Shown piece after piece: positions 1 through 32,000 of a DNA stretch of 32,000 nt. Below the pieces are notes generated by a model, which saw only the letters and a list, made by a program, of their open reading frames with translations, ran no database searches and had not been told where the DNA came from. The stretch lies in NCBI RefSeq assembly GCF_042660085.1, contig NZ_JBHSTI010000008.1, forward strand, positions 300,001 through 332,000, given 5' to 3'. The stretch is from Longivirga aurantiaca (lineage in GTDB: Bacteria > Actinomycetota > Actinomycetes > S36-B12 > CAIYMF01). A program made the translations under genes and the position numbers. Within the stretch, counting starts at the first letter, position 1. Every line of letters begins with the position of its first letter.

Positions 1-643
1 CCAGGTTGGCCAGCGAGCCCGTCCGAAGGACGCCCGAGGGGAACGTCTGGCTCAGCGTCCACTCGCTGGGTATCACCACGGTTGTCAGGCCCGCCGCGAC
101 CGAGGCCTGCGCACCGGTGGCGGAGTCCTCCACCCCGACGGCGGCGCTCGGGCTCACGCCCAGACGGCGAAGTGCGGTGAGGTAGACGTCCGGCGCGGGC
201 TTGGGGGCCGGACCGGCCGGACCTCCCCGCCCGACGACAGCACCGACGGCTGGCAGCAGGCCGAGCGCCTCGACGGCACGGGTGACCACCGAGAGATGAC
301 TGGACGACGCGACCCCGACGGCGATGCCCCGGGCGGCCGCCCGGCGCACGAAGTCGACGGCGCCAGGCATGGGCGTGGGATCCGCGTAGAACCGAGCCAG
401 CCCGTCCTCGCGGCGGCGCAGTAGGTCTGTGACGGCCACGGCCATGCCGTAGTGGGCGACGAGTGCAGCGTAGAGACGGCTCGCGGGGCGGCCGACGTGC
501 AGGGCGAACAGCTCACGGTCGAGGTGCGCCCCCTCGTCGGCAAGAATCCCTCGGGCGACGTCGAACGCAGCAGTCTCGCTGTCGACGAGGAGGCCGTCGA
601 GGTCGAGCACGACTGCGTCCGCCTCCAGCCCGAGCGTCGTCAT
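1..643 (-). CDS. HAD-superfamily hydrolase (beta-phosphoglucomutase/phosphatase-like); 3' end runs off the window
   Basis: This frame is absent from the ORF track because it is open at position 1. My translation from ATG (643-641) reads MTTLGLEADAVVLDLDGLLVDSE...GVASSS...PKPAPDVYL...GVEDSATGAQASVAAGL. That gives HAD motif I (DxDG), motif II (S/T), motif III (K) and motif IV (EDS). The start overlaps the upstream stop by 1 nt (TGATG). Confidence 0.8.
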   Translation of the reverse strand, partial: MTTLGLEADAVVLDLDGLLVDSETAAFDVARGILADEGAHLDRELFALHVGRPASRLYAALVAHYGMAVAVTDLLRRREDGLARFYADPTPMPGAVDFVRRAAARGIAVGVASSSHLSVVTRAVEALGLLPAVGAVVGRGGPAGPAPKPAPDVYLTALRRLGVSPSAAVGVEDSATGAQASVAAGLTTVVIPSEWTLSQTFPSGVLRTGSLANL

Positions 644-1584
644 CAGCCAGCGACGTCGTAGAGCATCGGCTGCTTCGCCAGGCCGCGCATCAGCTCCTCG
701 ACCGCCAGGACCCCGGCGCGCACGATGGCATCGACCGTTGCTGCCCCGCAGTGCGGGGTGAGGACCACGTTGGGCACGCCGCGCAGCAGGCTGTCATCGG
801 GCAGTGGCTCCTGCTCGAAGCTGTCCAGGGCCGCCGCGGCCAGCGGCCCCTGCACGAGTGCCTGCGCGAGGGCGGCCTCGTCCACGATGCCGCCGCGGGC
901 CGAGTTGACGAGCAGGCTGCCAGGTCGCATGGCGGCCAGGAAGGCCGCATCCACGAGGTGGTGGGTCTCGGGGGTGTACGGCGCGTGGATGGAGATGACA
1001 TCCGATCGTGCGAGCAGCTCGTCCAGACCGACCAGCGGGATGTCGCCGGCATCGGCCAGCGGGTCATGGCCGATCACCGTCATGCCGAAGGCGCGAGCGC
1101 GAACAGCCACGTCGCGTCCGATGCGTCCGGTGCCGACGAGCCCGAGGGTGCGCCCGGCGAGCTCGATGCCGCTCGGCCGGGACCAGGAGCCCGCGCGGAT
1201 CGCGCGGTCCATCGTCGTGATCGACCGCGCAGCCGTGAGCATCAGCCCCAGGGTGAGTTCGGCGACGGACGTGGTGGTGGCACCCACGGTGCGCGACACG
1301 CGGATCCCCAGCTCGTCGGCGACCGCGAGATCGACGTTGTCCGTCCCGATGCCGAACCGCACGATCGTCGTGAGGTGCGTCGCCTGCCGGAGCACGGGCT
1401 CGGACGCGTCGTCCACTCCGAGGATCACCCCCGTGCAGCCCACGAGGAGCTCGGACAGCTCGTCCGCGGTAAGGGGGCGCTGCTGGGTGGCGTAGCGGAC
1501 TTCCATGCCGCTCGACGCGAGCAGGTCCCGGTGCGGACCCGGCGTCTCGCGGAAGCCGCGAGGGGTGACGGCGACCGTGGTCAC
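643..1584 (-). CDS. D-isomer-specific 2-hydroxyacid dehydrogenase, NAD-binding (PGDH/GhrB/2-ketoaldonate reductase-like)
   Basis: 313-aa ORF. It has the Rossmann motif GLVGTGRIGRDVA....G, the catalytic R/E block NSARGGIVDEAAL, and the His in LTPHCGAAT. The GTG start at 1584 overlaps the upstream stop (GTGA). Confidence 0.9.
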   Translation of the reverse strand: MTTVAVTPRGFRETPGPHRDLLASSGMEVRYATQQRPLTADELSELLVGCTGVILGVDDASEPVLRQATHLTTIVRFGIGTDNVDLAVADELGIRVSRTVGATTTSVAELTLGLMLTAARSITTMDRAIRAGSWSRPSGIELAGRTLGLVGTGRIGRDVAVRARAFGMTVIGHDPLADAGDIPLVGLDELLARSDVISIHAPYTPETHHLVDAAFLAAMRPGSLLVNSARGGIVDEAALAQALVQGPLAAAALDSFEQEPLPDDSLLRGVPNVVLTPHCGAATVDAIVRAGVLAVEELMRGLAKQPMLYDVAG

Positions 1585-2147
1585 GAGGCCACGTATCGCG
1601 GATTGGGCCGGACCTCGGGGCCCTCCTCCCCTTCGACGACGATCACCGGGAACCCGCGCTCGGCGATCGTCGCGTAGTCGTACCCGGCATCGCCGATGTA
1701 GACGGCGTAGAAGACAAGGGGCGTGGTCCCGGTGTTCACCGAGCGATGCGCCCAGTGGCCGGGCACGTAGTTGGCGATGCCTGGGCGCATCTCCTTCGTG
1801 ACGGTCCTGCCGTCCTCGAGGGCCATGACGAGCAGCCCCTCTCCCGACAACGTCAGGTAGATCTCGGCGCGATCCCGGATGGCGTGGAAGTGCCCCTTCG
1901 TGAAGAAGTACTCGTCGCCGACCTTGCCCGGCGCCAGGACCGTGGTCGACGAGAGCAGGTTGTTCCCCGTCGGGGGCACGCGGACCTCGTGCACGGTATA
2001 GGCACCGACGCCCGGGTCGTCGATGTCGGCGACGAAGTAGCCGTCCAGGTCGGCGAGCCGGCGGTCCAGCACGTCAGGGTCAGGGACGAGCGCTCCGGTG
2101 GCGAAGTCGATCGTCACTGCGAAGGGTTCGAGGGGGGCAGATGTCAC
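1581..2147 (-). CDS. pgiA: Cupin-type (archaeal-type) glucose-6-phosphate isomerase
   Basis: 188-aa ORF with GTG 2147 preceded by GGAGA 7 nt upstream. By-eye alignment to the Pyrococcus furiosus cupin PGI gives long shared blocks. These are PGKVG-E-FFTKGHFHA--DRAE-Y, YVP--WAHR-VN-G--P--F-A-Y--DAG-DY--IAE-GF, and a C-terminal NPR-. The cupin metal ligands (HxH...E...H) are present. Confidence 0.85.
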   Translation of the reverse strand: MTSAPLEPFAVTIDFATGALVPDPDVLDRRLADLDGYFVADIDDPGVGAYTVHEVRVPPTGNNLLSSTTVLAPGKVGDEYFFTKGHFHAIRDRAEIYLTLSGEGLLVMALEDGRTVTKEMRPGIANYVPGHWAHRSVNTGTTPLVFYAVYIGDAGYDYATIAERGFPVIVVEGEEGPEVRPNPRYVAS

Positions 2148-2173
2148 GGCGGTTCTCCGGTCTCGATGGTTGC

Positions 2174-3370
2174 TCAGGCGCGCAGGGCTGTCTGGAACTC
2201 CGTGTCCGCGAGGGCATCGCGCAGCACGCGCATCACGGTCTGGGTCCCGCCTCGCATCGGGTTGATGCGTACGGCGTACTTCTCGAGACCGGGAGTGGCC
2301 TTGAGGAAGGTGCTCGTGAGATAGGTGAAGAGCGGCAGGAACTCGAACTGCGCCTCCTCGCCGACGGACTGGCTCGGGGAGCCGTGGCGCCAGGCGGAGC
2401 GCAGGAAGTGCTCGGCTGCGGGGCGATCGAACAGCAGGACGATGCAGCGGATCCCCGGCTGTGCCGAGTAGGCACCGGCCAGGAACGGCAGGTCACCGGC
2501 CGCGATCCCGGCGTTGATCTCGTCGACTGCCCGCAGGATGGTCTGGTTCTGGATCGCCAGCGCGACCGGCGCGTAGATCAGGGAGCGCAATGCGGCCATG
2601 GCATAGGGCCCTTGGACCTGAGCACCGGCCGAGGCGTTGTCCCGCCGGATCCGGCCGGCGGAGTCAGCGTCCGCGAGCACGGCTCCGATCGCCTGCGGCG
2701 CCAGCAGCTTGAACAGCGACAGCGCGGAGGCGTCCGCGCCCATCTCGACCCCGATGCGGTGCGAGCGCATGACGGCGTAGTTGTCGTCGACGAGGACGCG
2801 CAGGTCATCCCCTCCGACGGAGCGGGCGAGCTCGATCGTCTCCTCGATCCCGTAGGAGTCGCCCAGCTGCTGGGGAACATGCTGGAGGTAGAAGGTGGAG
2901 GGGGAGTGGGCGCGCAACGAACGCTCGAGCTCGGAGGCGTCGTTGAAGTCGACGTACTGCACGTCCAAGCCCATGTGCTGCATCGCGGGCAAGGTGGTCT
3001 TGTAGGGATGCGCCTTGTGCAGCAGTATCCGTGAGCCCGGTTCGACGATCCCGTTGAGCATGGCGCGGATCGACCCCGTCCCCGCCCCGTGCACGAGGAC
3101 CGCCTCATCGGTCCCGAAGAAGCGGGCGAGCACCTCTTCGACGCGCGCGGTCGCCCTCGGTCGACCGCCTCCGCCGAAGCCGACGGTGGCGAGCTCACGG
3201 ACCTGGCCGTAGTCCTCGACGAAGACCTCGTCGGATCCCATGACCTGCGCGGCTGTCTCCACCAGCCGGAACTGGTGCTCGGTGGCGTCCTCGACCGACA
3301 TGTGGTCGCGGACGGCCGTCCGCTCGAACTGGTGAGAGATGTTCTCGACGAAGTCGCGGTCAGAGCTCAC
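2174..3370 (-). CDS. PLP-dependent fold-type-I enzyme, SelA/DgaE-like (possible amino-sugar-acid ammonia-lyase or aminotransferase)
   Basis: The ORF-track frame is 2174..3607, but its first 79 codons overlap the 3' end of the upstream aminotransferase and are R/S/C/P-rich. I start it at GTG 3370 (GAGG 8 nt upstream, 11-nt overlap); ATG 3301 is the alternative. Supporting motifs are VHGAGTGSIRAM, LVDDNYAV, and the candidate PLP lysine in GADASALSLFKLLAPQAIG, which resembles the SelA-family block GADLV-FSG-K-LGGPQ-G. The product call is tentative. Confidence 0.55.
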   Translation of the reverse strand: MSSDRDFVENISHQFERTAVRDHMSVEDATEHQFRLVETAAQVMGSDEVFVEDYGQVRELATVGFGGGGRPRATARVEEVLARFFGTDEAVLVHGAGTGSIRAMLNGIVEPGSRILLHKAHPYKTTLPAMQHMGLDVQYVDFNDASELERSLRAHSPSTFYLQHVPQQLGDSYGIEETIELARSVGGDDLRVLVDDNYAVMRSHRIGVEMGADASALSLFKLLAPQAIGAVLADADSAGRIRRDNASAGAQVQGPYAMAALRSLIYAPVALAIQNQTILRAVDEINAGIAAGDLPFLAGAYSAQPGIRCIVLLFDRPAAEHFLRSAWRHGSPSQSVGEEAQFEFLPLFTYLTSTFLKATPGLEKYAVRINPMRGGTQTVMRVLRDALADTEFQTALRA

Positions 3371-4748
3371 TGAGCACCTCGTCGATCGCGCGGCAGGTCG
3401 CCGACACCATTGCTCGTGCGTCAGGCATCGTGGTGACGAGCGCCGGGAACAGGGTGATGACGTCGCCGGTGGCGCGGAGCATGAAGAGGTTCTCCATCGC
3501 TCGGTCCATGACCCGGCGGCCGACGCCGGACTCCCGGGGGAAGGGAGTCCGTGTCGCGGCGTCCTGCACCAGCTCGATGCCGATGAGCAGCCCCTTCCCA
3601 CGCACATCGCCCACCCTCGGGTGATCGGCGTAGATGCGCGCGAACTCCGCGATCATCCACTCGCCGACCCGCTCTGCGTTGCCGACCAGATCCTCCTTCT
3701 CGATGGCATCGAGCACGGCGATGCCCGCTGCACAGGCTGTGGGGTGCGCCGCGTAGGTGTGGCCCGAGACCTTCGCCTGGCCGCTCGCCTGGTCGCCGTA
3801 GATCGTCTCCATGACGCGCGAGGTGGCGAGTGCCGCGCCCAGCGGCACGTAGCCGCCGGTGATGCCCTTGGAGGAGGTGACGATGTCCGGTGTGACCCCG
3901 AAGTGCTCGAAGCCGAACCATCGACCCGTGCGACCGATCCCGATGAACACCTCGTCGTCGATCCACAGGATGTCGTGGCGGTCGCAGATCTCGCGCAGCC
4001 GACGGAGGTAGTTCGCCGGCGGGACCAGGACGAGCGCAGCCGGGATCGCCTCGGCCAGGATCCCGGCGATCCGCTCGGGGCCGATGTCGAGGATGGTGGC
4101 CTCGAGGGCGTCGGCGCAGGCGTCGCCGTACTCCTCCTCGGTCATGTGGTCCGGACGTCGGTAGGGGTAGCAGGCGTCGACCTCGGCGAACCCCGGCGCG
4201 AGGGGCGCGAACCACGTGCGGAACTCGGCGTTGTCGCTCGCGCTGGCTCCGACCAGCGTCGTGCCGTGGTAGCCCGTCTTCCGGTAGAGGAACATGTTCT
4301 TCCCGGGATTACCGCGAGCGCGGTGGAAGCTCTTCGCCAGCTGCGTCGCGCTCTCGACGGCCTCCGAGCCGGACGAGACGAAGAAGCTCGTCTGTAGATC
4401 CGCGTCGGTCAGACCGGCCAGTCGCCTTCCGAGCTCGATCGAGGGCTCGTTGATGAACGTCCGCAGCGAGACCCAGTGCAGTGTCGTCATCTGCGCGTGG
4501 ACCGCGTCCGCGACGTCCACACGGCCGTGACCGAGGGTCGCGGCAGCCGATCCGCCCGACAGGCCGTCGAGGTACTCGTTCCCGTCCATGTCGGTGACGT
4601 ATACGCCGCTCGCGGACACAGCCAGCGGGCCGCGACCCGTGCGCGTCGCGGCGGCTGAGACTCCATGACGCCAGACGTAGCGGATCGAATCCTCGACGAG
4701 GGCTTCTATTTGCTCGTCCGATGCCCTATTTTTGTCGACCACGGACAC
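3360..4748 (-). CDS. Class-III (omega) aminotransferase
   Basis: 462-aa ORF with GTG 4748 and AGGAGGG 5-6 nt upstream. Class-III blocks are SSGSEAVESATQLAK, WIDDEVFIGIGRTGRWF, and the catalytic Lys in VTSSKGITGGYVPLGA. Confidence 0.9.
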   Translation of the reverse strand: MSVVDKNRASDEQIEALVEDSIRYVWRHGVSAAATRTGRGPLAVSASGVYVTDMDGNEYLDGLSGGSAAATLGHGRVDVADAVHAQMTTLHWVSLRTFINEPSIELGRRLAGLTDADLQTSFFVSSGSEAVESATQLAKSFHRARGNPGKNMFLYRKTGYHGTTLVGASASDNAEFRTWFAPLAPGFAEVDACYPYRRPDHMTEEEYGDACADALEATILDIGPERIAGILAEAIPAALVLVPPANYLRRLREICDRHDILWIDDEVFIGIGRTGRWFGFEHFGVTPDIVTSSKGITGGYVPLGAALATSRVMETIYGDQASGQAKVSGHTYAAHPTACAAGIAVLDAIEKEDLVGNAERVGEWMIAEFARIYADHPRVGDVRGKGLLIGIELVQDAATRTPFPRESGVGRRVMDRAMENLFMLRATGDVITLFPALVTTMPDARAMVSATCRAIDEVLSEL

Positions 4749-4840
4749 TTGCCCTCCTGAAGACGTCGTAACATCATTATCACTCTAGCCCCGCTCGCGA
4801 CCGCTGACAACGCTCTGCCTCACACTCTGGAGCCCGCCGC
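4749..4840. promoter_or_regulatory. Divergent promoter region between the aminotransferase operon and the SIS/ABC/flavoprotein operon
   Basis: A 92-bp gap contains the only AT-rich patch in the neighbourhood (gtaacatcattatcac, 4768-4783). It carries the -10-like hexamers GATAAT (minus strand, 4781-4776) and TAACAT (plus strand, 4769-4774). CACTCTnG is repeated at about 4781 and 4823. No TSS data are available. Confidence 0.3.
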
Positions 4841-5887
4841 ATGACCGTCATCGCATCCACGCCGGGAGGCTGGATGGCTGCCGAGATGGCCGAGCAGCCG
4901 GAGCGCGTGCGCGCCGCCCTCGCGGGTGTGCGCGAGCAGGGCGGTGTTCTGGCACCCCTGGTGGCGTCTGCGCGTGAGGTGCTCGTGCTGGGCCGGGGGT
5001 CCAGCCGCTCCGCCGGCACCTACGCGGCCGAGGCGCTGCGGACGTTCGCGGGGGTCCCGGCATCGACGACGTCGCCGGCGCACCTCGCATGGTCGCAGCA
5101 GCGGCGCCTCGACGGAACGCTCGTCGTCGCGATCTCGCAGTCGGGCGAGAGCACGGAGATCATCGCTGCCGCACGCCGGGCCCTCGAGCTCGGCGCGAAC
5201 CTCGTCGCCGTCACCAACTCGCCGGCATCGGAGCTGGCGGGGCTGGCTGGCCCGCGGCAGACCATCCACTTCCGAGCCGGGAACGAGATCGCGGTCCCGG
5301 CGACCAAGAGCTTCACGTCGTCGCTGGCGTGCCTTCTGGGCCTCGCGATGGCCCATACCCCGACGGGTCTCGTGGACGCGGAGGCGGAGCTGCCGCAGCT
5401 CATGGCCGAGCTGCTGGCCGATCCCGACGCCACGTTCACCCTCGACGGCACGACCGACATCGCTTGCGCGGGTGAAGGATTCGCCGAGGCGGTAGGGGAG
5501 GAAGGTGCGATCAAGCTGCGTGAGACCCTTCGGATTCCCGTCGCCTCGTTCGAGACCAGCGAGTTCCTCCACGGCAGCATCAACTCTGTCCGGCCCCGCT
5601 CGACCCTGGTGACGGTCGACGCCGACCCCTCTGGCCGGAGCCTCGCGGAGCAGGCGGCCGTAGGAGCGGCGAGCAGAGGCGCCGCGACCGTGAGCATCGG
5701 AGCGTCGGCCACGAGCTCCGCCGGGCGCCACATCCGCATCCCGCAGGTCCCGTCCCACTGGGTTCCCTTCCTGGCGGTCCTGCCGATTCAGCGTGCCGCG
5801 CGCGAGGCCGCGATCGCTCGCGGCGAGGACCCCGACCGGCCGCCGGGTCTCTCCAAGATCACGAGGATCGCCACGGGTCCGGCGTGA
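4841..5887 (+). CDS. Double-SIS-domain sugar-phosphate isomerase/deaminase (GlmS C-terminal half / NagB-II / AgaS / FrlB deglycase family)
   Basis: 348-aa ORF. The first SIS repeat shows VLVLGRGSSRSAGTYAA and VAISQSGESTEII. The second shows EEGAIKLRE and ETSEFLHGSIN. There is no glutaminase domain. Confidence 0.85.
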   Translation: MTVIASTPGGWMAAEMAEQPERVRAALAGVREQGGVLAPLVASAREVLVLGRGSSRSAGTYAAEALRTFAGVPASTTSPAHLAWSQQRRLDGTLVVAISQSGESTEIIAAARRALELGANLVAVTNSPASELAGLAGPRQTIHFRAGNEIAVPATKSFTSSLACLLGLAMAHTPTGLVDAEAELPQLMAELLADPDATFTLDGTTDIACAGEGFAEAVGEEGAIKLRETLRIPVASFETSEFLHGSINSVRPRSTLVTVDADPSGRSLAEQAAVGAASRGAATVSIGASATSSAGRHIRIPQVPSHWVPFLAVLPIQRAAREAAIARGEDPDRPPGLSKITRIATGPA

Positions 5888-5969
5888 ATCCCGTCCACGC
5901 CGTCTCGAGCGAACTCGTGATGCAGAGGGTGCCGAGCGCCAGGCGCGCCACAACTGGAAGGAAGCGCTG

Positions 5970-7514
5970 ATGACCGAAGCGACACCACTCATCGACATGC
6001 GTGACATCGCCCTGAGCTTCGGCGTGGTCAAGGCGCTCCGAGGGGTCGACTTCGAGCTGCGGCCCGGCGAGGTGCACGCGCTGCTGGGCCAGAACGGCGC
6101 CGGCAAGTCGACCTTGATCAAGGTTCTGTCCGGCGTCTACCAGCGCGACAGCGGTGATGTCCGGATCCACGGCGAGCCGACCCAGTTCAAGTCGGCCCAG
6201 GAATCACGTGAGAGCGGCATCGCCATGGTCTACCAGGACCTCTCGCTGGTCCCGACCATGACGGTCGCTGCCAACCTGTTCCTCGGACGCGAACCGCATG
6301 GTCCGCTGAAGCTGGTGCGCAACGGCGACCTCGTGGCGAAGGCGCAGAAGTACCTCGACGAGCAGGGCTTCCCGGTGAAGGCGAACGCGACCGTCGACAG
6401 CCTGCCCTTCGCCTACCGGCAGCTCACGGAGATCGCCAAAGCGCTCATGGGCGACATCAGGATCCTGGTCCTGGACGAGCCCACCTCGGCCCTGTCCGCT
6501 GGCGAGGAGGAGATCCTCTTCGACGCGGTCAAGGAGGTCACCAAGCGGGGGGTCGGCGTCGTGTACGTCACGCACCGCCTCCACGAGGTCTTCCGCATCA
6601 GCGACCGCGTCACCGTTCTGCGTGACGGACTCAACGCAGGGACCTTCCAGACCGCAGACATCACCATGGAGGCGCTCGTCCAGTCGATCGTGGGGCCGGG
6701 CCACGAGAAGCTGACGCAGTCGACCCTGAGCCTCGAGGAGGGCGAGCGACGCGCGTCCCACGCAGCCGGGTCCAGCAAGAGCGCCACGCCGGTCATCGAG
6801 CTGCGGGATGTTCACAACGAACGGCTCCATGGTGTGAGCCTCGCCGTTCGTCCGGGGGAGATCCTCGGGCTCGCCGGCATGGTCGGCTCCGGACGGACCG
6901 AGATCCTCGAGACCATGTTCGGGCTGCGCCGGGCGGCCGAGGGCGAGGTGCGCTACCAGGGCGAACCGGTGGCGTGGCGAAGCCCCGCGCGCGCCATCGC
7001 CGCCGGCGTCGCGCTCATCCCCGAGGACCGCCATCTGCAGGGGCTCGTCCTCGGCGACACCATCGCCGCCAACGTGGCCCTGCCCCAGCTCCCCGGGCTC
7101 ACGAGGTCCGGCATGTTCGCCAGGCGCGAGGCGGCCCGACGTGCCAGAGCAGCGGTGTCCGACCTCAATGTGAGGACACCGGGCATCTCCACCAAGCTGC
7201 AGAACCTCTCCGGCGGCAACCAGCAGAAGGTCGTGTTCGGCAAGTGGCTCACTCCCGAGCCGAAGCTCCTGCTGCTCGACGAACCGACCGTCGGGGTCGA
7301 CGTCGGCGCGCGCGACGAGATCTACGGCATCATCCGCCGCTTCGCGCGGGCGGGCTGCGCCGTGGTGGTGATCTCCTCCGACCTGGTCGAGCTCGAGATG
7401 CTCTGCGACAACCTGGCTGTCGTCCACGACGGCCGCATCGTCACCACGGTCCATACGTCCGACATCGAAGGTGAAGAAGGCCTCCACCAACTCGTTCAGG
7501 AGTCAGCGCGATGA
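5970..7514 (+). CDS. Sugar ABC transporter ATP-binding protein, fused double NBD (CUT2, RbsA/MglA/XylG type)
   Basis: ATG 5970 has GGAAGGAAG upstream. The 59 extra codons in the ORF track (5793-5969) are R/P-rich and overlap the SIS gene. NBD1 has Walker A GQNGAGKST and Walker B ILVLDEPTSAL. NBD2 has signature LSGGNQQK and Walker B LLLLDEPTVGVD. The NBD1 signature is degenerate (LPFAYRQ in place of LS-G-QQ). Confidence 0.9.
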   Translation: MTEATPLIDMRDIALSFGVVKALRGVDFELRPGEVHALLGQNGAGKSTLIKVLSGVYQRDSGDVRIHGEPTQFKSAQESRESGIAMVYQDLSLVPTMTVAANLFLGREPHGPLKLVRNGDLVAKAQKYLDEQGFPVKANATVDSLPFAYRQLTEIAKALMGDIRILVLDEPTSALSAGEEEILFDAVKEVTKRGVGVVYVTHRLHEVFRISDRVTVLRDGLNAGTFQTADITMEALVQSIVGPGHEKLTQSTLSLEEGERRASHAAGSSKSATPVIELRDVHNERLHGVSLAVRPGEILGLAGMVGSGRTEILETMFGLRRAAEGEVRYQGEPVAWRSPARAIAAGVALIPEDRHLQGLVLGDTIAANVALPQLPGLTRSGMFARREAARRARAAVSDLNVRTPGISTKLQNLSGGNQQKVVFGKWLTPEPKLLLLDEPTVGVDVGARDEIYGIIRRFARAGCAVVVISSDLVELEMLCDNLAVVHDGRIVTTVHTSDIEGEEGLHQLVQESAR

Positions 7515-8500
7515 GCACATCCACTACCCCGGCGCCCGAGAGCCTGCGCGAGCCCAGGACCAACCCGTTCAAGGCCATGCTCAACAGCGACCGCCCCTAC
7601 CCGCAGGCGCTGGCTCTGGTCGTACTGATCATCTTCTTCTCGGTGATGTCACCGGTGTTCTTCTCGGCCGCCAACTTCGCCAACATCGGCCGGCAGACGA
7701 CGCTTGTCACGGTCATGGCGGTCGGCATGACCTTCGTGATCATCTCCGCGGAGATCGACCTGTCCGTCGCGTCGATCCTGAAGCTGTCGGGTGTCTCTGC
7801 GGCCCTGTTCATGCAGGAGTTCGGCGAGAACTGGATTGCAGGCGCCCTCGTGGGCATTGGGGTGGGCGCGCTGATCGGCTTCACCAACGGGCTGCTGACG
7901 ACGAAGCTGCGCATCCCGAGCTTCCTCGTGACACTGGGAATGTTGGGCGTGGCAAAGGGTCTCGCGTTCGTCATGACCGACACGGCTCCGGTCCTGGTCG
8001 ACAACACCACGTTCTGGAACGTCTTCTGGGAGGGCAGCGTCCTCGGCCTTCCGGTCCCGATCATCTGGACGGTGGTGATCCTGGTCATCGGCGGGGTCCT
8101 GCTGCACCTCACCACGTTCGGCCGGAAGGTGTACGCGACAGGTGGCAACGCGGTTGCCGCGCGCTACTCGGGCATCAGCACCGATCGCGTCAAGATCTAC
8201 TGCTTCATGCTGTCCGGCGTCCTCGCCGGCCTCGCCTCCCTCCTCTTCGCAGCACAGGCGCATGCCGCGCGCCCCGACTTCGCGGACGGACTCGAGCTCG
8301 ATGTGATCGCCGCCGTGATCCTGGGCGGCACCAGCCTCTTCGGCGGTCGCGGCACCATCATCGGAACCTTCATCGGCTCGCTGATCATCGGTGTGCTCAA
8401 CAACGGCCTCGTGATCATCGGCGTCAGCTCGTCGTGGCAGATCGCCGTCAAGGGACTGATCATCATCCTGGCGGTCGCTTTCGCGGCGCGTAAGAAGTGA
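7511..8500 (+). CDS. Sugar ABC transporter permease (RbsC/XylH type)
   Basis: 329-aa ORF that is hydrophobic throughout, with about 9-10 predicted TM segments. It contains the CUT2 permease block AVILGGTSLFGGRGTIIGTFIGS. Its ATG overlaps the ATPase stop (ATGA at 7511-7514). Confidence 0.9.
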   Translation: MSTSTTPAPESLREPRTNPFKAMLNSDRPYPQALALVVLIIFFSVMSPVFFSAANFANIGRQTTLVTVMAVGMTFVIISAEIDLSVASILKLSGVSAALFMQEFGENWIAGALVGIGVGALIGFTNGLLTTKLRIPSFLVTLGMLGVAKGLAFVMTDTAPVLVDNTTFWNVFWEGSVLGLPVPIIWTVVILVIGGVLLHLTTFGRKVYATGGNAVAARYSGISTDRVKIYCFMLSGVLAGLASLLFAAQAHAARPDFADGLELDVIAAVILGGTSLFGGRGTIIGTFIGSLIIGVLNNGLVIIGVSSSWQIAVKGLIIILAVAFAARKK

Positions 8501-9306
8501 GCACCGCCACGGCGCCGCTCGCACACGGCCGTCTCCAGGGCAAGGTGGCGATCGTCACCGGTGGGTCGCGGCAGATCGGTCTCGCCATCGCGAGACGGTT
8601 CGCCGCCGAGGGGGCCAAGGTCGTGATCGCGGCGCGCGGCGAGGATGACGGACGCGAGGCCGAACTGTCCATCCGCGGTGCGGGAGGCGAGGCGACGGCG
8701 CTGGTCTGCGACGTCGCCGACGAGTCGAGCGTCGCTGCCACTGTCGACAGGGTGCTCGAGCTGTACGGGCACGTGGACATCATGGTGAACAACGCCGGAA
8801 CCGGTGTCGCCGAGGCGATCACGGACCTCTCGTGGGACGACTACCGGCGGGTGATCGACATCAACGTGGGTGGCGTCCTCCTCGGCACGAAGTACGCCGC
8901 GCGCGCTATGCAGCGCGGCGGTCGCGGGGGAAGCATCATCAACATCTCGTCGATCCAGGGGGTCTTGCCGTTGAGGCAGTCGGCGGTGTACGCCGGCAGC
9001 AAGGGTGCGGTGAACCTGATCACCCAGCAGACCGCAGCGGACCTCGGCGCGTTCGGCATCCGCGTGAACGCCATCGCGCCCGGCTACATCGACAGCCCGA
9101 TGATGCACGGCTACCACGACCTCGTCAGCGAGTCTCCCGGCGAGGCCATCGGCGCGGCGCGGCGCTCCATCGTCCTGGGGCGTCTGGCGACGACCGATGA
9201 CGTCGCCGGTCCGGCACTCTTCTTCGCCTCCGACGACTCCGTGTACGTCACGGGGACGCTCCTGCTCGTCGACGGAGGCTCGCAGTGCCACGGGGCGATT
9301 GCGTGA
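8497..9306 (+). CDS. Short-chain dehydrogenase/reductase (SDR)
   Basis: 269-aa ORF with TGGSRQIG (TGxxxxxG), NNAG, and the catalytic S...YAGSK (YxxxK). The GTG start overlaps the permease stop (GTGA at 8497-8500). Confidence 0.9.
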   Translation: MSTATAPLAHGRLQGKVAIVTGGSRQIGLAIARRFAAEGAKVVIAARGEDDGREAELSIRGAGGEATALVCDVADESSVAATVDRVLELYGHVDIMVNNAGTGVAEAITDLSWDDYRRVIDINVGGVLLGTKYAARAMQRGGRGGSIINISSIQGVLPLRQSAVYAGSKGAVNLITQQTAADLGAFGIRVNAIAPGYIDSPMMHGYHDLVSESPGEAIGAARRSIVLGRLATTDDVAGPALFFASDDSVYVTGTLLLVDGGSQCHGAIA

Positions 9307-11375
9307 GCGTGACCCAGTCCTCCCTGAACTCCGGTACGAGCGAGTTTCCACACCTGTTCACCCCGCTGCGCATTCGCGGACACGAGCTGCGCAACCGGAT
9401 CGTCTTCCAGCCGCACTTCAACTGCCTGGCGGATGTCCACGGGATGCCGACTCCAGACCTCACCGCCTATCTCGAAGAGCGAGCATGGGGCGGCTCGGGT
9501 CTCATCGTGGACGGCTCGATGGCGACGATGTACGAGGGCCAGATGTCCCGGAAGTACCTCGCGGCCTGGGACGAGCGGTCGGTGGAGGGGAACCGGCGCA
9601 CCACCGACGCGGTGCACGCGCACGGAGCCACGATCTTCGCCCAGCTCAATCATGGCGGCCACACGTCGCTGGAGCACCCCCCGCCGGTGCTGTGGGCGCC
9701 GACGCAGATGCCTGAGCCGTCCAGCGTGCACACGACGAAGGCCATGGATGCGACCGACATGCGCAGGGCGGTCGAAGGGTTCGCCACGTCCGCACGCAAT
9801 CTCGCGGCTGCCGGCTACGACGGTGTCGAGCTGAAGATCGCCCATGACGGGCTGCTCCGCAGCTTCGCCTCCCCGTTCTTCAACCGTCGCACGGACGCAT
9901 ACGGAGGTTCGTTCGAGAACCGGATGCGCTTCCCCCTCGAGTGCGTGGCCGCCGTTCGCGAGAACATGCCCGACGACATGGCGCTGGGCATCCGGATCTG
10001 TCTGCACGAGTACACGCCCTTCGGATACGAGCTCGACTACGGCCTCCGGATGGCCGAGCACCTCGAGGCGAGCGGACTGGTCGACTACTTCAACTGCGAC
10101 GCAGGGTCCTTCTCGAGCTTCTGGATGGAGATCCCGCCGGCCGCCGTGGCGCAGGGGTTCTTCCGGCCGCTGAACCAGGCCCTCAAGGCCCAGTCGGATC
10201 TTCCAGTCGTCGCCTTCGGGAGGATCAAGGACGCCGACCTCGCCGAGCACATGCTGGCTTCCGGCGAAGCGGACATGATCGGCATGGCGCGGCAGCTCAT
10301 CGCCGATCCGGAGACGCCGCGCAAGCTGCTGGAGGGCCGGGCAGGCGAGGTGCGGGCGTGCATCGGCTGCAACGACGGCTGCCTGCACGCGGTGGCGCAG
10401 GAGAAGCCGATCCGCTGCGTGCAGAACCCTGCTGCCGGCCAGGAGCTCCTCTACAGCGAGCGGTTGCTGGTGCACGCATCCCAGCCGCGTACCGTCGTCG
10501 TCGTCGGCGGCGGCCCCGCGGGGCTGAAGGTAGCCGAGATCGCAGCCCGGCGCGGGCACCGTGTGTCGCTGTTCGAGCGCGACACTCAGCTGGGCGGCCA
10601 GGTCCGCCTGGGCTCGCGCCAACCGCACCATCAGGAGTTCGCCGAGGTCGTGCACTACCTCGAAGCAGCCGTCCGGAGGCTCGGCGTCGAGGTGTGGACC
10701 GGCGTCGACGTCGACGCCCAGGGCGTCCTGGACCTCGGGCCGGACGTCGTCGTCGTCGCAACGGGCTCTCAGCCCAACCTGCCCGACTCCGACCGTCGGT
10801 CGCACGCCGACCCGGACGCAGGGGTGGTCGCGCGCGAGCGCGGTCTCACCGTCGGCCCCGAGATTCGAGGTCTCGAGCTGTCGTGCGTCTACTCGGCGGA
10901 TGAGGTCCTTGCCGGCGAGGCCCTTCCCGGGACGCACGTGCTCGTCGTGGACGGCCAGGGGCACTGGGAGGCTGCCGGCACCGTCGAGTTCCTGGCAGCG
11001 GCCGGGCACCAGGTCACCGTCATCACCACGCGGGCGTCGGTCGGCAGCGAGCTCGAGGGGACGAACCACGCGATGTTCATGCAGCGCGTGGGGAAGTCGC
11101 AGATCGTGATGCGGCCGTTCACGGGCCTGCGCGCGGTCGAGCCAGGTCGGGCGCTGCTGATCGACGCCGTGACAGGCGAGGAGTCGTGGCTCGCGGTCGA
11201 CGCCGTCGTCCCGGTGTCCTGGCGGCGCTCGCGCGATGACCTGTTCTACACGCTCCACGACCTGGTGCTGGAGTCCGGTGCAGCGGTCCAGGTCGAGCGG
11301 GTGGGTGACGCCGCCGCCGCACGCATGGTCCAGACGGTCCTTCTCGAGGCGCACCAGATGGGCACGGTCCTGTAG
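9303..11375 (+). CDS. FMN/4Fe-4S/FAD(NAD) flavoprotein of the 2,4-dienoyl-CoA reductase / trimethylamine-histamine dehydrogenase / N-methylproline demethylase family
   Basis: The N-terminal half is an OYE-like TIM barrel (LFTPLRIRGHELRNRIVFQPH, FAQLNHGGH, GYDGVELKIAHDGLLRSFASPFFNRRTDAYGGSFENRMRF). The cluster motif CIGCNDGCLHAVAQEKPIRC (CX2CX3CX11C) lies at 10359-10418. It is followed by the Rossmann motif VVVVGGGPAGLKVAEIAARRGHRVSLFE. I prefer the GTG 9303 start (GTGA overlap with the SDR stop) over ATG 9285. Confidence 0.85.
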   Translation: MSVTQSSLNSGTSEFPHLFTPLRIRGHELRNRIVFQPHFNCLADVHGMPTPDLTAYLEERAWGGSGLIVDGSMATMYEGQMSRKYLAAWDERSVEGNRRTTDAVHAHGATIFAQLNHGGHTSLEHPPPVLWAPTQMPEPSSVHTTKAMDATDMRRAVEGFATSARNLAAAGYDGVELKIAHDGLLRSFASPFFNRRTDAYGGSFENRMRFPLECVAAVRENMPDDMALGIRICLHEYTPFGYELDYGLRMAEHLEASGLVDYFNCDAGSFSSFWMEIPPAAVAQGFFRPLNQALKAQSDLPVVAFGRIKDADLAEHMLASGEADMIGMARQLIADPETPRKLLEGRAGEVRACIGCNDGCLHAVAQEKPIRCVQNPAAGQELLYSERLLVHASQPRTVVVVGGGPAGLKVAEIAARRGHRVSLFERDTQLGGQVRLGSRQPHHQEFAEVVHYLEAAVRRLGVEVWTGVDVDAQGVLDLGPDVVVVATGSQPNLPDSDRRSHADPDAGVVARERGLTVGPEIRGLELSCVYSADEVLAGEALPGTHVLVVDGQGHWEAAGTVEFLAAAGHQVTVITTRASVGSELEGTNHAMFMQRVGKSQIVMRPFTGLRAVEPGRALLIDAVTGEESWLAVDAVVPVSWRRSRDDLFYTLHDLVLESGAAVQVERVGDAAAARMVQTVLLEAHQMGTVL

Positions 11376-12128
11376 ATGGGGCTGACGATCGCGGTGTGCG
11401 TCAAGCCTGTGCCCGTGAGCACCACCCTCGATCCCCGAACTGGACGCCTCGACCGGACCGGCGCGCATCGCATGAACTCGGTCGACGAGAACGCGGTCGA
11501 GGCCGCCTTGAGCCTCCGCGACGCCGTGGCCGGCAGCGAAGTCGTCGTGGTCGCCGTGGCACCCGATCGGCTCGCCGAGTCACTGCGGCCCGCTCTGGCG
11601 ATGGGCGCGGATAGAGGTCTCTGCGTGTCAGGACCTGAGCTCGAGGGCGCCGACCTGCTGGGCGTCAGTTCGGCTCTCGCGAACGCACTCTCGGGGATGA
11701 GCCCCGATCTGGTGATCTTCGGATCGTGGAGCAGCGACGGGTACGGCGCCATGCTGTGGGCGGCGGTCGGCGAGCGACTCGGGTTACCGGTCGCGTCACG
11801 TGCCGTCCGGTTCGTCCTCGACAACGATCGCTTGACCGTCACACGTCAGATCGAGCAGGGGAGCCAGGTCCTGGAGGTCGAGCTGCCTGCGATCCTGGCT
11901 CTCTCCGGAGAGGTCAACACGCCCCGCTACCCGTCGTTCAAGGACGTCATCGCCGGGAAGAAGAAGCCGATCGACCAGGTCACGGCCACCCCATCGGTGA
12001 TCGCGGCGGGGACGACCGTGCTGTCCGTCGAGCCGGCGCCGCCGCGTGCCCGAGGTGTCGTCATCGAGGACGATGGGCAGGCGCACGAGCGTCTGGTCGA
12101 CTTCCTGGTTCAGCGAGGTCTCGTATGA
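11376..12128 (+). CDS. etfB: Electron transfer flavoprotein, beta subunit
   Basis: 250-aa ORF with the typical ETF-beta/FixA N-terminus (IAVCVKPVPV...LDRTGAHRMNSVDENAVEAAL) and the C-terminal NTPRYPSFKDVIAGKKKPI. The ATG directly abuts the flavoprotein stop (TAGATG). Confidence 0.85.
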   Translation: MGLTIAVCVKPVPVSTTLDPRTGRLDRTGAHRMNSVDENAVEAALSLRDAVAGSEVVVVAVAPDRLAESLRPALAMGADRGLCVSGPELEGADLLGVSSALANALSGMSPDLVIFGSWSSDGYGAMLWAAVGERLGLPVASRAVRFVLDNDRLTVTRQIEQGSQVLEVELPAILALSGEVNTPRYPSFKDVIAGKKKPIDQVTATPSVIAAGTTVLSVEPAPPRARGVVIEDDGQAHERLVDFLVQRGLV

Positions 12129-13093
12129 CCTCGCGCGCGCTTGTCCTCGCGGAGCTACGGCGGGGCGCGGTGACGGCGGGGAGCCTCGGTGCGATCGCTG
12201 CAGCCGCCCGCTGTGCGGACGAGGTGGACGTGCTGGTGGTGTCCGGGACGGACGAGGTCGTGGACGACGCGCTCTGCGGGGCCCTCGGTGGCCAGGGCGC
12301 GACGTCGGTGCACAGCGCACTCCTCGATCCGGCTCTGGCCTCGGTGTGCACGGACGTCCTGGACCAGCTCGTGTCTGAGCTGCGACCCGGCATCGTCATC
12401 CTCGAGAGCTCGTCGCTGGCGTCGGACGCCGCGGCGGCGCTGGCTGCTCGTCGCTCCGCCGGCGTGAACTGGGACCTCGTCGGCCTCGAGCGGGACGAGA
12501 CAGGCTCATGGATCGGAACCCGGTTCGCGCTCCAGGACAGCCTGGTGGTGCGGGTCGGTTGGACGACCGAGCTGGCGATCGCCGTCCTGAGGCCAGGGGT
12601 CTTCGAGGCGCGGGATGCGACGGAGGACATGCCTCGCCGGGGAGCTCTGCTTCGGGATGTGCGAAGCAGCACGGCCGGCCGGGTCATCTCCACCGACGGC
12701 GGCGAGTTCGAGTCGTCCGGCCTGGACTCGGCCGACATCGTGGTCTCTGGCGGCCGCGGCGTGGCGACGCGCGAGCAGTTCGCTCTGCTGGAGGAGCTGG
12801 CGGCCCTCCTGGGTGGAGCGCTCGGGGTCAGCATGCCCGTGGTGGACAAGGGCTGGTACCCGCACTCGTACCAGGTCGGTCAGACCGGGCGGACCGTGCG
12901 GCCCCGCGTGTACATCGCCTGCGGGATCTCCGGTGCGATCCAGCACCGGGTCGGCATGGCCAGGTCGGGCACGATCGTGGTCATCAACAGCGACCCCCAG
13001 GCACCTCTGTTCGGTGTCTGCGATTTCGGCATCGTCGGCGATCTCACGCAGGTGGTTCCTCGTCTGACTGCCGCTCTTCGGGACCGAGGCTAG
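12125..13093 (+). CDS. etfA: Electron transfer flavoprotein, alpha subunit
   Basis: ATG 12125 overlaps the etfB stop (ATGA). The C-terminal FAD-binding block is VVSGGRGV...LGGALGVSMPVVDKGWYPHSYQVGQTGRTVRPRVYIACGISGAIQH..G. The upstream part of the ORF-track frame (11726-12124) is an antisense-style artefact. Confidence 0.85.
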   Translation: MTSRALVLAELRRGAVTAGSLGAIAAAARCADEVDVLVVSGTDEVVDDALCGALGGQGATSVHSALLDPALASVCTDVLDQLVSELRPGIVILESSSLASDAAAALAARRSAGVNWDLVGLERDETGSWIGTRFALQDSLVVRVGWTTELAIAVLRPGVFEARDATEDMPRRGALLRDVRSSTAGRVISTDGGEFESSGLDSADIVVSGGRGVATREQFALLEELAALLGGALGVSMPVVDKGWYPHSYQVGQTGRTVRPRVYIACGISGAIQHRVGMARSGTIVVINSDPQAPLFGVCDFGIVGDLTQVVPRLTAALRDRG

Positions 13094-13105
13094 CTGGCGA
13101 CCGGC

Positions 13106-13141
13106 GAGAGGCCCGTGCCGTCGATCCGGCACGGGCCTCTC
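13106..13141. terminator. Bidirectional intrinsic-terminator-type hairpin between convergent operons
   Basis: Perfect 15-bp stem GAGAGGCCCGTGCCG (13106-13120) / CGGCACGGGCCTCTC (13127-13141) with a 6-nt loop TCGATC. It lies between the etfA stop (13093) and the Gfo/Idh/MocA stop (13173). There is no U-tract, as is common in high-GC actinobacteria. Confidence 0.7.
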
Positions 13142-13172
13142 GTGGTTCGCCAGGGCCGTCGGTCTGCTCGCC

Positions 13173-14261
13173 CTAGGGGACGTCGACCCACCGACCATGC
13201 TCGGCCGAGTCCAGGACGGCCTGCGTGATCCGCGCCGCGCGAAGGCCGTCGCCGAAGGCGGGCAGCCCATCGACAGCCTCCCCGCGCACGGCGGCGTACA
13301 CGTCGCCGACGAAAGCGTTGAAGCAGTCCTGGTAGCCCTGCGGGTGCCCCGGCGGCAGCGGAGCCAGCAAGGGGGAGGCCGACGGCATCGGGGTGACGCC
13401 GCGAGGCACGACCGTCGCCTGGGAGCGCGCGCCCACCCAGAGGGTCTCCGGCTGCTCCTGATCGAAGGCGATCGACTGGTCAGCGCCGTCCATCGAGAAC
13501 CACAGCCGGTTCTTGCGGCCGGGAGAGACCTGACTGACGACCAGCGAGCCGATGGCGCCCTGGTCCGTCTCGAAGACCACCGTGGCCAGATCCTCTGTCG
13601 TCACCCGGGTCGTCGCGTCCCGGGACTGGATGGCGGTCTTGGTCTGCGCCACCAGCCGGGAGATTCGGTGACCGCTGACGAACTCGACGACATCGCACCA
13701 GTGCACGCCGATGTCGCCGAATGCCCGCGAGGAACCGCCCACAGCGGCATCGACGCGCCAGTTGATGTCGGCGGAGCTCGAGAGCCAGTCCTGCAGGTAC
13801 GACCCGTGCAGCACCCAGAGCGGACCGACGTCCCCGCGCTGCACGCGCATCCGCGCTTCGCGCACGGTCTGGTAGTAGCGGTAGACGAACGGGACGCCGT
13901 TCACCACTCCGTGCCTCGCCGCGAGGTCGACGACCTCCTCGGCGTCGGCCACCGTCGTCGCGAGAGGCTTCTCGCAGATGACGGCCTTGCCCGCCGCCGT
14001 CGCCTTGCGCGCAAGGGCCGCGTGCAGGTTGTTGGGAGTGCAGATGTGGACGACGTCGACATCGTCAGACTCGATGAGAGCCTCGGCCGATGCGGCGGCG
14101 GCGCGGGCTCCCATCCGTGCCGCCGCCGCCATCGCCGCCTCAGGGGTAGCGTCAGCGACGGCTGCAACGATGCCGCCCGAGGCGCGGACCGCCTGAGCGT
14201 GCACATTGCCGATGAAGCCGGCGCCGATGATCCCTGAGCGAACTGCGTCACCCATCGACAT
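13173..14261 (-). CDS. Gfo/Idh/MocA-family NAD(P)-dependent oxidoreductase (1)
   Basis: 362-aa ORF with the N-terminal Rossmann motif SGIIGAGFIGNVH and the family EKPL motif (VICEKPLATT). It overlaps the upstream stop by 14 nt. Confidence 0.85.
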   Translation of the reverse strand: MSMGDAVRSGIIGAGFIGNVHAQAVRASGGIVAAVADATPEAAMAAAARMGARAAAASAEALIESDDVDVVHICTPNNLHAALARKATAAGKAVICEKPLATTVADAEEVVDLAARHGVVNGVPFVYRYYQTVREARMRVQRGDVGPLWVLHGSYLQDWLSSSADINWRVDAAVGGSSRAFGDIGVHWCDVVEFVSGHRISRLVAQTKTAIQSRDATTRVTTEDLATVVFETDQGAIGSLVVSQVSPGRKNRLWFSMDGADQSIAFDQEQPETLWVGARSQATVVPRGVTPMPSASPLLAPLPPGHPQGYQDCFNAFVGDVYAAVRGEAVDGLPAFGDGLRAARITQAVLDSAEHGRWVDVP

Positions 14262-15408
14262 CGACCCACTGCTGGGTTCGCGACGACTCCAGGATCGCGT
14301 CCGCGACGAGCGAGATCCGGTAGCCGTCCTCGAAGTTGGGCCGCACGGGAGTGCCGTTCACGATGGCGCTCACGAAATCGTACGCCTCGATGATCTTCGT
14401 CTCGCCGTACCCGATACCCAGCGCCGGGATCGGCCAGAGGCCCTCGCCGTACGGGTGAGCAGGTCCGGTGTAGACGGTTCGGAACCCGCGCCTGTCGCTG
14501 GGATCGTCGGCGAAGCACACCTGGAGCTCGTCGCGGCGCTCGTAGTTGAAGAAGAGCGAGCCCAGGGTGCCGTGGATCTCGAACGTGATGAAGTTGTTGC
14601 GGCCGTAGCCGTTGCGGGTGGCCTCGAGCGAGCCGACGGCGCCGTTGGCGAATCGCAGCATCGTGACCATCTCGTCGTCGACATCGACCGGACCGAGCTC
14701 GCCACCGGTGCGCGACGTGCCGAGGGCGTCGCGGCCGCCGGACTGCTTCGGGCGCTCCGGGACGATGGTTCGAGCGATCCCGATCACCGACGTGATGTCG
14801 CCGGCGAGGTATCGCGCGAGGTCGATGATGTGCGTACCGATGTCGCCCACCGCCCCCGAGCCGGCGATCGCGCTCTGGAAGCGCCACGACAGCGGCGACG
14901 CGGGGTCCGCGCTCCAGTCCTGGAGGTACGTGCCGCGGAAGTTGAGGATCTCGCCGATGGCCCCCTCGTCGATGTACTTCTTGGCCAGCGCCACAGCCGG
15001 TGTCCGGCGGTAGTTGAAGGCAACCATGTTGACCACGCCCGCGGCAGAGACGGCGTCCAGCATCGTCTTCGCCTCAGCCGCGTTCCGTGCCAGCGGCTTC
15101 TCGCAGATGATGTGCTTGCCAGCCTCGGCAGCAGCGATGGCCATCTCGGGGTGCAGGTGGTTGGGCGTCGCGATGTCGACGATGTCGATGGAGGGGTCCT
15201 CGATCACGCGGCGCCAGTCGCCCGTGCTCGATTCGAAGCCGAACCGTGCGGCGCCCTCTGCGGCGAGCTCCTCAGTGGCCTCAGCGATCACCGCCCGCAC
15301 CGGGATGGCCGGTGCCGGCCAGAAGAACATGGGCATGGCCGCGTAGGCCAGTGAGTGGGCCTTGCCCATGAAGCCGGCCCCGATGAGGCCTACGCGCAGT
15401 TCTCGCAT
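14248..15408 (-). CDS. Gfo/Idh/MocA-family NAD(P)-dependent oxidoreductase (2)
   Basis: I start at ATG 15408 (MRELRVGLIGAGFMGKAHS), which has GGAGA 7 nt upstream. The ORF track's 12 extra N-terminal codons lack an RBS. The family motif IICEKPLARN is present. Confidence 0.85.
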   Translation of the reverse strand: MRELRVGLIGAGFMGKAHSLAYAAMPMFFWPAPAIPVRAVIAEATEELAAEGAARFGFESSTGDWRRVIEDPSIDIVDIATPNHLHPEMAIAAAEAGKHIICEKPLARNAAEAKTMLDAVSAAGVVNMVAFNYRRTPAVALAKKYIDEGAIGEILNFRGTYLQDWSADPASPLSWRFQSAIAGSGAVGDIGTHIIDLARYLAGDITSVIGIARTIVPERPKQSGGRDALGTSRTGGELGPVDVDDEMVTMLRFANGAVGSLEATRNGYGRNNFITFEIHGTLGSLFFNYERRDELQVCFADDPSDRRGFRTVYTGPAHPYGEGLWPIPALGIGYGETKIIEAYDFVSAIVNGTPVRPNFEDGYRISLVADAILESSRTQQWVDVDG

Positions 15409-15494
15409 GCTGTATCTCCGTCCATGAGGGGTAGCTCCGCCCACGGGCCCGCGCGTAGGCGGCCCCGGTGGCGGTGGTCTGGGGTCTTCTTCGG

Positions 15495-16334
15495 TCAGCC
15501 GAGGGTGATGCCGAGTTCGGTGATGATCTGGTCGAGGTGAGCCTTGGATGCCTTGGCCGCCTCGAGGTTGGATCCGGCATACTCATCCAGCTCGACCATG
15601 AGCCAGCTGTCGTAGCCCGTCTCGGTCACGGCTCGCACGATGTCGGTGAAGTCGAGGGTCCCTGCACCGAGCGGGGTCCAGGTGAAGGGATCGGGCTTCC
15701 AGTCCTTCAGGTGGACGTGCTTGATGCGATCGGAGTGCGAGCGGATCATCGCGGCGGGGTCTCCGCCGGCTGCTGCGAGGTGCCCGGTGTCCGGGCACAG
15801 GCCGATCTCGCTCAGGTCCATGATCCGTGCGAGCTCGACCGGGTTCTCGACGATGGTCGTCAGGTGGGGGTGGTACGTCGCGACGAGTCCCCGGTCGGCA
15901 GCCATGCGGTCGACGAGGTCCAGGCCGTTGCCCAGCGCGATGTAGTCCTCGTCGGTGGTGCCGGCGGCACGACGGGCACCTCCACCGACCACGAGCCGCT
16001 CGGCTCCGAACCTGACGGCGAGCTCGATGGCGCGCGAGATCTTGTCCATCTCGTCGGGAAGGATGTCGGCGTAGATGAAGTTCGCGCCGGTGTAGACACT
16101 GACCAGCTCCAGGCCGTTCGCCTCGAGCAGGCCGAGCAGGTCGTCCGGTCGGTCTGCGTACTTGGCCACGTCGCCGTCGAACATCTCGGTGCCGGTGTAG
16201 CCGGCCTCGGCGATGTCACGGGCGGCGTCGGCGATATCGCCCACCCCGCAGTAGAAGAGGTCCTTGATGCTCGTCACGCCGACCGGATGGCCGAGGACGC
16301 CGCCCCAGGTGATCGAGTGGTAGCCGAGCTTCAC
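15495..16334 (-). CDS. Xylose-isomerase-like TIM-barrel enzyme (IolE inosose-dehydratase-like / sugar lyase-hydratase type)
   Basis: 279-aa ORF. By-eye similarity to B. subtilis IolE: YHPHLTTIVENPVE vs YHHHMGTGIQTKEE; CPDTGHLAAAGGDPAAMIRSHSDRIKHVHLKD vs [37 protein letters not shown] vs GDGDLDF; LMVELDEY vs IVVEAEQD. Confidence 0.8.
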   Translation of the reverse strand: MKLGYHSITWGGVLGHPVGVTSIKDLFYCGVGDIADAARDIAEAGYTGTEMFDGDVAKYADRPDDLLGLLEANGLELVSVYTGANFIYADILPDEMDKISRAIELAVRFGAERLVVGGGARRAAGTTDEDYIALGNGLDLVDRMAADRGLVATYHPHLTTIVENPVELARIMDLSEIGLCPDTGHLAAAGGDPAAMIRSHSDRIKHVHLKDWKPDPFTWTPLGAGTLDFTDIVRAVTETGYDSWLMVELDEYAGSNLEAAKASKAHLDQIITELGITLG

Positions 16335-16378
16335 GAGGTCTCCTTGTGCTGCAGTGGATGTGTGGGGGCCGTCGGATG

Positions 16379-17299
16379 TCAGCCGACGATGAGTGGTGCG
16401 AGCGTGCGATGAGCGATCTCGAGGCCTGTCTTGACCTTGTCCTCGGTGCCGCCCCAGATCGGGTCCTCATGCTCGACCGACAGCACGCCCTCGAACCCGC
16501 CTTCGTAAAGGGCATCGACGACCGCGGTCCAGTCGACCTGGCCGAGGCCGGGGACGCGATACCGCCACCAGCCGACGTCCCAGGGATCCGGTCGGTCGAT
16601 GGCCTTGCCGGGCCATCCGTACCGGTTGCGCAGTTCCGGGAAGACCTGGATGTCCTTGGCCTGCGCATGCGGGATCCGGTCGATGTAGGGGGTGAGCGCA
16701 GCCACCGGATCGATACCCATCCACACCAGATGCGACGGGTCGTAGTTCAGGTACAGGCCGATCGAGAACATCCACTCCCACAGCTCAGGGGAGTAGGCGA
16801 GGTTGCCGGGGTAGCCGTCGGGGTGCCAGCCCTCCATGACGCAGTTCTCGATCACGAGCTTGACGCCCTTCTCGCCTGCTGAGTCGACGAGGGGCTTGAA
16901 GACCTCCTCCGCCTCCGCGAGGTTCGCCGCGACCGACCGGGAGGGGTCGCGGCCCACGAAGGTCCCGACCGTGGGACAGCCGAGGAGGGCGGCGGCGTCG
17001 ATGCATGCGAGCACGTGCTCGTTGATCGCGGAGCGCTCGGCGGGGTCCGGGTGCAGGTTGTTGTCGTAGAACGCCAGCGAGGACAACGTGAGTCCGGAGG
17101 TGTCGAAGCGCTCCCTGATGTCCTCGGCCGCGGAGCGATCGAGCGTCTCGACGGCGATGTGCGTCGCGGTGAAGGGGCGATTCCCGACGGCAGGCCAGGC
17201 GGCGACCTCGAGGGCCTGGTAGCCCGCAGCGGCCCCCCACTCGATGATGGCATCGAGGGGCTGGTCGGGCAGGCAGGCGGTGAGGAAGCCCAACTTCAT
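16379..17299 (-). CDS. Sugar phosphate isomerase/epimerase-family TIM-barrel protein
   Basis: 306-aa ORF with ATG 17299 and AAGGAGA 8 nt upstream. It shows the AP_endonuc_2-type pattern (MKLGFLTACLP...GYQALEV..., NYDPSHLVWMGID, HAQAKD, LSVEHED). Confidence 0.8.
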   Translation of the reverse strand: MKLGFLTACLPDQPLDAIIEWGAAAGYQALEVAAWPAVGNRPFTATHIAVETLDRSAAEDIRERFDTSGLTLSSLAFYDNNLHPDPAERSAINEHVLACIDAAALLGCPTVGTFVGRDPSRSVAANLAEAEEVFKPLVDSAGEKGVKLVIENCVMEGWHPDGYPGNLAYSPELWEWMFSIGLYLNYDPSHLVWMGIDPVAALTPYIDRIPHAQAKDIQVFPELRNRYGWPGKAIDRPDPWDVGWWRYRVPGLGQVDWTAVVDALYEGGFEGVLSVEHEDPIWGGTEDKVKTGLEIAHRTLAPLIVG

Positions 17300-17315
17300 G
17301 ACCCTGTCTCCTTCG

Positions 17316-17407
17316 CTCGGCAGGCGGGAGCCACTGTAATGTCACTCACCGACAAAAAAAAGTCCCTGAACGGAGAAAGTCCGATGGTTTCCGTCTAATA
17401 TGGCGCC
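17316..17407. promoter_or_regulatory. Divergent control region: candidate ROK operator, A8 tract and -10 box for a leaderless ROK mRNA
   Basis: TAATAT (17396-17401) ends 6 nt before the GTG start codon at 17408, which leaves no room for an SD. Directly upstream is the imperfect palindrome ACGGAGAAAGTCCGATGGTTTCCGT (17370-17394, 8 of 12 pairs). AAAGTCC is a direct repeat at 17359 and 17377. A run of 8 A (17354-17361) is unusual in this GC background. Confidence 0.4.
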
Positions 17408-18667
17408 GTGCCAGCGGACCTGTCCCCCTCGGGCGATCTCATCGCCGTGCTGCGCAGGGTCCGTGAGGCGGGGCATACGACCCGTGCCGACCTGGGTCGG
17501 GATCTGGGCCTCCGTCGCGGGGTCGTGACCCAGCGGGTCTCGGCTCTGCTGGACCTCGGGCTCGTCGACGAGGCGGTGACCCGTCGTTCCTCGGGCGGCC
17601 GCGCCCCCCGAGAGCTGGCCTTCCGGCGGGACGCAGGGTTCGTGCTGGTGGCCGACCTCGGCGCGACCACCTTGGTAGCCGGGGTAGCCGACCTGTCCGG
17701 AGCGCTGGTCGCGACTCGCGAGAGCCCAGCCGATGTCACCGATGGCCCGGAACGCGTCCTGGAGCAGCTCGAGTCGACCTGGGTGGACCTGGTCCAGGAG
17801 TCGGGAGTCGGACGGGAACGGATCTGGGGCGCGGGGATCGGGGTCCCCGGGCCCGTCGAGTTCGCGACCGGTCGGCCGATCTCGCCGCCGATCATGCCGG
17901 GATGGGACTCCTACCCGGTGCGCGAGCGGCTGGCGACCGCCTTCGACGTACCCGTGTGGGTCGACAACGAGGTGAACCTGGAAGCCCTCGGCGAGTCCCG
18001 GATCGGCCTGGGGCGCGGAGTCGCCGAGATGATCTTCGTGAAGATGAGCGTCGGGATCGGTTCCGGCGTGATCTCGCGGTCCGTGCTGCATCGTGGCGCG
18101 AACGGGGCGGCTGGCGACATCGGCCACATCGCGGTCGTCCAGGACGAAACCGCCACCTGTCGATGCGGGAACACCGGATGCCTCGAGGCCGTAGCCGGCG
18201 GGCTCTCGCTGGTGCGAACCGCGACCGAGCGGGCCGCGCTCGAGAGGTCGAGCGTCCTGGGGCGCATGGTCGATGAGGGCCAGTCTCTGGCTGTCGACGA
18301 CATCACCTCGGCCGCCGGGAGCGGTGACGCCGTCGCTGTCGACCTGCTGACGCATTCGGGCCGCCTGGTCGGGGACACCCTCTCGACGCTGGTCAACTTC
18401 TACAACCCGGGGCTGCTGGTGCTCGGGGGACGCCTCGTGCAGGGCAACGACGTGGTGCTCTCGACGGTGCGCGAGACGGTCTACGGGCGATCACTTCCGC
18501 TCGCCACGCGAAACCTCGTCATCGCCCGCAGCGAGCTCGGGCCGCTGGGCGGTCTCGTCGGAGCAGCCGTGATGGTGGTCGACGAGCTCTTCTCGCGCAC
18601 CCGCTTCCCGCTCTGGTCCCCTCAGAAGTCCCCTCATGGACATCCCGAGATTGCGAATCCCCGATGA
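17408..18667 (+). CDS. ROK-family transcriptional regulator (N-terminal wHTH plus ROK sugar-binding/kinase-like domain)
   Basis: 419-aa ORF. The wHTH region reads LIAVLRRVREAGHTTRADLGRDLGLRRGVVTQRVSALLDLGLV. The ROK glycine-rich and zinc motif reads GAAGDIGHIAVVQDETATCRCGNTGCLEAVAGG. Confidence 0.85.
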   Translation: MPADLSPSGDLIAVLRRVREAGHTTRADLGRDLGLRRGVVTQRVSALLDLGLVDEAVTRRSSGGRAPRELAFRRDAGFVLVADLGATTLVAGVADLSGALVATRESPADVTDGPERVLEQLESTWVDLVQESGVGRERIWGAGIGVPGPVEFATGRPISPPIMPGWDSYPVRERLATAFDVPVWVDNEVNLEALGESRIGLGRGVAEMIFVKMSVGIGSGVISRSVLHRGANGAAGDIGHIAVVQDETATCRCGNTGCLEAVAGGLSLVRTATERAALERSSVLGRMVDEGQSLAVDDITSAAGSGDAVAVDLLTHSGRLVGDTLSTLVNFYNPGLLVLGGRLVQGNDVVLSTVRETVYGRSLPLATRNLVIARSELGPLGGLVGAAVMVVDELFSRTRFPLWSPQKSPHGHPEIANPR

Positions 18668-18951
18668 GTCTCTTCACGGTCGCCCACTTCCACTGCCTCG
18701 CCGGACGCGGGCCGGAAGTCGAGGCCTTCCTCGCGCCGCTCGTCGAGCCGACCACGTCGGAGGACGGCTGCGTCTACTACCGCTACTTCCGCGACACGAG
18801 CGATCCGGACCACTTCGTGTTCTGGGAGCAGTGGCGGGACGACGACGCACTCGACACGCATATCGGAACGGCTCGGGTGCAGTCGATGCTCGTCTCGGTC
18901 CAGCCCTTGCTGGCCGCCCCGGTCGCCGCCTATCGGCTCAGCCTTCGGTGA
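18664..18951 (+). CDS. ABM-domain (antibiotic-biosynthesis-monooxygenase-like) small protein
   Basis: 95-aa ORF with ATGA coupling to the ROK stop. The pattern is typical of the ferredoxin-like ABM fold (FTVAHFH...EVEAFL...E.GC..Y..F.D..DP..FVFWE.W.D..AL..H). Confidence 0.75.
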   Translation: MSLFTVAHFHCLAGRGPEVEAFLAPLVEPTTSEDGCVYYRYFRDTSDPDHFVFWEQWRDDDALDTHIGTARVQSMLVSVQPLLAAPVAAYRLSLR

Positions 18952-20305
18952 CTCTCGGCTCACGGCCCTCGGTGGGCAGCACCGGGGGGACGCGGTTCTC
19001 CCCAGCCCATGCAGCGAAGTAGGCGGGTCGGAAGATCTCGTCGAGTGCGAGGGCCGTAGCCCCGTGCAGCGCCGCCCGCTCCCCGAGCGCCACCTTGGCG
19101 ATGACGAGTTCCCGCGTCGCGAGGGGGAGGGAGCGGGAGTAGACGATGTTCCGGACGGTCGCCAGGTAGGCGTCCCCGGCGAGCATCAGACGCCCGCCGA
19201 GAAGGATCAAGGACGGGTTGAAGAAGTTCACGATCCTGGCCAGCGTGTCGCCCACCAGTCGCGCCGACTCGGTCATCAGCACGACGCTCGCCCGGTCGCC
19301 GCTCACTGCGCCGGCAACGACATCGGCGGCGGCGAGTGGGCGGAGCTCGGCCCGCTCGGCAAGGAAGGGGCTCTCGCCACGCGCAGCCAGCTCAGCGCCA
19401 CGCCGCGCCAGAGCCCACCCGCTCGCCAACGCCTCGAGGCACCCGGTGTTGCCGCAGCGACACTGGATAGTGGGATCGTCGCTCACCTTGACGTGGCCGA
19501 TGTCGCCCGCAGAACCCTGCGCCCCACGATGGAGCACGCCGTTGGAGACGAGCCCGGCACCGATCCCTGTGCTGATCTTGACCACCACGATGTCGCTGTG
19601 ATCGACGGCCGCCCCAGCACGGAGCTCGCCGAGAGCCATGACGTTGACGTCGTTGTCGATCCAGACGGGCACGTTGTAGCGGTCCTGCATCACGCCGCGG
19701 ATGTCGAACTCGTTCCAGCCCGGCATGATCGGCGGGCTGACTGCCCGGCCTGTCGCGAACTCGACTGGACCGGGGATGCTGATGCCGATCCCCCACAGAT
19801 GGACGTCGAAGATCTGGCGGTTGTGGAGGATCTTGTCGAACTCCGCGATGACGGTCTTGAGCGTCTCCTCGGGGCCGGTGCTGATGTCGTTCGGCAGGTA
19901 GACCCGCTCGAGGATGCCGCCCGCAAGGTCGGCCAGGCCGACGAACATGCCCTGTGCGCCGATGTCCGCGGCGAGTACGAAGCCGCGCAGCTTGTTGAAC
20001 TGGAGGCCGCGCGGTGAACGCCCGCGAGGGACGGCCAGCACGTCGCCTTCGACGATGAGATCCAGCTCGATCAGCTGCTCCAGGCGCTGGGTGATCACAG
20101 CCCGCCCGAGCTCGCTGCTCCTCACCAGATCCGGCCTGGTCACGGCGGATCCGGAGCGCACGAGGTTCAGCACCTGCAGCAGGGTCTGTGCCTGCTCTTC
20201 CGCTACCACGCCGCCACGATAGCCGGATCCTCGCAGCGCTTGTTCATGCTCGGGGTCGCTCGCCATCCGGTTCGGATGGTGCGGGCGGAGGTCTGCGATC
20301 GCCAA
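18938..20305 (-). CDS. ROK-family transcriptional regulator, paralogue of 17408..18667
   Basis: 455-aa ORF. wHTH: LLQVLNLVRSGSAVTRPDLVRSSELGRAVITQRLEQLIELDLI. Zinc motif: GSAGDIGHVKVSDDPTIQCRCGNTGCLEALASG. Long blocks are shared with the other ROK (PGPVEFATGR..SPPIMPGW, VPVW.DN.VN..ALGE). The start is uncertain: ATG 20305, ATG 20266, or the GTG at VVAEEQ. Confidence 0.85.
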   Translation of the reverse strand: MAIADLRPHHPNRMASDPEHEQALRGSGYRGGVVAEEQAQTLLQVLNLVRSGSAVTRPDLVRSSELGRAVITQRLEQLIELDLIVEGDVLAVPRGRSPRGLQFNKLRGFVLAADIGAQGMFVGLADLAGGILERVYLPNDISTGPEETLKTVIAEFDKILHNRQIFDVHLWGIGISIPGPVEFATGRAVSPPIMPGWNEFDIRGVMQDRYNVPVWIDNDVNVMALGELRAGAAVDHSDIVVVKISTGIGAGLVSNGVLHRGAQGSAGDIGHVKVSDDPTIQCRCGNTGCLEALASGWALARRGAELAARGESPFLAERAELRPLAAADVVAGAVSGDRASVVLMTESARLVGDTLARIVNFFNPSLILLGGRLMLAGDAYLATVRNIVYSRSLPLATRELVIAKVALGERAALHGATALALDEIFRPAYFAAWAGENRVPPVLPTEGREPRVTEG

Positions 20306-20804
20306 CCAGACGAGAAGACCGCAGCCGATGGCTGGATCCGTCCCCTGACGAATCCCGACGTGGCCATGGTTGCGGACCGATGTCGACCGTGGCGCCGCTA
20401 CTGCCGACTCTGCCCTCGCTCATGACCAGCCCAGGTTGAGTTGAGTGGGAGTAGCGGGCGCCCCGCGTCGTGACGTCCGTACGGTCGCGTGCGGACCTGA
20501 ACGACGTGGCTCTGCCGCTGTACCGGAGGTCGTAGGGCAACACGTCCGTGCGGACGGCCTGCTCGGCTGTCCACGAACCCGAGGGGCCGGACCGCGCGTC
20601 ACCGCTCACCCTGATGCGGCGAGCGTTCCGCCTGGAGCGCGAGCCCGGCCCCGGCATCTCGACGGAGCGGGACGGACTGATCGACGAGGACGGCTCGACC
20701 GGTGCGGGCGTCCGGGCTCCGCTCCCACCCACGAGGCCTCGCAGCATCCGAAGGCCGAGTCCGACGACCCACGCGACGACCCGATCGAGCCTCTCGTTCA
20801 TCAC
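20244..20804 (-). CDS. Hypothetical R/S/P-rich protein or gene remnant (very uncertain)
   Basis: Strong third-position GC periodicity from about 20800 down to about 20400 begins exactly at this ORF's ATG. However, GC1 and GC2 are both about 67% by my hand count of 87 codons. The product has no recognisable motif, and the 3' third loses the periodicity and overlaps the ROK 5' end. The plus-strand frame 20548..20973 shares the same third positions and cannot be excluded. Confidence 0.2.
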   Translation of the reverse strand: MMNERLDRVVAWVVGLGLRMLRGLVGGSGARTPAPVEPSSSISPSRSVEMPGPGSRSRRNARRIRVSGDARSGPSGSWTAEQAVRTDVLPYDLRYSGRATSFRSARDRTDVTTRGARYSHSTQPGLVMSEGRVGSSGATVDIGPQPWPRRDSSGDGSSHRLRSSRLVGDRRPPPAPSEPDGERPRA

Positions 20805-20941
20805 GCTGCGTCCATCAGCCTCTGCGTCGGCTCAACGCTGCGTAGCCGCACCATTGCGAATCGCTCCTGAATGGTCCGTGTGGGTGGTGGCCGAGGGCGA
20901 CATCGTCGGCCGTACCTGTTTCGCTTCAGCCTCCAGCAGCG

Positions 20942-22420
20942 ATGAGCGAGGGGGACGGCGTGGCGGTCGGTGACGGCACGGCAGCGGCGGCGCTGCTGCG
21001 CGCGATGGTCCGCGACGTGCCCACGGCGGTGCTCGTGACCGACCTCGAGGGCAAGGTCCTGCTCGCCAACCGCTCGGCCCGCCGGCTGATCGGCAGGCCC
21101 GGCCACGTGAGCCTCGTCGAAGGTGTGCACGCCGACGACGCCCACCGACTCCGCGCCTACATCGCCATGCTCGCCGGCGACGCCACGCACCGCTCGGTCC
21201 ACCTCGCCGAGCTCCAGGTGCGCTGGGGCGACGTCGAGCGCGTGGTCGCCGTCGACGGCCGCCGCATCAAGGGGCTTCCGGGCTTCCGCGGCCTGGTGTT
21301 CTCGTTGCAGGACGTCTCGCAGTACGTCGAGGAGCTGCAGTCGCTGAGGCGGTCGGCGTACGTCGACGCGCTCACCGGGCTCCCGAACCGCGCCGCGATG
21401 TGGAACGCGATCCAGCAGGCCTTCCGCACCCGCCAGAACGGCTCGGTGCTCATGGTCGACCTCGACGACTTCAAGGGCATCAACGACCGGTTCGGCCACG
21501 CGGCCGGCGACCAGGTGCTCACCACGGTCGCCGGGCGTCTGCGGCGCGCGGTCCACGAGATCGGCACGGTGGCCCGGTTCGGCGGCGACGAGTTCGTGAT
21601 CCTGCTGCCCGCCGGCGGCGAGGACGACGCACGTCGCGTGATGAACCTGGTCGTGCACGAGGTCGGTCGCCCGATCCCGGTGGGCCTCGACGACCTGGTC
21701 GTCGGGGTCAGCGTCGGCGGCGCCGTGCTCGGCGGTCGTCATCCCGACGACGCGCTGCGCCGTGCCGACGAGGCCCTCTATCGCGCGAAGTCCTCCGGCC
21801 GCGGCCAGACCTGCCTGTGGTCCGACGACGACGAGGAGTGGCGGGTGCGGCGCGCGGACGTGCGCCATGAGCTCGACCGGCTGCGCAAGGCGCTCGAGGC
21901 CGAGCGGCAGAAGGCGCGTACCGACGTCGGCACCGGGCTGCCCAACACCCGCCGTCTGCTCGAGGACCTCCGAGCCCTCTGCGACCCGGCGCGGCCGCAG
22001 CCCGTCGGGCTCGTCTTCATCGACCTCGACCACTTCGGCGCGGTGAACAAGACCCACGGCGACACCGCGGGCGACGACGTCCTGCGCCAGGTCGCGGACG
22101 TGTTCCGCGGCGCGTGCCGAGGCATGGACACCGTGTACCGCAAGGGCGGCGAGGAGTTCGTGGTCGTGCTCCCCGGGGCCGACCACGACCAGGCCGTGCG
22201 GGTGGGGGAGCGGTTCCGCCGTCGCCTCGTCGAGAACGGCATCACGCACGGCGGCCTCGAGGACATGCCCTTCGTGACGCTCTCCGCCGGCGTCGCCACG
22301 GCTGAGCTCGTCGACGACGGGTCGGTCGACGAGCTCATGCGCATCGCTGCGATGCGGATGCTCACGGCCAAGCAGTCGGGCCGCAACCGTGTCGTGAGCG
22401 AGGGCGGCGCCTCGACCTGA
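20942..22420 (+). CDS. PAS-GGDEF-GGEEF protein (tandem diguanylate cyclase domains)
   Basis: 492-aa ORF with an N-terminal PAS-like segment (AVLVTDLEGKVLLANRSARRLIG...). Domain 1 has DALTGLPNR, MVDLDDFKGINDRFGHAAGD, GGDEF (21581-21595) and RADEALYRAKSSGRG. A coiled-coil-like linker follows. Domain 2 has GTGLPNTR, FIDLDHFGAVNKTHGDTAGD, GGEEF (22145-22159), an RxxD I-site (RGMD, 22118-22129) five residues upstream, and LTAKQSGRNR. Confidence 0.9.
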   Translation: MSEGDGVAVGDGTAAAALLRAMVRDVPTAVLVTDLEGKVLLANRSARRLIGRPGHVSLVEGVHADDAHRLRAYIAMLAGDATHRSVHLAELQVRWGDVERVVAVDGRRIKGLPGFRGLVFSLQDVSQYVEELQSLRRSAYVDALTGLPNRAAMWNAIQQAFRTRQNGSVLMVDLDDFKGINDRFGHAAGDQVLTTVAGRLRRAVHEIGTVARFGGDEFVILLPAGGEDDARRVMNLVVHEVGRPIPVGLDDLVVGVSVGGAVLGGRHPDDALRRADEALYRAKSSGRGQTCLWSDDDEEWRVRRADVRHELDRLRKALEAERQKARTDVGTGLPNTRRLLEDLRALCDPARPQPVGLVFIDLDHFGAVNKTHGDTAGDDVLRQVADVFRGACRGMDTVYRKGGEEFVVVLPGADHDQAVRVGERFRRRLVENGITHGGLEDMPFVTLSAGVATAELVDDGSVDELMRIAAMRMLTAKQSGRNRVVSEGGAST

Positions 22421-22486
22421 CCGGTCCGGGCCCGACCCCGACGCGGTGCCCCCGGCCCGTTGACATCGCGCGTCGCGTACGAGAGT

Positions 22487-22502
22487 GTGGGAGCGCTCCC
22501 AC
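22487..22502. promoter_or_regulatory. CebR-type LacI-family operator (perfect palindrome)
   Basis: gTGGGAGCGCTCCCAc is a perfect 16-bp palindrome. Its 14-bp core (22488-22501) is identical to the published Streptomyces CebR box TGGGAGCGCTCCCA. It lies 208 nt upstream of the GH1 start and 22 nt downstream of a TTGACA hexamer (22460-22465). Confidence 0.8.
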
Positions 22503-22568
22503 GCGGGGCAGGGACGGCACTCTCGGGCTGAGGGGGCTCCGTCTCCGCACCGCGCGGGATGCGTGCGG

Positions 22569-22605
22569 GTGGCCGGTCGGGGACGAGGGAGCCCCGACCG
22601 GCCAC
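22569..22605 (+). promoter_or_regulatory. Very stable hairpin in the beta-glucosidase 5' leader
   Basis: Perfect 14-bp GC-rich stem GTGGCCGGTCGGGG (22569-22582) / CCCCGACCGGCCAC (22592-22605) with a 9-nt loop. It sits between the CebR box and the RBS GAGGAGG (22694-22700), and no U-tract follows. It could be a leader structure, or a terminator for the upstream GGDEF gene. Confidence 0.35.
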
Positions 22606-22709
22606 CACACACGCTCCGGAGCGGGCACGATGGGCAGCCGGCGGCTCCCGCGAGCGCCCGCCCACCACCCAGTCACGCGGCTCCGCGCGCCGCGAGGAGG
22701 CAGTCGACC

Positions 22710-24086
22710 GTGAGCACCCGTCAGTTCCCCGAGGGCTTCGTCTGGGGCGCCGCCACGGCGTCCTTCCAGATCGAGGGCGCCAGCACCGAGGACGGCCGCG
22801 GCCCGTCGATCTGGGACACCCTCTGCGCGAAGCCGGGCGCGATCCTCGACGGCTCCGACGGCACGGTGGCGTGCGACCACTACCACCGCTGGGAGTCCGA
22901 CCTCGACCTGCTGCGCGACCTCGGGCTCTCGGCGTACCGCTTCTCGATCGCGTGGCCGCGCATCAAGCCCCAGGGCAACGGCACGGTCGAGGAGCGAGGG
23001 CTCGCGTTCTACGACCGCCTCGTCGACGGCATGCTGGAGCGCGGCATCGAGCCGAACGCGACGCTGTACCACTGGGACCTGCCGCAGGCGCTCGAGGACA
23101 AGGGCGGCTGGACCAACCGCGACACGGCGTACCGCTTCGCGGAGTACGCAGCCGTCGTCCAGCACCGCCTCGGCGACCGCGTGAAGAAGTGGGCCACCCT
23201 CAACGAGCCGTGGTGCTCGGCCTTCCTCGGCTACGCCTCGGGCGAGCACGCACCCGGCCTCACCGACCCGGCCAAGGCGGTGACCGCGGCGCACCACCTG
23301 CTGCTGGCCCACGGCCTCGCCGCCCAGGCGCTGCACGGGGGGCGCCGTCCCGCGGAGGTCGGCATCGTCCCGAACCTCTACCGCGTGCGGCCGGCCTCCG
23401 GGTCGGCAGCCGACCTCGACGCGGCCCGGCGCATCGACGGCCAGCAGAACCGCTGGTACCTCGACGCGCTGTTCACGGGCGAGTACCCCGCCGACATCGT
23501 CGAGGACTACGCGCGCTTCACGGACATGTCCTTCGTGCAGGACGGCGACCTCGAGACGATCGCGACCCGCATCGACTGGCTCGGCGTGAACTACTACAGC
23601 TCGTTCGTCGTCCGCGGCCTCGACGCCCCGGCGCCGCGGGCCGAGGGGGCCCGCCCGACCCCGTGGATCGGCACCGAGGACGTCGAGATCGTGCCCAACG
23701 GCCGTCCCGTGACGGCGATGGGCTGGGACATCGAGCCCGCCGGCCTCACCGACACCCTCGTGCGGCTCTCGACGGAGTACACGCCGCTGCCGCTGTTCAT
23801 CACCGAGAACGGCTCGGCGTGGGAGGACGTCGTCGTCGACGGCCAGGTGCACGACCCCGAGCGCATCGACTACCTCGAGCAGCACCTGGCGGCGGCGCAC
23901 GACGCCCTCGGCGCCGGCGTGAACCTGCGCGGCTACTACGCCTGGTCGCTCATGGACAACTTCGAGTGGGCCTGGGGCTACGAGAAGCGCTTCGGCATCG
24001 TGCGCGTCGACTACGACACCCAGGAGCGCACCCCCAAGGACAGCGCGAGGCGCTACGCCGAGATCGTCCGCAGCAACAGCGTCTAG
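22710..24086 (+). CDS. GH1 beta-glucosidase
   Basis: GTG 22710 has GAGGAGG 9 nt upstream; the ORF-track N-terminal extension is R/P/A-rich noise. The N-terminus FPEGFVWGAATASFQIEGA is canonical for GH1. The acid/base residue is in TLNEPW and the nucleophile in ITENG. Confidence 0.92.
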   Translation: MSTRQFPEGFVWGAATASFQIEGASTEDGRGPSIWDTLCAKPGAILDGSDGTVACDHYHRWESDLDLLRDLGLSAYRFSIAWPRIKPQGNGTVEERGLAFYDRLVDGMLERGIEPNATLYHWDLPQALEDKGGWTNRDTAYRFAEYAAVVQHRLGDRVKKWATLNEPWCSAFLGYASGEHAPGLTDPAKAVTAAHHLLLAHGLAAQALHGGRRPAEVGIVPNLYRVRPASGSAADLDAARRIDGQQNRWYLDALFTGEYPADIVEDYARFTDMSFVQDGDLETIATRIDWLGVNYYSSFVVRGLDAPAPRAEGARPTPWIGTEDVEIVPNGRPVTAMGWDIEPAGLTDTLVRLSTEYTPLPLFITENGSAWEDVVVDGQVHDPERIDYLEQHLAAAHDALGAGVNLRGYYAWSLMDNFEWAWGYEKRFGIVRVDYDTQERTPKDSARRYAEIVRSNSV

Positions 24087-24092
24087 CCGATC

Positions 24093-24154
24093 CGAGTTAC
24101 TGCCCAAATCGTCGCTGAGCGGCCTCCTTCAGCGTGCAATTGGGCAGTAACTCG
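24093..24154. terminator. Hairpin between convergent beta-glucosidase and LacI genes (putative bidirectional terminator)
   Basis: Perfect 15-bp arms CGAGTTACTGCCCAA (24093-24107) / TTGGGCAGTAACTCG (24140-24154) are separated by 32 nt. The arms are noticeably less GC-rich than the surroundings. Confidence 0.45.
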
Positions 24155-24160
24155 CGGACC

Positions 24161-25189
24161 TCAGGCGGAGTCGCGGACGACGAGGGTGGTCGGCAGCACC
24201 TCGTGCACGGGATCGAGCTCGGGGTCGGCGAGCTGCTGCAGCAGCAGCTCGGCCATCCGCCGCCCGATGCCGGCCATCGGCTGCGACACGGTGGTGAGGG
24301 GCGGGTTCGACGTGCGGGCGGCCTCGACATCGTCGAAGCCGACGACGGCGACGTCGCCCGGCACCGACCGGCCGTGCTCGGCCAGGACCGCGATCGCACC
24401 GAAGGCCATGAGGTCGTTGGCCACGTAGACGCCGTCGAGGTCCGGCATAGCGGCAAGCAGCCGCGTCATGGCGGCACGGCCGCTGTCGGTGCTGAAGTCC
24501 CCGACGGCGACATGGTCGTCGGACGACGGCAGCCCGGCATCGGTCACGGCATCGAGCCAGCCGAGATGGCGGTCGTGCCCGGCGGCCATGTCGCGCGGAC
24601 CGGTGATGGTGACGACGCGTCGGCAGCCTCGGGCGAGCAGGTGCTCGGTGGCGGCCCGGGCGCCGCCGCGGTTGTCGGCGTCGACATACCAGACCGTCGA
24701 CGTCCCGGTGATCGGCACGCGGCCGGAGAACACGGCGGGGATGTGCATCCGCTCGATGCCGCGCACGAGCTCGACGTCGCTGTGCCCGTGGATGACGAGC
24801 AGGCCGTCGAGGCGCAGTGCCGCGAGCTCGATGAGGCGGTCGCGCTCGCGCGCGTCGCCGGCGAGGGTGAGCACCATCGCGACGTCGGCCTCGGAGAGCG
24901 CGTCGTGGGCGCCGCGCGCGACCTCGGCGAAGTACGGGTCGCTGAACAGGTGGTCGTTGCTCTCGTTGACGACGAGGCCGACGAGACCCGTGCGGCCGGT
25001 CACGAGCGAGCGCGCCGACAGGTTGGGCCTGTAGCGCAGCTCGGCCGCCGCCTTGTGCACCGCCTCGACGGCCGCGGGGCTCACGTTGGTGGCGCCGGAG
25101 AGCACCCGGCTCGCGGTGCCCCGGGAGACGCCTGCTGCCGCCGCCACCATCTCGAGGGTGGGGCGGGGGTTCTGGACGCGGCCTGCCAC
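24161..25189 (-). CDS. cebR: LacI-family transcriptional regulator, CebR-like
   Basis: 342-aa ORF with the N-terminal HTH TLEMVAAAAGVSRGTASRVLSG and a periplasmic-binding-protein-like core. It is adjacent to a GH1 gene that carries a perfect CebR box. The symbol is inferred from the operator, not from an alignment. Confidence 0.8.
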   Translation of the reverse strand: MAGRVQNPRPTLEMVAAAAGVSRGTASRVLSGATNVSPAAVEAVHKAAAELRYRPNLSARSLVTGRTGLVGLVVNESNDHLFSDPYFAEVARGAHDALSEADVAMVLTLAGDARERDRLIELAALRLDGLLVIHGHSDVELVRGIERMHIPAVFSGRVPITGTSTVWYVDADNRGGARAATEHLLARGCRRVVTITGPRDMAAGHDRHLGWLDAVTDAGLPSSDDHVAVGDFSTDSGRAAMTRLLAAMPDLDGVYVANDLMAFGAIAVLAEHGRSVPGDVAVVGFDDVEAARTSNPPLTTVSQPMAGIGRRMAELLLQQLADPELDPVHEVLPTTLVVRDSA

Positions 25190-25204
25190 CTCATGATCAT
25201 CCCA

Positions 25205-25218
25205 GGGGAGCGCTGCCT
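25205..25218. promoter_or_regulatory. Degenerate CebR-like box upstream of the LacI gene (possible autoregulation)
   Basis: GGGGAGCGCTGCCT matches TGGGAGCGCTCCCA at 11 of 14 positions, 16 nt upstream of the GTG start at 25189. Confidence 0.3.
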
Positions 25219-25284
25219 CCCGCGCGGCAGGGCGGTCGGCCGCTTCCGGCGCCGTACGTCGGAACCGCGGTGCACAGTGGGCGC

Positions 25285-25695
25285 ATGACCGACCGGCACG
25301 TCGACGTCTGGCTCGAGGTCGACGAGCACGACGCCACCTCCCGCGCCGATCTCGAGCGCCAGGTGGCCCTCGTGCGCGCCGCGTGGGAGCTGTTCGACGA
25401 GGTGCAGGACGCCGCGCCGGAGGCGCTCGCCAAGGGCCCGCGGGGCGGGGGCCGCGACACCAGCGAGATCGCGCGGCACGTGGTGGAGGCCGAGCGTGCC
25501 TACGTCCGCAAGGTCGGCGTACGGCAGATGCCGTTCGACGTGCACGACCGTGCCCTCCGCGACGCCATGCGTGCCGACGTGCTGTCGGCGTACCTCCGCG
25601 ACGACCCCGACTCGGGCTGGCCGGTGCGGTACGCCATCCGTCGCGGCACCTGGCACGTGCTCGACCACCTGCGGGAGATCCAGGACAGGTCCTGA
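25285..25695 (+). CDS. Hypothetical protein, possibly DinB-like four-helix-bundle family
   Basis: 136-aa ORF from ATG 25285 (GTG 25270 is the alternative) with good GC3. Spaced His residues (ARHVVEAERAY ... WHVLDHLREI) are reminiscent of DinB/DUF664-type metal sites. The family call is weak. Confidence 0.55.
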   Translation: MTDRHVDVWLEVDEHDATSRADLERQVALVRAAWELFDEVQDAAPEALAKGPRGGGRDTSEIARHVVEAERAYVRKVGVRQMPFDVHDRALRDAMRADVLSAYLRDDPDSGWPVRYAIRRGTWHVLDHLREIQDRS

Positions 25696-25701
25696 CGTGC
25701 A

Positions 25702-25732
25702 GCAGGGCCGCACCTCGTGGGTGCGGCCCTGC
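25702..25732. terminator. Bidirectional terminator hairpin
   Basis: Perfect 13-bp stem GCAGGGCCGCACC (25702-25714) / GGTGCGGCCCTGC (25720-25732) with a 5-nt loop. It lies between convergent stops at 25695 and 25762. Confidence 0.65.
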
Positions 25733-25761
25733 ATCGTGCGGACGAGCGTGCGGGAGGGGGG

Positions 25762-25989
25762 TCAGCCCGGCTCGTCGGTCGGGGCGAGGGGGAACTGCTC
25801 CTCCTCGCGCTGGTTGGCGCGGATCGCGGACGCGACGCCGGCGGCGCCGAGGGCCACGAGCACGACGGGCCAGACGAAGCGTCCGTCGACCGTCGCGTCG
25901 GTGATCCCGGTGATCAGGTAGACGAGGGCGAGACCGGTGAAGACGGCTCCCGCGATGAGCGAGACCCAGTCGAGGTCATGACGTCGCAC
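25762..25989 (-). CDS. Small two-TM membrane protein, co-transcribed with the PspC/LiaF-like gene
   Basis: 75-aa ORF (GTG 25989) with high GC3. It has two hydrophobic helices (VSLIAGAVFTGLALVYLITGI and FVWPVVLVALGAAGVASAI). It overlaps the upstream stop by 14 nt. Confidence 0.65.
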   Translation of the reverse strand: MRRHDLDWVSLIAGAVFTGLALVYLITGITDATVDGRFVWPVVLVALGAAGVASAIRANQREEEQFPLAPTDEPG

Positions 25990-27079
25990 GACGAACCTCC
26001 ATGCTTCCGAGGCCGATCTCGGTGGTGAGGTCGACGGTGGTGACGGTCGGCGTGGTGCCGATCGGGGTGACGGTGTGGGAGAACGACAGGCCCACGCCGG
26101 ACTGCGGGTCGGCGTCGGGGACGTCGTACTCGCCGGCTCCGATCGAGCCGTCGATCCGCACCTCGGTGTCCGCAGGCACGAGCACGATCAGCTCGCCCGC
26201 GCCCATCTGGACGCTGATGTCGGCGGGACCGCTCGGGAGCTGGCGCAGGTCGAGCGTCGCGCTGCCCGCTCCGAGGTCGAACGACTGCGTCGCCTCGGTC
26301 GGGATCCACACGCGCTCGCCCGCGCTGCCGGGCTCGTAGCTCGAGACGGCTGCTGCGCCCTGGGTGATGAGCAGCATGAGCAGCGCCGGGAAGATCAGCC
26401 AGCGCGCCCGTCCGCGCCACGCGCCGACCAGGAGGCCGGCTCCGAGGACGCCGAGCATGGCGGCGGCGACCACGACGCCGGGGATGCCGGCTCCGGCCGC
26501 GGCTGCGATGCCGAACATGCCGCCTACGACGATCGCCGCGCACAGGGCCACGAGCCCGAGGTAGCTGCGCGGCTCGGTCCGCGGCTGCGGCGCCACCGGG
26601 GTGGGCGGGCCGTAGACGGCACCGGTGCCGGGGTCGACGTACGTGCCGGTCCCGCCGGCCGCGAACGACGCGGGTGCCGCGGGTGCGGCGTACTGCGGGG
26701 CGTAGCCCGGGGCGTACGCCGGGGCGGCGTACACAGGGGTGTCGGGCATCAGGGCCCAGGCGATGATGTAGGCGATGATCAGTGCGCCGCCGGTGAAGAC
26801 GGTGCCGACCACCACGAGGATGCGGATGAGCACCGCGTCGATGCCGAGGTTCTCGGCGAGACCGCCGCAGACGCCGGTGAGGACGCGGTCGGTGCGGCTG
26901 CGCCGCAGGGCCGGCTTCGGCGGGCGGTACTGCGGCGGCGGCGCGTACGGCGGGGGAGAGCCGTACGACGATCCGGTGCCGCTGTCGGACTGCGTACCGG
27001 TGCCCGGGTTCTCCGTGGCTCCGGTGGCCGCGCCGGTGGGGTCGACCGGCTCGGCGATGGTGGGCTGGTTCTCTGTCAT
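25976..27079 (-). CDS. PspC-domain membrane protein with LiaF-like (DUF2154-type) C-terminal domain
   Basis: I start at ATG 27079 (MTENQPTIAEP...); the longer ORF-track frame continues antisense into the kinase gene. It begins with a P/G/Y-rich N-terminus. The PspC domain reads RSRTDRVLTGVCGGLAENLGIDAVLIRILVVVGTVFTGGALIIAYIIAWALMP. Several TM segments follow, then a beta-rich C-terminus GAGELIVLVPADTEVRIDGSIGAGEYDVP like LiaF. Confidence 0.85.
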   Translation of the reverse strand: MTENQPTIAEPVDPTGAATGATENPGTGTQSDSGTGSSYGSPPPYAPPPQYRPPKPALRRSRTDRVLTGVCGGLAENLGIDAVLIRILVVVGTVFTGGALIIAYIIAWALMPDTPVYAAPAYAPGYAPQYAAPAAPASFAAGGTGTYVDPGTGAVYGPPTPVAPQPRTEPRSYLGLVALCAAIVVGGMFGIAAAAGAGIPGVVVAAAMLGVLGAGLLVGAWRGRARWLIFPALLMLLITQGAAAVSSYEPGSAGERVWIPTEATQSFDLGAGSATLDLRQLPSGPADISVQMGAGELIVLVPADTEVRIDGSIGAGEYDVPDADPQSGVGLSFSHTVTPIGTTPTVTTVDLTTEIGLGSMEVRRATS

Positions 27080-27122
27080 GGCTCCACCGTCCACCCCGGC
27101 GCCGTGCCCGGGCATCGGGGAC

Positions 27123-27142
27123 CACCCCTGACGCACCCCTGA
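27123..27142. promoter_or_regulatory. Tandem 9-bp direct repeat with 11-bp period in the divergent liaF-like / kinase promoter region
   Basis: CACCCCTGA occurs at 27123-27131 and again at 27134-27142, one helical turn apart. Both copies lie inside the 97-bp gap between divergent starts (27079 and 27177). This is a candidate response-regulator binding site. Confidence 0.35.
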
Positions 27143-27176
27143 ACCCGCCCGGGGAGTTCCGGCGGGCGCTACCCCG

Positions 27177-28604
27177 ATGTGCGCGAGGGTCGCGACGGGG
27201 ATCATGGGTGCCGTGAGCATCCCTCCGCCCCCGCCGGCGCGCCCCGCGCCCGGCCCGCGCCCCCGCACTCGTGCGGTGCGCCTCCGCCGCGGACGCCTGC
27301 TCGGCGGGGTGTGCTCGGGGCTCGCCGAGCACGTCGGCTGGCAGGTCACCTGGGTGCGGGTCGCGTTCGTCGTGCTCGCGCTGTTCGGCGGGTTCGGCAT
27401 CGCGCTGTATGCCGCGTACTGGGCGTGGCTGCCGCTCGCCGCCGCCGACGGCTCGGTGGCGGACAGGGCCGAGAACGGGCGAGACCTCGCCGGAGTGCTC
27501 GGCCTGGCCGCCCTCGCGCTCGGCGTCGTGCTGTTCCTCGCCGCCCGCGGCGCCGACGTCACGACGTCGTGGATCGTGCCGCTCCTGCTGGGGGGTGCAG
27601 GTGTCGCGGTGCTCTGGCGCCAGTCCGACGACAGCCGGCGGTCCGAGCTCATCGCCGGAGTCAACGCGAGCGCCCGGGCCACCACGCGCACGGCGCTGCG
27701 CAACTCCTACCCGCGCATCGGCCTCGGCGTCGCGCTCGTCGTGCTGGGCGCGCTCGGCGTCGTCGCGTCGCAGGGCGACCTCGGGGCGTCGCTGCGCGGG
27801 CTGGCCGCGGCGATCCTCGCCCTCGTCGGCATCGGACTCGTGCTGCTGCCGTTCGGGCTCGGCTGGTGGCGCGACCTCGCGAGCGAGCGGCGTGCGCGGA
27901 TCCGCAGCGAGGAGCGGGCCGAGGTGGCCGCGCAGGTGCACGACTCCGTGCTGCAGACGCTGACGCTCATCCAGCGCGCCGCCCACGACCCCGACGAGGT
28001 CGTTCGGCTCGCGCGGACGGAGGAGCGGGCGCTGCGCCGCTGGCTCTACACGCCGACCGCGGACCCGACGTCCACCCTCGTCGGCGCGCTCGAGGCGGAG
28101 GTCGCGACGGTCGAGGGGATGTTCGCCTGCGCCGTCGAGGTCGTCCACGTCGGCGACGTGCCGCGCGACGACAGGGTCGACGCGCTGGTCGCCGCGACGC
28201 GCGAGGCCGTGGTGAACGCGGCGAAGCACGCGGGTGGCCAGGTGTCGGTGTACGTCGAGTGCGGGCGCGACGAGGTCGAGGTGTTCGTGCGCGACCGCGG
28301 CCCGGGCTTCGACCCCGACGCCGTGGCCGACGACCGGCTGGGCCTGCGCGAGTCGGTGGTCGGGCGCATGGCCCGGGCCGGCGGCACCGCCACGATCCGC
28401 TCGGCGCCGGGCGAGGGCGCGGAGGTCGCGCTGACGCTGCCGATGTCGCTCGGGGCCAAGCCGCTCCTGGTGGCGCCCGACGCGACCGCGCCATCGGCCG
28501 GCTGGCCGCCTCCCGCGCCGGCCTCGGCGCTCGCGCCGCCGCAGCCTGCTGCACCGACGTACCCCGCACCGCTCGAGCACGACCCCCGAAGGAGCACCCC
28601 GTGA
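27177..28604 (+). CDS. Sensor histidine kinase with N-terminal PspC domain (LiaS/NarX-type HisKA_3 plus HATPase)
   Basis: PspC domain: LRRGRLLGGVCSGLAEHVGWQVTWVRVAFVVLALFGGFGIALYAAYWAWLP. Four to five TM segments follow. H-box: AAQVHDSVLQTLTLIQ. ATPase blocks: NAAKHAG, DRGPGFD, GLRESVVGRMARAGG. The C-terminal tail is P/A-rich. The start is uncertain (ATG 27177 or ATG 27204). Confidence 0.85.
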   Translation: MCARVATGIMGAVSIPPPPPARPAPGPRPRTRAVRLRRGRLLGGVCSGLAEHVGWQVTWVRVAFVVLALFGGFGIALYAAYWAWLPLAAADGSVADRAENGRDLAGVLGLAALALGVVLFLAARGADVTTSWIVPLLLGGAGVAVLWRQSDDSRRSELIAGVNASARATTRTALRNSYPRIGLGVALVVLGALGVVASQGDLGASLRGLAAAILALVGIGLVLLPFGLGWWRDLASERRARIRSEERAEVAAQVHDSVLQTLTLIQRAAHDPDEVVRLARTEERALRRWLYTPTADPTSTLVGALEAEVATVEGMFACAVEVVHVGDVPRDDRVDALVAATREAVVNAAKHAGGQVSVYVECGRDEVEVFVRDRGPGFDPDAVADDRLGLRESVVGRMARAGGTATIRSAPGEGAEVALTLPMSLGAKPLLVAPDATAPSAGWPPPAPASALAPPQPAAPTYPAPLEHDPRRSTP

Positions 28605-29260
28605 ACGAGACCCCCGGCATCGGCCCCCTGCGCGTGGTGCTGGTCGACGACCACCAGATGTTCCGGTCGGGCGTGCGCGCCGAGCTCGGCGACCGCGTCG
28701 AGGTGGTGGGCGAGGCGGGCGACGCCGACGAGGCGATCGCGGTGATCATGCGCGTGCGGCCGGACGTCGTGCTCCTCGACGTCCACCTCCCCGGTGGTGG
28801 TGGGCGAGCGGTGCTCGACTCGTGCGTGACCGAGCTGCCCGCCGTGAAGTTCCTCGCGCTGTCGGTGTCGGACGCCGCCGACGACGTGATCGGCGTCGTA
28901 CGCGGCGGTGCCCGCGGCTACGTCACGAAGAACATCTCCGCGGACGACCTCGTCGACGCCATCCGGCGCGTGGCCGACGGCGACGCCGTCTTCTCGCCGC
29001 GGCTCGCCGGCTTCGTGCTCGACGCGTTCGCGTCGGGGGAGCAGGACCCGGCCGGGCACGAGGGCCTCGACCAGCTGAGCCCCCGCGAGCGCGAGGTGAT
29101 GCGGCTGATCGCCCGCGGCTACACCTACCGCGAGGTCGCCCGCGACCTGGTGCTGTCGGTGAAGACGGTCGAGACCCACGTGTCCGCCGTCCTGCGCAAG
29201 CTCCAGCTCTCGAACCGCCGCGAGCTCGCCACCTGGGCCGCCGCCCGCCACCTCGTCTGA
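28601..29260 (+). CDS. NarL/LuxR-family response regulator (LiaR-like)
   Basis: GTG 28601 has GAAGGAG 7 nt upstream and a GTGA overlap with the kinase stop. REC domain: RVVLVDDHQMFRSG...PDVVLLDVHLPGG. LuxR HTH: LSPREREVMRLIARGYTYREVARDLVLSVKTVETHVSAVLRKL. Confidence 0.9.
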   Translation: MNETPGIGPLRVVLVDDHQMFRSGVRAELGDRVEVVGEAGDADEAIAVIMRVRPDVVLLDVHLPGGGGRAVLDSCVTELPAVKFLALSVSDAADDVIGVVRGGARGYVTKNISADDLVDAIRRVADGDAVFSPRLAGFVLDAFASGEQDPAGHEGLDQLSPREREVMRLIARGYTYREVARDLVLSVKTVETHVSAVLRKLQLSNRRELATWAAARHLV

Positions 29261-29270
29261 CTCGTTCTGT

Positions 29271-29392
29271 ATGAAGGCTGGGCCCCCGCTGGGCGACGAT
29301 GGGCGAAGCCCTCGCCCAGTAGGGGACTTCATCCAATAGAGCCGAACAACTCCTCCCATCACCTCGGCGTTGTGGATGAAGGTCGCCTTCAT
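29271..29392. promoter_or_regulatory. Cluster of four ATGAAG/CTTCAT half-sites including a 17-bp palindrome
   Basis: ATGAAG occurs at 29271 and 29376; CTTCAT occurs at 29327 and 29387. The last pair forms the palindrome ATGAAGGtcgCCTTCAT (29376-29392). All four lie in the 253-bp gap between the response-regulator stop and the formaldehyde-dehydrogenase start. Confidence 0.35.
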
Positions 29393-29456
29393 GTGAAACC
29401 CGCGGGGTTGCGGTGCGGGGCACGGGGGCGGCGGGTAGGTTCGCTCGGGCCAGGGG

Positions 29457-29484
29457 GCGTACGGCGCTCCACGCGCGTACGGCG
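29457..29484. promoter_or_regulatory. 10-bp direct repeat GCGTACGGCG x2 just upstream of the dehydrogenase start
   Basis: GCGTACGGCG occurs at 29457-29466 and 29475-29484 (18-bp period). Each copy contains the palindromic core CGTACG. The repeats lie 30-57 nt upstream of ATG 29514. Confidence 0.3.
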
Positions 29485-29513
29485 TACCCACAGACGAGCA
29501 GCGGGAGCGGACG

Positions 29514-30605
29514 ATGGCGGTTCAGGTCCAGGGCGTGGTGGCGCGGAGCAAGGGTGCACCGGTCACCCTCGAGACCATCGTGGTGCCCGACCCCGGCCCG
29601 GGAGAGGCCCGCGTGAAGGTGCTGGCCTGCGGGGTCTGCCACACCGACCTGCACTACCGCGAGGGCGCAATCAACGACGAGTTCCCCTTCCTGCTCGGGC
29701 ACGAGGCGGCCGGCGTCGTCGAGTCGGTCGGCCCGGACGTCACCGACGTCGCGCCCGGCGACTACGTGATCCTCAACTGGCGCGCGGTCTGCGGGAACTG
29801 CCGGGCGTGCCTGCGCGGCCGTCCGCAGTACTGCTTCTCGACGTTCAACGCCACGCAGAAGATGACGCTCCTCGACGGCACCGAGCTCTCGCCCGCGCTC
29901 GGCATCGGCGCGTTCGCGGAGATGACCCTCGTCGCCGCCGGCCAGTGCACCAAGGTCGACCCCGCCGCGCCGCCGGAGGTCGCGGGCCTCCTCGGCTGCG
30001 GCGTGATGGCCGGGCTGGGTGCCGCCATCAACACCGGCAACGTCGGCCGCGGCGACACCGTCGCCGTCATCGGCTGCGGCGGCGTCGGCGACGCCGCGAT
30101 CGCAGGCTCCCTGCTCGCGGGCGCCCGCACGATCATCGCCGTCGACATCGACGACCGGAAGCTCGAGACCGCCAAGAAGTTCGGCGCCACCCACACGGTC
30201 AACTCGCGCACCGTGGACGCCGTCGAGGCGATCCGCGAGGCCACCGGCGGCTTCGGGGCCGACGTCGTCATCGAGGCGATCGGCCGCCCGGAGACGTACG
30301 AGCAGGCGTTCTACGCGCGCGACCTCGCCGGCACCGTCGTGCTCGTCGGCGTGCCCGACCCGTCGATGAGGATCGAGCTCCCGCTCATCGAGTTCTTCGG
30401 CCGCGGCGGCGCGCTCAAGTCGAGCTGGTACGGCGACTGCCTCCCCTCCCGCGACTTCCCCATGCTGATCGACCTCTACCTGCAGGGCCGTCTCCCGCTC
30501 GGCGACTTCGTGTCCGAGACGATCGGCATCGGCGACGTCGAGGCCGCGTTCGAGAAGATGCACCACGGCGACGTGCTGCGCTCCGTCGTGGTGATGGGGT
30601 CGTGA
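29514..30605 (+). CDS. Zn-dependent class-III alcohol dehydrogenase: S-(hydroxymethyl)mycothiol (formaldehyde) dehydrogenase type
   Basis: 363-aa ORF. Catalytic Zn ligands are in CGVCHTDLH and [12 protein letters not shown]. The structural Zn Cys cluster reads [15 protein letters not shown]. Rossmann motif: [14 protein letters not shown]. The C-terminus [11 protein letters not shown] and the downstream MBL partner are typical of the actinobacterial MscR/AdhE2-MBL pair. Confidence 0.85.
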
Positions 30606-31228
30606 CCGCGAAGGTCGAGCGGCTCGTCACGAGCGGCGTCTTCAGCCTCGACGGCCAGGACTTCGACGTCGACAACAACGTCTGGCTGATCGGCGACGAG
30701 TCCGAGGTGGTCGTGATCGACGCCGCGCACGACTCCGGCGCGATCATCTCCGAGGTCGGCGGACGACGCGTCGTCGCGATCATCTGCACGCACGGCCACA
30801 ACGACCACATCACCGCGGCGGCCGACGTCGCAGCCGCCACCGGCGCCGAGATCAGGCTCCATCCGGACGACACGATGCTGTGGGACGTCGTCCACCCCGG
30901 GGTCGAGTTCACGCCGCTGGCGGACGGCGACGCGATCGAGGTCGCGGGCACGAGCCTGCAGGTGCTGCACACCCCGGGCCACTCGCCCGGCGGCGTCTGC
31001 CTCTACGCACCCGACCTCGGCGTCCTCGTGTCGGGAGACACCCTCTTCCACGGCGGCCCGGGCGCCACGGGCCGGTCGTTCAGCAGCTTCCCGACGATCC
31101 TCGGCTCCATCCGCGACCGGCTTCTCACGCTGCCCGCCGGCACCCGTGTCCTGACGGGCCACGGCGACGAGACGACGATCGGCGCCGAGGCGGACGACTA
31201 CGACGCGTGGGTCGCGCGCGGCCACTGA
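30602..31228 (+). CDS. MBL-fold metallo-hydrolase (glyoxalase-II-like thioesterase partner of the formaldehyde dehydrogenase)
   Basis: GTG 30602 overlaps the upstream stop (GTGA). The metal motif is ICTHGHNDH (HxHxDH), followed by HTPGHSPG and GHG. The upstream portion of the ORF-track frame (29372-30601) is a shadow ORF. Confidence 0.85.
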
Positions 31229-31337
31229 CGGCAACCCGGCACCGGGTAGGGCGCGTCCGCTGCATCGGGGACGCCCCCTCGCTCATCCCGACCCGAGGTG
31301 GGCGGGGACCGGTGCCGGACGGGGTAGCCTCCGAGAC

Positions 31338-31691
31338 GTGGAGATCCTGTTCAAGATCCTTGTCGTCCTGCACTTCGTCGGCCTCGCGAGCCTGCTCGGC
31401 GGCTTCCTCGTGCAGATGAGCACCAAGCCGCGCGGCATCAACAACGCGATGCTGCACGGCGTCCTGACCCAGGTGGTCACGGGCATCGCGATAGTGGGGA
31501 TCATCTCCGCAGACCTCCTTGAGGACGAGACGGTCGACAACAGCAAGATCGGCGTGAAGCTCCTGATCGCGCTCTTCGTGCTCGGCGCCGTCCTCCTCGG
31601 ACGTCGCAAGCCCGCCGACGAGCAGCAGCCCTACTGGGCCGCCGCGGGTGCGTTGACGCTGGTCAACGTCATCGTCGCCGTCTTCGTCTAG
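31338..31691 (+). CDS. Small integral membrane protein (4 predicted TM), unknown function
   Basis: 117-aa ORF with a GTG start and GC3-rich codons. Hydrophobic segments include ILVVLHFVGLASLLGGFLV, VLTQVVTGIAIVGII, VKLLIALFVLGAVLLG and AAAGALTLVNVIVAVFV. Confidence 0.6.
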   Translation: MEILFKILVVLHFVGLASLLGGFLVQMSTKPRGINNAMLHGVLTQVVTGIAIVGIISADLLEDETVDNSKIGVKLLIALFVLGAVLLGRRKPADEQQPYWAAAGALTLVNVIVAVFV

Positions 31692-31709
31692 GCGGTCCGA
31701 GCGCCCGGT

Positions 31710-31739
31710 TTGGGCGATCCCGGACCCCGGGCCTAGACT
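31710..31739 (+). promoter_or_regulatory. Candidate sigma-70-type promoter for the downstream long leader
   Basis: TTGGGC (31710-31715), an 18-nt spacer, then TAGACT (31734-31739, which fits TANNNT). This predicts a TSS near 31746 and a leader of roughly 215 nt before the GTG at 31961. Confidence 0.3.
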
Positions 31740-31960
31740 CATGGGGCTCCCCGGCGAGGGTGCGCCGGCCGCGAGGCCAGCGTGTCGTGATCGACGCGGA
31801 CCGCGCGGTTGCTGCGCGCCCGCATCTGTCACTGCCGAGGCGCCGACCGCCCCCGCCGCGAGGCGCGGCACCCCACGTTGCACGTGGCCTCCCCGGCCAC
31901 GAACCCCTGCGTGCTGCGCATCTCACGCGTGCAGCCCGCGAACGACAGATGGAGACACCA

Positions 31961-32000
31961 GTGACCCAGGTCAGCATCACGGCTGAGCCTCGTTCGGACT
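31961..32000 (+). CDS. 5' end of a CDS, tentatively 50S ribosomal protein L25/Ctc
   Basis: GTG 31961 has GGAGA 5 nt upstream, and an in-frame ATG lies at 31949. The frame is open to the window end and reads VTQVSITAEPRSD. The pattern -AE-R-- preceding FGKG is typical of actinobacterial L25 N-termini. Only 13 codons are visible. Confidence 0.25.
   Translation, partial: MTQVSITAEPRSD

Follow-up and report, generated by a model that had tools for sequence, protein, structure and literature searches.

The left 20 kb of the window (the whole 32,000-nucleotide stretch of Longivirga aurantiaca DNA that was analysed) is quite likely a mosaic: three catabolic modules, each separable from the others, lie next to one another in this organism, as they do in a few more lineages of actinobacteria. 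Module A forms the right end of the actinobacterial counterpart of the E. coli yhfZYXW-php-yhfUTS cluster. Module B is an importer and flavoenzyme operon that belongs, by its neighbourhood, with Gfo/TIM sugar-oxidation genes. Module C is the published levoglucosan dehydrogenase pathway. GC3 frame analysis and Pfam and NCBIfam scans agree with the genes and coordinates of a preliminary description (Table 1). Nearly all of its family calls are right; its inventory left out the SDR and ABM genes. Most genes inside each operon overlap by 1-14 nt.

Table 1. Features of the three-module stretch, in window coordinates.
Feature	Position	Strand	Assignment
Module A	<1-5887		
First minus operon	<1-4748	-	HAD, D-2-hydroxyacid dehydrogenase, cupin PGI, YhfS-type PLP enzyme, class-III aminotransferase
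HAD-IA phosphatase	1-643	-	beta-PGM/YqaB-like; Pfam Hydrolase/HAD_2; truncated by left window edge
D-isomer 2-hydroxyacid dehydrogenase	643-1584	-	PGDH/GhrB-like, 313 aa; Pfam 2-Hacid_dh_C 3e-59
Cupin-type phosphoglucose isomerase (cPGI)	1581-2147	-	188 aa; Pfam GPI PF06560
YhfS-family PLP enzyme	2174-3370	-	fold type I, gamma-lyase-like, 398 aa; YhfS-like_C domain
Class-III (omega) aminotransferase-family PLP enzyme	3360-4748	-	462 aa; Pfam Aminotran_3 6e-86
Divergent control region, aminotransferase/SIS	4749-4873		sigma-70-like -35/-10 at 4810-4782, minus strand
Plus operon	4874-13093	+	double-SIS, CUT2 ATPase, permease, SDR, flavoprotein, ETF beta, ETF alpha
Double-SIS protein	4874-5887	+	NagB-II/GlmS-C-like sugar-phosphate deaminase or isomerase, 337 aa; two SIS domains
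Module B	5970-13093		
CUT2 sugar ABC importer, fused double ATPase	5970-7514	+	Pfam ABC_tran x2
CUT2 sugar ABC importer, one permease	7511-8500	+	Pfam BPD_transp_2
SDR oxidoreductase	8497-9306	+	glucose 1-dehydrogenase-like subfamily, 269 aa; Pfam adh_short_C2
Flavoenzyme	9303-11375	+	FMN (OYE-fold)/4Fe-4S/FAD-type, 690 aa; Pfam Oxidored_FMN, Pyr_redox_2
ETF beta	11376-12128	+	Pfam ETF; ETF genes translationally coupled to flavoenzyme gene
ETF alpha	12125-13093	+	Pfam ETF_alpha
Convergent intergenic hairpin	13094-13172		between flavoenzyme and lgd operons; GGCGAGAGGCCCGTGCCG...CGGCACGGGCCTCTCG
Module C	13173-20305		
Second minus operon	13173-17299	-	TIM, TIM, Gfo/Idh/MocA, Gfo/Idh/MocA
LgdC-like Gfo/Idh/MocA oxidoreductase	13173-14261	-	putative 3-keto-glucose reductase, 362 aa; Pfam GFO_IDH_MocA
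LgdA, levoglucosan dehydrogenase	14248-15408	-	386 aa; full-length match PDB 6A3F/6A3I
LgdB1-like xylose-isomerase-fold TIM barrel	15495-16334	-	putative 3-keto-levoglucosan beta-eliminase, 279 aa; Pfam AP_endonuc_2
Larger TIM barrel, LgdB2/LgdB3-like	16379-17299	-	putative 2-hydroxy-3-keto-glucal hydratase, 306 aa; Pfam AP_endonuc_2
ROK-family regulator (ROK1)	17408-18667	+	Pfam ROK from residue 83
ABM-domain protein	18664-18951	+	95 aa; coupled to ROK1
Second ROK-family regulator (ROK2)	18938-20305	-	Pfam ROK 4e-58; start uncertain, ATG 20266 likely

In other genomes the modules are found apart. The core set of module A is kept in at least 15 genome loci (Nocardioides, Blastococcus, Arthrobacter, Microbispora, Sphaerisporangium), and in the last three genera the yhf/aminotransferase/cupin/SIS set stands without ABC, flavoprotein, ETF or lgd genes. 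Among the 49 metagenomic loci that contain a flavoenzyme homologue and span 8 kb or more, CUT2 ATPase and permease genes are present in 28, LacI in 15, ETF in 14, Gfo in 12-14, TIM in 7-11 and ROK in 9. YhfS, SIS, cupin or aminotransferase genes occur in only 2-3 of the 49, all close relatives. In 40-plus metagenomic loci, flavoprotein homologues lie beside CUT2 transporters, Gfo and TIM genes, and the amine genes are absent. By the preliminary description's own standard, which counts a lack of synteny in relatives against a single system, the outcome is mixed: the three operons are syntenic in relatives from Nocardioides, Blastococcus and Nanopelagicales, and the synteny stops there.

The three-module stretch is probably a horizontally spread island. 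Its GC3 is 0.83-0.89, as opposed to mostly 0.93-0.96 in the right flank, and synteny with a contig of a 97%-identical strain (L001) stops at position 20444. The constant order of the modules could instead reflect functional coupling. That order is identical across four orders of Actinomycetes, and the SIS gene of module A shares a strand with the ABC/flavoenzyme genes of module B across a gap of only 82 bp that holds no predicted terminator; these genes are probably co-transcribed. However, the yhf set is found elsewhere without modules B and C, and the hairpin between operons B and C, probably a bidirectional terminator, counts for module separation.

Levoglucosan is a sugar produced when biomass burns. 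It was among the candidate substrates listed in the preliminary description, and it fits module C. The second minus operon, with ROK1, the ABM gene and ROK2, is the LgdA/LgdB1/LgdB2-or-B3/LgdC pathway (PMC10066097, PMC7676230). The preliminary description did not recognise a pathway in the enzyme combination; only a third of the genes form an experimentally characterised one. By sequence, the LgdA assignment is secure: against PDB 6A3F, the crystal structure from Pseudarthrobacter, the protein scores 662 bits (E 3e-198) with about 78% identity, and in the alignment keeps Glu103 and His193, the proposed catalytic residues (PMC10066097).

The LgdB1-, LgdB2/B3- and LgdC-like roles are putative; they were assigned by protein family and size, by synteny and by comparison with the published pathway. 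The LgdC-like protein is 33% identical to the neighbouring LgdA homologue, equal to the published LgdC versus LgdA values (Table S3, PMC10066097), and its homologues in related loci are 60-87% identical. The smaller TIM barrel is likened to LgdB1 because its size and position beside lgdA fit; published LgdB1 has about 275 aa and occurs in 253 of 265 lgdA neighbourhoods. Counterparts of this barrel in N. aquiterrae and MAG loci show 83-87% identity; those beside LgdA-like genes in loci L068, L071 and L091 show 49-54%. The larger barrel has a weak PDB match (28 bits) to 8RO4, a '2-hydroxy-3-keto-glucal hydratase'. In Georgenia, L025 and L055/L061/L062, LgdC-like genes are accompanied by a homologue of this barrel (66-78% identical); N. 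aquiterrae lacks it. With LgdA oxidising levoglucosan to 3-keto-levoglucosan, the LgdB1-like barrel would eliminate the 1,6-anhydro bridge to give 2-hydroxy-3-keto-glucal, the LgdB2/B3-like barrel would hydrate this to 3-keto-glucose, and the LgdC-like Gfo enzyme would reduce the latter to glucose.

The yhf-type cluster to which module A belongs is an orphan in E. coli and is uncharacterised. As the preliminary description suspected, the island extends leftward: contig L003, 99.7% identical to window positions 1-4850, runs 8 kb further left and carries genes for PTS EI, HPr, YhfX, YhfW, PRD, YhfU, GntR and Php. Identity to the E. coli proteins is 40% for YhfX, 40% for YhfW, 34% for YhfU and 33% for Php, and the Php-type hydrolase (PTE) matches a protein of Longivirga aurantiaca at 100% identity. 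Alongside the E. coli-type yhf genes, module A, which continues for at least 8 kb to the left, has its own PTS Enzyme I and HPr, and their leftward position explains the lack of a kinase in the window.

The PLP enzyme previously read as SelA/DgaE-like is an orthologue of E. coli YhfS (39-41% identity); of 13 family members, Pfam SelA matches just 2, at E 0.06. Its sole PDB sequence match is 4J8L (237 bits). The predicted structure (pLDDT 86) resembles Cys/Met gamma-lyases: the top Foldseek match is 4J8L (TM 0.82/0.91), and Met gamma-lyase and cystathionine gamma-synthase come next. The family comprises only 164 representative clusters among 1.84 billion. Across actinobacterial loci, YhfS is always adjoined by the class-III aminotransferase, for which every NCBIfam model stays under its cut-off. 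With 157 bits against the Pyrococcus structures 1X7N/1QXJ and a legible metal motif, GHFH...E...H, the cupin is a cPGI of the archaeal type. Its gene adjoins that of the D-2-hydroxyacid dehydrogenase (top NCBIfam match PGDH, 241 bits, under the cut-off) in at least 15 related loci. The HAD protein has a full length of 222 aa in L003; every NCBIfam match is below its cut-off, and the gene is missing from the Nocardioides and Blastococcus versions of the locus. The nearest relative of the double-SIS protein is the GlcN6P deaminase NagB-II (8EOL, 121 bits), whereas identity to FrlB is only 25% over 114 aa. Microbispora, Arthrobacter and Aeromicrobium all keep a SIS gene with the yhf set, coupled to yhfW in Aeromicrobium. 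The control region has its sigma-70-like -35/-10 where shuffles lead one to expect 0.1 such sites, and no palindromic operator was found there.

Our best guess is that module A imports an amino sugar or amino-aldonate with PTS-style phosphorylation and yields F6P/G6P and KDPG. Glucosamine/glucosaminate already stood among the candidate substrates of the preliminary description. PEP-dependent phosphorylation of the imported amino sugar or 2-amino-2-deoxy-aldonate would be followed by conversion to F6P/G6P by the NagB-II-like SIS enzyme and cPGI. The gamma-lyase-like YhfS, aided by the racemase-fold YhfX, may remove ammonia and water from an amino-aldonate phosphate, leaving a KDPG-type product as substrate of an Eda aldolase. 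An Eda gene lies inside the Microbispora cluster, and Nocardioides and MAGs have one close to the island. The class-III aminotransferase and the D-2-hydroxyacid dehydrogenase could provide a 2-amino to 2-keto to 2-hydroxy route. Against this scheme, these three routes appear partly redundant, and the substrate is a guess. In this lineage a range of about 20 kb gave no YhfT-type membrane protein, so no permease can be assigned to the PTS-type uptake step.

In module B, the CUT2 importer is AraG/XylG/RbsA-like, with NCBIfam scores below the cut-offs. At the importer position a Peripla_BP_4 gene is present in homologous loci from elsewhere, and published lgd loci have a binding protein, whereas none was found here, either in the window or in relatives' loci. 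A tblastn search of the window with four CUT2 binding proteins matched only a LacI repressor at 24.3-24.8 kb. The preliminary description was right to see neither kinase nor binding protein in the window. The SDR belongs to the NCBIfam NF005559 subfamily (238.6 bits, cut-off 215).

The flavoenzyme motif C353-x2-C356-x3-C360-x11-C372 is invariant in 15 homologues, and PDB scores are 227 bits for FadH, 222 for NCR, 217 for histamine DH and 189 for TMADH. Its AHDGLLRSF segment aligns with the 'AH' of TMADH/HADH and not with the 'SEGY' of FadH. This active-site His, shared with amine dehydrogenases, favours a C-N substrate. Amine genes adjoin the flavoenzyme only in the few close relatives noted above. 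LgdA-like genes (65-68% identical) adjoin it in L040, L066 and L091, and an AnmK-type anhydro-sugar kinase adjoins flavoenzyme-ETF-TIM-Gfo in L034; L061 and L066 were given full Pfam annotation. We prefer an ETF-linked dehydrogenation of a sugar intermediate, in which the ETF encoded beside the flavoenzyme would take up its electrons. The reaction could be an alpha,beta-desaturation beside a 3-keto group, much as BaiCD acts on 3-oxo-steroids, which would supply the hydratase/reductase pair from anhydro- or deoxy-sugars incapable of beta-elimination. The earlier idea of one system dismantling a sugar-amine conjugate is not supported, since the yhf set occurs without modules B and C and the flavoprotein without amine genes.

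ROK regulators are typical lgdA neighbours in published neighbourhoods, and the ROK proteins here would regulate module C. The start of the Pfam domain in ROK1 leaves space for an N-terminal DNA-binding part. Pfam ABM is found on orthologues of the small coupled protein in L001, L002, L033 and L061.

Genes in the window, which is about 70% G+C, were called by third-position GC and then scanned against Pfam and NCBIfam. All genes listed in the preliminary description were recovered in their places, and the SDR gene and the ABM-domain gene, both absent from that list, are added here. Most neighbouring genes inside each operon overlap by 1-14 nt. The view that no kinase gene and no binding-protein gene lie in the window holds, and in a tblastn search with four CUT2 binding proteins the LacI repressor at about 24.5 kb was the single match. 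Neither the Rfam scan nor the tRNA scan of the window gave a match, and hence no riboswitch and no tRNA integration site, and a simple search of the divergent control regions yielded no palindromic operators. The ABM-domain protein recurs in sugar loci of this kind. Its gene is coupled to a ROK gene in Longivirga and Nocardioides, and in L061, a locus from elsewhere, it comes after a hydratase-like TIM barrel (12038-12334). The protein might be a mutarotase- or tautomerase-like helper.

Genes of the three modules, with their positions in the window
Product	Position	Strand	Operon or remark
HAD	off the window's left end	-	first minus operon
D-2-hydroxyacid dehydrogenase	643-1584	-	first minus operon
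Cupin-type phosphoglucose isomerase (cPGI)	1581-2147	-	first minus operon
Fold-type-I PLP enzyme (YhfS)	2174-3370	-	first minus operon
Class-III aminotransferase	3360-4748	-	first minus operon
Double-SIS protein	4874-5887	+	plus operon
CUT2 ATPase	5970-7514	+	plus operon
CUT2 permease	7511-8500	+	plus operon
SDR	8497-9306	+	plus operon
OYE-FMN/FAD flavoprotein	9303-11375	+	plus operon
ETF beta and alpha	11376-13093	+	plus operon
Gfo/Idh/MocA (Gfo) oxidoreductase, LgdC-like	13173-14261	-	second minus operon
Gfo oxidoreductase, LgdA	14248-15408	-	second minus operon
PF01261 TIM barrel, 279 aa	15495-16334	-	second minus operon
PF01261 TIM barrel, 306 aa	16379-17299	-	second minus operon
ROK regulator	17408-18667	+	
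ABM-domain protein, 95 aa	18664-18951	+	coupled to first ROK gene; placed by orthologous gene calls
ROK regulator	18938-20305	-	

These genes had been described as a combination that matches no recognised pathway. The claim is partly supported. One third of them is, by homology, a new member of the known levoglucosan pathway, and the other two thirds are variants of recognisable gene sets with no assigned function.

Module C (13173-20305) is the part identified by homology as the levoglucosan dehydrogenase (LGDH) pathway, with putative roles for LgdB1, for LgdB2 or LgdB3, and for LgdC. In the published pathway, LgdA oxidizes levoglucosan at C3, and the anhydro bridge is then eliminated by LgdB1, which is a PF01261 TIM barrel of about 275 aa. 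LgdB2, or possibly LgdB3, hydrates the glucal, and the Gfo enzyme LgdC, a paralogue of LgdA with about 33% identity to it, reduces 3-keto-glucose to glucose (Kuritani et al. PMC7676230; Kaur et al. PMC10066097). The LgdA of the window aligns over its full length with the Pseudarthrobacter phenanthrenivorans levoglucosan dehydrogenase (PDB 6A3F/6A3I; 662 bits, E 3e-198, about 78% identity), and the proposed catalytic residues Glu103 and His193 are conserved in the alignment. It thereby shows both features by which LgdA has been delimited, more than 60% identity to a characterised LGDH and the Glu103/His193 pair (PMC10066097). Directly upstream of lgdA lies a 279-aa AP_endonuc_2 protein, the PF01261 neighbour of LgdB1 size, which is kept beside LgdA-like genes in other loci. 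The second Gfo protein is 33% identical to the window LgdA over 389 columns (LgdC and LgdA share 32-33% in Table S3 of PMC10066097), a value consistent with LgdC and not a proof of function. The 306-aa TIM barrel matches 8RO4, a 2-hydroxy-3-keto-glucal hydratase, weakly (28 bits) and is absent from the Nocardioides aquiterrae locus.

The combination of two Gfo and two PF01261 genes in one operon is that of the lgdA-lgdB1-lgdB2/B3-lgdC loci of P. phenanthrenivorans, Paenarthrobacter spp. and Bacillus smithii (PMC7676230, PMC10066097; 6A3F-6A3J). ROK regulators, two of which belong to module C, are typical lgdA neighbours and occur in many of the reported neighbourhoods. Unlike the published lgd loci, which have a binding protein, module C has no solute-binding protein gene in the window or in the extended loci of its relatives. 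Its adjacent ABC importer lies instead in a separate operon with an SDR, an Fe-S flavoenzyme and an ETF, none of which is in the published pathway; flavoproteins and ETF are not mentioned among the levoglucosan-induced proteins in the supplements of PMC10066097. A freshwater Sporichthyales lineage and its Nanopelagicales-like relatives would join the likely consumers of levoglucosan, which is useful and not surprising. Levoglucosan is an abundant product of biomass burning. Georgenia sp. AZ-5 (locus L031, 12795-19609) has a separate unit that combines a CUT1 ABC transporter with ROK and with counterparts of the LgdC-like Gfo (60%) and the 306-aa TIM barrel (72%) and that lacks LgdA and LgdB1. 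Because LgdA and LgdB1 are missing from this unit, the hydratase/reductase pair also serves substrates other than levoglucosan.

Module A (from beyond the left end to 5887) is, as judged from sequence comparison, one end of a yhf-type cluster. Looking up the cupin protein led to L003, a Logan contig that is 99.7% identical to window positions 1-4850 and runs 8 kb further left. It contains, in order, a complete HAD gene and genes for PTS Enzyme I (EI), HPr, a YhfX-like fold-III PLP protein, a YhfW-like phosphomutase, a PRD protein, DUF2620/YhfU, a GntR/UTRA regulator, an AroE-like dehydrogenase and a Php-type hydrolase, the last being 100% identical to a Longivirga aurantiaca protein. BLAST against the E. 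coli K-12 region at 3.497-3.515 Mb gave identities of 39-41% for YhfS, 40% for YhfX, 40% for YhfW, 34% for YhfU and 33% for Php. The module thus resembles E. coli yhfZ-yhfY-yhfX-yhfW-php-yhfU-yhfT-yhfS (b3376-b3383) in holding these orthologues (33-41%) in one neighbourhood, where YhfX, YhfW, YhfU and Php are accompanied by the PRD protein (Pfam PRD). YhfW scores above the cut-off of NCBIfam NF009049, "phosphopentomutase" (437 versus 254 bits), and Php resembles phospho-sugar lactonases. To our knowledge, the E. coli yhfS-Z/php genes have had no assigned function for decades, and a literature search on yhfS/T/U/W/X/Y/Z, DUF2620 and Php found no functional study in the collection covered.

The fold-type-I PLP enzyme had been labelled SelA/DgaE-like, a label that fails, the enzyme being a YhfS orthologue. 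YhfS itself (4J8L) is its sole sequence match in the PDB, and the AlphaFold model (pLDDT 86) superposes on 4J8L with TM scores of 0.82/0.91, followed by methionine gamma-lyase and cystathionine gamma-synthase as the next-best structures. Pfam SelA is found in 2 of 13 family members, at best with E 0.057, and not in the window protein, and a SelA/DgaE identity was rejected. The YhfS family is small, with 164 representative clusters among 1.84 billion. A 747-aa protein (P0362) matches the YhfS query in two stretches and may be a fusion or duplication of the fold.

Compared with E. coli, the actinobacterial version adds EI, HPr, the class-III aminotransferase, cPGI, the D-2-hydroxyacid dehydrogenase, the double-SIS protein, the AroE-like dehydrogenase and sometimes HAD. 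A GntR/UTRA regulator takes the position of YhfZ, and YhfZ-like genes occur only in loci L029 and L030. No YhfT-like sequence is found in the window, in L003 or in the close relatives L114 and L116, so this lineage has no nearby YhfT-like permease, whereas YhfT is present in other actinobacterial versions (loci L016, L017, L019, L022-L026 and L029-L031). A genome scan with a YhfS alignment returned 23 loci, which were annotated by tblastn. Among them, aminotransferase, YhfS, cPGI, 2-hydroxyacid dehydrogenase and SIS genes recur together with EI, HPr, YhfX, YhfW, PRD, DUF2620, GntR, AroE-like and Php genes in Nanopelagicales MAGs, Blastococcus, Nocardioides, Arthrobacter sp. KN11-1C, Sphaerisporangium and Microbispora. 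In Microbispora the cluster includes the KDPG/KHG aldolase Eda (above the TIGR01182 cut-off), and Eda is near the island in Nocardioides and MAGs and absent from the window. In Aeromicrobium a double-SIS gene comes after, and is coupled to, a yhfZ-Y-U-T-php-S-X-W cluster that resembles the one of E. coli. The DHDPS-family gene after this SIS gene was rejected as a pathway aldolase, belonging as it does to a thyA ... dapA-RNase J arrangement that we take to be housekeeping. Georgenia combines YhfT, DUF2620, a histidine-phosphatase-fold protein, Gfo, an aminotransferase and two YhfS paralogues, and a minimal Gaiellales-type version consists only of an EI-HPr fusion, GntR, YhfT, DUF2620, YhfX, PRD, a PHP-domain esterase and YhfS. 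Across these actinobacterial yhf-type clusters cPGI is conserved, with 52-92% identity between loci.

Beyond Php, the close relatives carry a 151-aa small subunit with a GMC oxidoreductase, a second ETF alpha/beta pair, Eda, IclR and PfkB (L114, 10971-17268; L116, 10971-17319). These genes are a second ETF-linked dehydrogenase and a KDG/KDPG module of the same super-island. The leftward extension suggested for the island is real: the PfkB kinase lies about 15 kb beyond the window in these relatives, and their extended loci hold no CUT2 binding protein.

The cluster's own EI and HPr, the PRD protein and the UTRA-type regulator suggest that the substrate would be phosphorylated from PEP, in which case a kinase would not be needed. 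The SIS protein, which has two SIS domains, is closest to NagB-II GlcN6P deaminase (121 bits), and the cupin protein is a genuine archaeal-type cPGI (157 bits), an enzyme type that is typical of Thermococcales; from these two assignments we infer that amino-hexose-6-P may be converted to F6P and on to G6P. The gamma-lyase-like YhfS, the racemase-fold YhfX and, in relatives, Eda could turn 2-amino-2-deoxy-aldonate-6-P into KDPG and then into pyruvate and GAP. The aminotransferase and the PGDH/KguD-like dehydrogenase might take the same intermediate to the 2-keto and the 2-hydroxy acid. An amino sugar or an amino-aldonate is our tentative candidate for the substrate.

This proposed logic parallels the dgaABCDEF system of Salmonella, in which D-glucosaminate is taken up by a PTS, deaminated by the DgaE ammonia-lyase and cleaved by the DgaF KDPG aldolase. 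Both would phosphorylate in PTS fashion, attack a 2-amino-2-deoxy-aldonate phosphate with a fold-type-I PLP lyase and finish with a KDPG-type aldolase, and Eda is found within or near clusters related to module A. In contrast to the dga system, YhfS is outside the SelA/DgaE family, mannose-family EII components are missing and no aldolase is in the window.

Glycated amino acids are an unlikely substrate for module A. Under such an Amadori/Heyns scheme, PTS phosphorylation would be followed by release of hexose-6-P for cPGI by an FrlB/GfrE-like SIS deglycase, and YhfS, YhfX, the aminotransferase and the 2-hydroxyacid dehydrogenase would degrade the freed amino acid. Double-SIS proteins do recur with yhf genes, the E. 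coli yhf cluster adjoins frlABCDR, and the GntR/UTRA regulator is 26% identical to FrlR. Module A also shares with the fructosamine/Heyns systems frl (E. coli) and fra/gfr (Salmonella) a double-SIS protein, a GntR/UTRA regulator and a presumed phosphorylated sugar-amine intermediate. However, FrlB (36 bits) is a more distant match of the SIS protein than NagB-II/GlmS, an FrlD-type kinase is missing, and many PLP and redox enzymes are in excess of those systems. The phosphomutase YhfW, the lactonase-like Php and the Eda inside the Microbispora cluster are also left unexplained. The actinobacterial context of EI/HPr, NagB-II-like SIS, cPGI, aminotransferase, 2-hydroxyacid dehydrogenase and sometimes Eda provides the orphan yhf/php cluster with a short list of testable substrates.

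Module B (5970-13093, plus strand) is built around the flavoenzyme, whose sequence is 100% identical to that of a protein of Longivirga aurantiaca, a member of Sporichthyales. The enzyme had been called a TMADH/FadH-family protein with its own ETF. The architecture and the ETF uphold this call. The enzyme has an FMN domain, a third nucleotide-binding domain and an invariant Cys4 motif for a 4Fe-4S cluster (C-x2-C-x3-C-x11-C), as have TMADH, histamine dehydrogenase, FadH and BaiCD, and it has an ETF partner, as TMADH does. Against PDB entries it scores almost the same with FadH, 2-naphthoyl-CoA reductase, histamine dehydrogenase and TMADH. At the positions of the FadH catalytic pair Glu164/Tyr166 the enzyme has His181 and Gly183, and a FadH identity was rejected on this ground; its AHDGLLRSF stretch aligns with the "AH" of TMADH/HADH and not with the "SEGY" of FadH, which places its active-site His on His172 of TMADH. 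The Cys that forms 6-S-cysteinyl-FMN in TMADH/HADH is not conserved: the family consensus after PH is F-T-A-L, and the Cys of the window protein lies two residues further on and is unconserved. The enzyme falls below all curated NCBIfam cut-offs, with BaiCD as its second-best NCBIfam match. Mycofactocin FadH/OYE oxidoreductase 2 (TIGR03997) was rejected, since the score is 590.6 bits against a cut-off of 793 and no mft genes are in the window.

What sets the enzyme apart from its FMN/4Fe-4S relatives is also its genomic company of sugar transporters, Gfo enzymes and TIM barrels. Scanning metagenomes with an alignment of 15 flavoenzyme sequences gave 79 loci, and neighbours were counted in the 49 loci of at least 8 kb. 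CUT2 ATPase and permease genes were present in 28 of the 49, LacI in 15, ETF beta in 14, Gfo-type genes in 12-14, SDR in 10, ROK in 9 and TIM-type genes in 7-11. An aminotransferase was present in three of them, and SIS, YhfS or cupin genes in two, which are close relatives. Locus L061 has the order Gfo / ROK / ATPase-permease-binding protein-flavoenzyme-TIM-Gfo-TIM-ABM, and L066 the order ATPase-permease-binding protein-flavoenzyme-TIM-binding protein-LgdA-like (67%)-ATPase-permease. LgdA-like genes (65-68% identity) also flank the flavoenzyme gene in loci L040 and L091. In locus L034 (7075-15768), a 60%-identical flavoenzyme with ETF, TIM and Gfo is encoded just downstream of a gene for a 513-aa protein of the AnmK (anhydro-sugar kinase) family, with a CUT1 binding protein and permease likewise upstream of the flavoenzyme block. 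This is an independent link between the flavoenzyme family and anhydro-sugars. The lgd operon follows ETF in every close relative whose sequence continues (L001, L033, L035 and L036). The CUT2 importer (5970-8500) lacks a binding-protein gene both in the window and in all close relatives. In distant homologous loci a Peripla_BP_4 gene is directly after the permease gene, and in the Longivirga lineage the SDR gene occupies that slot.

The Gfo, TIM, CUT2, LgdA-like and AnmK neighbours of the flavoenzyme lead us to assign module B to the sugar-oxidation side. The flavoenzyme would carry out an ETF-linked dehydrogenation of a sugar intermediate, and this could be the desaturation of a 3-keto sugar to 2-hydroxy-3-keto-glucal, the substrate of the hydratase. 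BaiCD, which puts a double bond next to a 3-oxo group, is a chemical precedent. A desaturase of this kind would open up anhydro- and 1-deoxy-sugars that are unable to beta-eliminate, such as 1,5-anhydroglucitol and other pyrolysis anhydrosugars. Their products would feed an LgdB3-type hydratase and an LgdC-type reductase, making a new branch of the oxidation-elimination-hydration-reduction scheme. A literature search found nothing relevant that links OYE or ETF with levoglucosan, or on bacterial 1,5-anhydroglucitol catabolism. It is a speculative and rather improbable joint proposition that the flavoenzyme and its ETF are an unrecognised ETF-linked sugar dehydrogenase, for example a BaiCD-like 3-keto-sugar 1,2-desaturase, and that, in parallel, the actinobacterial yhf cluster reveals the function of E. 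coli yhfS-Z/php as a PTS-dependent amino-sugar/amino-aldonate pathway. The value of the stretch as a whole lies in two testable leads, the orphan yhf/php cluster of E. coli and a recurrent Fe-S flavoenzyme in 3-keto-sugar loci. That this family recurs, in many phyla-level contexts, beside sugar genes of the Gfo/TIM/CUT2 kind suggests that 3-keto-sugar/anhydrosugar metabolism has a missing redox step.

A serious rival, though a doubtful one, is that module B serves module A instead, with a TMADH-like, ETF-linked amine dehydrogenase acting on an imported amino sugar, fructosamine or N-alkyl-glucamine and the SIS, cPGI and PLP enzymes processing its products. The flavoenzyme gene is in the same operon as the SIS gene, and the ETF partner and the His shared with TMADH and histamine dehydrogenase in place of Glu164/Tyr166 are what such an enzyme would have. 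On the other hand, the family does not conserve the covalent-FMN Cys of TMADH/HADH, its conserved neighbours are Gfo, TIM, CUT2 and ROK/LacI genes and not aminotransferase or SIS genes, and the yhf set occurs with no flavoenzyme in Arthrobacter, Microbispora and Sphaerisporangium.

The preliminary description had read all three operons as one pathway that imports and dismantles a sugar-amine conjugate (an Amadori or opine-like compound or an N-glycoside, to which Heyns compounds may be added), the SIS protein freeing hexose-6-P and the flavoprotein/ETF and PLP enzymes handling the amine. This is very unlikely. The three operons lie side by side in the same order in Longivirga, Nanopelagicales MAGs, Blastococcus and Nocardioides, but the modules are independent in other genomes. 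The SIS and ABC/flavoenzyme genes are apparently co-transcribed, with an 82-bp gap and no predicted terminator, and a strong terminator hairpin separates operons B and C. The position of the E. coli yhf cluster next to frlABCDR, the AH motif and the ETF would suit an amine pathway; flavoenzyme homologues, however, are beside amine-handling genes in just 2-3 of the 49 loci. Regulation is also separate, by GntR/PRD on one side and two ROK proteins on the other, and LgdA is about 78% identical to a levoglucosan-specific enzyme.

A meeting of the modules at a shared intermediate, in which the aminotransferase turns a 3-amino sugar of the kanosamine type into 3-keto-glucose or its 6-phosphate, an LgdC-like reductase finishes and the hydratase/reductase end is common to both routes, is highly improbable: Georgenia and MAG locus L025 do have an aminotransferase-Gfo pair within a yhf-type cluster, next to homologues of the 306-aa TIM barrel (72-78%), the LgdC-like protein (60-64%) and ROK, and the NtdC/NtdA/NtdB kanosamine route shows that such chemistry exists, but the aminotransferase keeps its yhf neighbours also in genomes where lgd genes are absent from the vicinity, and NtdA-type enzymes are of a different PLP family.

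Identities to Nocardioides aquiterrae are 88% for LgdA, 83% for the aminotransferase and 79% for the flavoenzyme, and GC3 is 0.83-0.89 in the island versus mostly 0.93-0.96 in the genes to its right. These high inter-order identities and the low GC3 are more easily reconciled with the lateral spread of an island than with an obligate single pathway. A metagenomic contig of a close strain (L001) is 97% identical to, and collinear with, window positions 6379-20444 and then continues with unrelated genes. The lower GC3 and this divergence at 20444 make the right edge a genuine boundary, and the stretch has the behaviour of an island. Past the breakpoint, which is at the strain level, L001 (1-3515) encodes a Cupin_2 protein, a weak LAGLIDADG_3 match and AAA_25.

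Immediately to the right of the island in the window are genes for a diguanylate cyclase of the PAS-GGDEF type (20942-22420), a beta-glucosidase of family GH1 (22485-24086; 546 bits) and, on the minus strand, a LacI repressor (24161-25189), with GC3 of 0.93-0.95, much above that of the island. Further on, the longest ORFs for a PspC/LiaF-like membrane protein (minus strand, 25976-27703) and for a histidine kinase with a PspC domain (plus strand, 27177-28604) share about 500 nt on opposite strands, their starts being uncertain. The 25976-28604 stretch looks like a cell-envelope stress module unrelated to the 20-kb island.

Follow-up and report, generated by a model that had tools for sequence, protein, structure and literature searches.

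Related enzymes and pathways

The described enzymes closest to the flavoprotein studied here are the mycofactocin-associated FadH/OYE oxidoreductases 1 and 2 (TIGR03996/TIGR03997), which combine a CX2CX3CX11C motif with a third domain without GxGxxG and which have a dedicated ETF pair adjacent (e.g. Streptomyces yangpuensis plasmid NZ_CP102515). Trimethylamine dehydrogenase (TMADH, 1djn), histamine dehydrogenase (6de6/3k30) and 6-hydroxypseudooxynicotine (6-HPON) amine oxidase (6l6j) share the three-domain FMN/4Fe-4S/ADP-type fold and have amine-catabolic neighbors, and TMADH uses ETF as its redox partner (1o94/1o95). E. coli FadH (1ps9) and 2-naphthoyl-CoA reductase (NCR, 6qkg) have the same Fe-S motif spacing as the flavoprotein and gave the best sequence and rmsd matches to its N-terminal two thirds. 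Two other three-domain OYE enzymes, 5beta-delta4-KSTD1 of Sphingobium and BaiCD, make or remove a C=C beside a 3-keto group, but they act on steroids and ETF genes are unreported for them; 5beta-delta4-KSTD1 desaturates a 3-ketone, for which artificial or quinone-type acceptors serve but NAD(P)+ does not (PMC8044976).

Among pathways, the nearest is levoglucosan catabolism by LgdA, LgdB1, LgdB2 and LgdC (Bacillus smithii, Paenarthrobacter), for which a glycal intermediate, its hydration and its reduction are established (PMC7676230). Its oxidize, eliminate, hydrate and reduce logic (PMC7676230, PMC10066097) resembles the pathway proposed below, but as published that pathway is redox-neutral, with no need for a flavoprotein or ETF, and ETF and OYE genes go unmentioned in the neighborhood survey of PMC10066097 (zero occurrences).

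Organization of the locus

The window, that is, the whole stretch of 32,000 nucleotides of Longivirga aurantiaca DNA that was analyzed, contains the flavoprotein gene in the following operon:

4841-5887, plus strand, at the head of the operon, two-SIS-domain protein of the GlmS-isomerase/NagB-II glucosamine-6-P deaminase type
5970-7514, plus strand, CUT2 sugar ABC ATPase (two ABC domains)
7511-8500, plus strand, CUT2 (ribose-type) ABC permease
8497-9306, plus strand, classical SDR dehydrogenase, GTGA overlap at each end
9303-11375, plus strand, three-domain flavoprotein, 690 aa
11376-12128, plus strand, EtfB, ETF beta subunit (Pfam ETF, 7.7e-36)
12125-13093, plus strand, EtfA, ETF alpha subunit (Pfam ETF_alpha, 3e-35)

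The junctions, read directly from the sequence, agree with the original prediction, in which 4-nt overlaps tied the flavoprotein gene to the SDR, permease and ATPase genes upstream (ATGA at 7511-7514, GTGA at 8497-8500 and GTGA at 9303-9306) and the ETF genes followed immediately, the ATG of etfB abutting the TAG stop of the flavoprotein gene (TAG/ATG, 11373-11378) and etfB overlapping etfA by ATGA at 12125-12128. The database gene call for the flavoprotein has the identical start and length (690 aa), and no terminator-like site above chance level was found within the operon. Orthologous loci in other genera, 75-88% identical, keep the order SIS-ATPase-permease-SDR-flavoprotein-EtfB-EtfA, so that the operon is not a chance juxtaposition, and the SDR gene lies directly upstream of the flavoprotein gene across the whole subclade of at least 75% identity. 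The window holds no binding-protein gene for the CUT2 ABC system, which counts against the function proposed below.

The operon is surrounded by the following genes:

643-1584, minus strand, D-2-hydroxyacid dehydrogenase, in a divergent operon shared with the aminotransferase and YhfS genes
1581-2147, minus strand, cupin-type phosphoglucose isomerase, in the same divergent operon
2174-3307, minus strand, YhfS orthologue, a PLP enzyme (match to YhfS of E. coli, 4j8l, 236 bits)
3360-4748, minus strand, class-III (omega) aminotransferase, divergent from the SIS gene
13173-14261, minus strand, Gfo/Idh/MocA oxidoreductase, convergent on etfA
14248-15444, minus strand, levoglucosan dehydrogenase (LgdA) equivalog (723.5 bits, cut-off 650)
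15495-16334, minus strand, AP_endonuc_2 TIM barrel, IolE/LgdB-like
16379-17299, minus strand, second AP_endonuc_2 TIM barrel
17408-18667, plus strand, ROK-family regulator, conserved with the block
18938-20305, minus strand, ROK-family regulator, conserved with the block

The adjacent operon is similar to the Lgd systems in having an LgdA equivalog, a second Gfo gene and two PF01261 TIM barrels, and homologues of the Gfo subtype at 13173-14261 (cluster 9) adjoin the flavoprotein gene in distant loci as well. Just upstream there is a yhfV/W/X-type cluster.

Domains, active-site residues and phylogeny of the flavoprotein

The earlier reading of the protein as a three-domain OYE/Fe-S flavoprotein was correct: Pfam assigned Oxidored_FMN to residues 18-347 (1.5e-56) and Pyr_redox_2 to residues 397-650, the 4Fe-4S motif CIGCNDGCLHAVAQEKPIRC at residues 353-372 has the CX2CX3CX11C spacing (C353/C356/C360/C372), and the dinucleotide-fold motif GGGPAG is located at residue 402. 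The predicted model matched the fold of every solved three-domain member (TM 0.81-0.86; 0.81-0.83 for the TMADH group) and superposed best on NCR (2.9 A) and then FadH (3.6 A), with low confidence in the active-site loops (pLDDT <50 at 119-146, 187-194, 269-281 and 356-365). The third domain, VVDGQGHWEAAG, has lost the NADPH site, with no GxGxxG where FadH has IGAGGIG, and the same is true of TMADH, histamine dehydrogenase and HpbA; because this motif is missing, the flavoprotein is predicted not to use NAD(P)H.

Among solved structures, phmmer ranked FadH first (226.8 bits), and public annotations label relatives of the flavoprotein as '2,4-dienoyl-CoA reductase-like', which would suit an ordinary FadH-type 2,4-dienoyl-CoA reductase or housekeeping flavoprotein with sugar genes as chance neighbors. 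This explanation is nevertheless extremely improbable, as the match is limited to residues 15-501 (histamine dehydrogenase aligns over 14-678), the catalytic E164/Y166/H252 of FadH are replaced by H181/G183/M275, the flavoprotein lacks the GxGxxG for NADPH binding together with its insertion, FadH and NCR form a distinct clade (100/98), and the sugar-gene neighborhood is kept in five phyla, with no CoA-ligase, hydratase or acyl-CoA genes among the annotated recurrent neighbor clusters, in contrast to FadH and NCR. FadH identity was thus rejected.

In the tree, the flavoprotein clade forms its own long branch (100/100), whose sister is the mycofactocin-associated OYE1/2 (88/90), outside both the TMADH/histamine dehydrogenase/6-HPON oxidase clade and the HpbA clade. 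The mycofactocin families gave the best NCBIfam match, yet at 590.7 bits it falls short of the curated cut-off (793), the sequences are only about 36% identical, and the neighbors are sugar genes instead of mftA-F or fixCX-like genes; no mycofactocin maturase was found in this genome. The second-best NCBIfam match, BaiCD (385.9 bits), is far under its cut-off of 825. A description of the clade was not found in the searchable literature, and it is a previously undescribed enzyme clade of carbohydrate-breakdown operons in at least five bacterial phyla.

The assignment to the wider family of three-domain FMN/Fe-S flavoproteins therefore stood, while membership of the TMADH/histamine dehydrogenase clade was rejected by the tree, by the lack of a Cys after the PH motif and by the Fe-S spacing, which is CX2CX3C here and CX2CX2C in TMADH, histamine dehydrogenase, 6-HPON oxidase and the amine-dehydrogenase-type paralogue of this genome. 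The TMADH Cys30 that forms 6-S-cysteinyl-FMN is replaced by Phe39, and Cys41, three residues past the conserved His38 and two past the Cys30 site, is unconserved in orthologues. Lys178 occupies the position of TMADH Tyr169, and an Asp182-Gly183 motif is a further difference. On the other hand, the alignment with the TMADH group is full-length, with H181 (the conserved His of the 'AH' motif) aligned with TMADH H172 and W274/E276 with W264/E266. Since HpbA, a C-N oxidizer, likewise falls outside the TMADH clade, the phylogeny is not decisive on chemistry.

The ETF pair and the direction of electron flow

The genome has three ETF pairs with a mutual identity of only 35-40%, so that the pair in the window is an extra paralogue and not a sole housekeeping copy. 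Another of these pairs adjoins a GMC oxidoreductase gene only 10 kb upstream. The etfBA genes lie directly downstream of the flavoprotein gene in 12 of 14 loci from Actinomycetota, Chloroflexota and Thermoleophilia, and the flavoprotein-linked ETFs of Chloroflexota and Thermoleophilia are nearer to the window EtfA (43-47% identity, 209-237 bits) than the two other EtfA paralogues of the genome itself (37-40%, 134-137 bits), which bears out the suggestion of a dedicated ETF. In one locus (L026) an EtfD-like Fe-S/CCG gene comes after the ETF pair; the present genome encodes one protein with two CCG domains and no ETF-QO.

Which way the electrons flow, which bond is oxidized and what the substrate is are inferred. 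A reductive direction, with the flavoprotein as an ene-reductase of a sugar-derived enone (2-hydroxy-3-keto-glycal, ascopyrone-type or levoglucosenone-type compounds) that is supplied by reduced ETF and not by NADPH, is improbable. It would agree with the grouping of the N-terminal 440 residues with the C=C reductases FadH and NCR and not with the TMADH clade, with the Fe-S spacing and structural resemblance common to these reductases, and with the occurrence of such enones as intermediates of the neighboring Lgd-type pathway (PMC7676230), but the hosts are aerobic heterotrophs, the EtfD-like gene after the ETF pair of L026 fits the oxidative direction, none of the genes nearby encodes an enzyme to feed ETF from NADH, Gly183 stands in place of the OYE Tyr proton donor, and reduction of a glycal would give a dead-end anhydro-alditol.

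Conservation of the neighborhood

We collected 80 loci of the clade, and neighbors were counted in those whose flanks extended for at least 4 kb, namely 14 terrabacterial (Actinomycetota, Chloroflexota, Thermoleophilia) and 38 proteobacterial/verrucomicrobial loci. The results showed that the usual neighbors in all phyla are AP_endonuc_2 (xylose-isomerase-like) TIM barrels (13/14 and 27/38 loci, respectively), Gfo/Idh/MocA dehydrogenases (13/14 and 19/38) and sugar ABC transporter genes (9/14 and 28/38), which supports the earlier view of a unit tied to sugar genes and not to fatty-acid genes. A typical distant operon consists of a LacI gene and Gfo-flavoprotein-TIM-CUT2 ABC. Only within the subclade of at least 75% identity is the flavoprotein accompanied by the SIS deaminase-like gene, the class-III aminotransferase and the second PLP enzyme, and amino-group genes (SIS, class-III aminotransferase, YhfS, YhfX) were found in 0 of the 38 proteobacterial/verrucomicrobial loci, all with adequate flanks, where the usual neighbors are LacI, ribose-type/CUT1 sugar transporters, aldo-keto reductases, Zn-ADHs, GH5 and sulfatases. 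In a 61% identical locus (L030), genes for a YhfX-like PLP protein and an amino-acid permease (AA_permease) lie beside the flavoprotein-ETF unit.

These observations bear on the cleavage of a C-N bond in an imported sugar-amine, as originally proposed, by a TMADH-like amine dehydrogenase that passes electrons to ETF. The substrate would be an Amadori-type fructosamine, an amino- or imino-sugar or an aminocyclitol, and the resulting keto-sugar would be handled by Gfo/SDR reductases and TIM-barrel isomerases. We regard this as less likely than the reading below, yet as a serious alternative. In its favor, the characterized ETF-dependent three-domain members all oxidize C-N bonds, the missing NADPH motif and the aligned H181 and W274/E276 recall TMADH, the TIM barrel adjoining the Labrys flavoprotein scored best against fructoselysine 3-epimerase (100 bits, below cut-off), and the minimal Gfo, flavoprotein and TIM set is compatible with a conversion of amine to keto-sugar to sugar as well. 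Against it are Phe39, the Fe-S spacing, the position outside both amine-oxidizing clades and the 0 of 38 loci, a count that also favors the function proposed below; furthermore, the SIS and PLP enzymes of the window's subclade could already supply C-N chemistry. For this subclade a nitrogen-bearing sugar is plausible because of the SIS first gene, the facing aminotransferase and YhfS genes, with the yhfV/W/X-type cluster nearby, and the YhfX-like and amino-acid-permease genes of L030.

Proposed function

The co-travelling etfBA genes, the EtfD-like gene of L026 and the Gfo, TIM-barrel and ABC partners support the reading that the flavoprotein is very probably an ETF-linked dehydrogenase of a sugar-like substrate. 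As a substrate:ETF oxidoreductase, its FMN would accept two electrons from a carbohydrate-derived intermediate and hand them on via the 4Fe-4S cluster to the dedicated EtfBA pair and from there to the quinone pool, probably via the EtfD-like two-CCG-domain Fe-S protein. The setting would be a keto-sugar pathway of the 'oxidize, rearrange, reduce' type, with two kinds of partner: an NAD-dependent sugar dehydrogenase, which is the SDR in the window and a Gfo/Idh/MocA enzyme in other loci, and TIM barrels of the xylose-isomerase-like type acting as hydratases, eliminases or epimerases.

An ETF-linked alcohol dehydrogenase acting on a sugar hydroxyl, analogous to the FAD/cytochrome glycoside 3-dehydrogenases and making an uphill first oxidation irreversible, has a low probability. 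TIM barrels and Gfo reductases are partner genes of glycoside 3-oxidation pathways too, and the ETF pair beside the GMC oxidoreductase suggests ETF-linked sugar oxidation in this organism, but the neighboring genes already provide NAD-dependent sugar dehydrogenases (SDR, Gfo, LgdA), and we know of no OYE-family enzyme that oxidizes an alcohol.

For the dehydrogenase reaction itself, the most likely candidate, put forward tentatively and at somewhat less than an even chance, is the alpha,beta-desaturation of a keto- or anhydro-sugar, for which 5beta-delta4-KSTD1 gives a precedent (PMC8044976). The hydride would be abstracted from a C-H beside the ring heteroatom, beta to a 3-keto group produced by the NAD-dependent dehydrogenase, as in the conversion of a 3-keto-1,5-anhydro-hexitol to 2-hydroxy-3-keto-glycal, an intermediate known to be hydrated by LgdB-type TIM barrels and reduced to glucose by LgdC-type Gfo enzymes. 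Such a substrate is supported by the LgdA equivalog in the window, by the LgdA-type gene which shares an operon with the flavoprotein gene in L037, and by the AnmK-family anhydro-sugar kinase gene upstream of it in L027, while most loci of the clade have no LgdA-type gene. The minimal operon of Gfo, flavoprotein and TIM barrel would exactly suffice to turn an anhydro- or deoxy-sugar into an aldose by a net two-electron oxidation plus hydration. Counting against desaturation, every characterized ETF-dependent superfamily member known to us oxidizes C-N bonds, a nitrogen-bearing substrate is plausible in the window's subclade and L030, and 3-keto-1,5-anhydro-hexitols could in principle be ring-opened by beta-elimination without a desaturase. 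In general, because the flavoprotein has its own ETF pair and its clade occurs in carbohydrate-breakdown operons of at least five phyla, it probably carries out a previously unknown oxidation in sugar catabolism that is linked to the respiratory chain.

Results and discussion

Organization of the flavoprotein operon

The flavoprotein of 690 amino acids is encoded in a run of seven genes on the forward strand of the window, where the G+C content is about 70%, and no terminator-like sites above chance were found inside this run. The neighboring operon on the reverse strand is convergent on it.

Genes of the flavoprotein operon and of the convergent operon (window positions)
4841-5887, +, SIS protein, first gene of the run
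5970-7514, +, sugar-type ABC ATPase
7511-8500, +, ribose-type permease
8497-9306, +, short-chain dehydrogenase/reductase (SDR)
9303-11375, +, flavoprotein, 690 aa
11376-12128, +, EtfB
12125-13093, +, EtfA, last gene of the run
13173-17299, -, TIM barrel, TIM barrel, LgdA equivalog (levoglucosan dehydrogenase type), second Gfo enzyme

The gene junctions from the ATPase to EtfA (ATGA, GTGA, GTGA, TAG directly followed by ATG, ATGA) read exactly as the original prediction had described them. The flavoprotein carries an Oxidored_FMN barrel at residues 18-347, the cluster motif C353-x2-C-x3-C-x11-C372 and GGGPAG at residue 402, which confirms the predicted domain features. For the CUT2-type ATPase and permease pair (5970-8500), a binding-protein gene is absent from the window and from all orthologous loci of the subclade of at least 75% identity, and the nearest Peripla_BP_4 gene is located 28 kb upstream (C8:271950 of the source genome).

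Sequence and structural features of the flavoprotein

Against solved structures, the flavoprotein obtained similar scores (189-227 bits) for FadH, 2-naphthoyl-CoA reductase (NCR), histamine dehydrogenase, 6-hydroxypseudooxynicotine (6-HPON) amine oxidase and TMADH, with the phmmer alignment to FadH (1ps9) covering only residues 15-501 and those to the amine dehydrogenases running end to end. The AlphaFold model (pLDDT 80) gave TM scores of 0.81-0.86 to all six structures compared, and rmsd values of 2.9-3.6 A to NCR and FadH versus 4.4-4.6 A to the amine dehydrogenases; the family-specific active-site loops have pLDDT below 50, so that the active site is unreadable from the model.

The OYE FMN barrel, the CX2CX3CX11C 4Fe-4S motif and the FAD-type Rossmann domain are features shared with FadH. 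The catalytic residues of FadH, Glu164, Tyr166 and His252 in E. coli numbering, have His181, Gly183 and Met275 as their counterparts, and these three show little or no variation in the query clade formed by the flavoprotein and its orthologues. The third-domain motif is V(V/I)DxxGHWEAAG in the query clade versus VVVIGAGGIG plus an insertion in an annotated FadH, and the NADPH-binding GxGxxG is absent from the third domain throughout the clade. This absence is common to TMADH, histamine dehydrogenase, HpbA and the mycofactocin OYEs, whereas FadH has the motif.

The Cys that forms 6-S-cysteinyl-FMN in TMADH, which the original prediction had singled out for inspection, is absent: the position of TMADH Cys30, after Pro-His, is Phe or Tyr39 in the query clade and Phe39 in the window protein. 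Cys41 of the window protein lies two residues past this site and is Ala or Ser in all 14 aligned orthologues, and covalent flavinylation of the TMADH type through Cys41 was rejected on account of its wrong position and lack of conservation. The 6-HPON oxidase likewise has no Cys for this linkage. The cluster spacing CX2CX2CX12C is common to the amine-dehydrogenase clade, in contrast to CX2CX3CX11C in the query clade. TMADH binds the ammonium group of its substrate in an aromatic bowl with acidic residues, including Tyr60, Trp264, Trp355 and Asp267; in the alignment, Trp274 and Glu276 of the flavoprotein fall near Trp264 and Glu266, Tyr60 is replaced by Ser72 and Trp355 has no counterpart, with these loops being of low confidence in the model.

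Family placement

Maximum-likelihood trees were built from the N-terminal 440 residues with five PDB sequences, annotated HpbA, N-methylproline demethylase, FadH and mycofactocin OYE1 and OYE2, and paralogues from related genomes. The flavoprotein and its orthologues formed a clade with 100/100 support, sister to the mycofactocin OYEs (88/90) and outside HpbA, outside the clade of FadH (E. coli, Agrobacterium) and NCR (100/98), and outside the long-branched clade of TMADH, 6de6 (histamine dehydrogenase), 6l6j (6-HPON) and the other paralogue of the genome (100/100). Placement within bona fide FadH, which would have spoken against the original prediction, was thus not what we observed; the tree as well as the residues at the catalytic positions and the missing NADPH motif rule out membership in FadH. 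The best NCBIfam model was mycofactocin-system OYE 2 with 590.7 bits, followed by BaiCD with 386 bits; since the former score is below the TIGR03997 cut-off of 793 and the genome (96% complete) contains no match over cut-off to the maturase mftC, membership in the mycofactocin system was also rejected. The residue checks, motifs, tree position and absence of the maturase together indicate that the flavoprotein belongs to none of the families compared, and that its separate clade combines a FadH-like cluster motif with a TMADH-like third domain predicted not to bind NAD(P)H. The phylogeny leaves C-N and C=C chemistry unsorted, as HpbA-type N-demethylases also fall outside the TMADH clade.

Several observations were made on related proteins. 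No CX2CX2-3C...C motif was found by a regular-expression search in the annotated HpbA and N-methylproline demethylases (retrieved loci L117:322-2358 and L118:244-2313), and these ETF-type N-demethylases are apparently without a 4Fe-4S cluster. The other long OYE/Fe-S paralogue of the genome (C8:1281845-1283833; L004/L009) falls inside the TMADH/histamine dehydrogenase/6-HPON clade and carries the PHC motif and CX2CX2C, indicating that the organism has a bona fide enzyme of the amine-dehydrogenase type elsewhere. On a Streptomyces yangpuensis plasmid (L112, NZ_CP102515:255188-262579), downstream of mycofactocin OYE1 and OYE2 come mft-EtfA, a FixC-like FAD oxidoreductase, a FixX-like ferredoxin and mft-EtfB, an arrangement that resembles a FixABCX module within the mft cluster.

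The ETF pair

The two adjacent genes that follow the flavoprotein encode proteins with ETF and ETF_alpha FAD-binding domains, for which NCBIfam gave only weak sub-threshold matches to FixAB, AcrAB and the mft ETFs. Three ETF pairs are present in the genome (3.67 Mb, 96% complete), namely that of the window and those at C8:288-290 kb and C8:792-794 kb, with mutual identities of 35-40%, so that the window pair is an extra paralogue and not the sole housekeeping copy, in agreement with the dedicated ETF originally proposed. ETFs located behind flavoprotein orthologues in Chloroflexota and Thermoleophilia share 43-47% identity with the window EtfA (209-237 bits) and are nearer to it than the genome's own paralogues (134-137 bits), indicating that the flavoprotein and this ETF lineage move together. 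For the onward route of electrons, no ETF-QO was found in the source genome, and a survey for EtfD candidates detected one protein with two CCG domains.

The second EtfB/EtfA pair, about 10 kb upstream of the window, is directly followed by a GMC oxidoreductase (GMC_oxred_N/C; C8:288141-291499, equal to L007:8141-11499). It may be a further unit for the ETF-linked oxidation of sugars or glycosides, like the C-glycoside 3-oxidases but not oxygen-dependent.

Distribution and gene neighbors

Among 60 related genomes, only 3 carried close orthologues (86-88% identity), and because the whole 20-kb block is syntenic there and hence uninformative, the survey was extended to more distant homologues. 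The protein database contained a graded series down to 54% identity, and screening 185,579 species genomes yielded 80 loci with 49-88% identity to the flavoprotein, which span Actinomycetota, Chloroflexota, Thermoleophilia, Alphaproteobacteria (many of them Rhizobiales and Rhodobacterales), Verrucomicrobiota and Paraburkholderia. Neighbors were surveyed with defined protein queries and by de novo clustering; the counts rest mainly on tblastn with the defined queries, as the ORF caller for the 80 loci was crude and returned some antisense frames, and they refer to genes within 10 kb of the flavoprotein at loci with at least 4 kb of flank, in genomes that are related and not independent.

Loci with each neighbor (Terrabacteria; Proteobacteria and Verrucomicrobiota)
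AP_endonuc_2 TIM barrel: 13/14; 27/38
Gfo/Idh/MocA: 13/14; 19/38
ETF: 12/14, adjacent to the flavoprotein; 1/38
Sugar ABC genes: 9/14; 28/38
LacI, Proteobacteria and Verrucomicrobiota: 17/38

In distant loci the usual operon layout is LacI / Gfo - flavoprotein - TIM barrel (ketose-3-epimerase-like) - ATPase - permease - binding protein, in which the binding protein and TIM barrel gave only generic matches to ribose-binding-protein and ketose-3-epimerase structures. Other repeated neighbors were CUT1 sugar transporters, aldo-keto reductases, Zn-ADHs and GH5, along with an HbpS/GlcG-like gene immediately 5' of the flavoprotein in Chloroflexota, and single loci showed an AnmK-family anhydro-sugar kinase (L027) or an EtfD-like Fe-S/CCG gene after the ETF (L026). 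No CoA-related genes were found among the annotated recurrent neighbor clusters of the 80 loci. SIS, class-III aminotransferase, YhfS, cupin PGI and 2-hydroxyacid dehydrogenase genes were confined to the subclade of at least 75% identity (8 loci), and SIS, class-III aminotransferase, YhfS and YhfX were found near the flavoprotein in none of the 38 proteobacterial and verrucomicrobial loci.

Homologues of E. coli yhfV (PTE), yhfW, yhfX and yhfS surround the locus (L007:11955-19948; window 2174-3307) together with a GntR/UTRA regulator and PtsI, and YhfX-like genes lie beside the flavoprotein in L030 and L096. The orphan yhf genes are recurrently linked to the flavoprotein clade in Actinomycetota. 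In Opitutales (L080, L082), the flavoprotein and TIM barrel are located amid several sulfatases with SGSH_C domains, which suggests use in sulfated glycan breakdown. A conserved LVIVD-repeat protein and a PF12831 FAD oxidoreductase are found between the binding-protein gene and the flavoprotein in L028 (16386-19140) and 10 more alphaproteobacterial loci. L032 (CALQEM020000016.1), labeled 'MAG: Bifidobacterium breve', also contains the entire high-G+C block and shares 87% identity with the window there; it is almost certainly a mis-binned actinobacterial contig.

In the convergent operon, the gene at 14248-15444 is an LgdA equivalog (723.5 bits against the NF052479 cut-off of 650), and at locus L037 an LgdA-type gene is in one operon with the flavoprotein. 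The operon at 13173-17299 probably encodes a pathway for levoglucosan or an anhydro-sugar; it has no transporter of its own, the sole one nearby being that of the flavoprotein operon.

Proposed function

The functional reading starts from an FMN/4Fe-4S enzyme without a recognizable NAD(P)H site, its private co-evolving ETF and its location inside carbohydrate operons, all established by comparison of genes. Electrons would flow from the substrate to FMN, the 4Fe-4S cluster, ETF, an EtfD-like protein and finally menaquinone. Such an ETF route serves oxidations of too high potential for NAD+, and two candidates are chemically sensible for the step, desaturation of a C-C bond beside a carbonyl or oxidation of a C-N bond.

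The second of these, oxidation of a C-N bond in an imported sugar-amine, was the original prediction, which is partly supported: the exclusion of FadH, the dedicated co-travelling ETF and the carbohydrate operon have all held. To our knowledge, every characterized ETF-dependent member of the three-domain superfamily oxidizes C-N bonds. The first gene of the window operon is of the NagB-II/GlmS-type SIS class (121 bits to 8eol). Divergent from the operon are genes for a class-III aminotransferase and for a genuine YhfS orthologue (4j8l, 236 bits), and immediately upstream of the window there is a yhfV/W/X-type cluster. An independent locus of 61% identity has the flavoprotein-ETF unit beside YhfX-like and amino-acid-permease genes. 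However, these nitrogen-related genes are lineage-restricted, those of the SIS and PLP types could carry out deamination themselves, and the flavoprotein lacks the hallmarks of the amine-dehydrogenase clade. C-N oxidation is a serious rival, though one we consider rather unlikely.

Desaturation is the reading we favor, if tentatively, based on universal partners that are enzymes of keto-sugar chemistry, on nitrogen-handling genes being missing from most loci, on the grouping of the N-terminal two thirds with C=C-active enzymes, and on the precedent of a three-domain OYE enzyme (KSTD) which desaturates a 3-ketone without NAD(P)+ (PMC8044976). In a possible four-step scheme, the SDR or Gfo enzyme would oxidize C3 of a 1,5-anhydro-hexitol or similar 1-deoxy sugar, and the flavoprotein would then take the C2 proton and C1 hydride to give 1,5-anhydro-D-erythro-hex-1-en-3-ulose, an established intermediate of the levoglucosan pathway (PMC7676230). 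The TIM barrel would hydrate this enone to 3-keto-glucose, which the Gfo enzyme would reduce to glucose, and the minimal operon observed, with one Gfo enzyme, the flavoprotein and one TIM barrel, would suffice for all four steps.

Stated in its most specific form, desaturation would make the clade an ETF-linked 'glycal-forming' desaturase that removes the C1 hydride, which would adjoin the ring oxygen or, in iminosugars, the ring nitrogen, from a 3-keto-1,5-anhydro-hexitol supplied by the neighboring NAD-dependent dehydrogenase to yield a 2-hydroxy-3-keto-glycal. We regard this exact assignment as improbable. If true, 1-deoxy and anhydro sugars without a C1 leaving group would enter the known hydrate-and-reduce route to glucose through a new carbohydrate-catabolism step coupled to the respiratory chain in at least five phyla.

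Implications

Known three-domain OYE/Fe-S flavoproteins are either NAD(P)H-dependent C=C reductases or ETF-dependent amine dehydrogenases, and we know of none that had been placed in carbohydrate catabolism before. Our literature search found no paper in which levoglucosan, anhydro-sugar or Gfo/TIM-barrel clusters are connected with an OYE/Fe-S flavoprotein or an ETF, and PMC7676230 and PMC10066097, which deal with the levoglucosan pathway, mention neither. We rate the flavoprotein as a putative ETF-dependent dehydrogenase of the three-domain OYE family that has been recruited into carbohydrate catabolism. The clade is coherent and well supported, its constant companions are enzymes of 3-keto-sugar chemistry and sugar importers, and Gram-positive lineages add their own co-evolving ETF; these companions and the ETF together predict a sugar-pathway step in which electrons are barred from NAD+ and fed to the quinone pool. 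Because the clade occurs in culturable organisms and in simple operons, the question can be put to a direct test. Identification of the substrate would add a reaction to the growing set of 'oxidative, non-hydrolytic' ways in which sugars and glycosides are broken down, might account for missing steps noted in anhydro-sugar degraders, and would give the sister mycofactocin-associated OYE/ETF enzymes their first functional handle.
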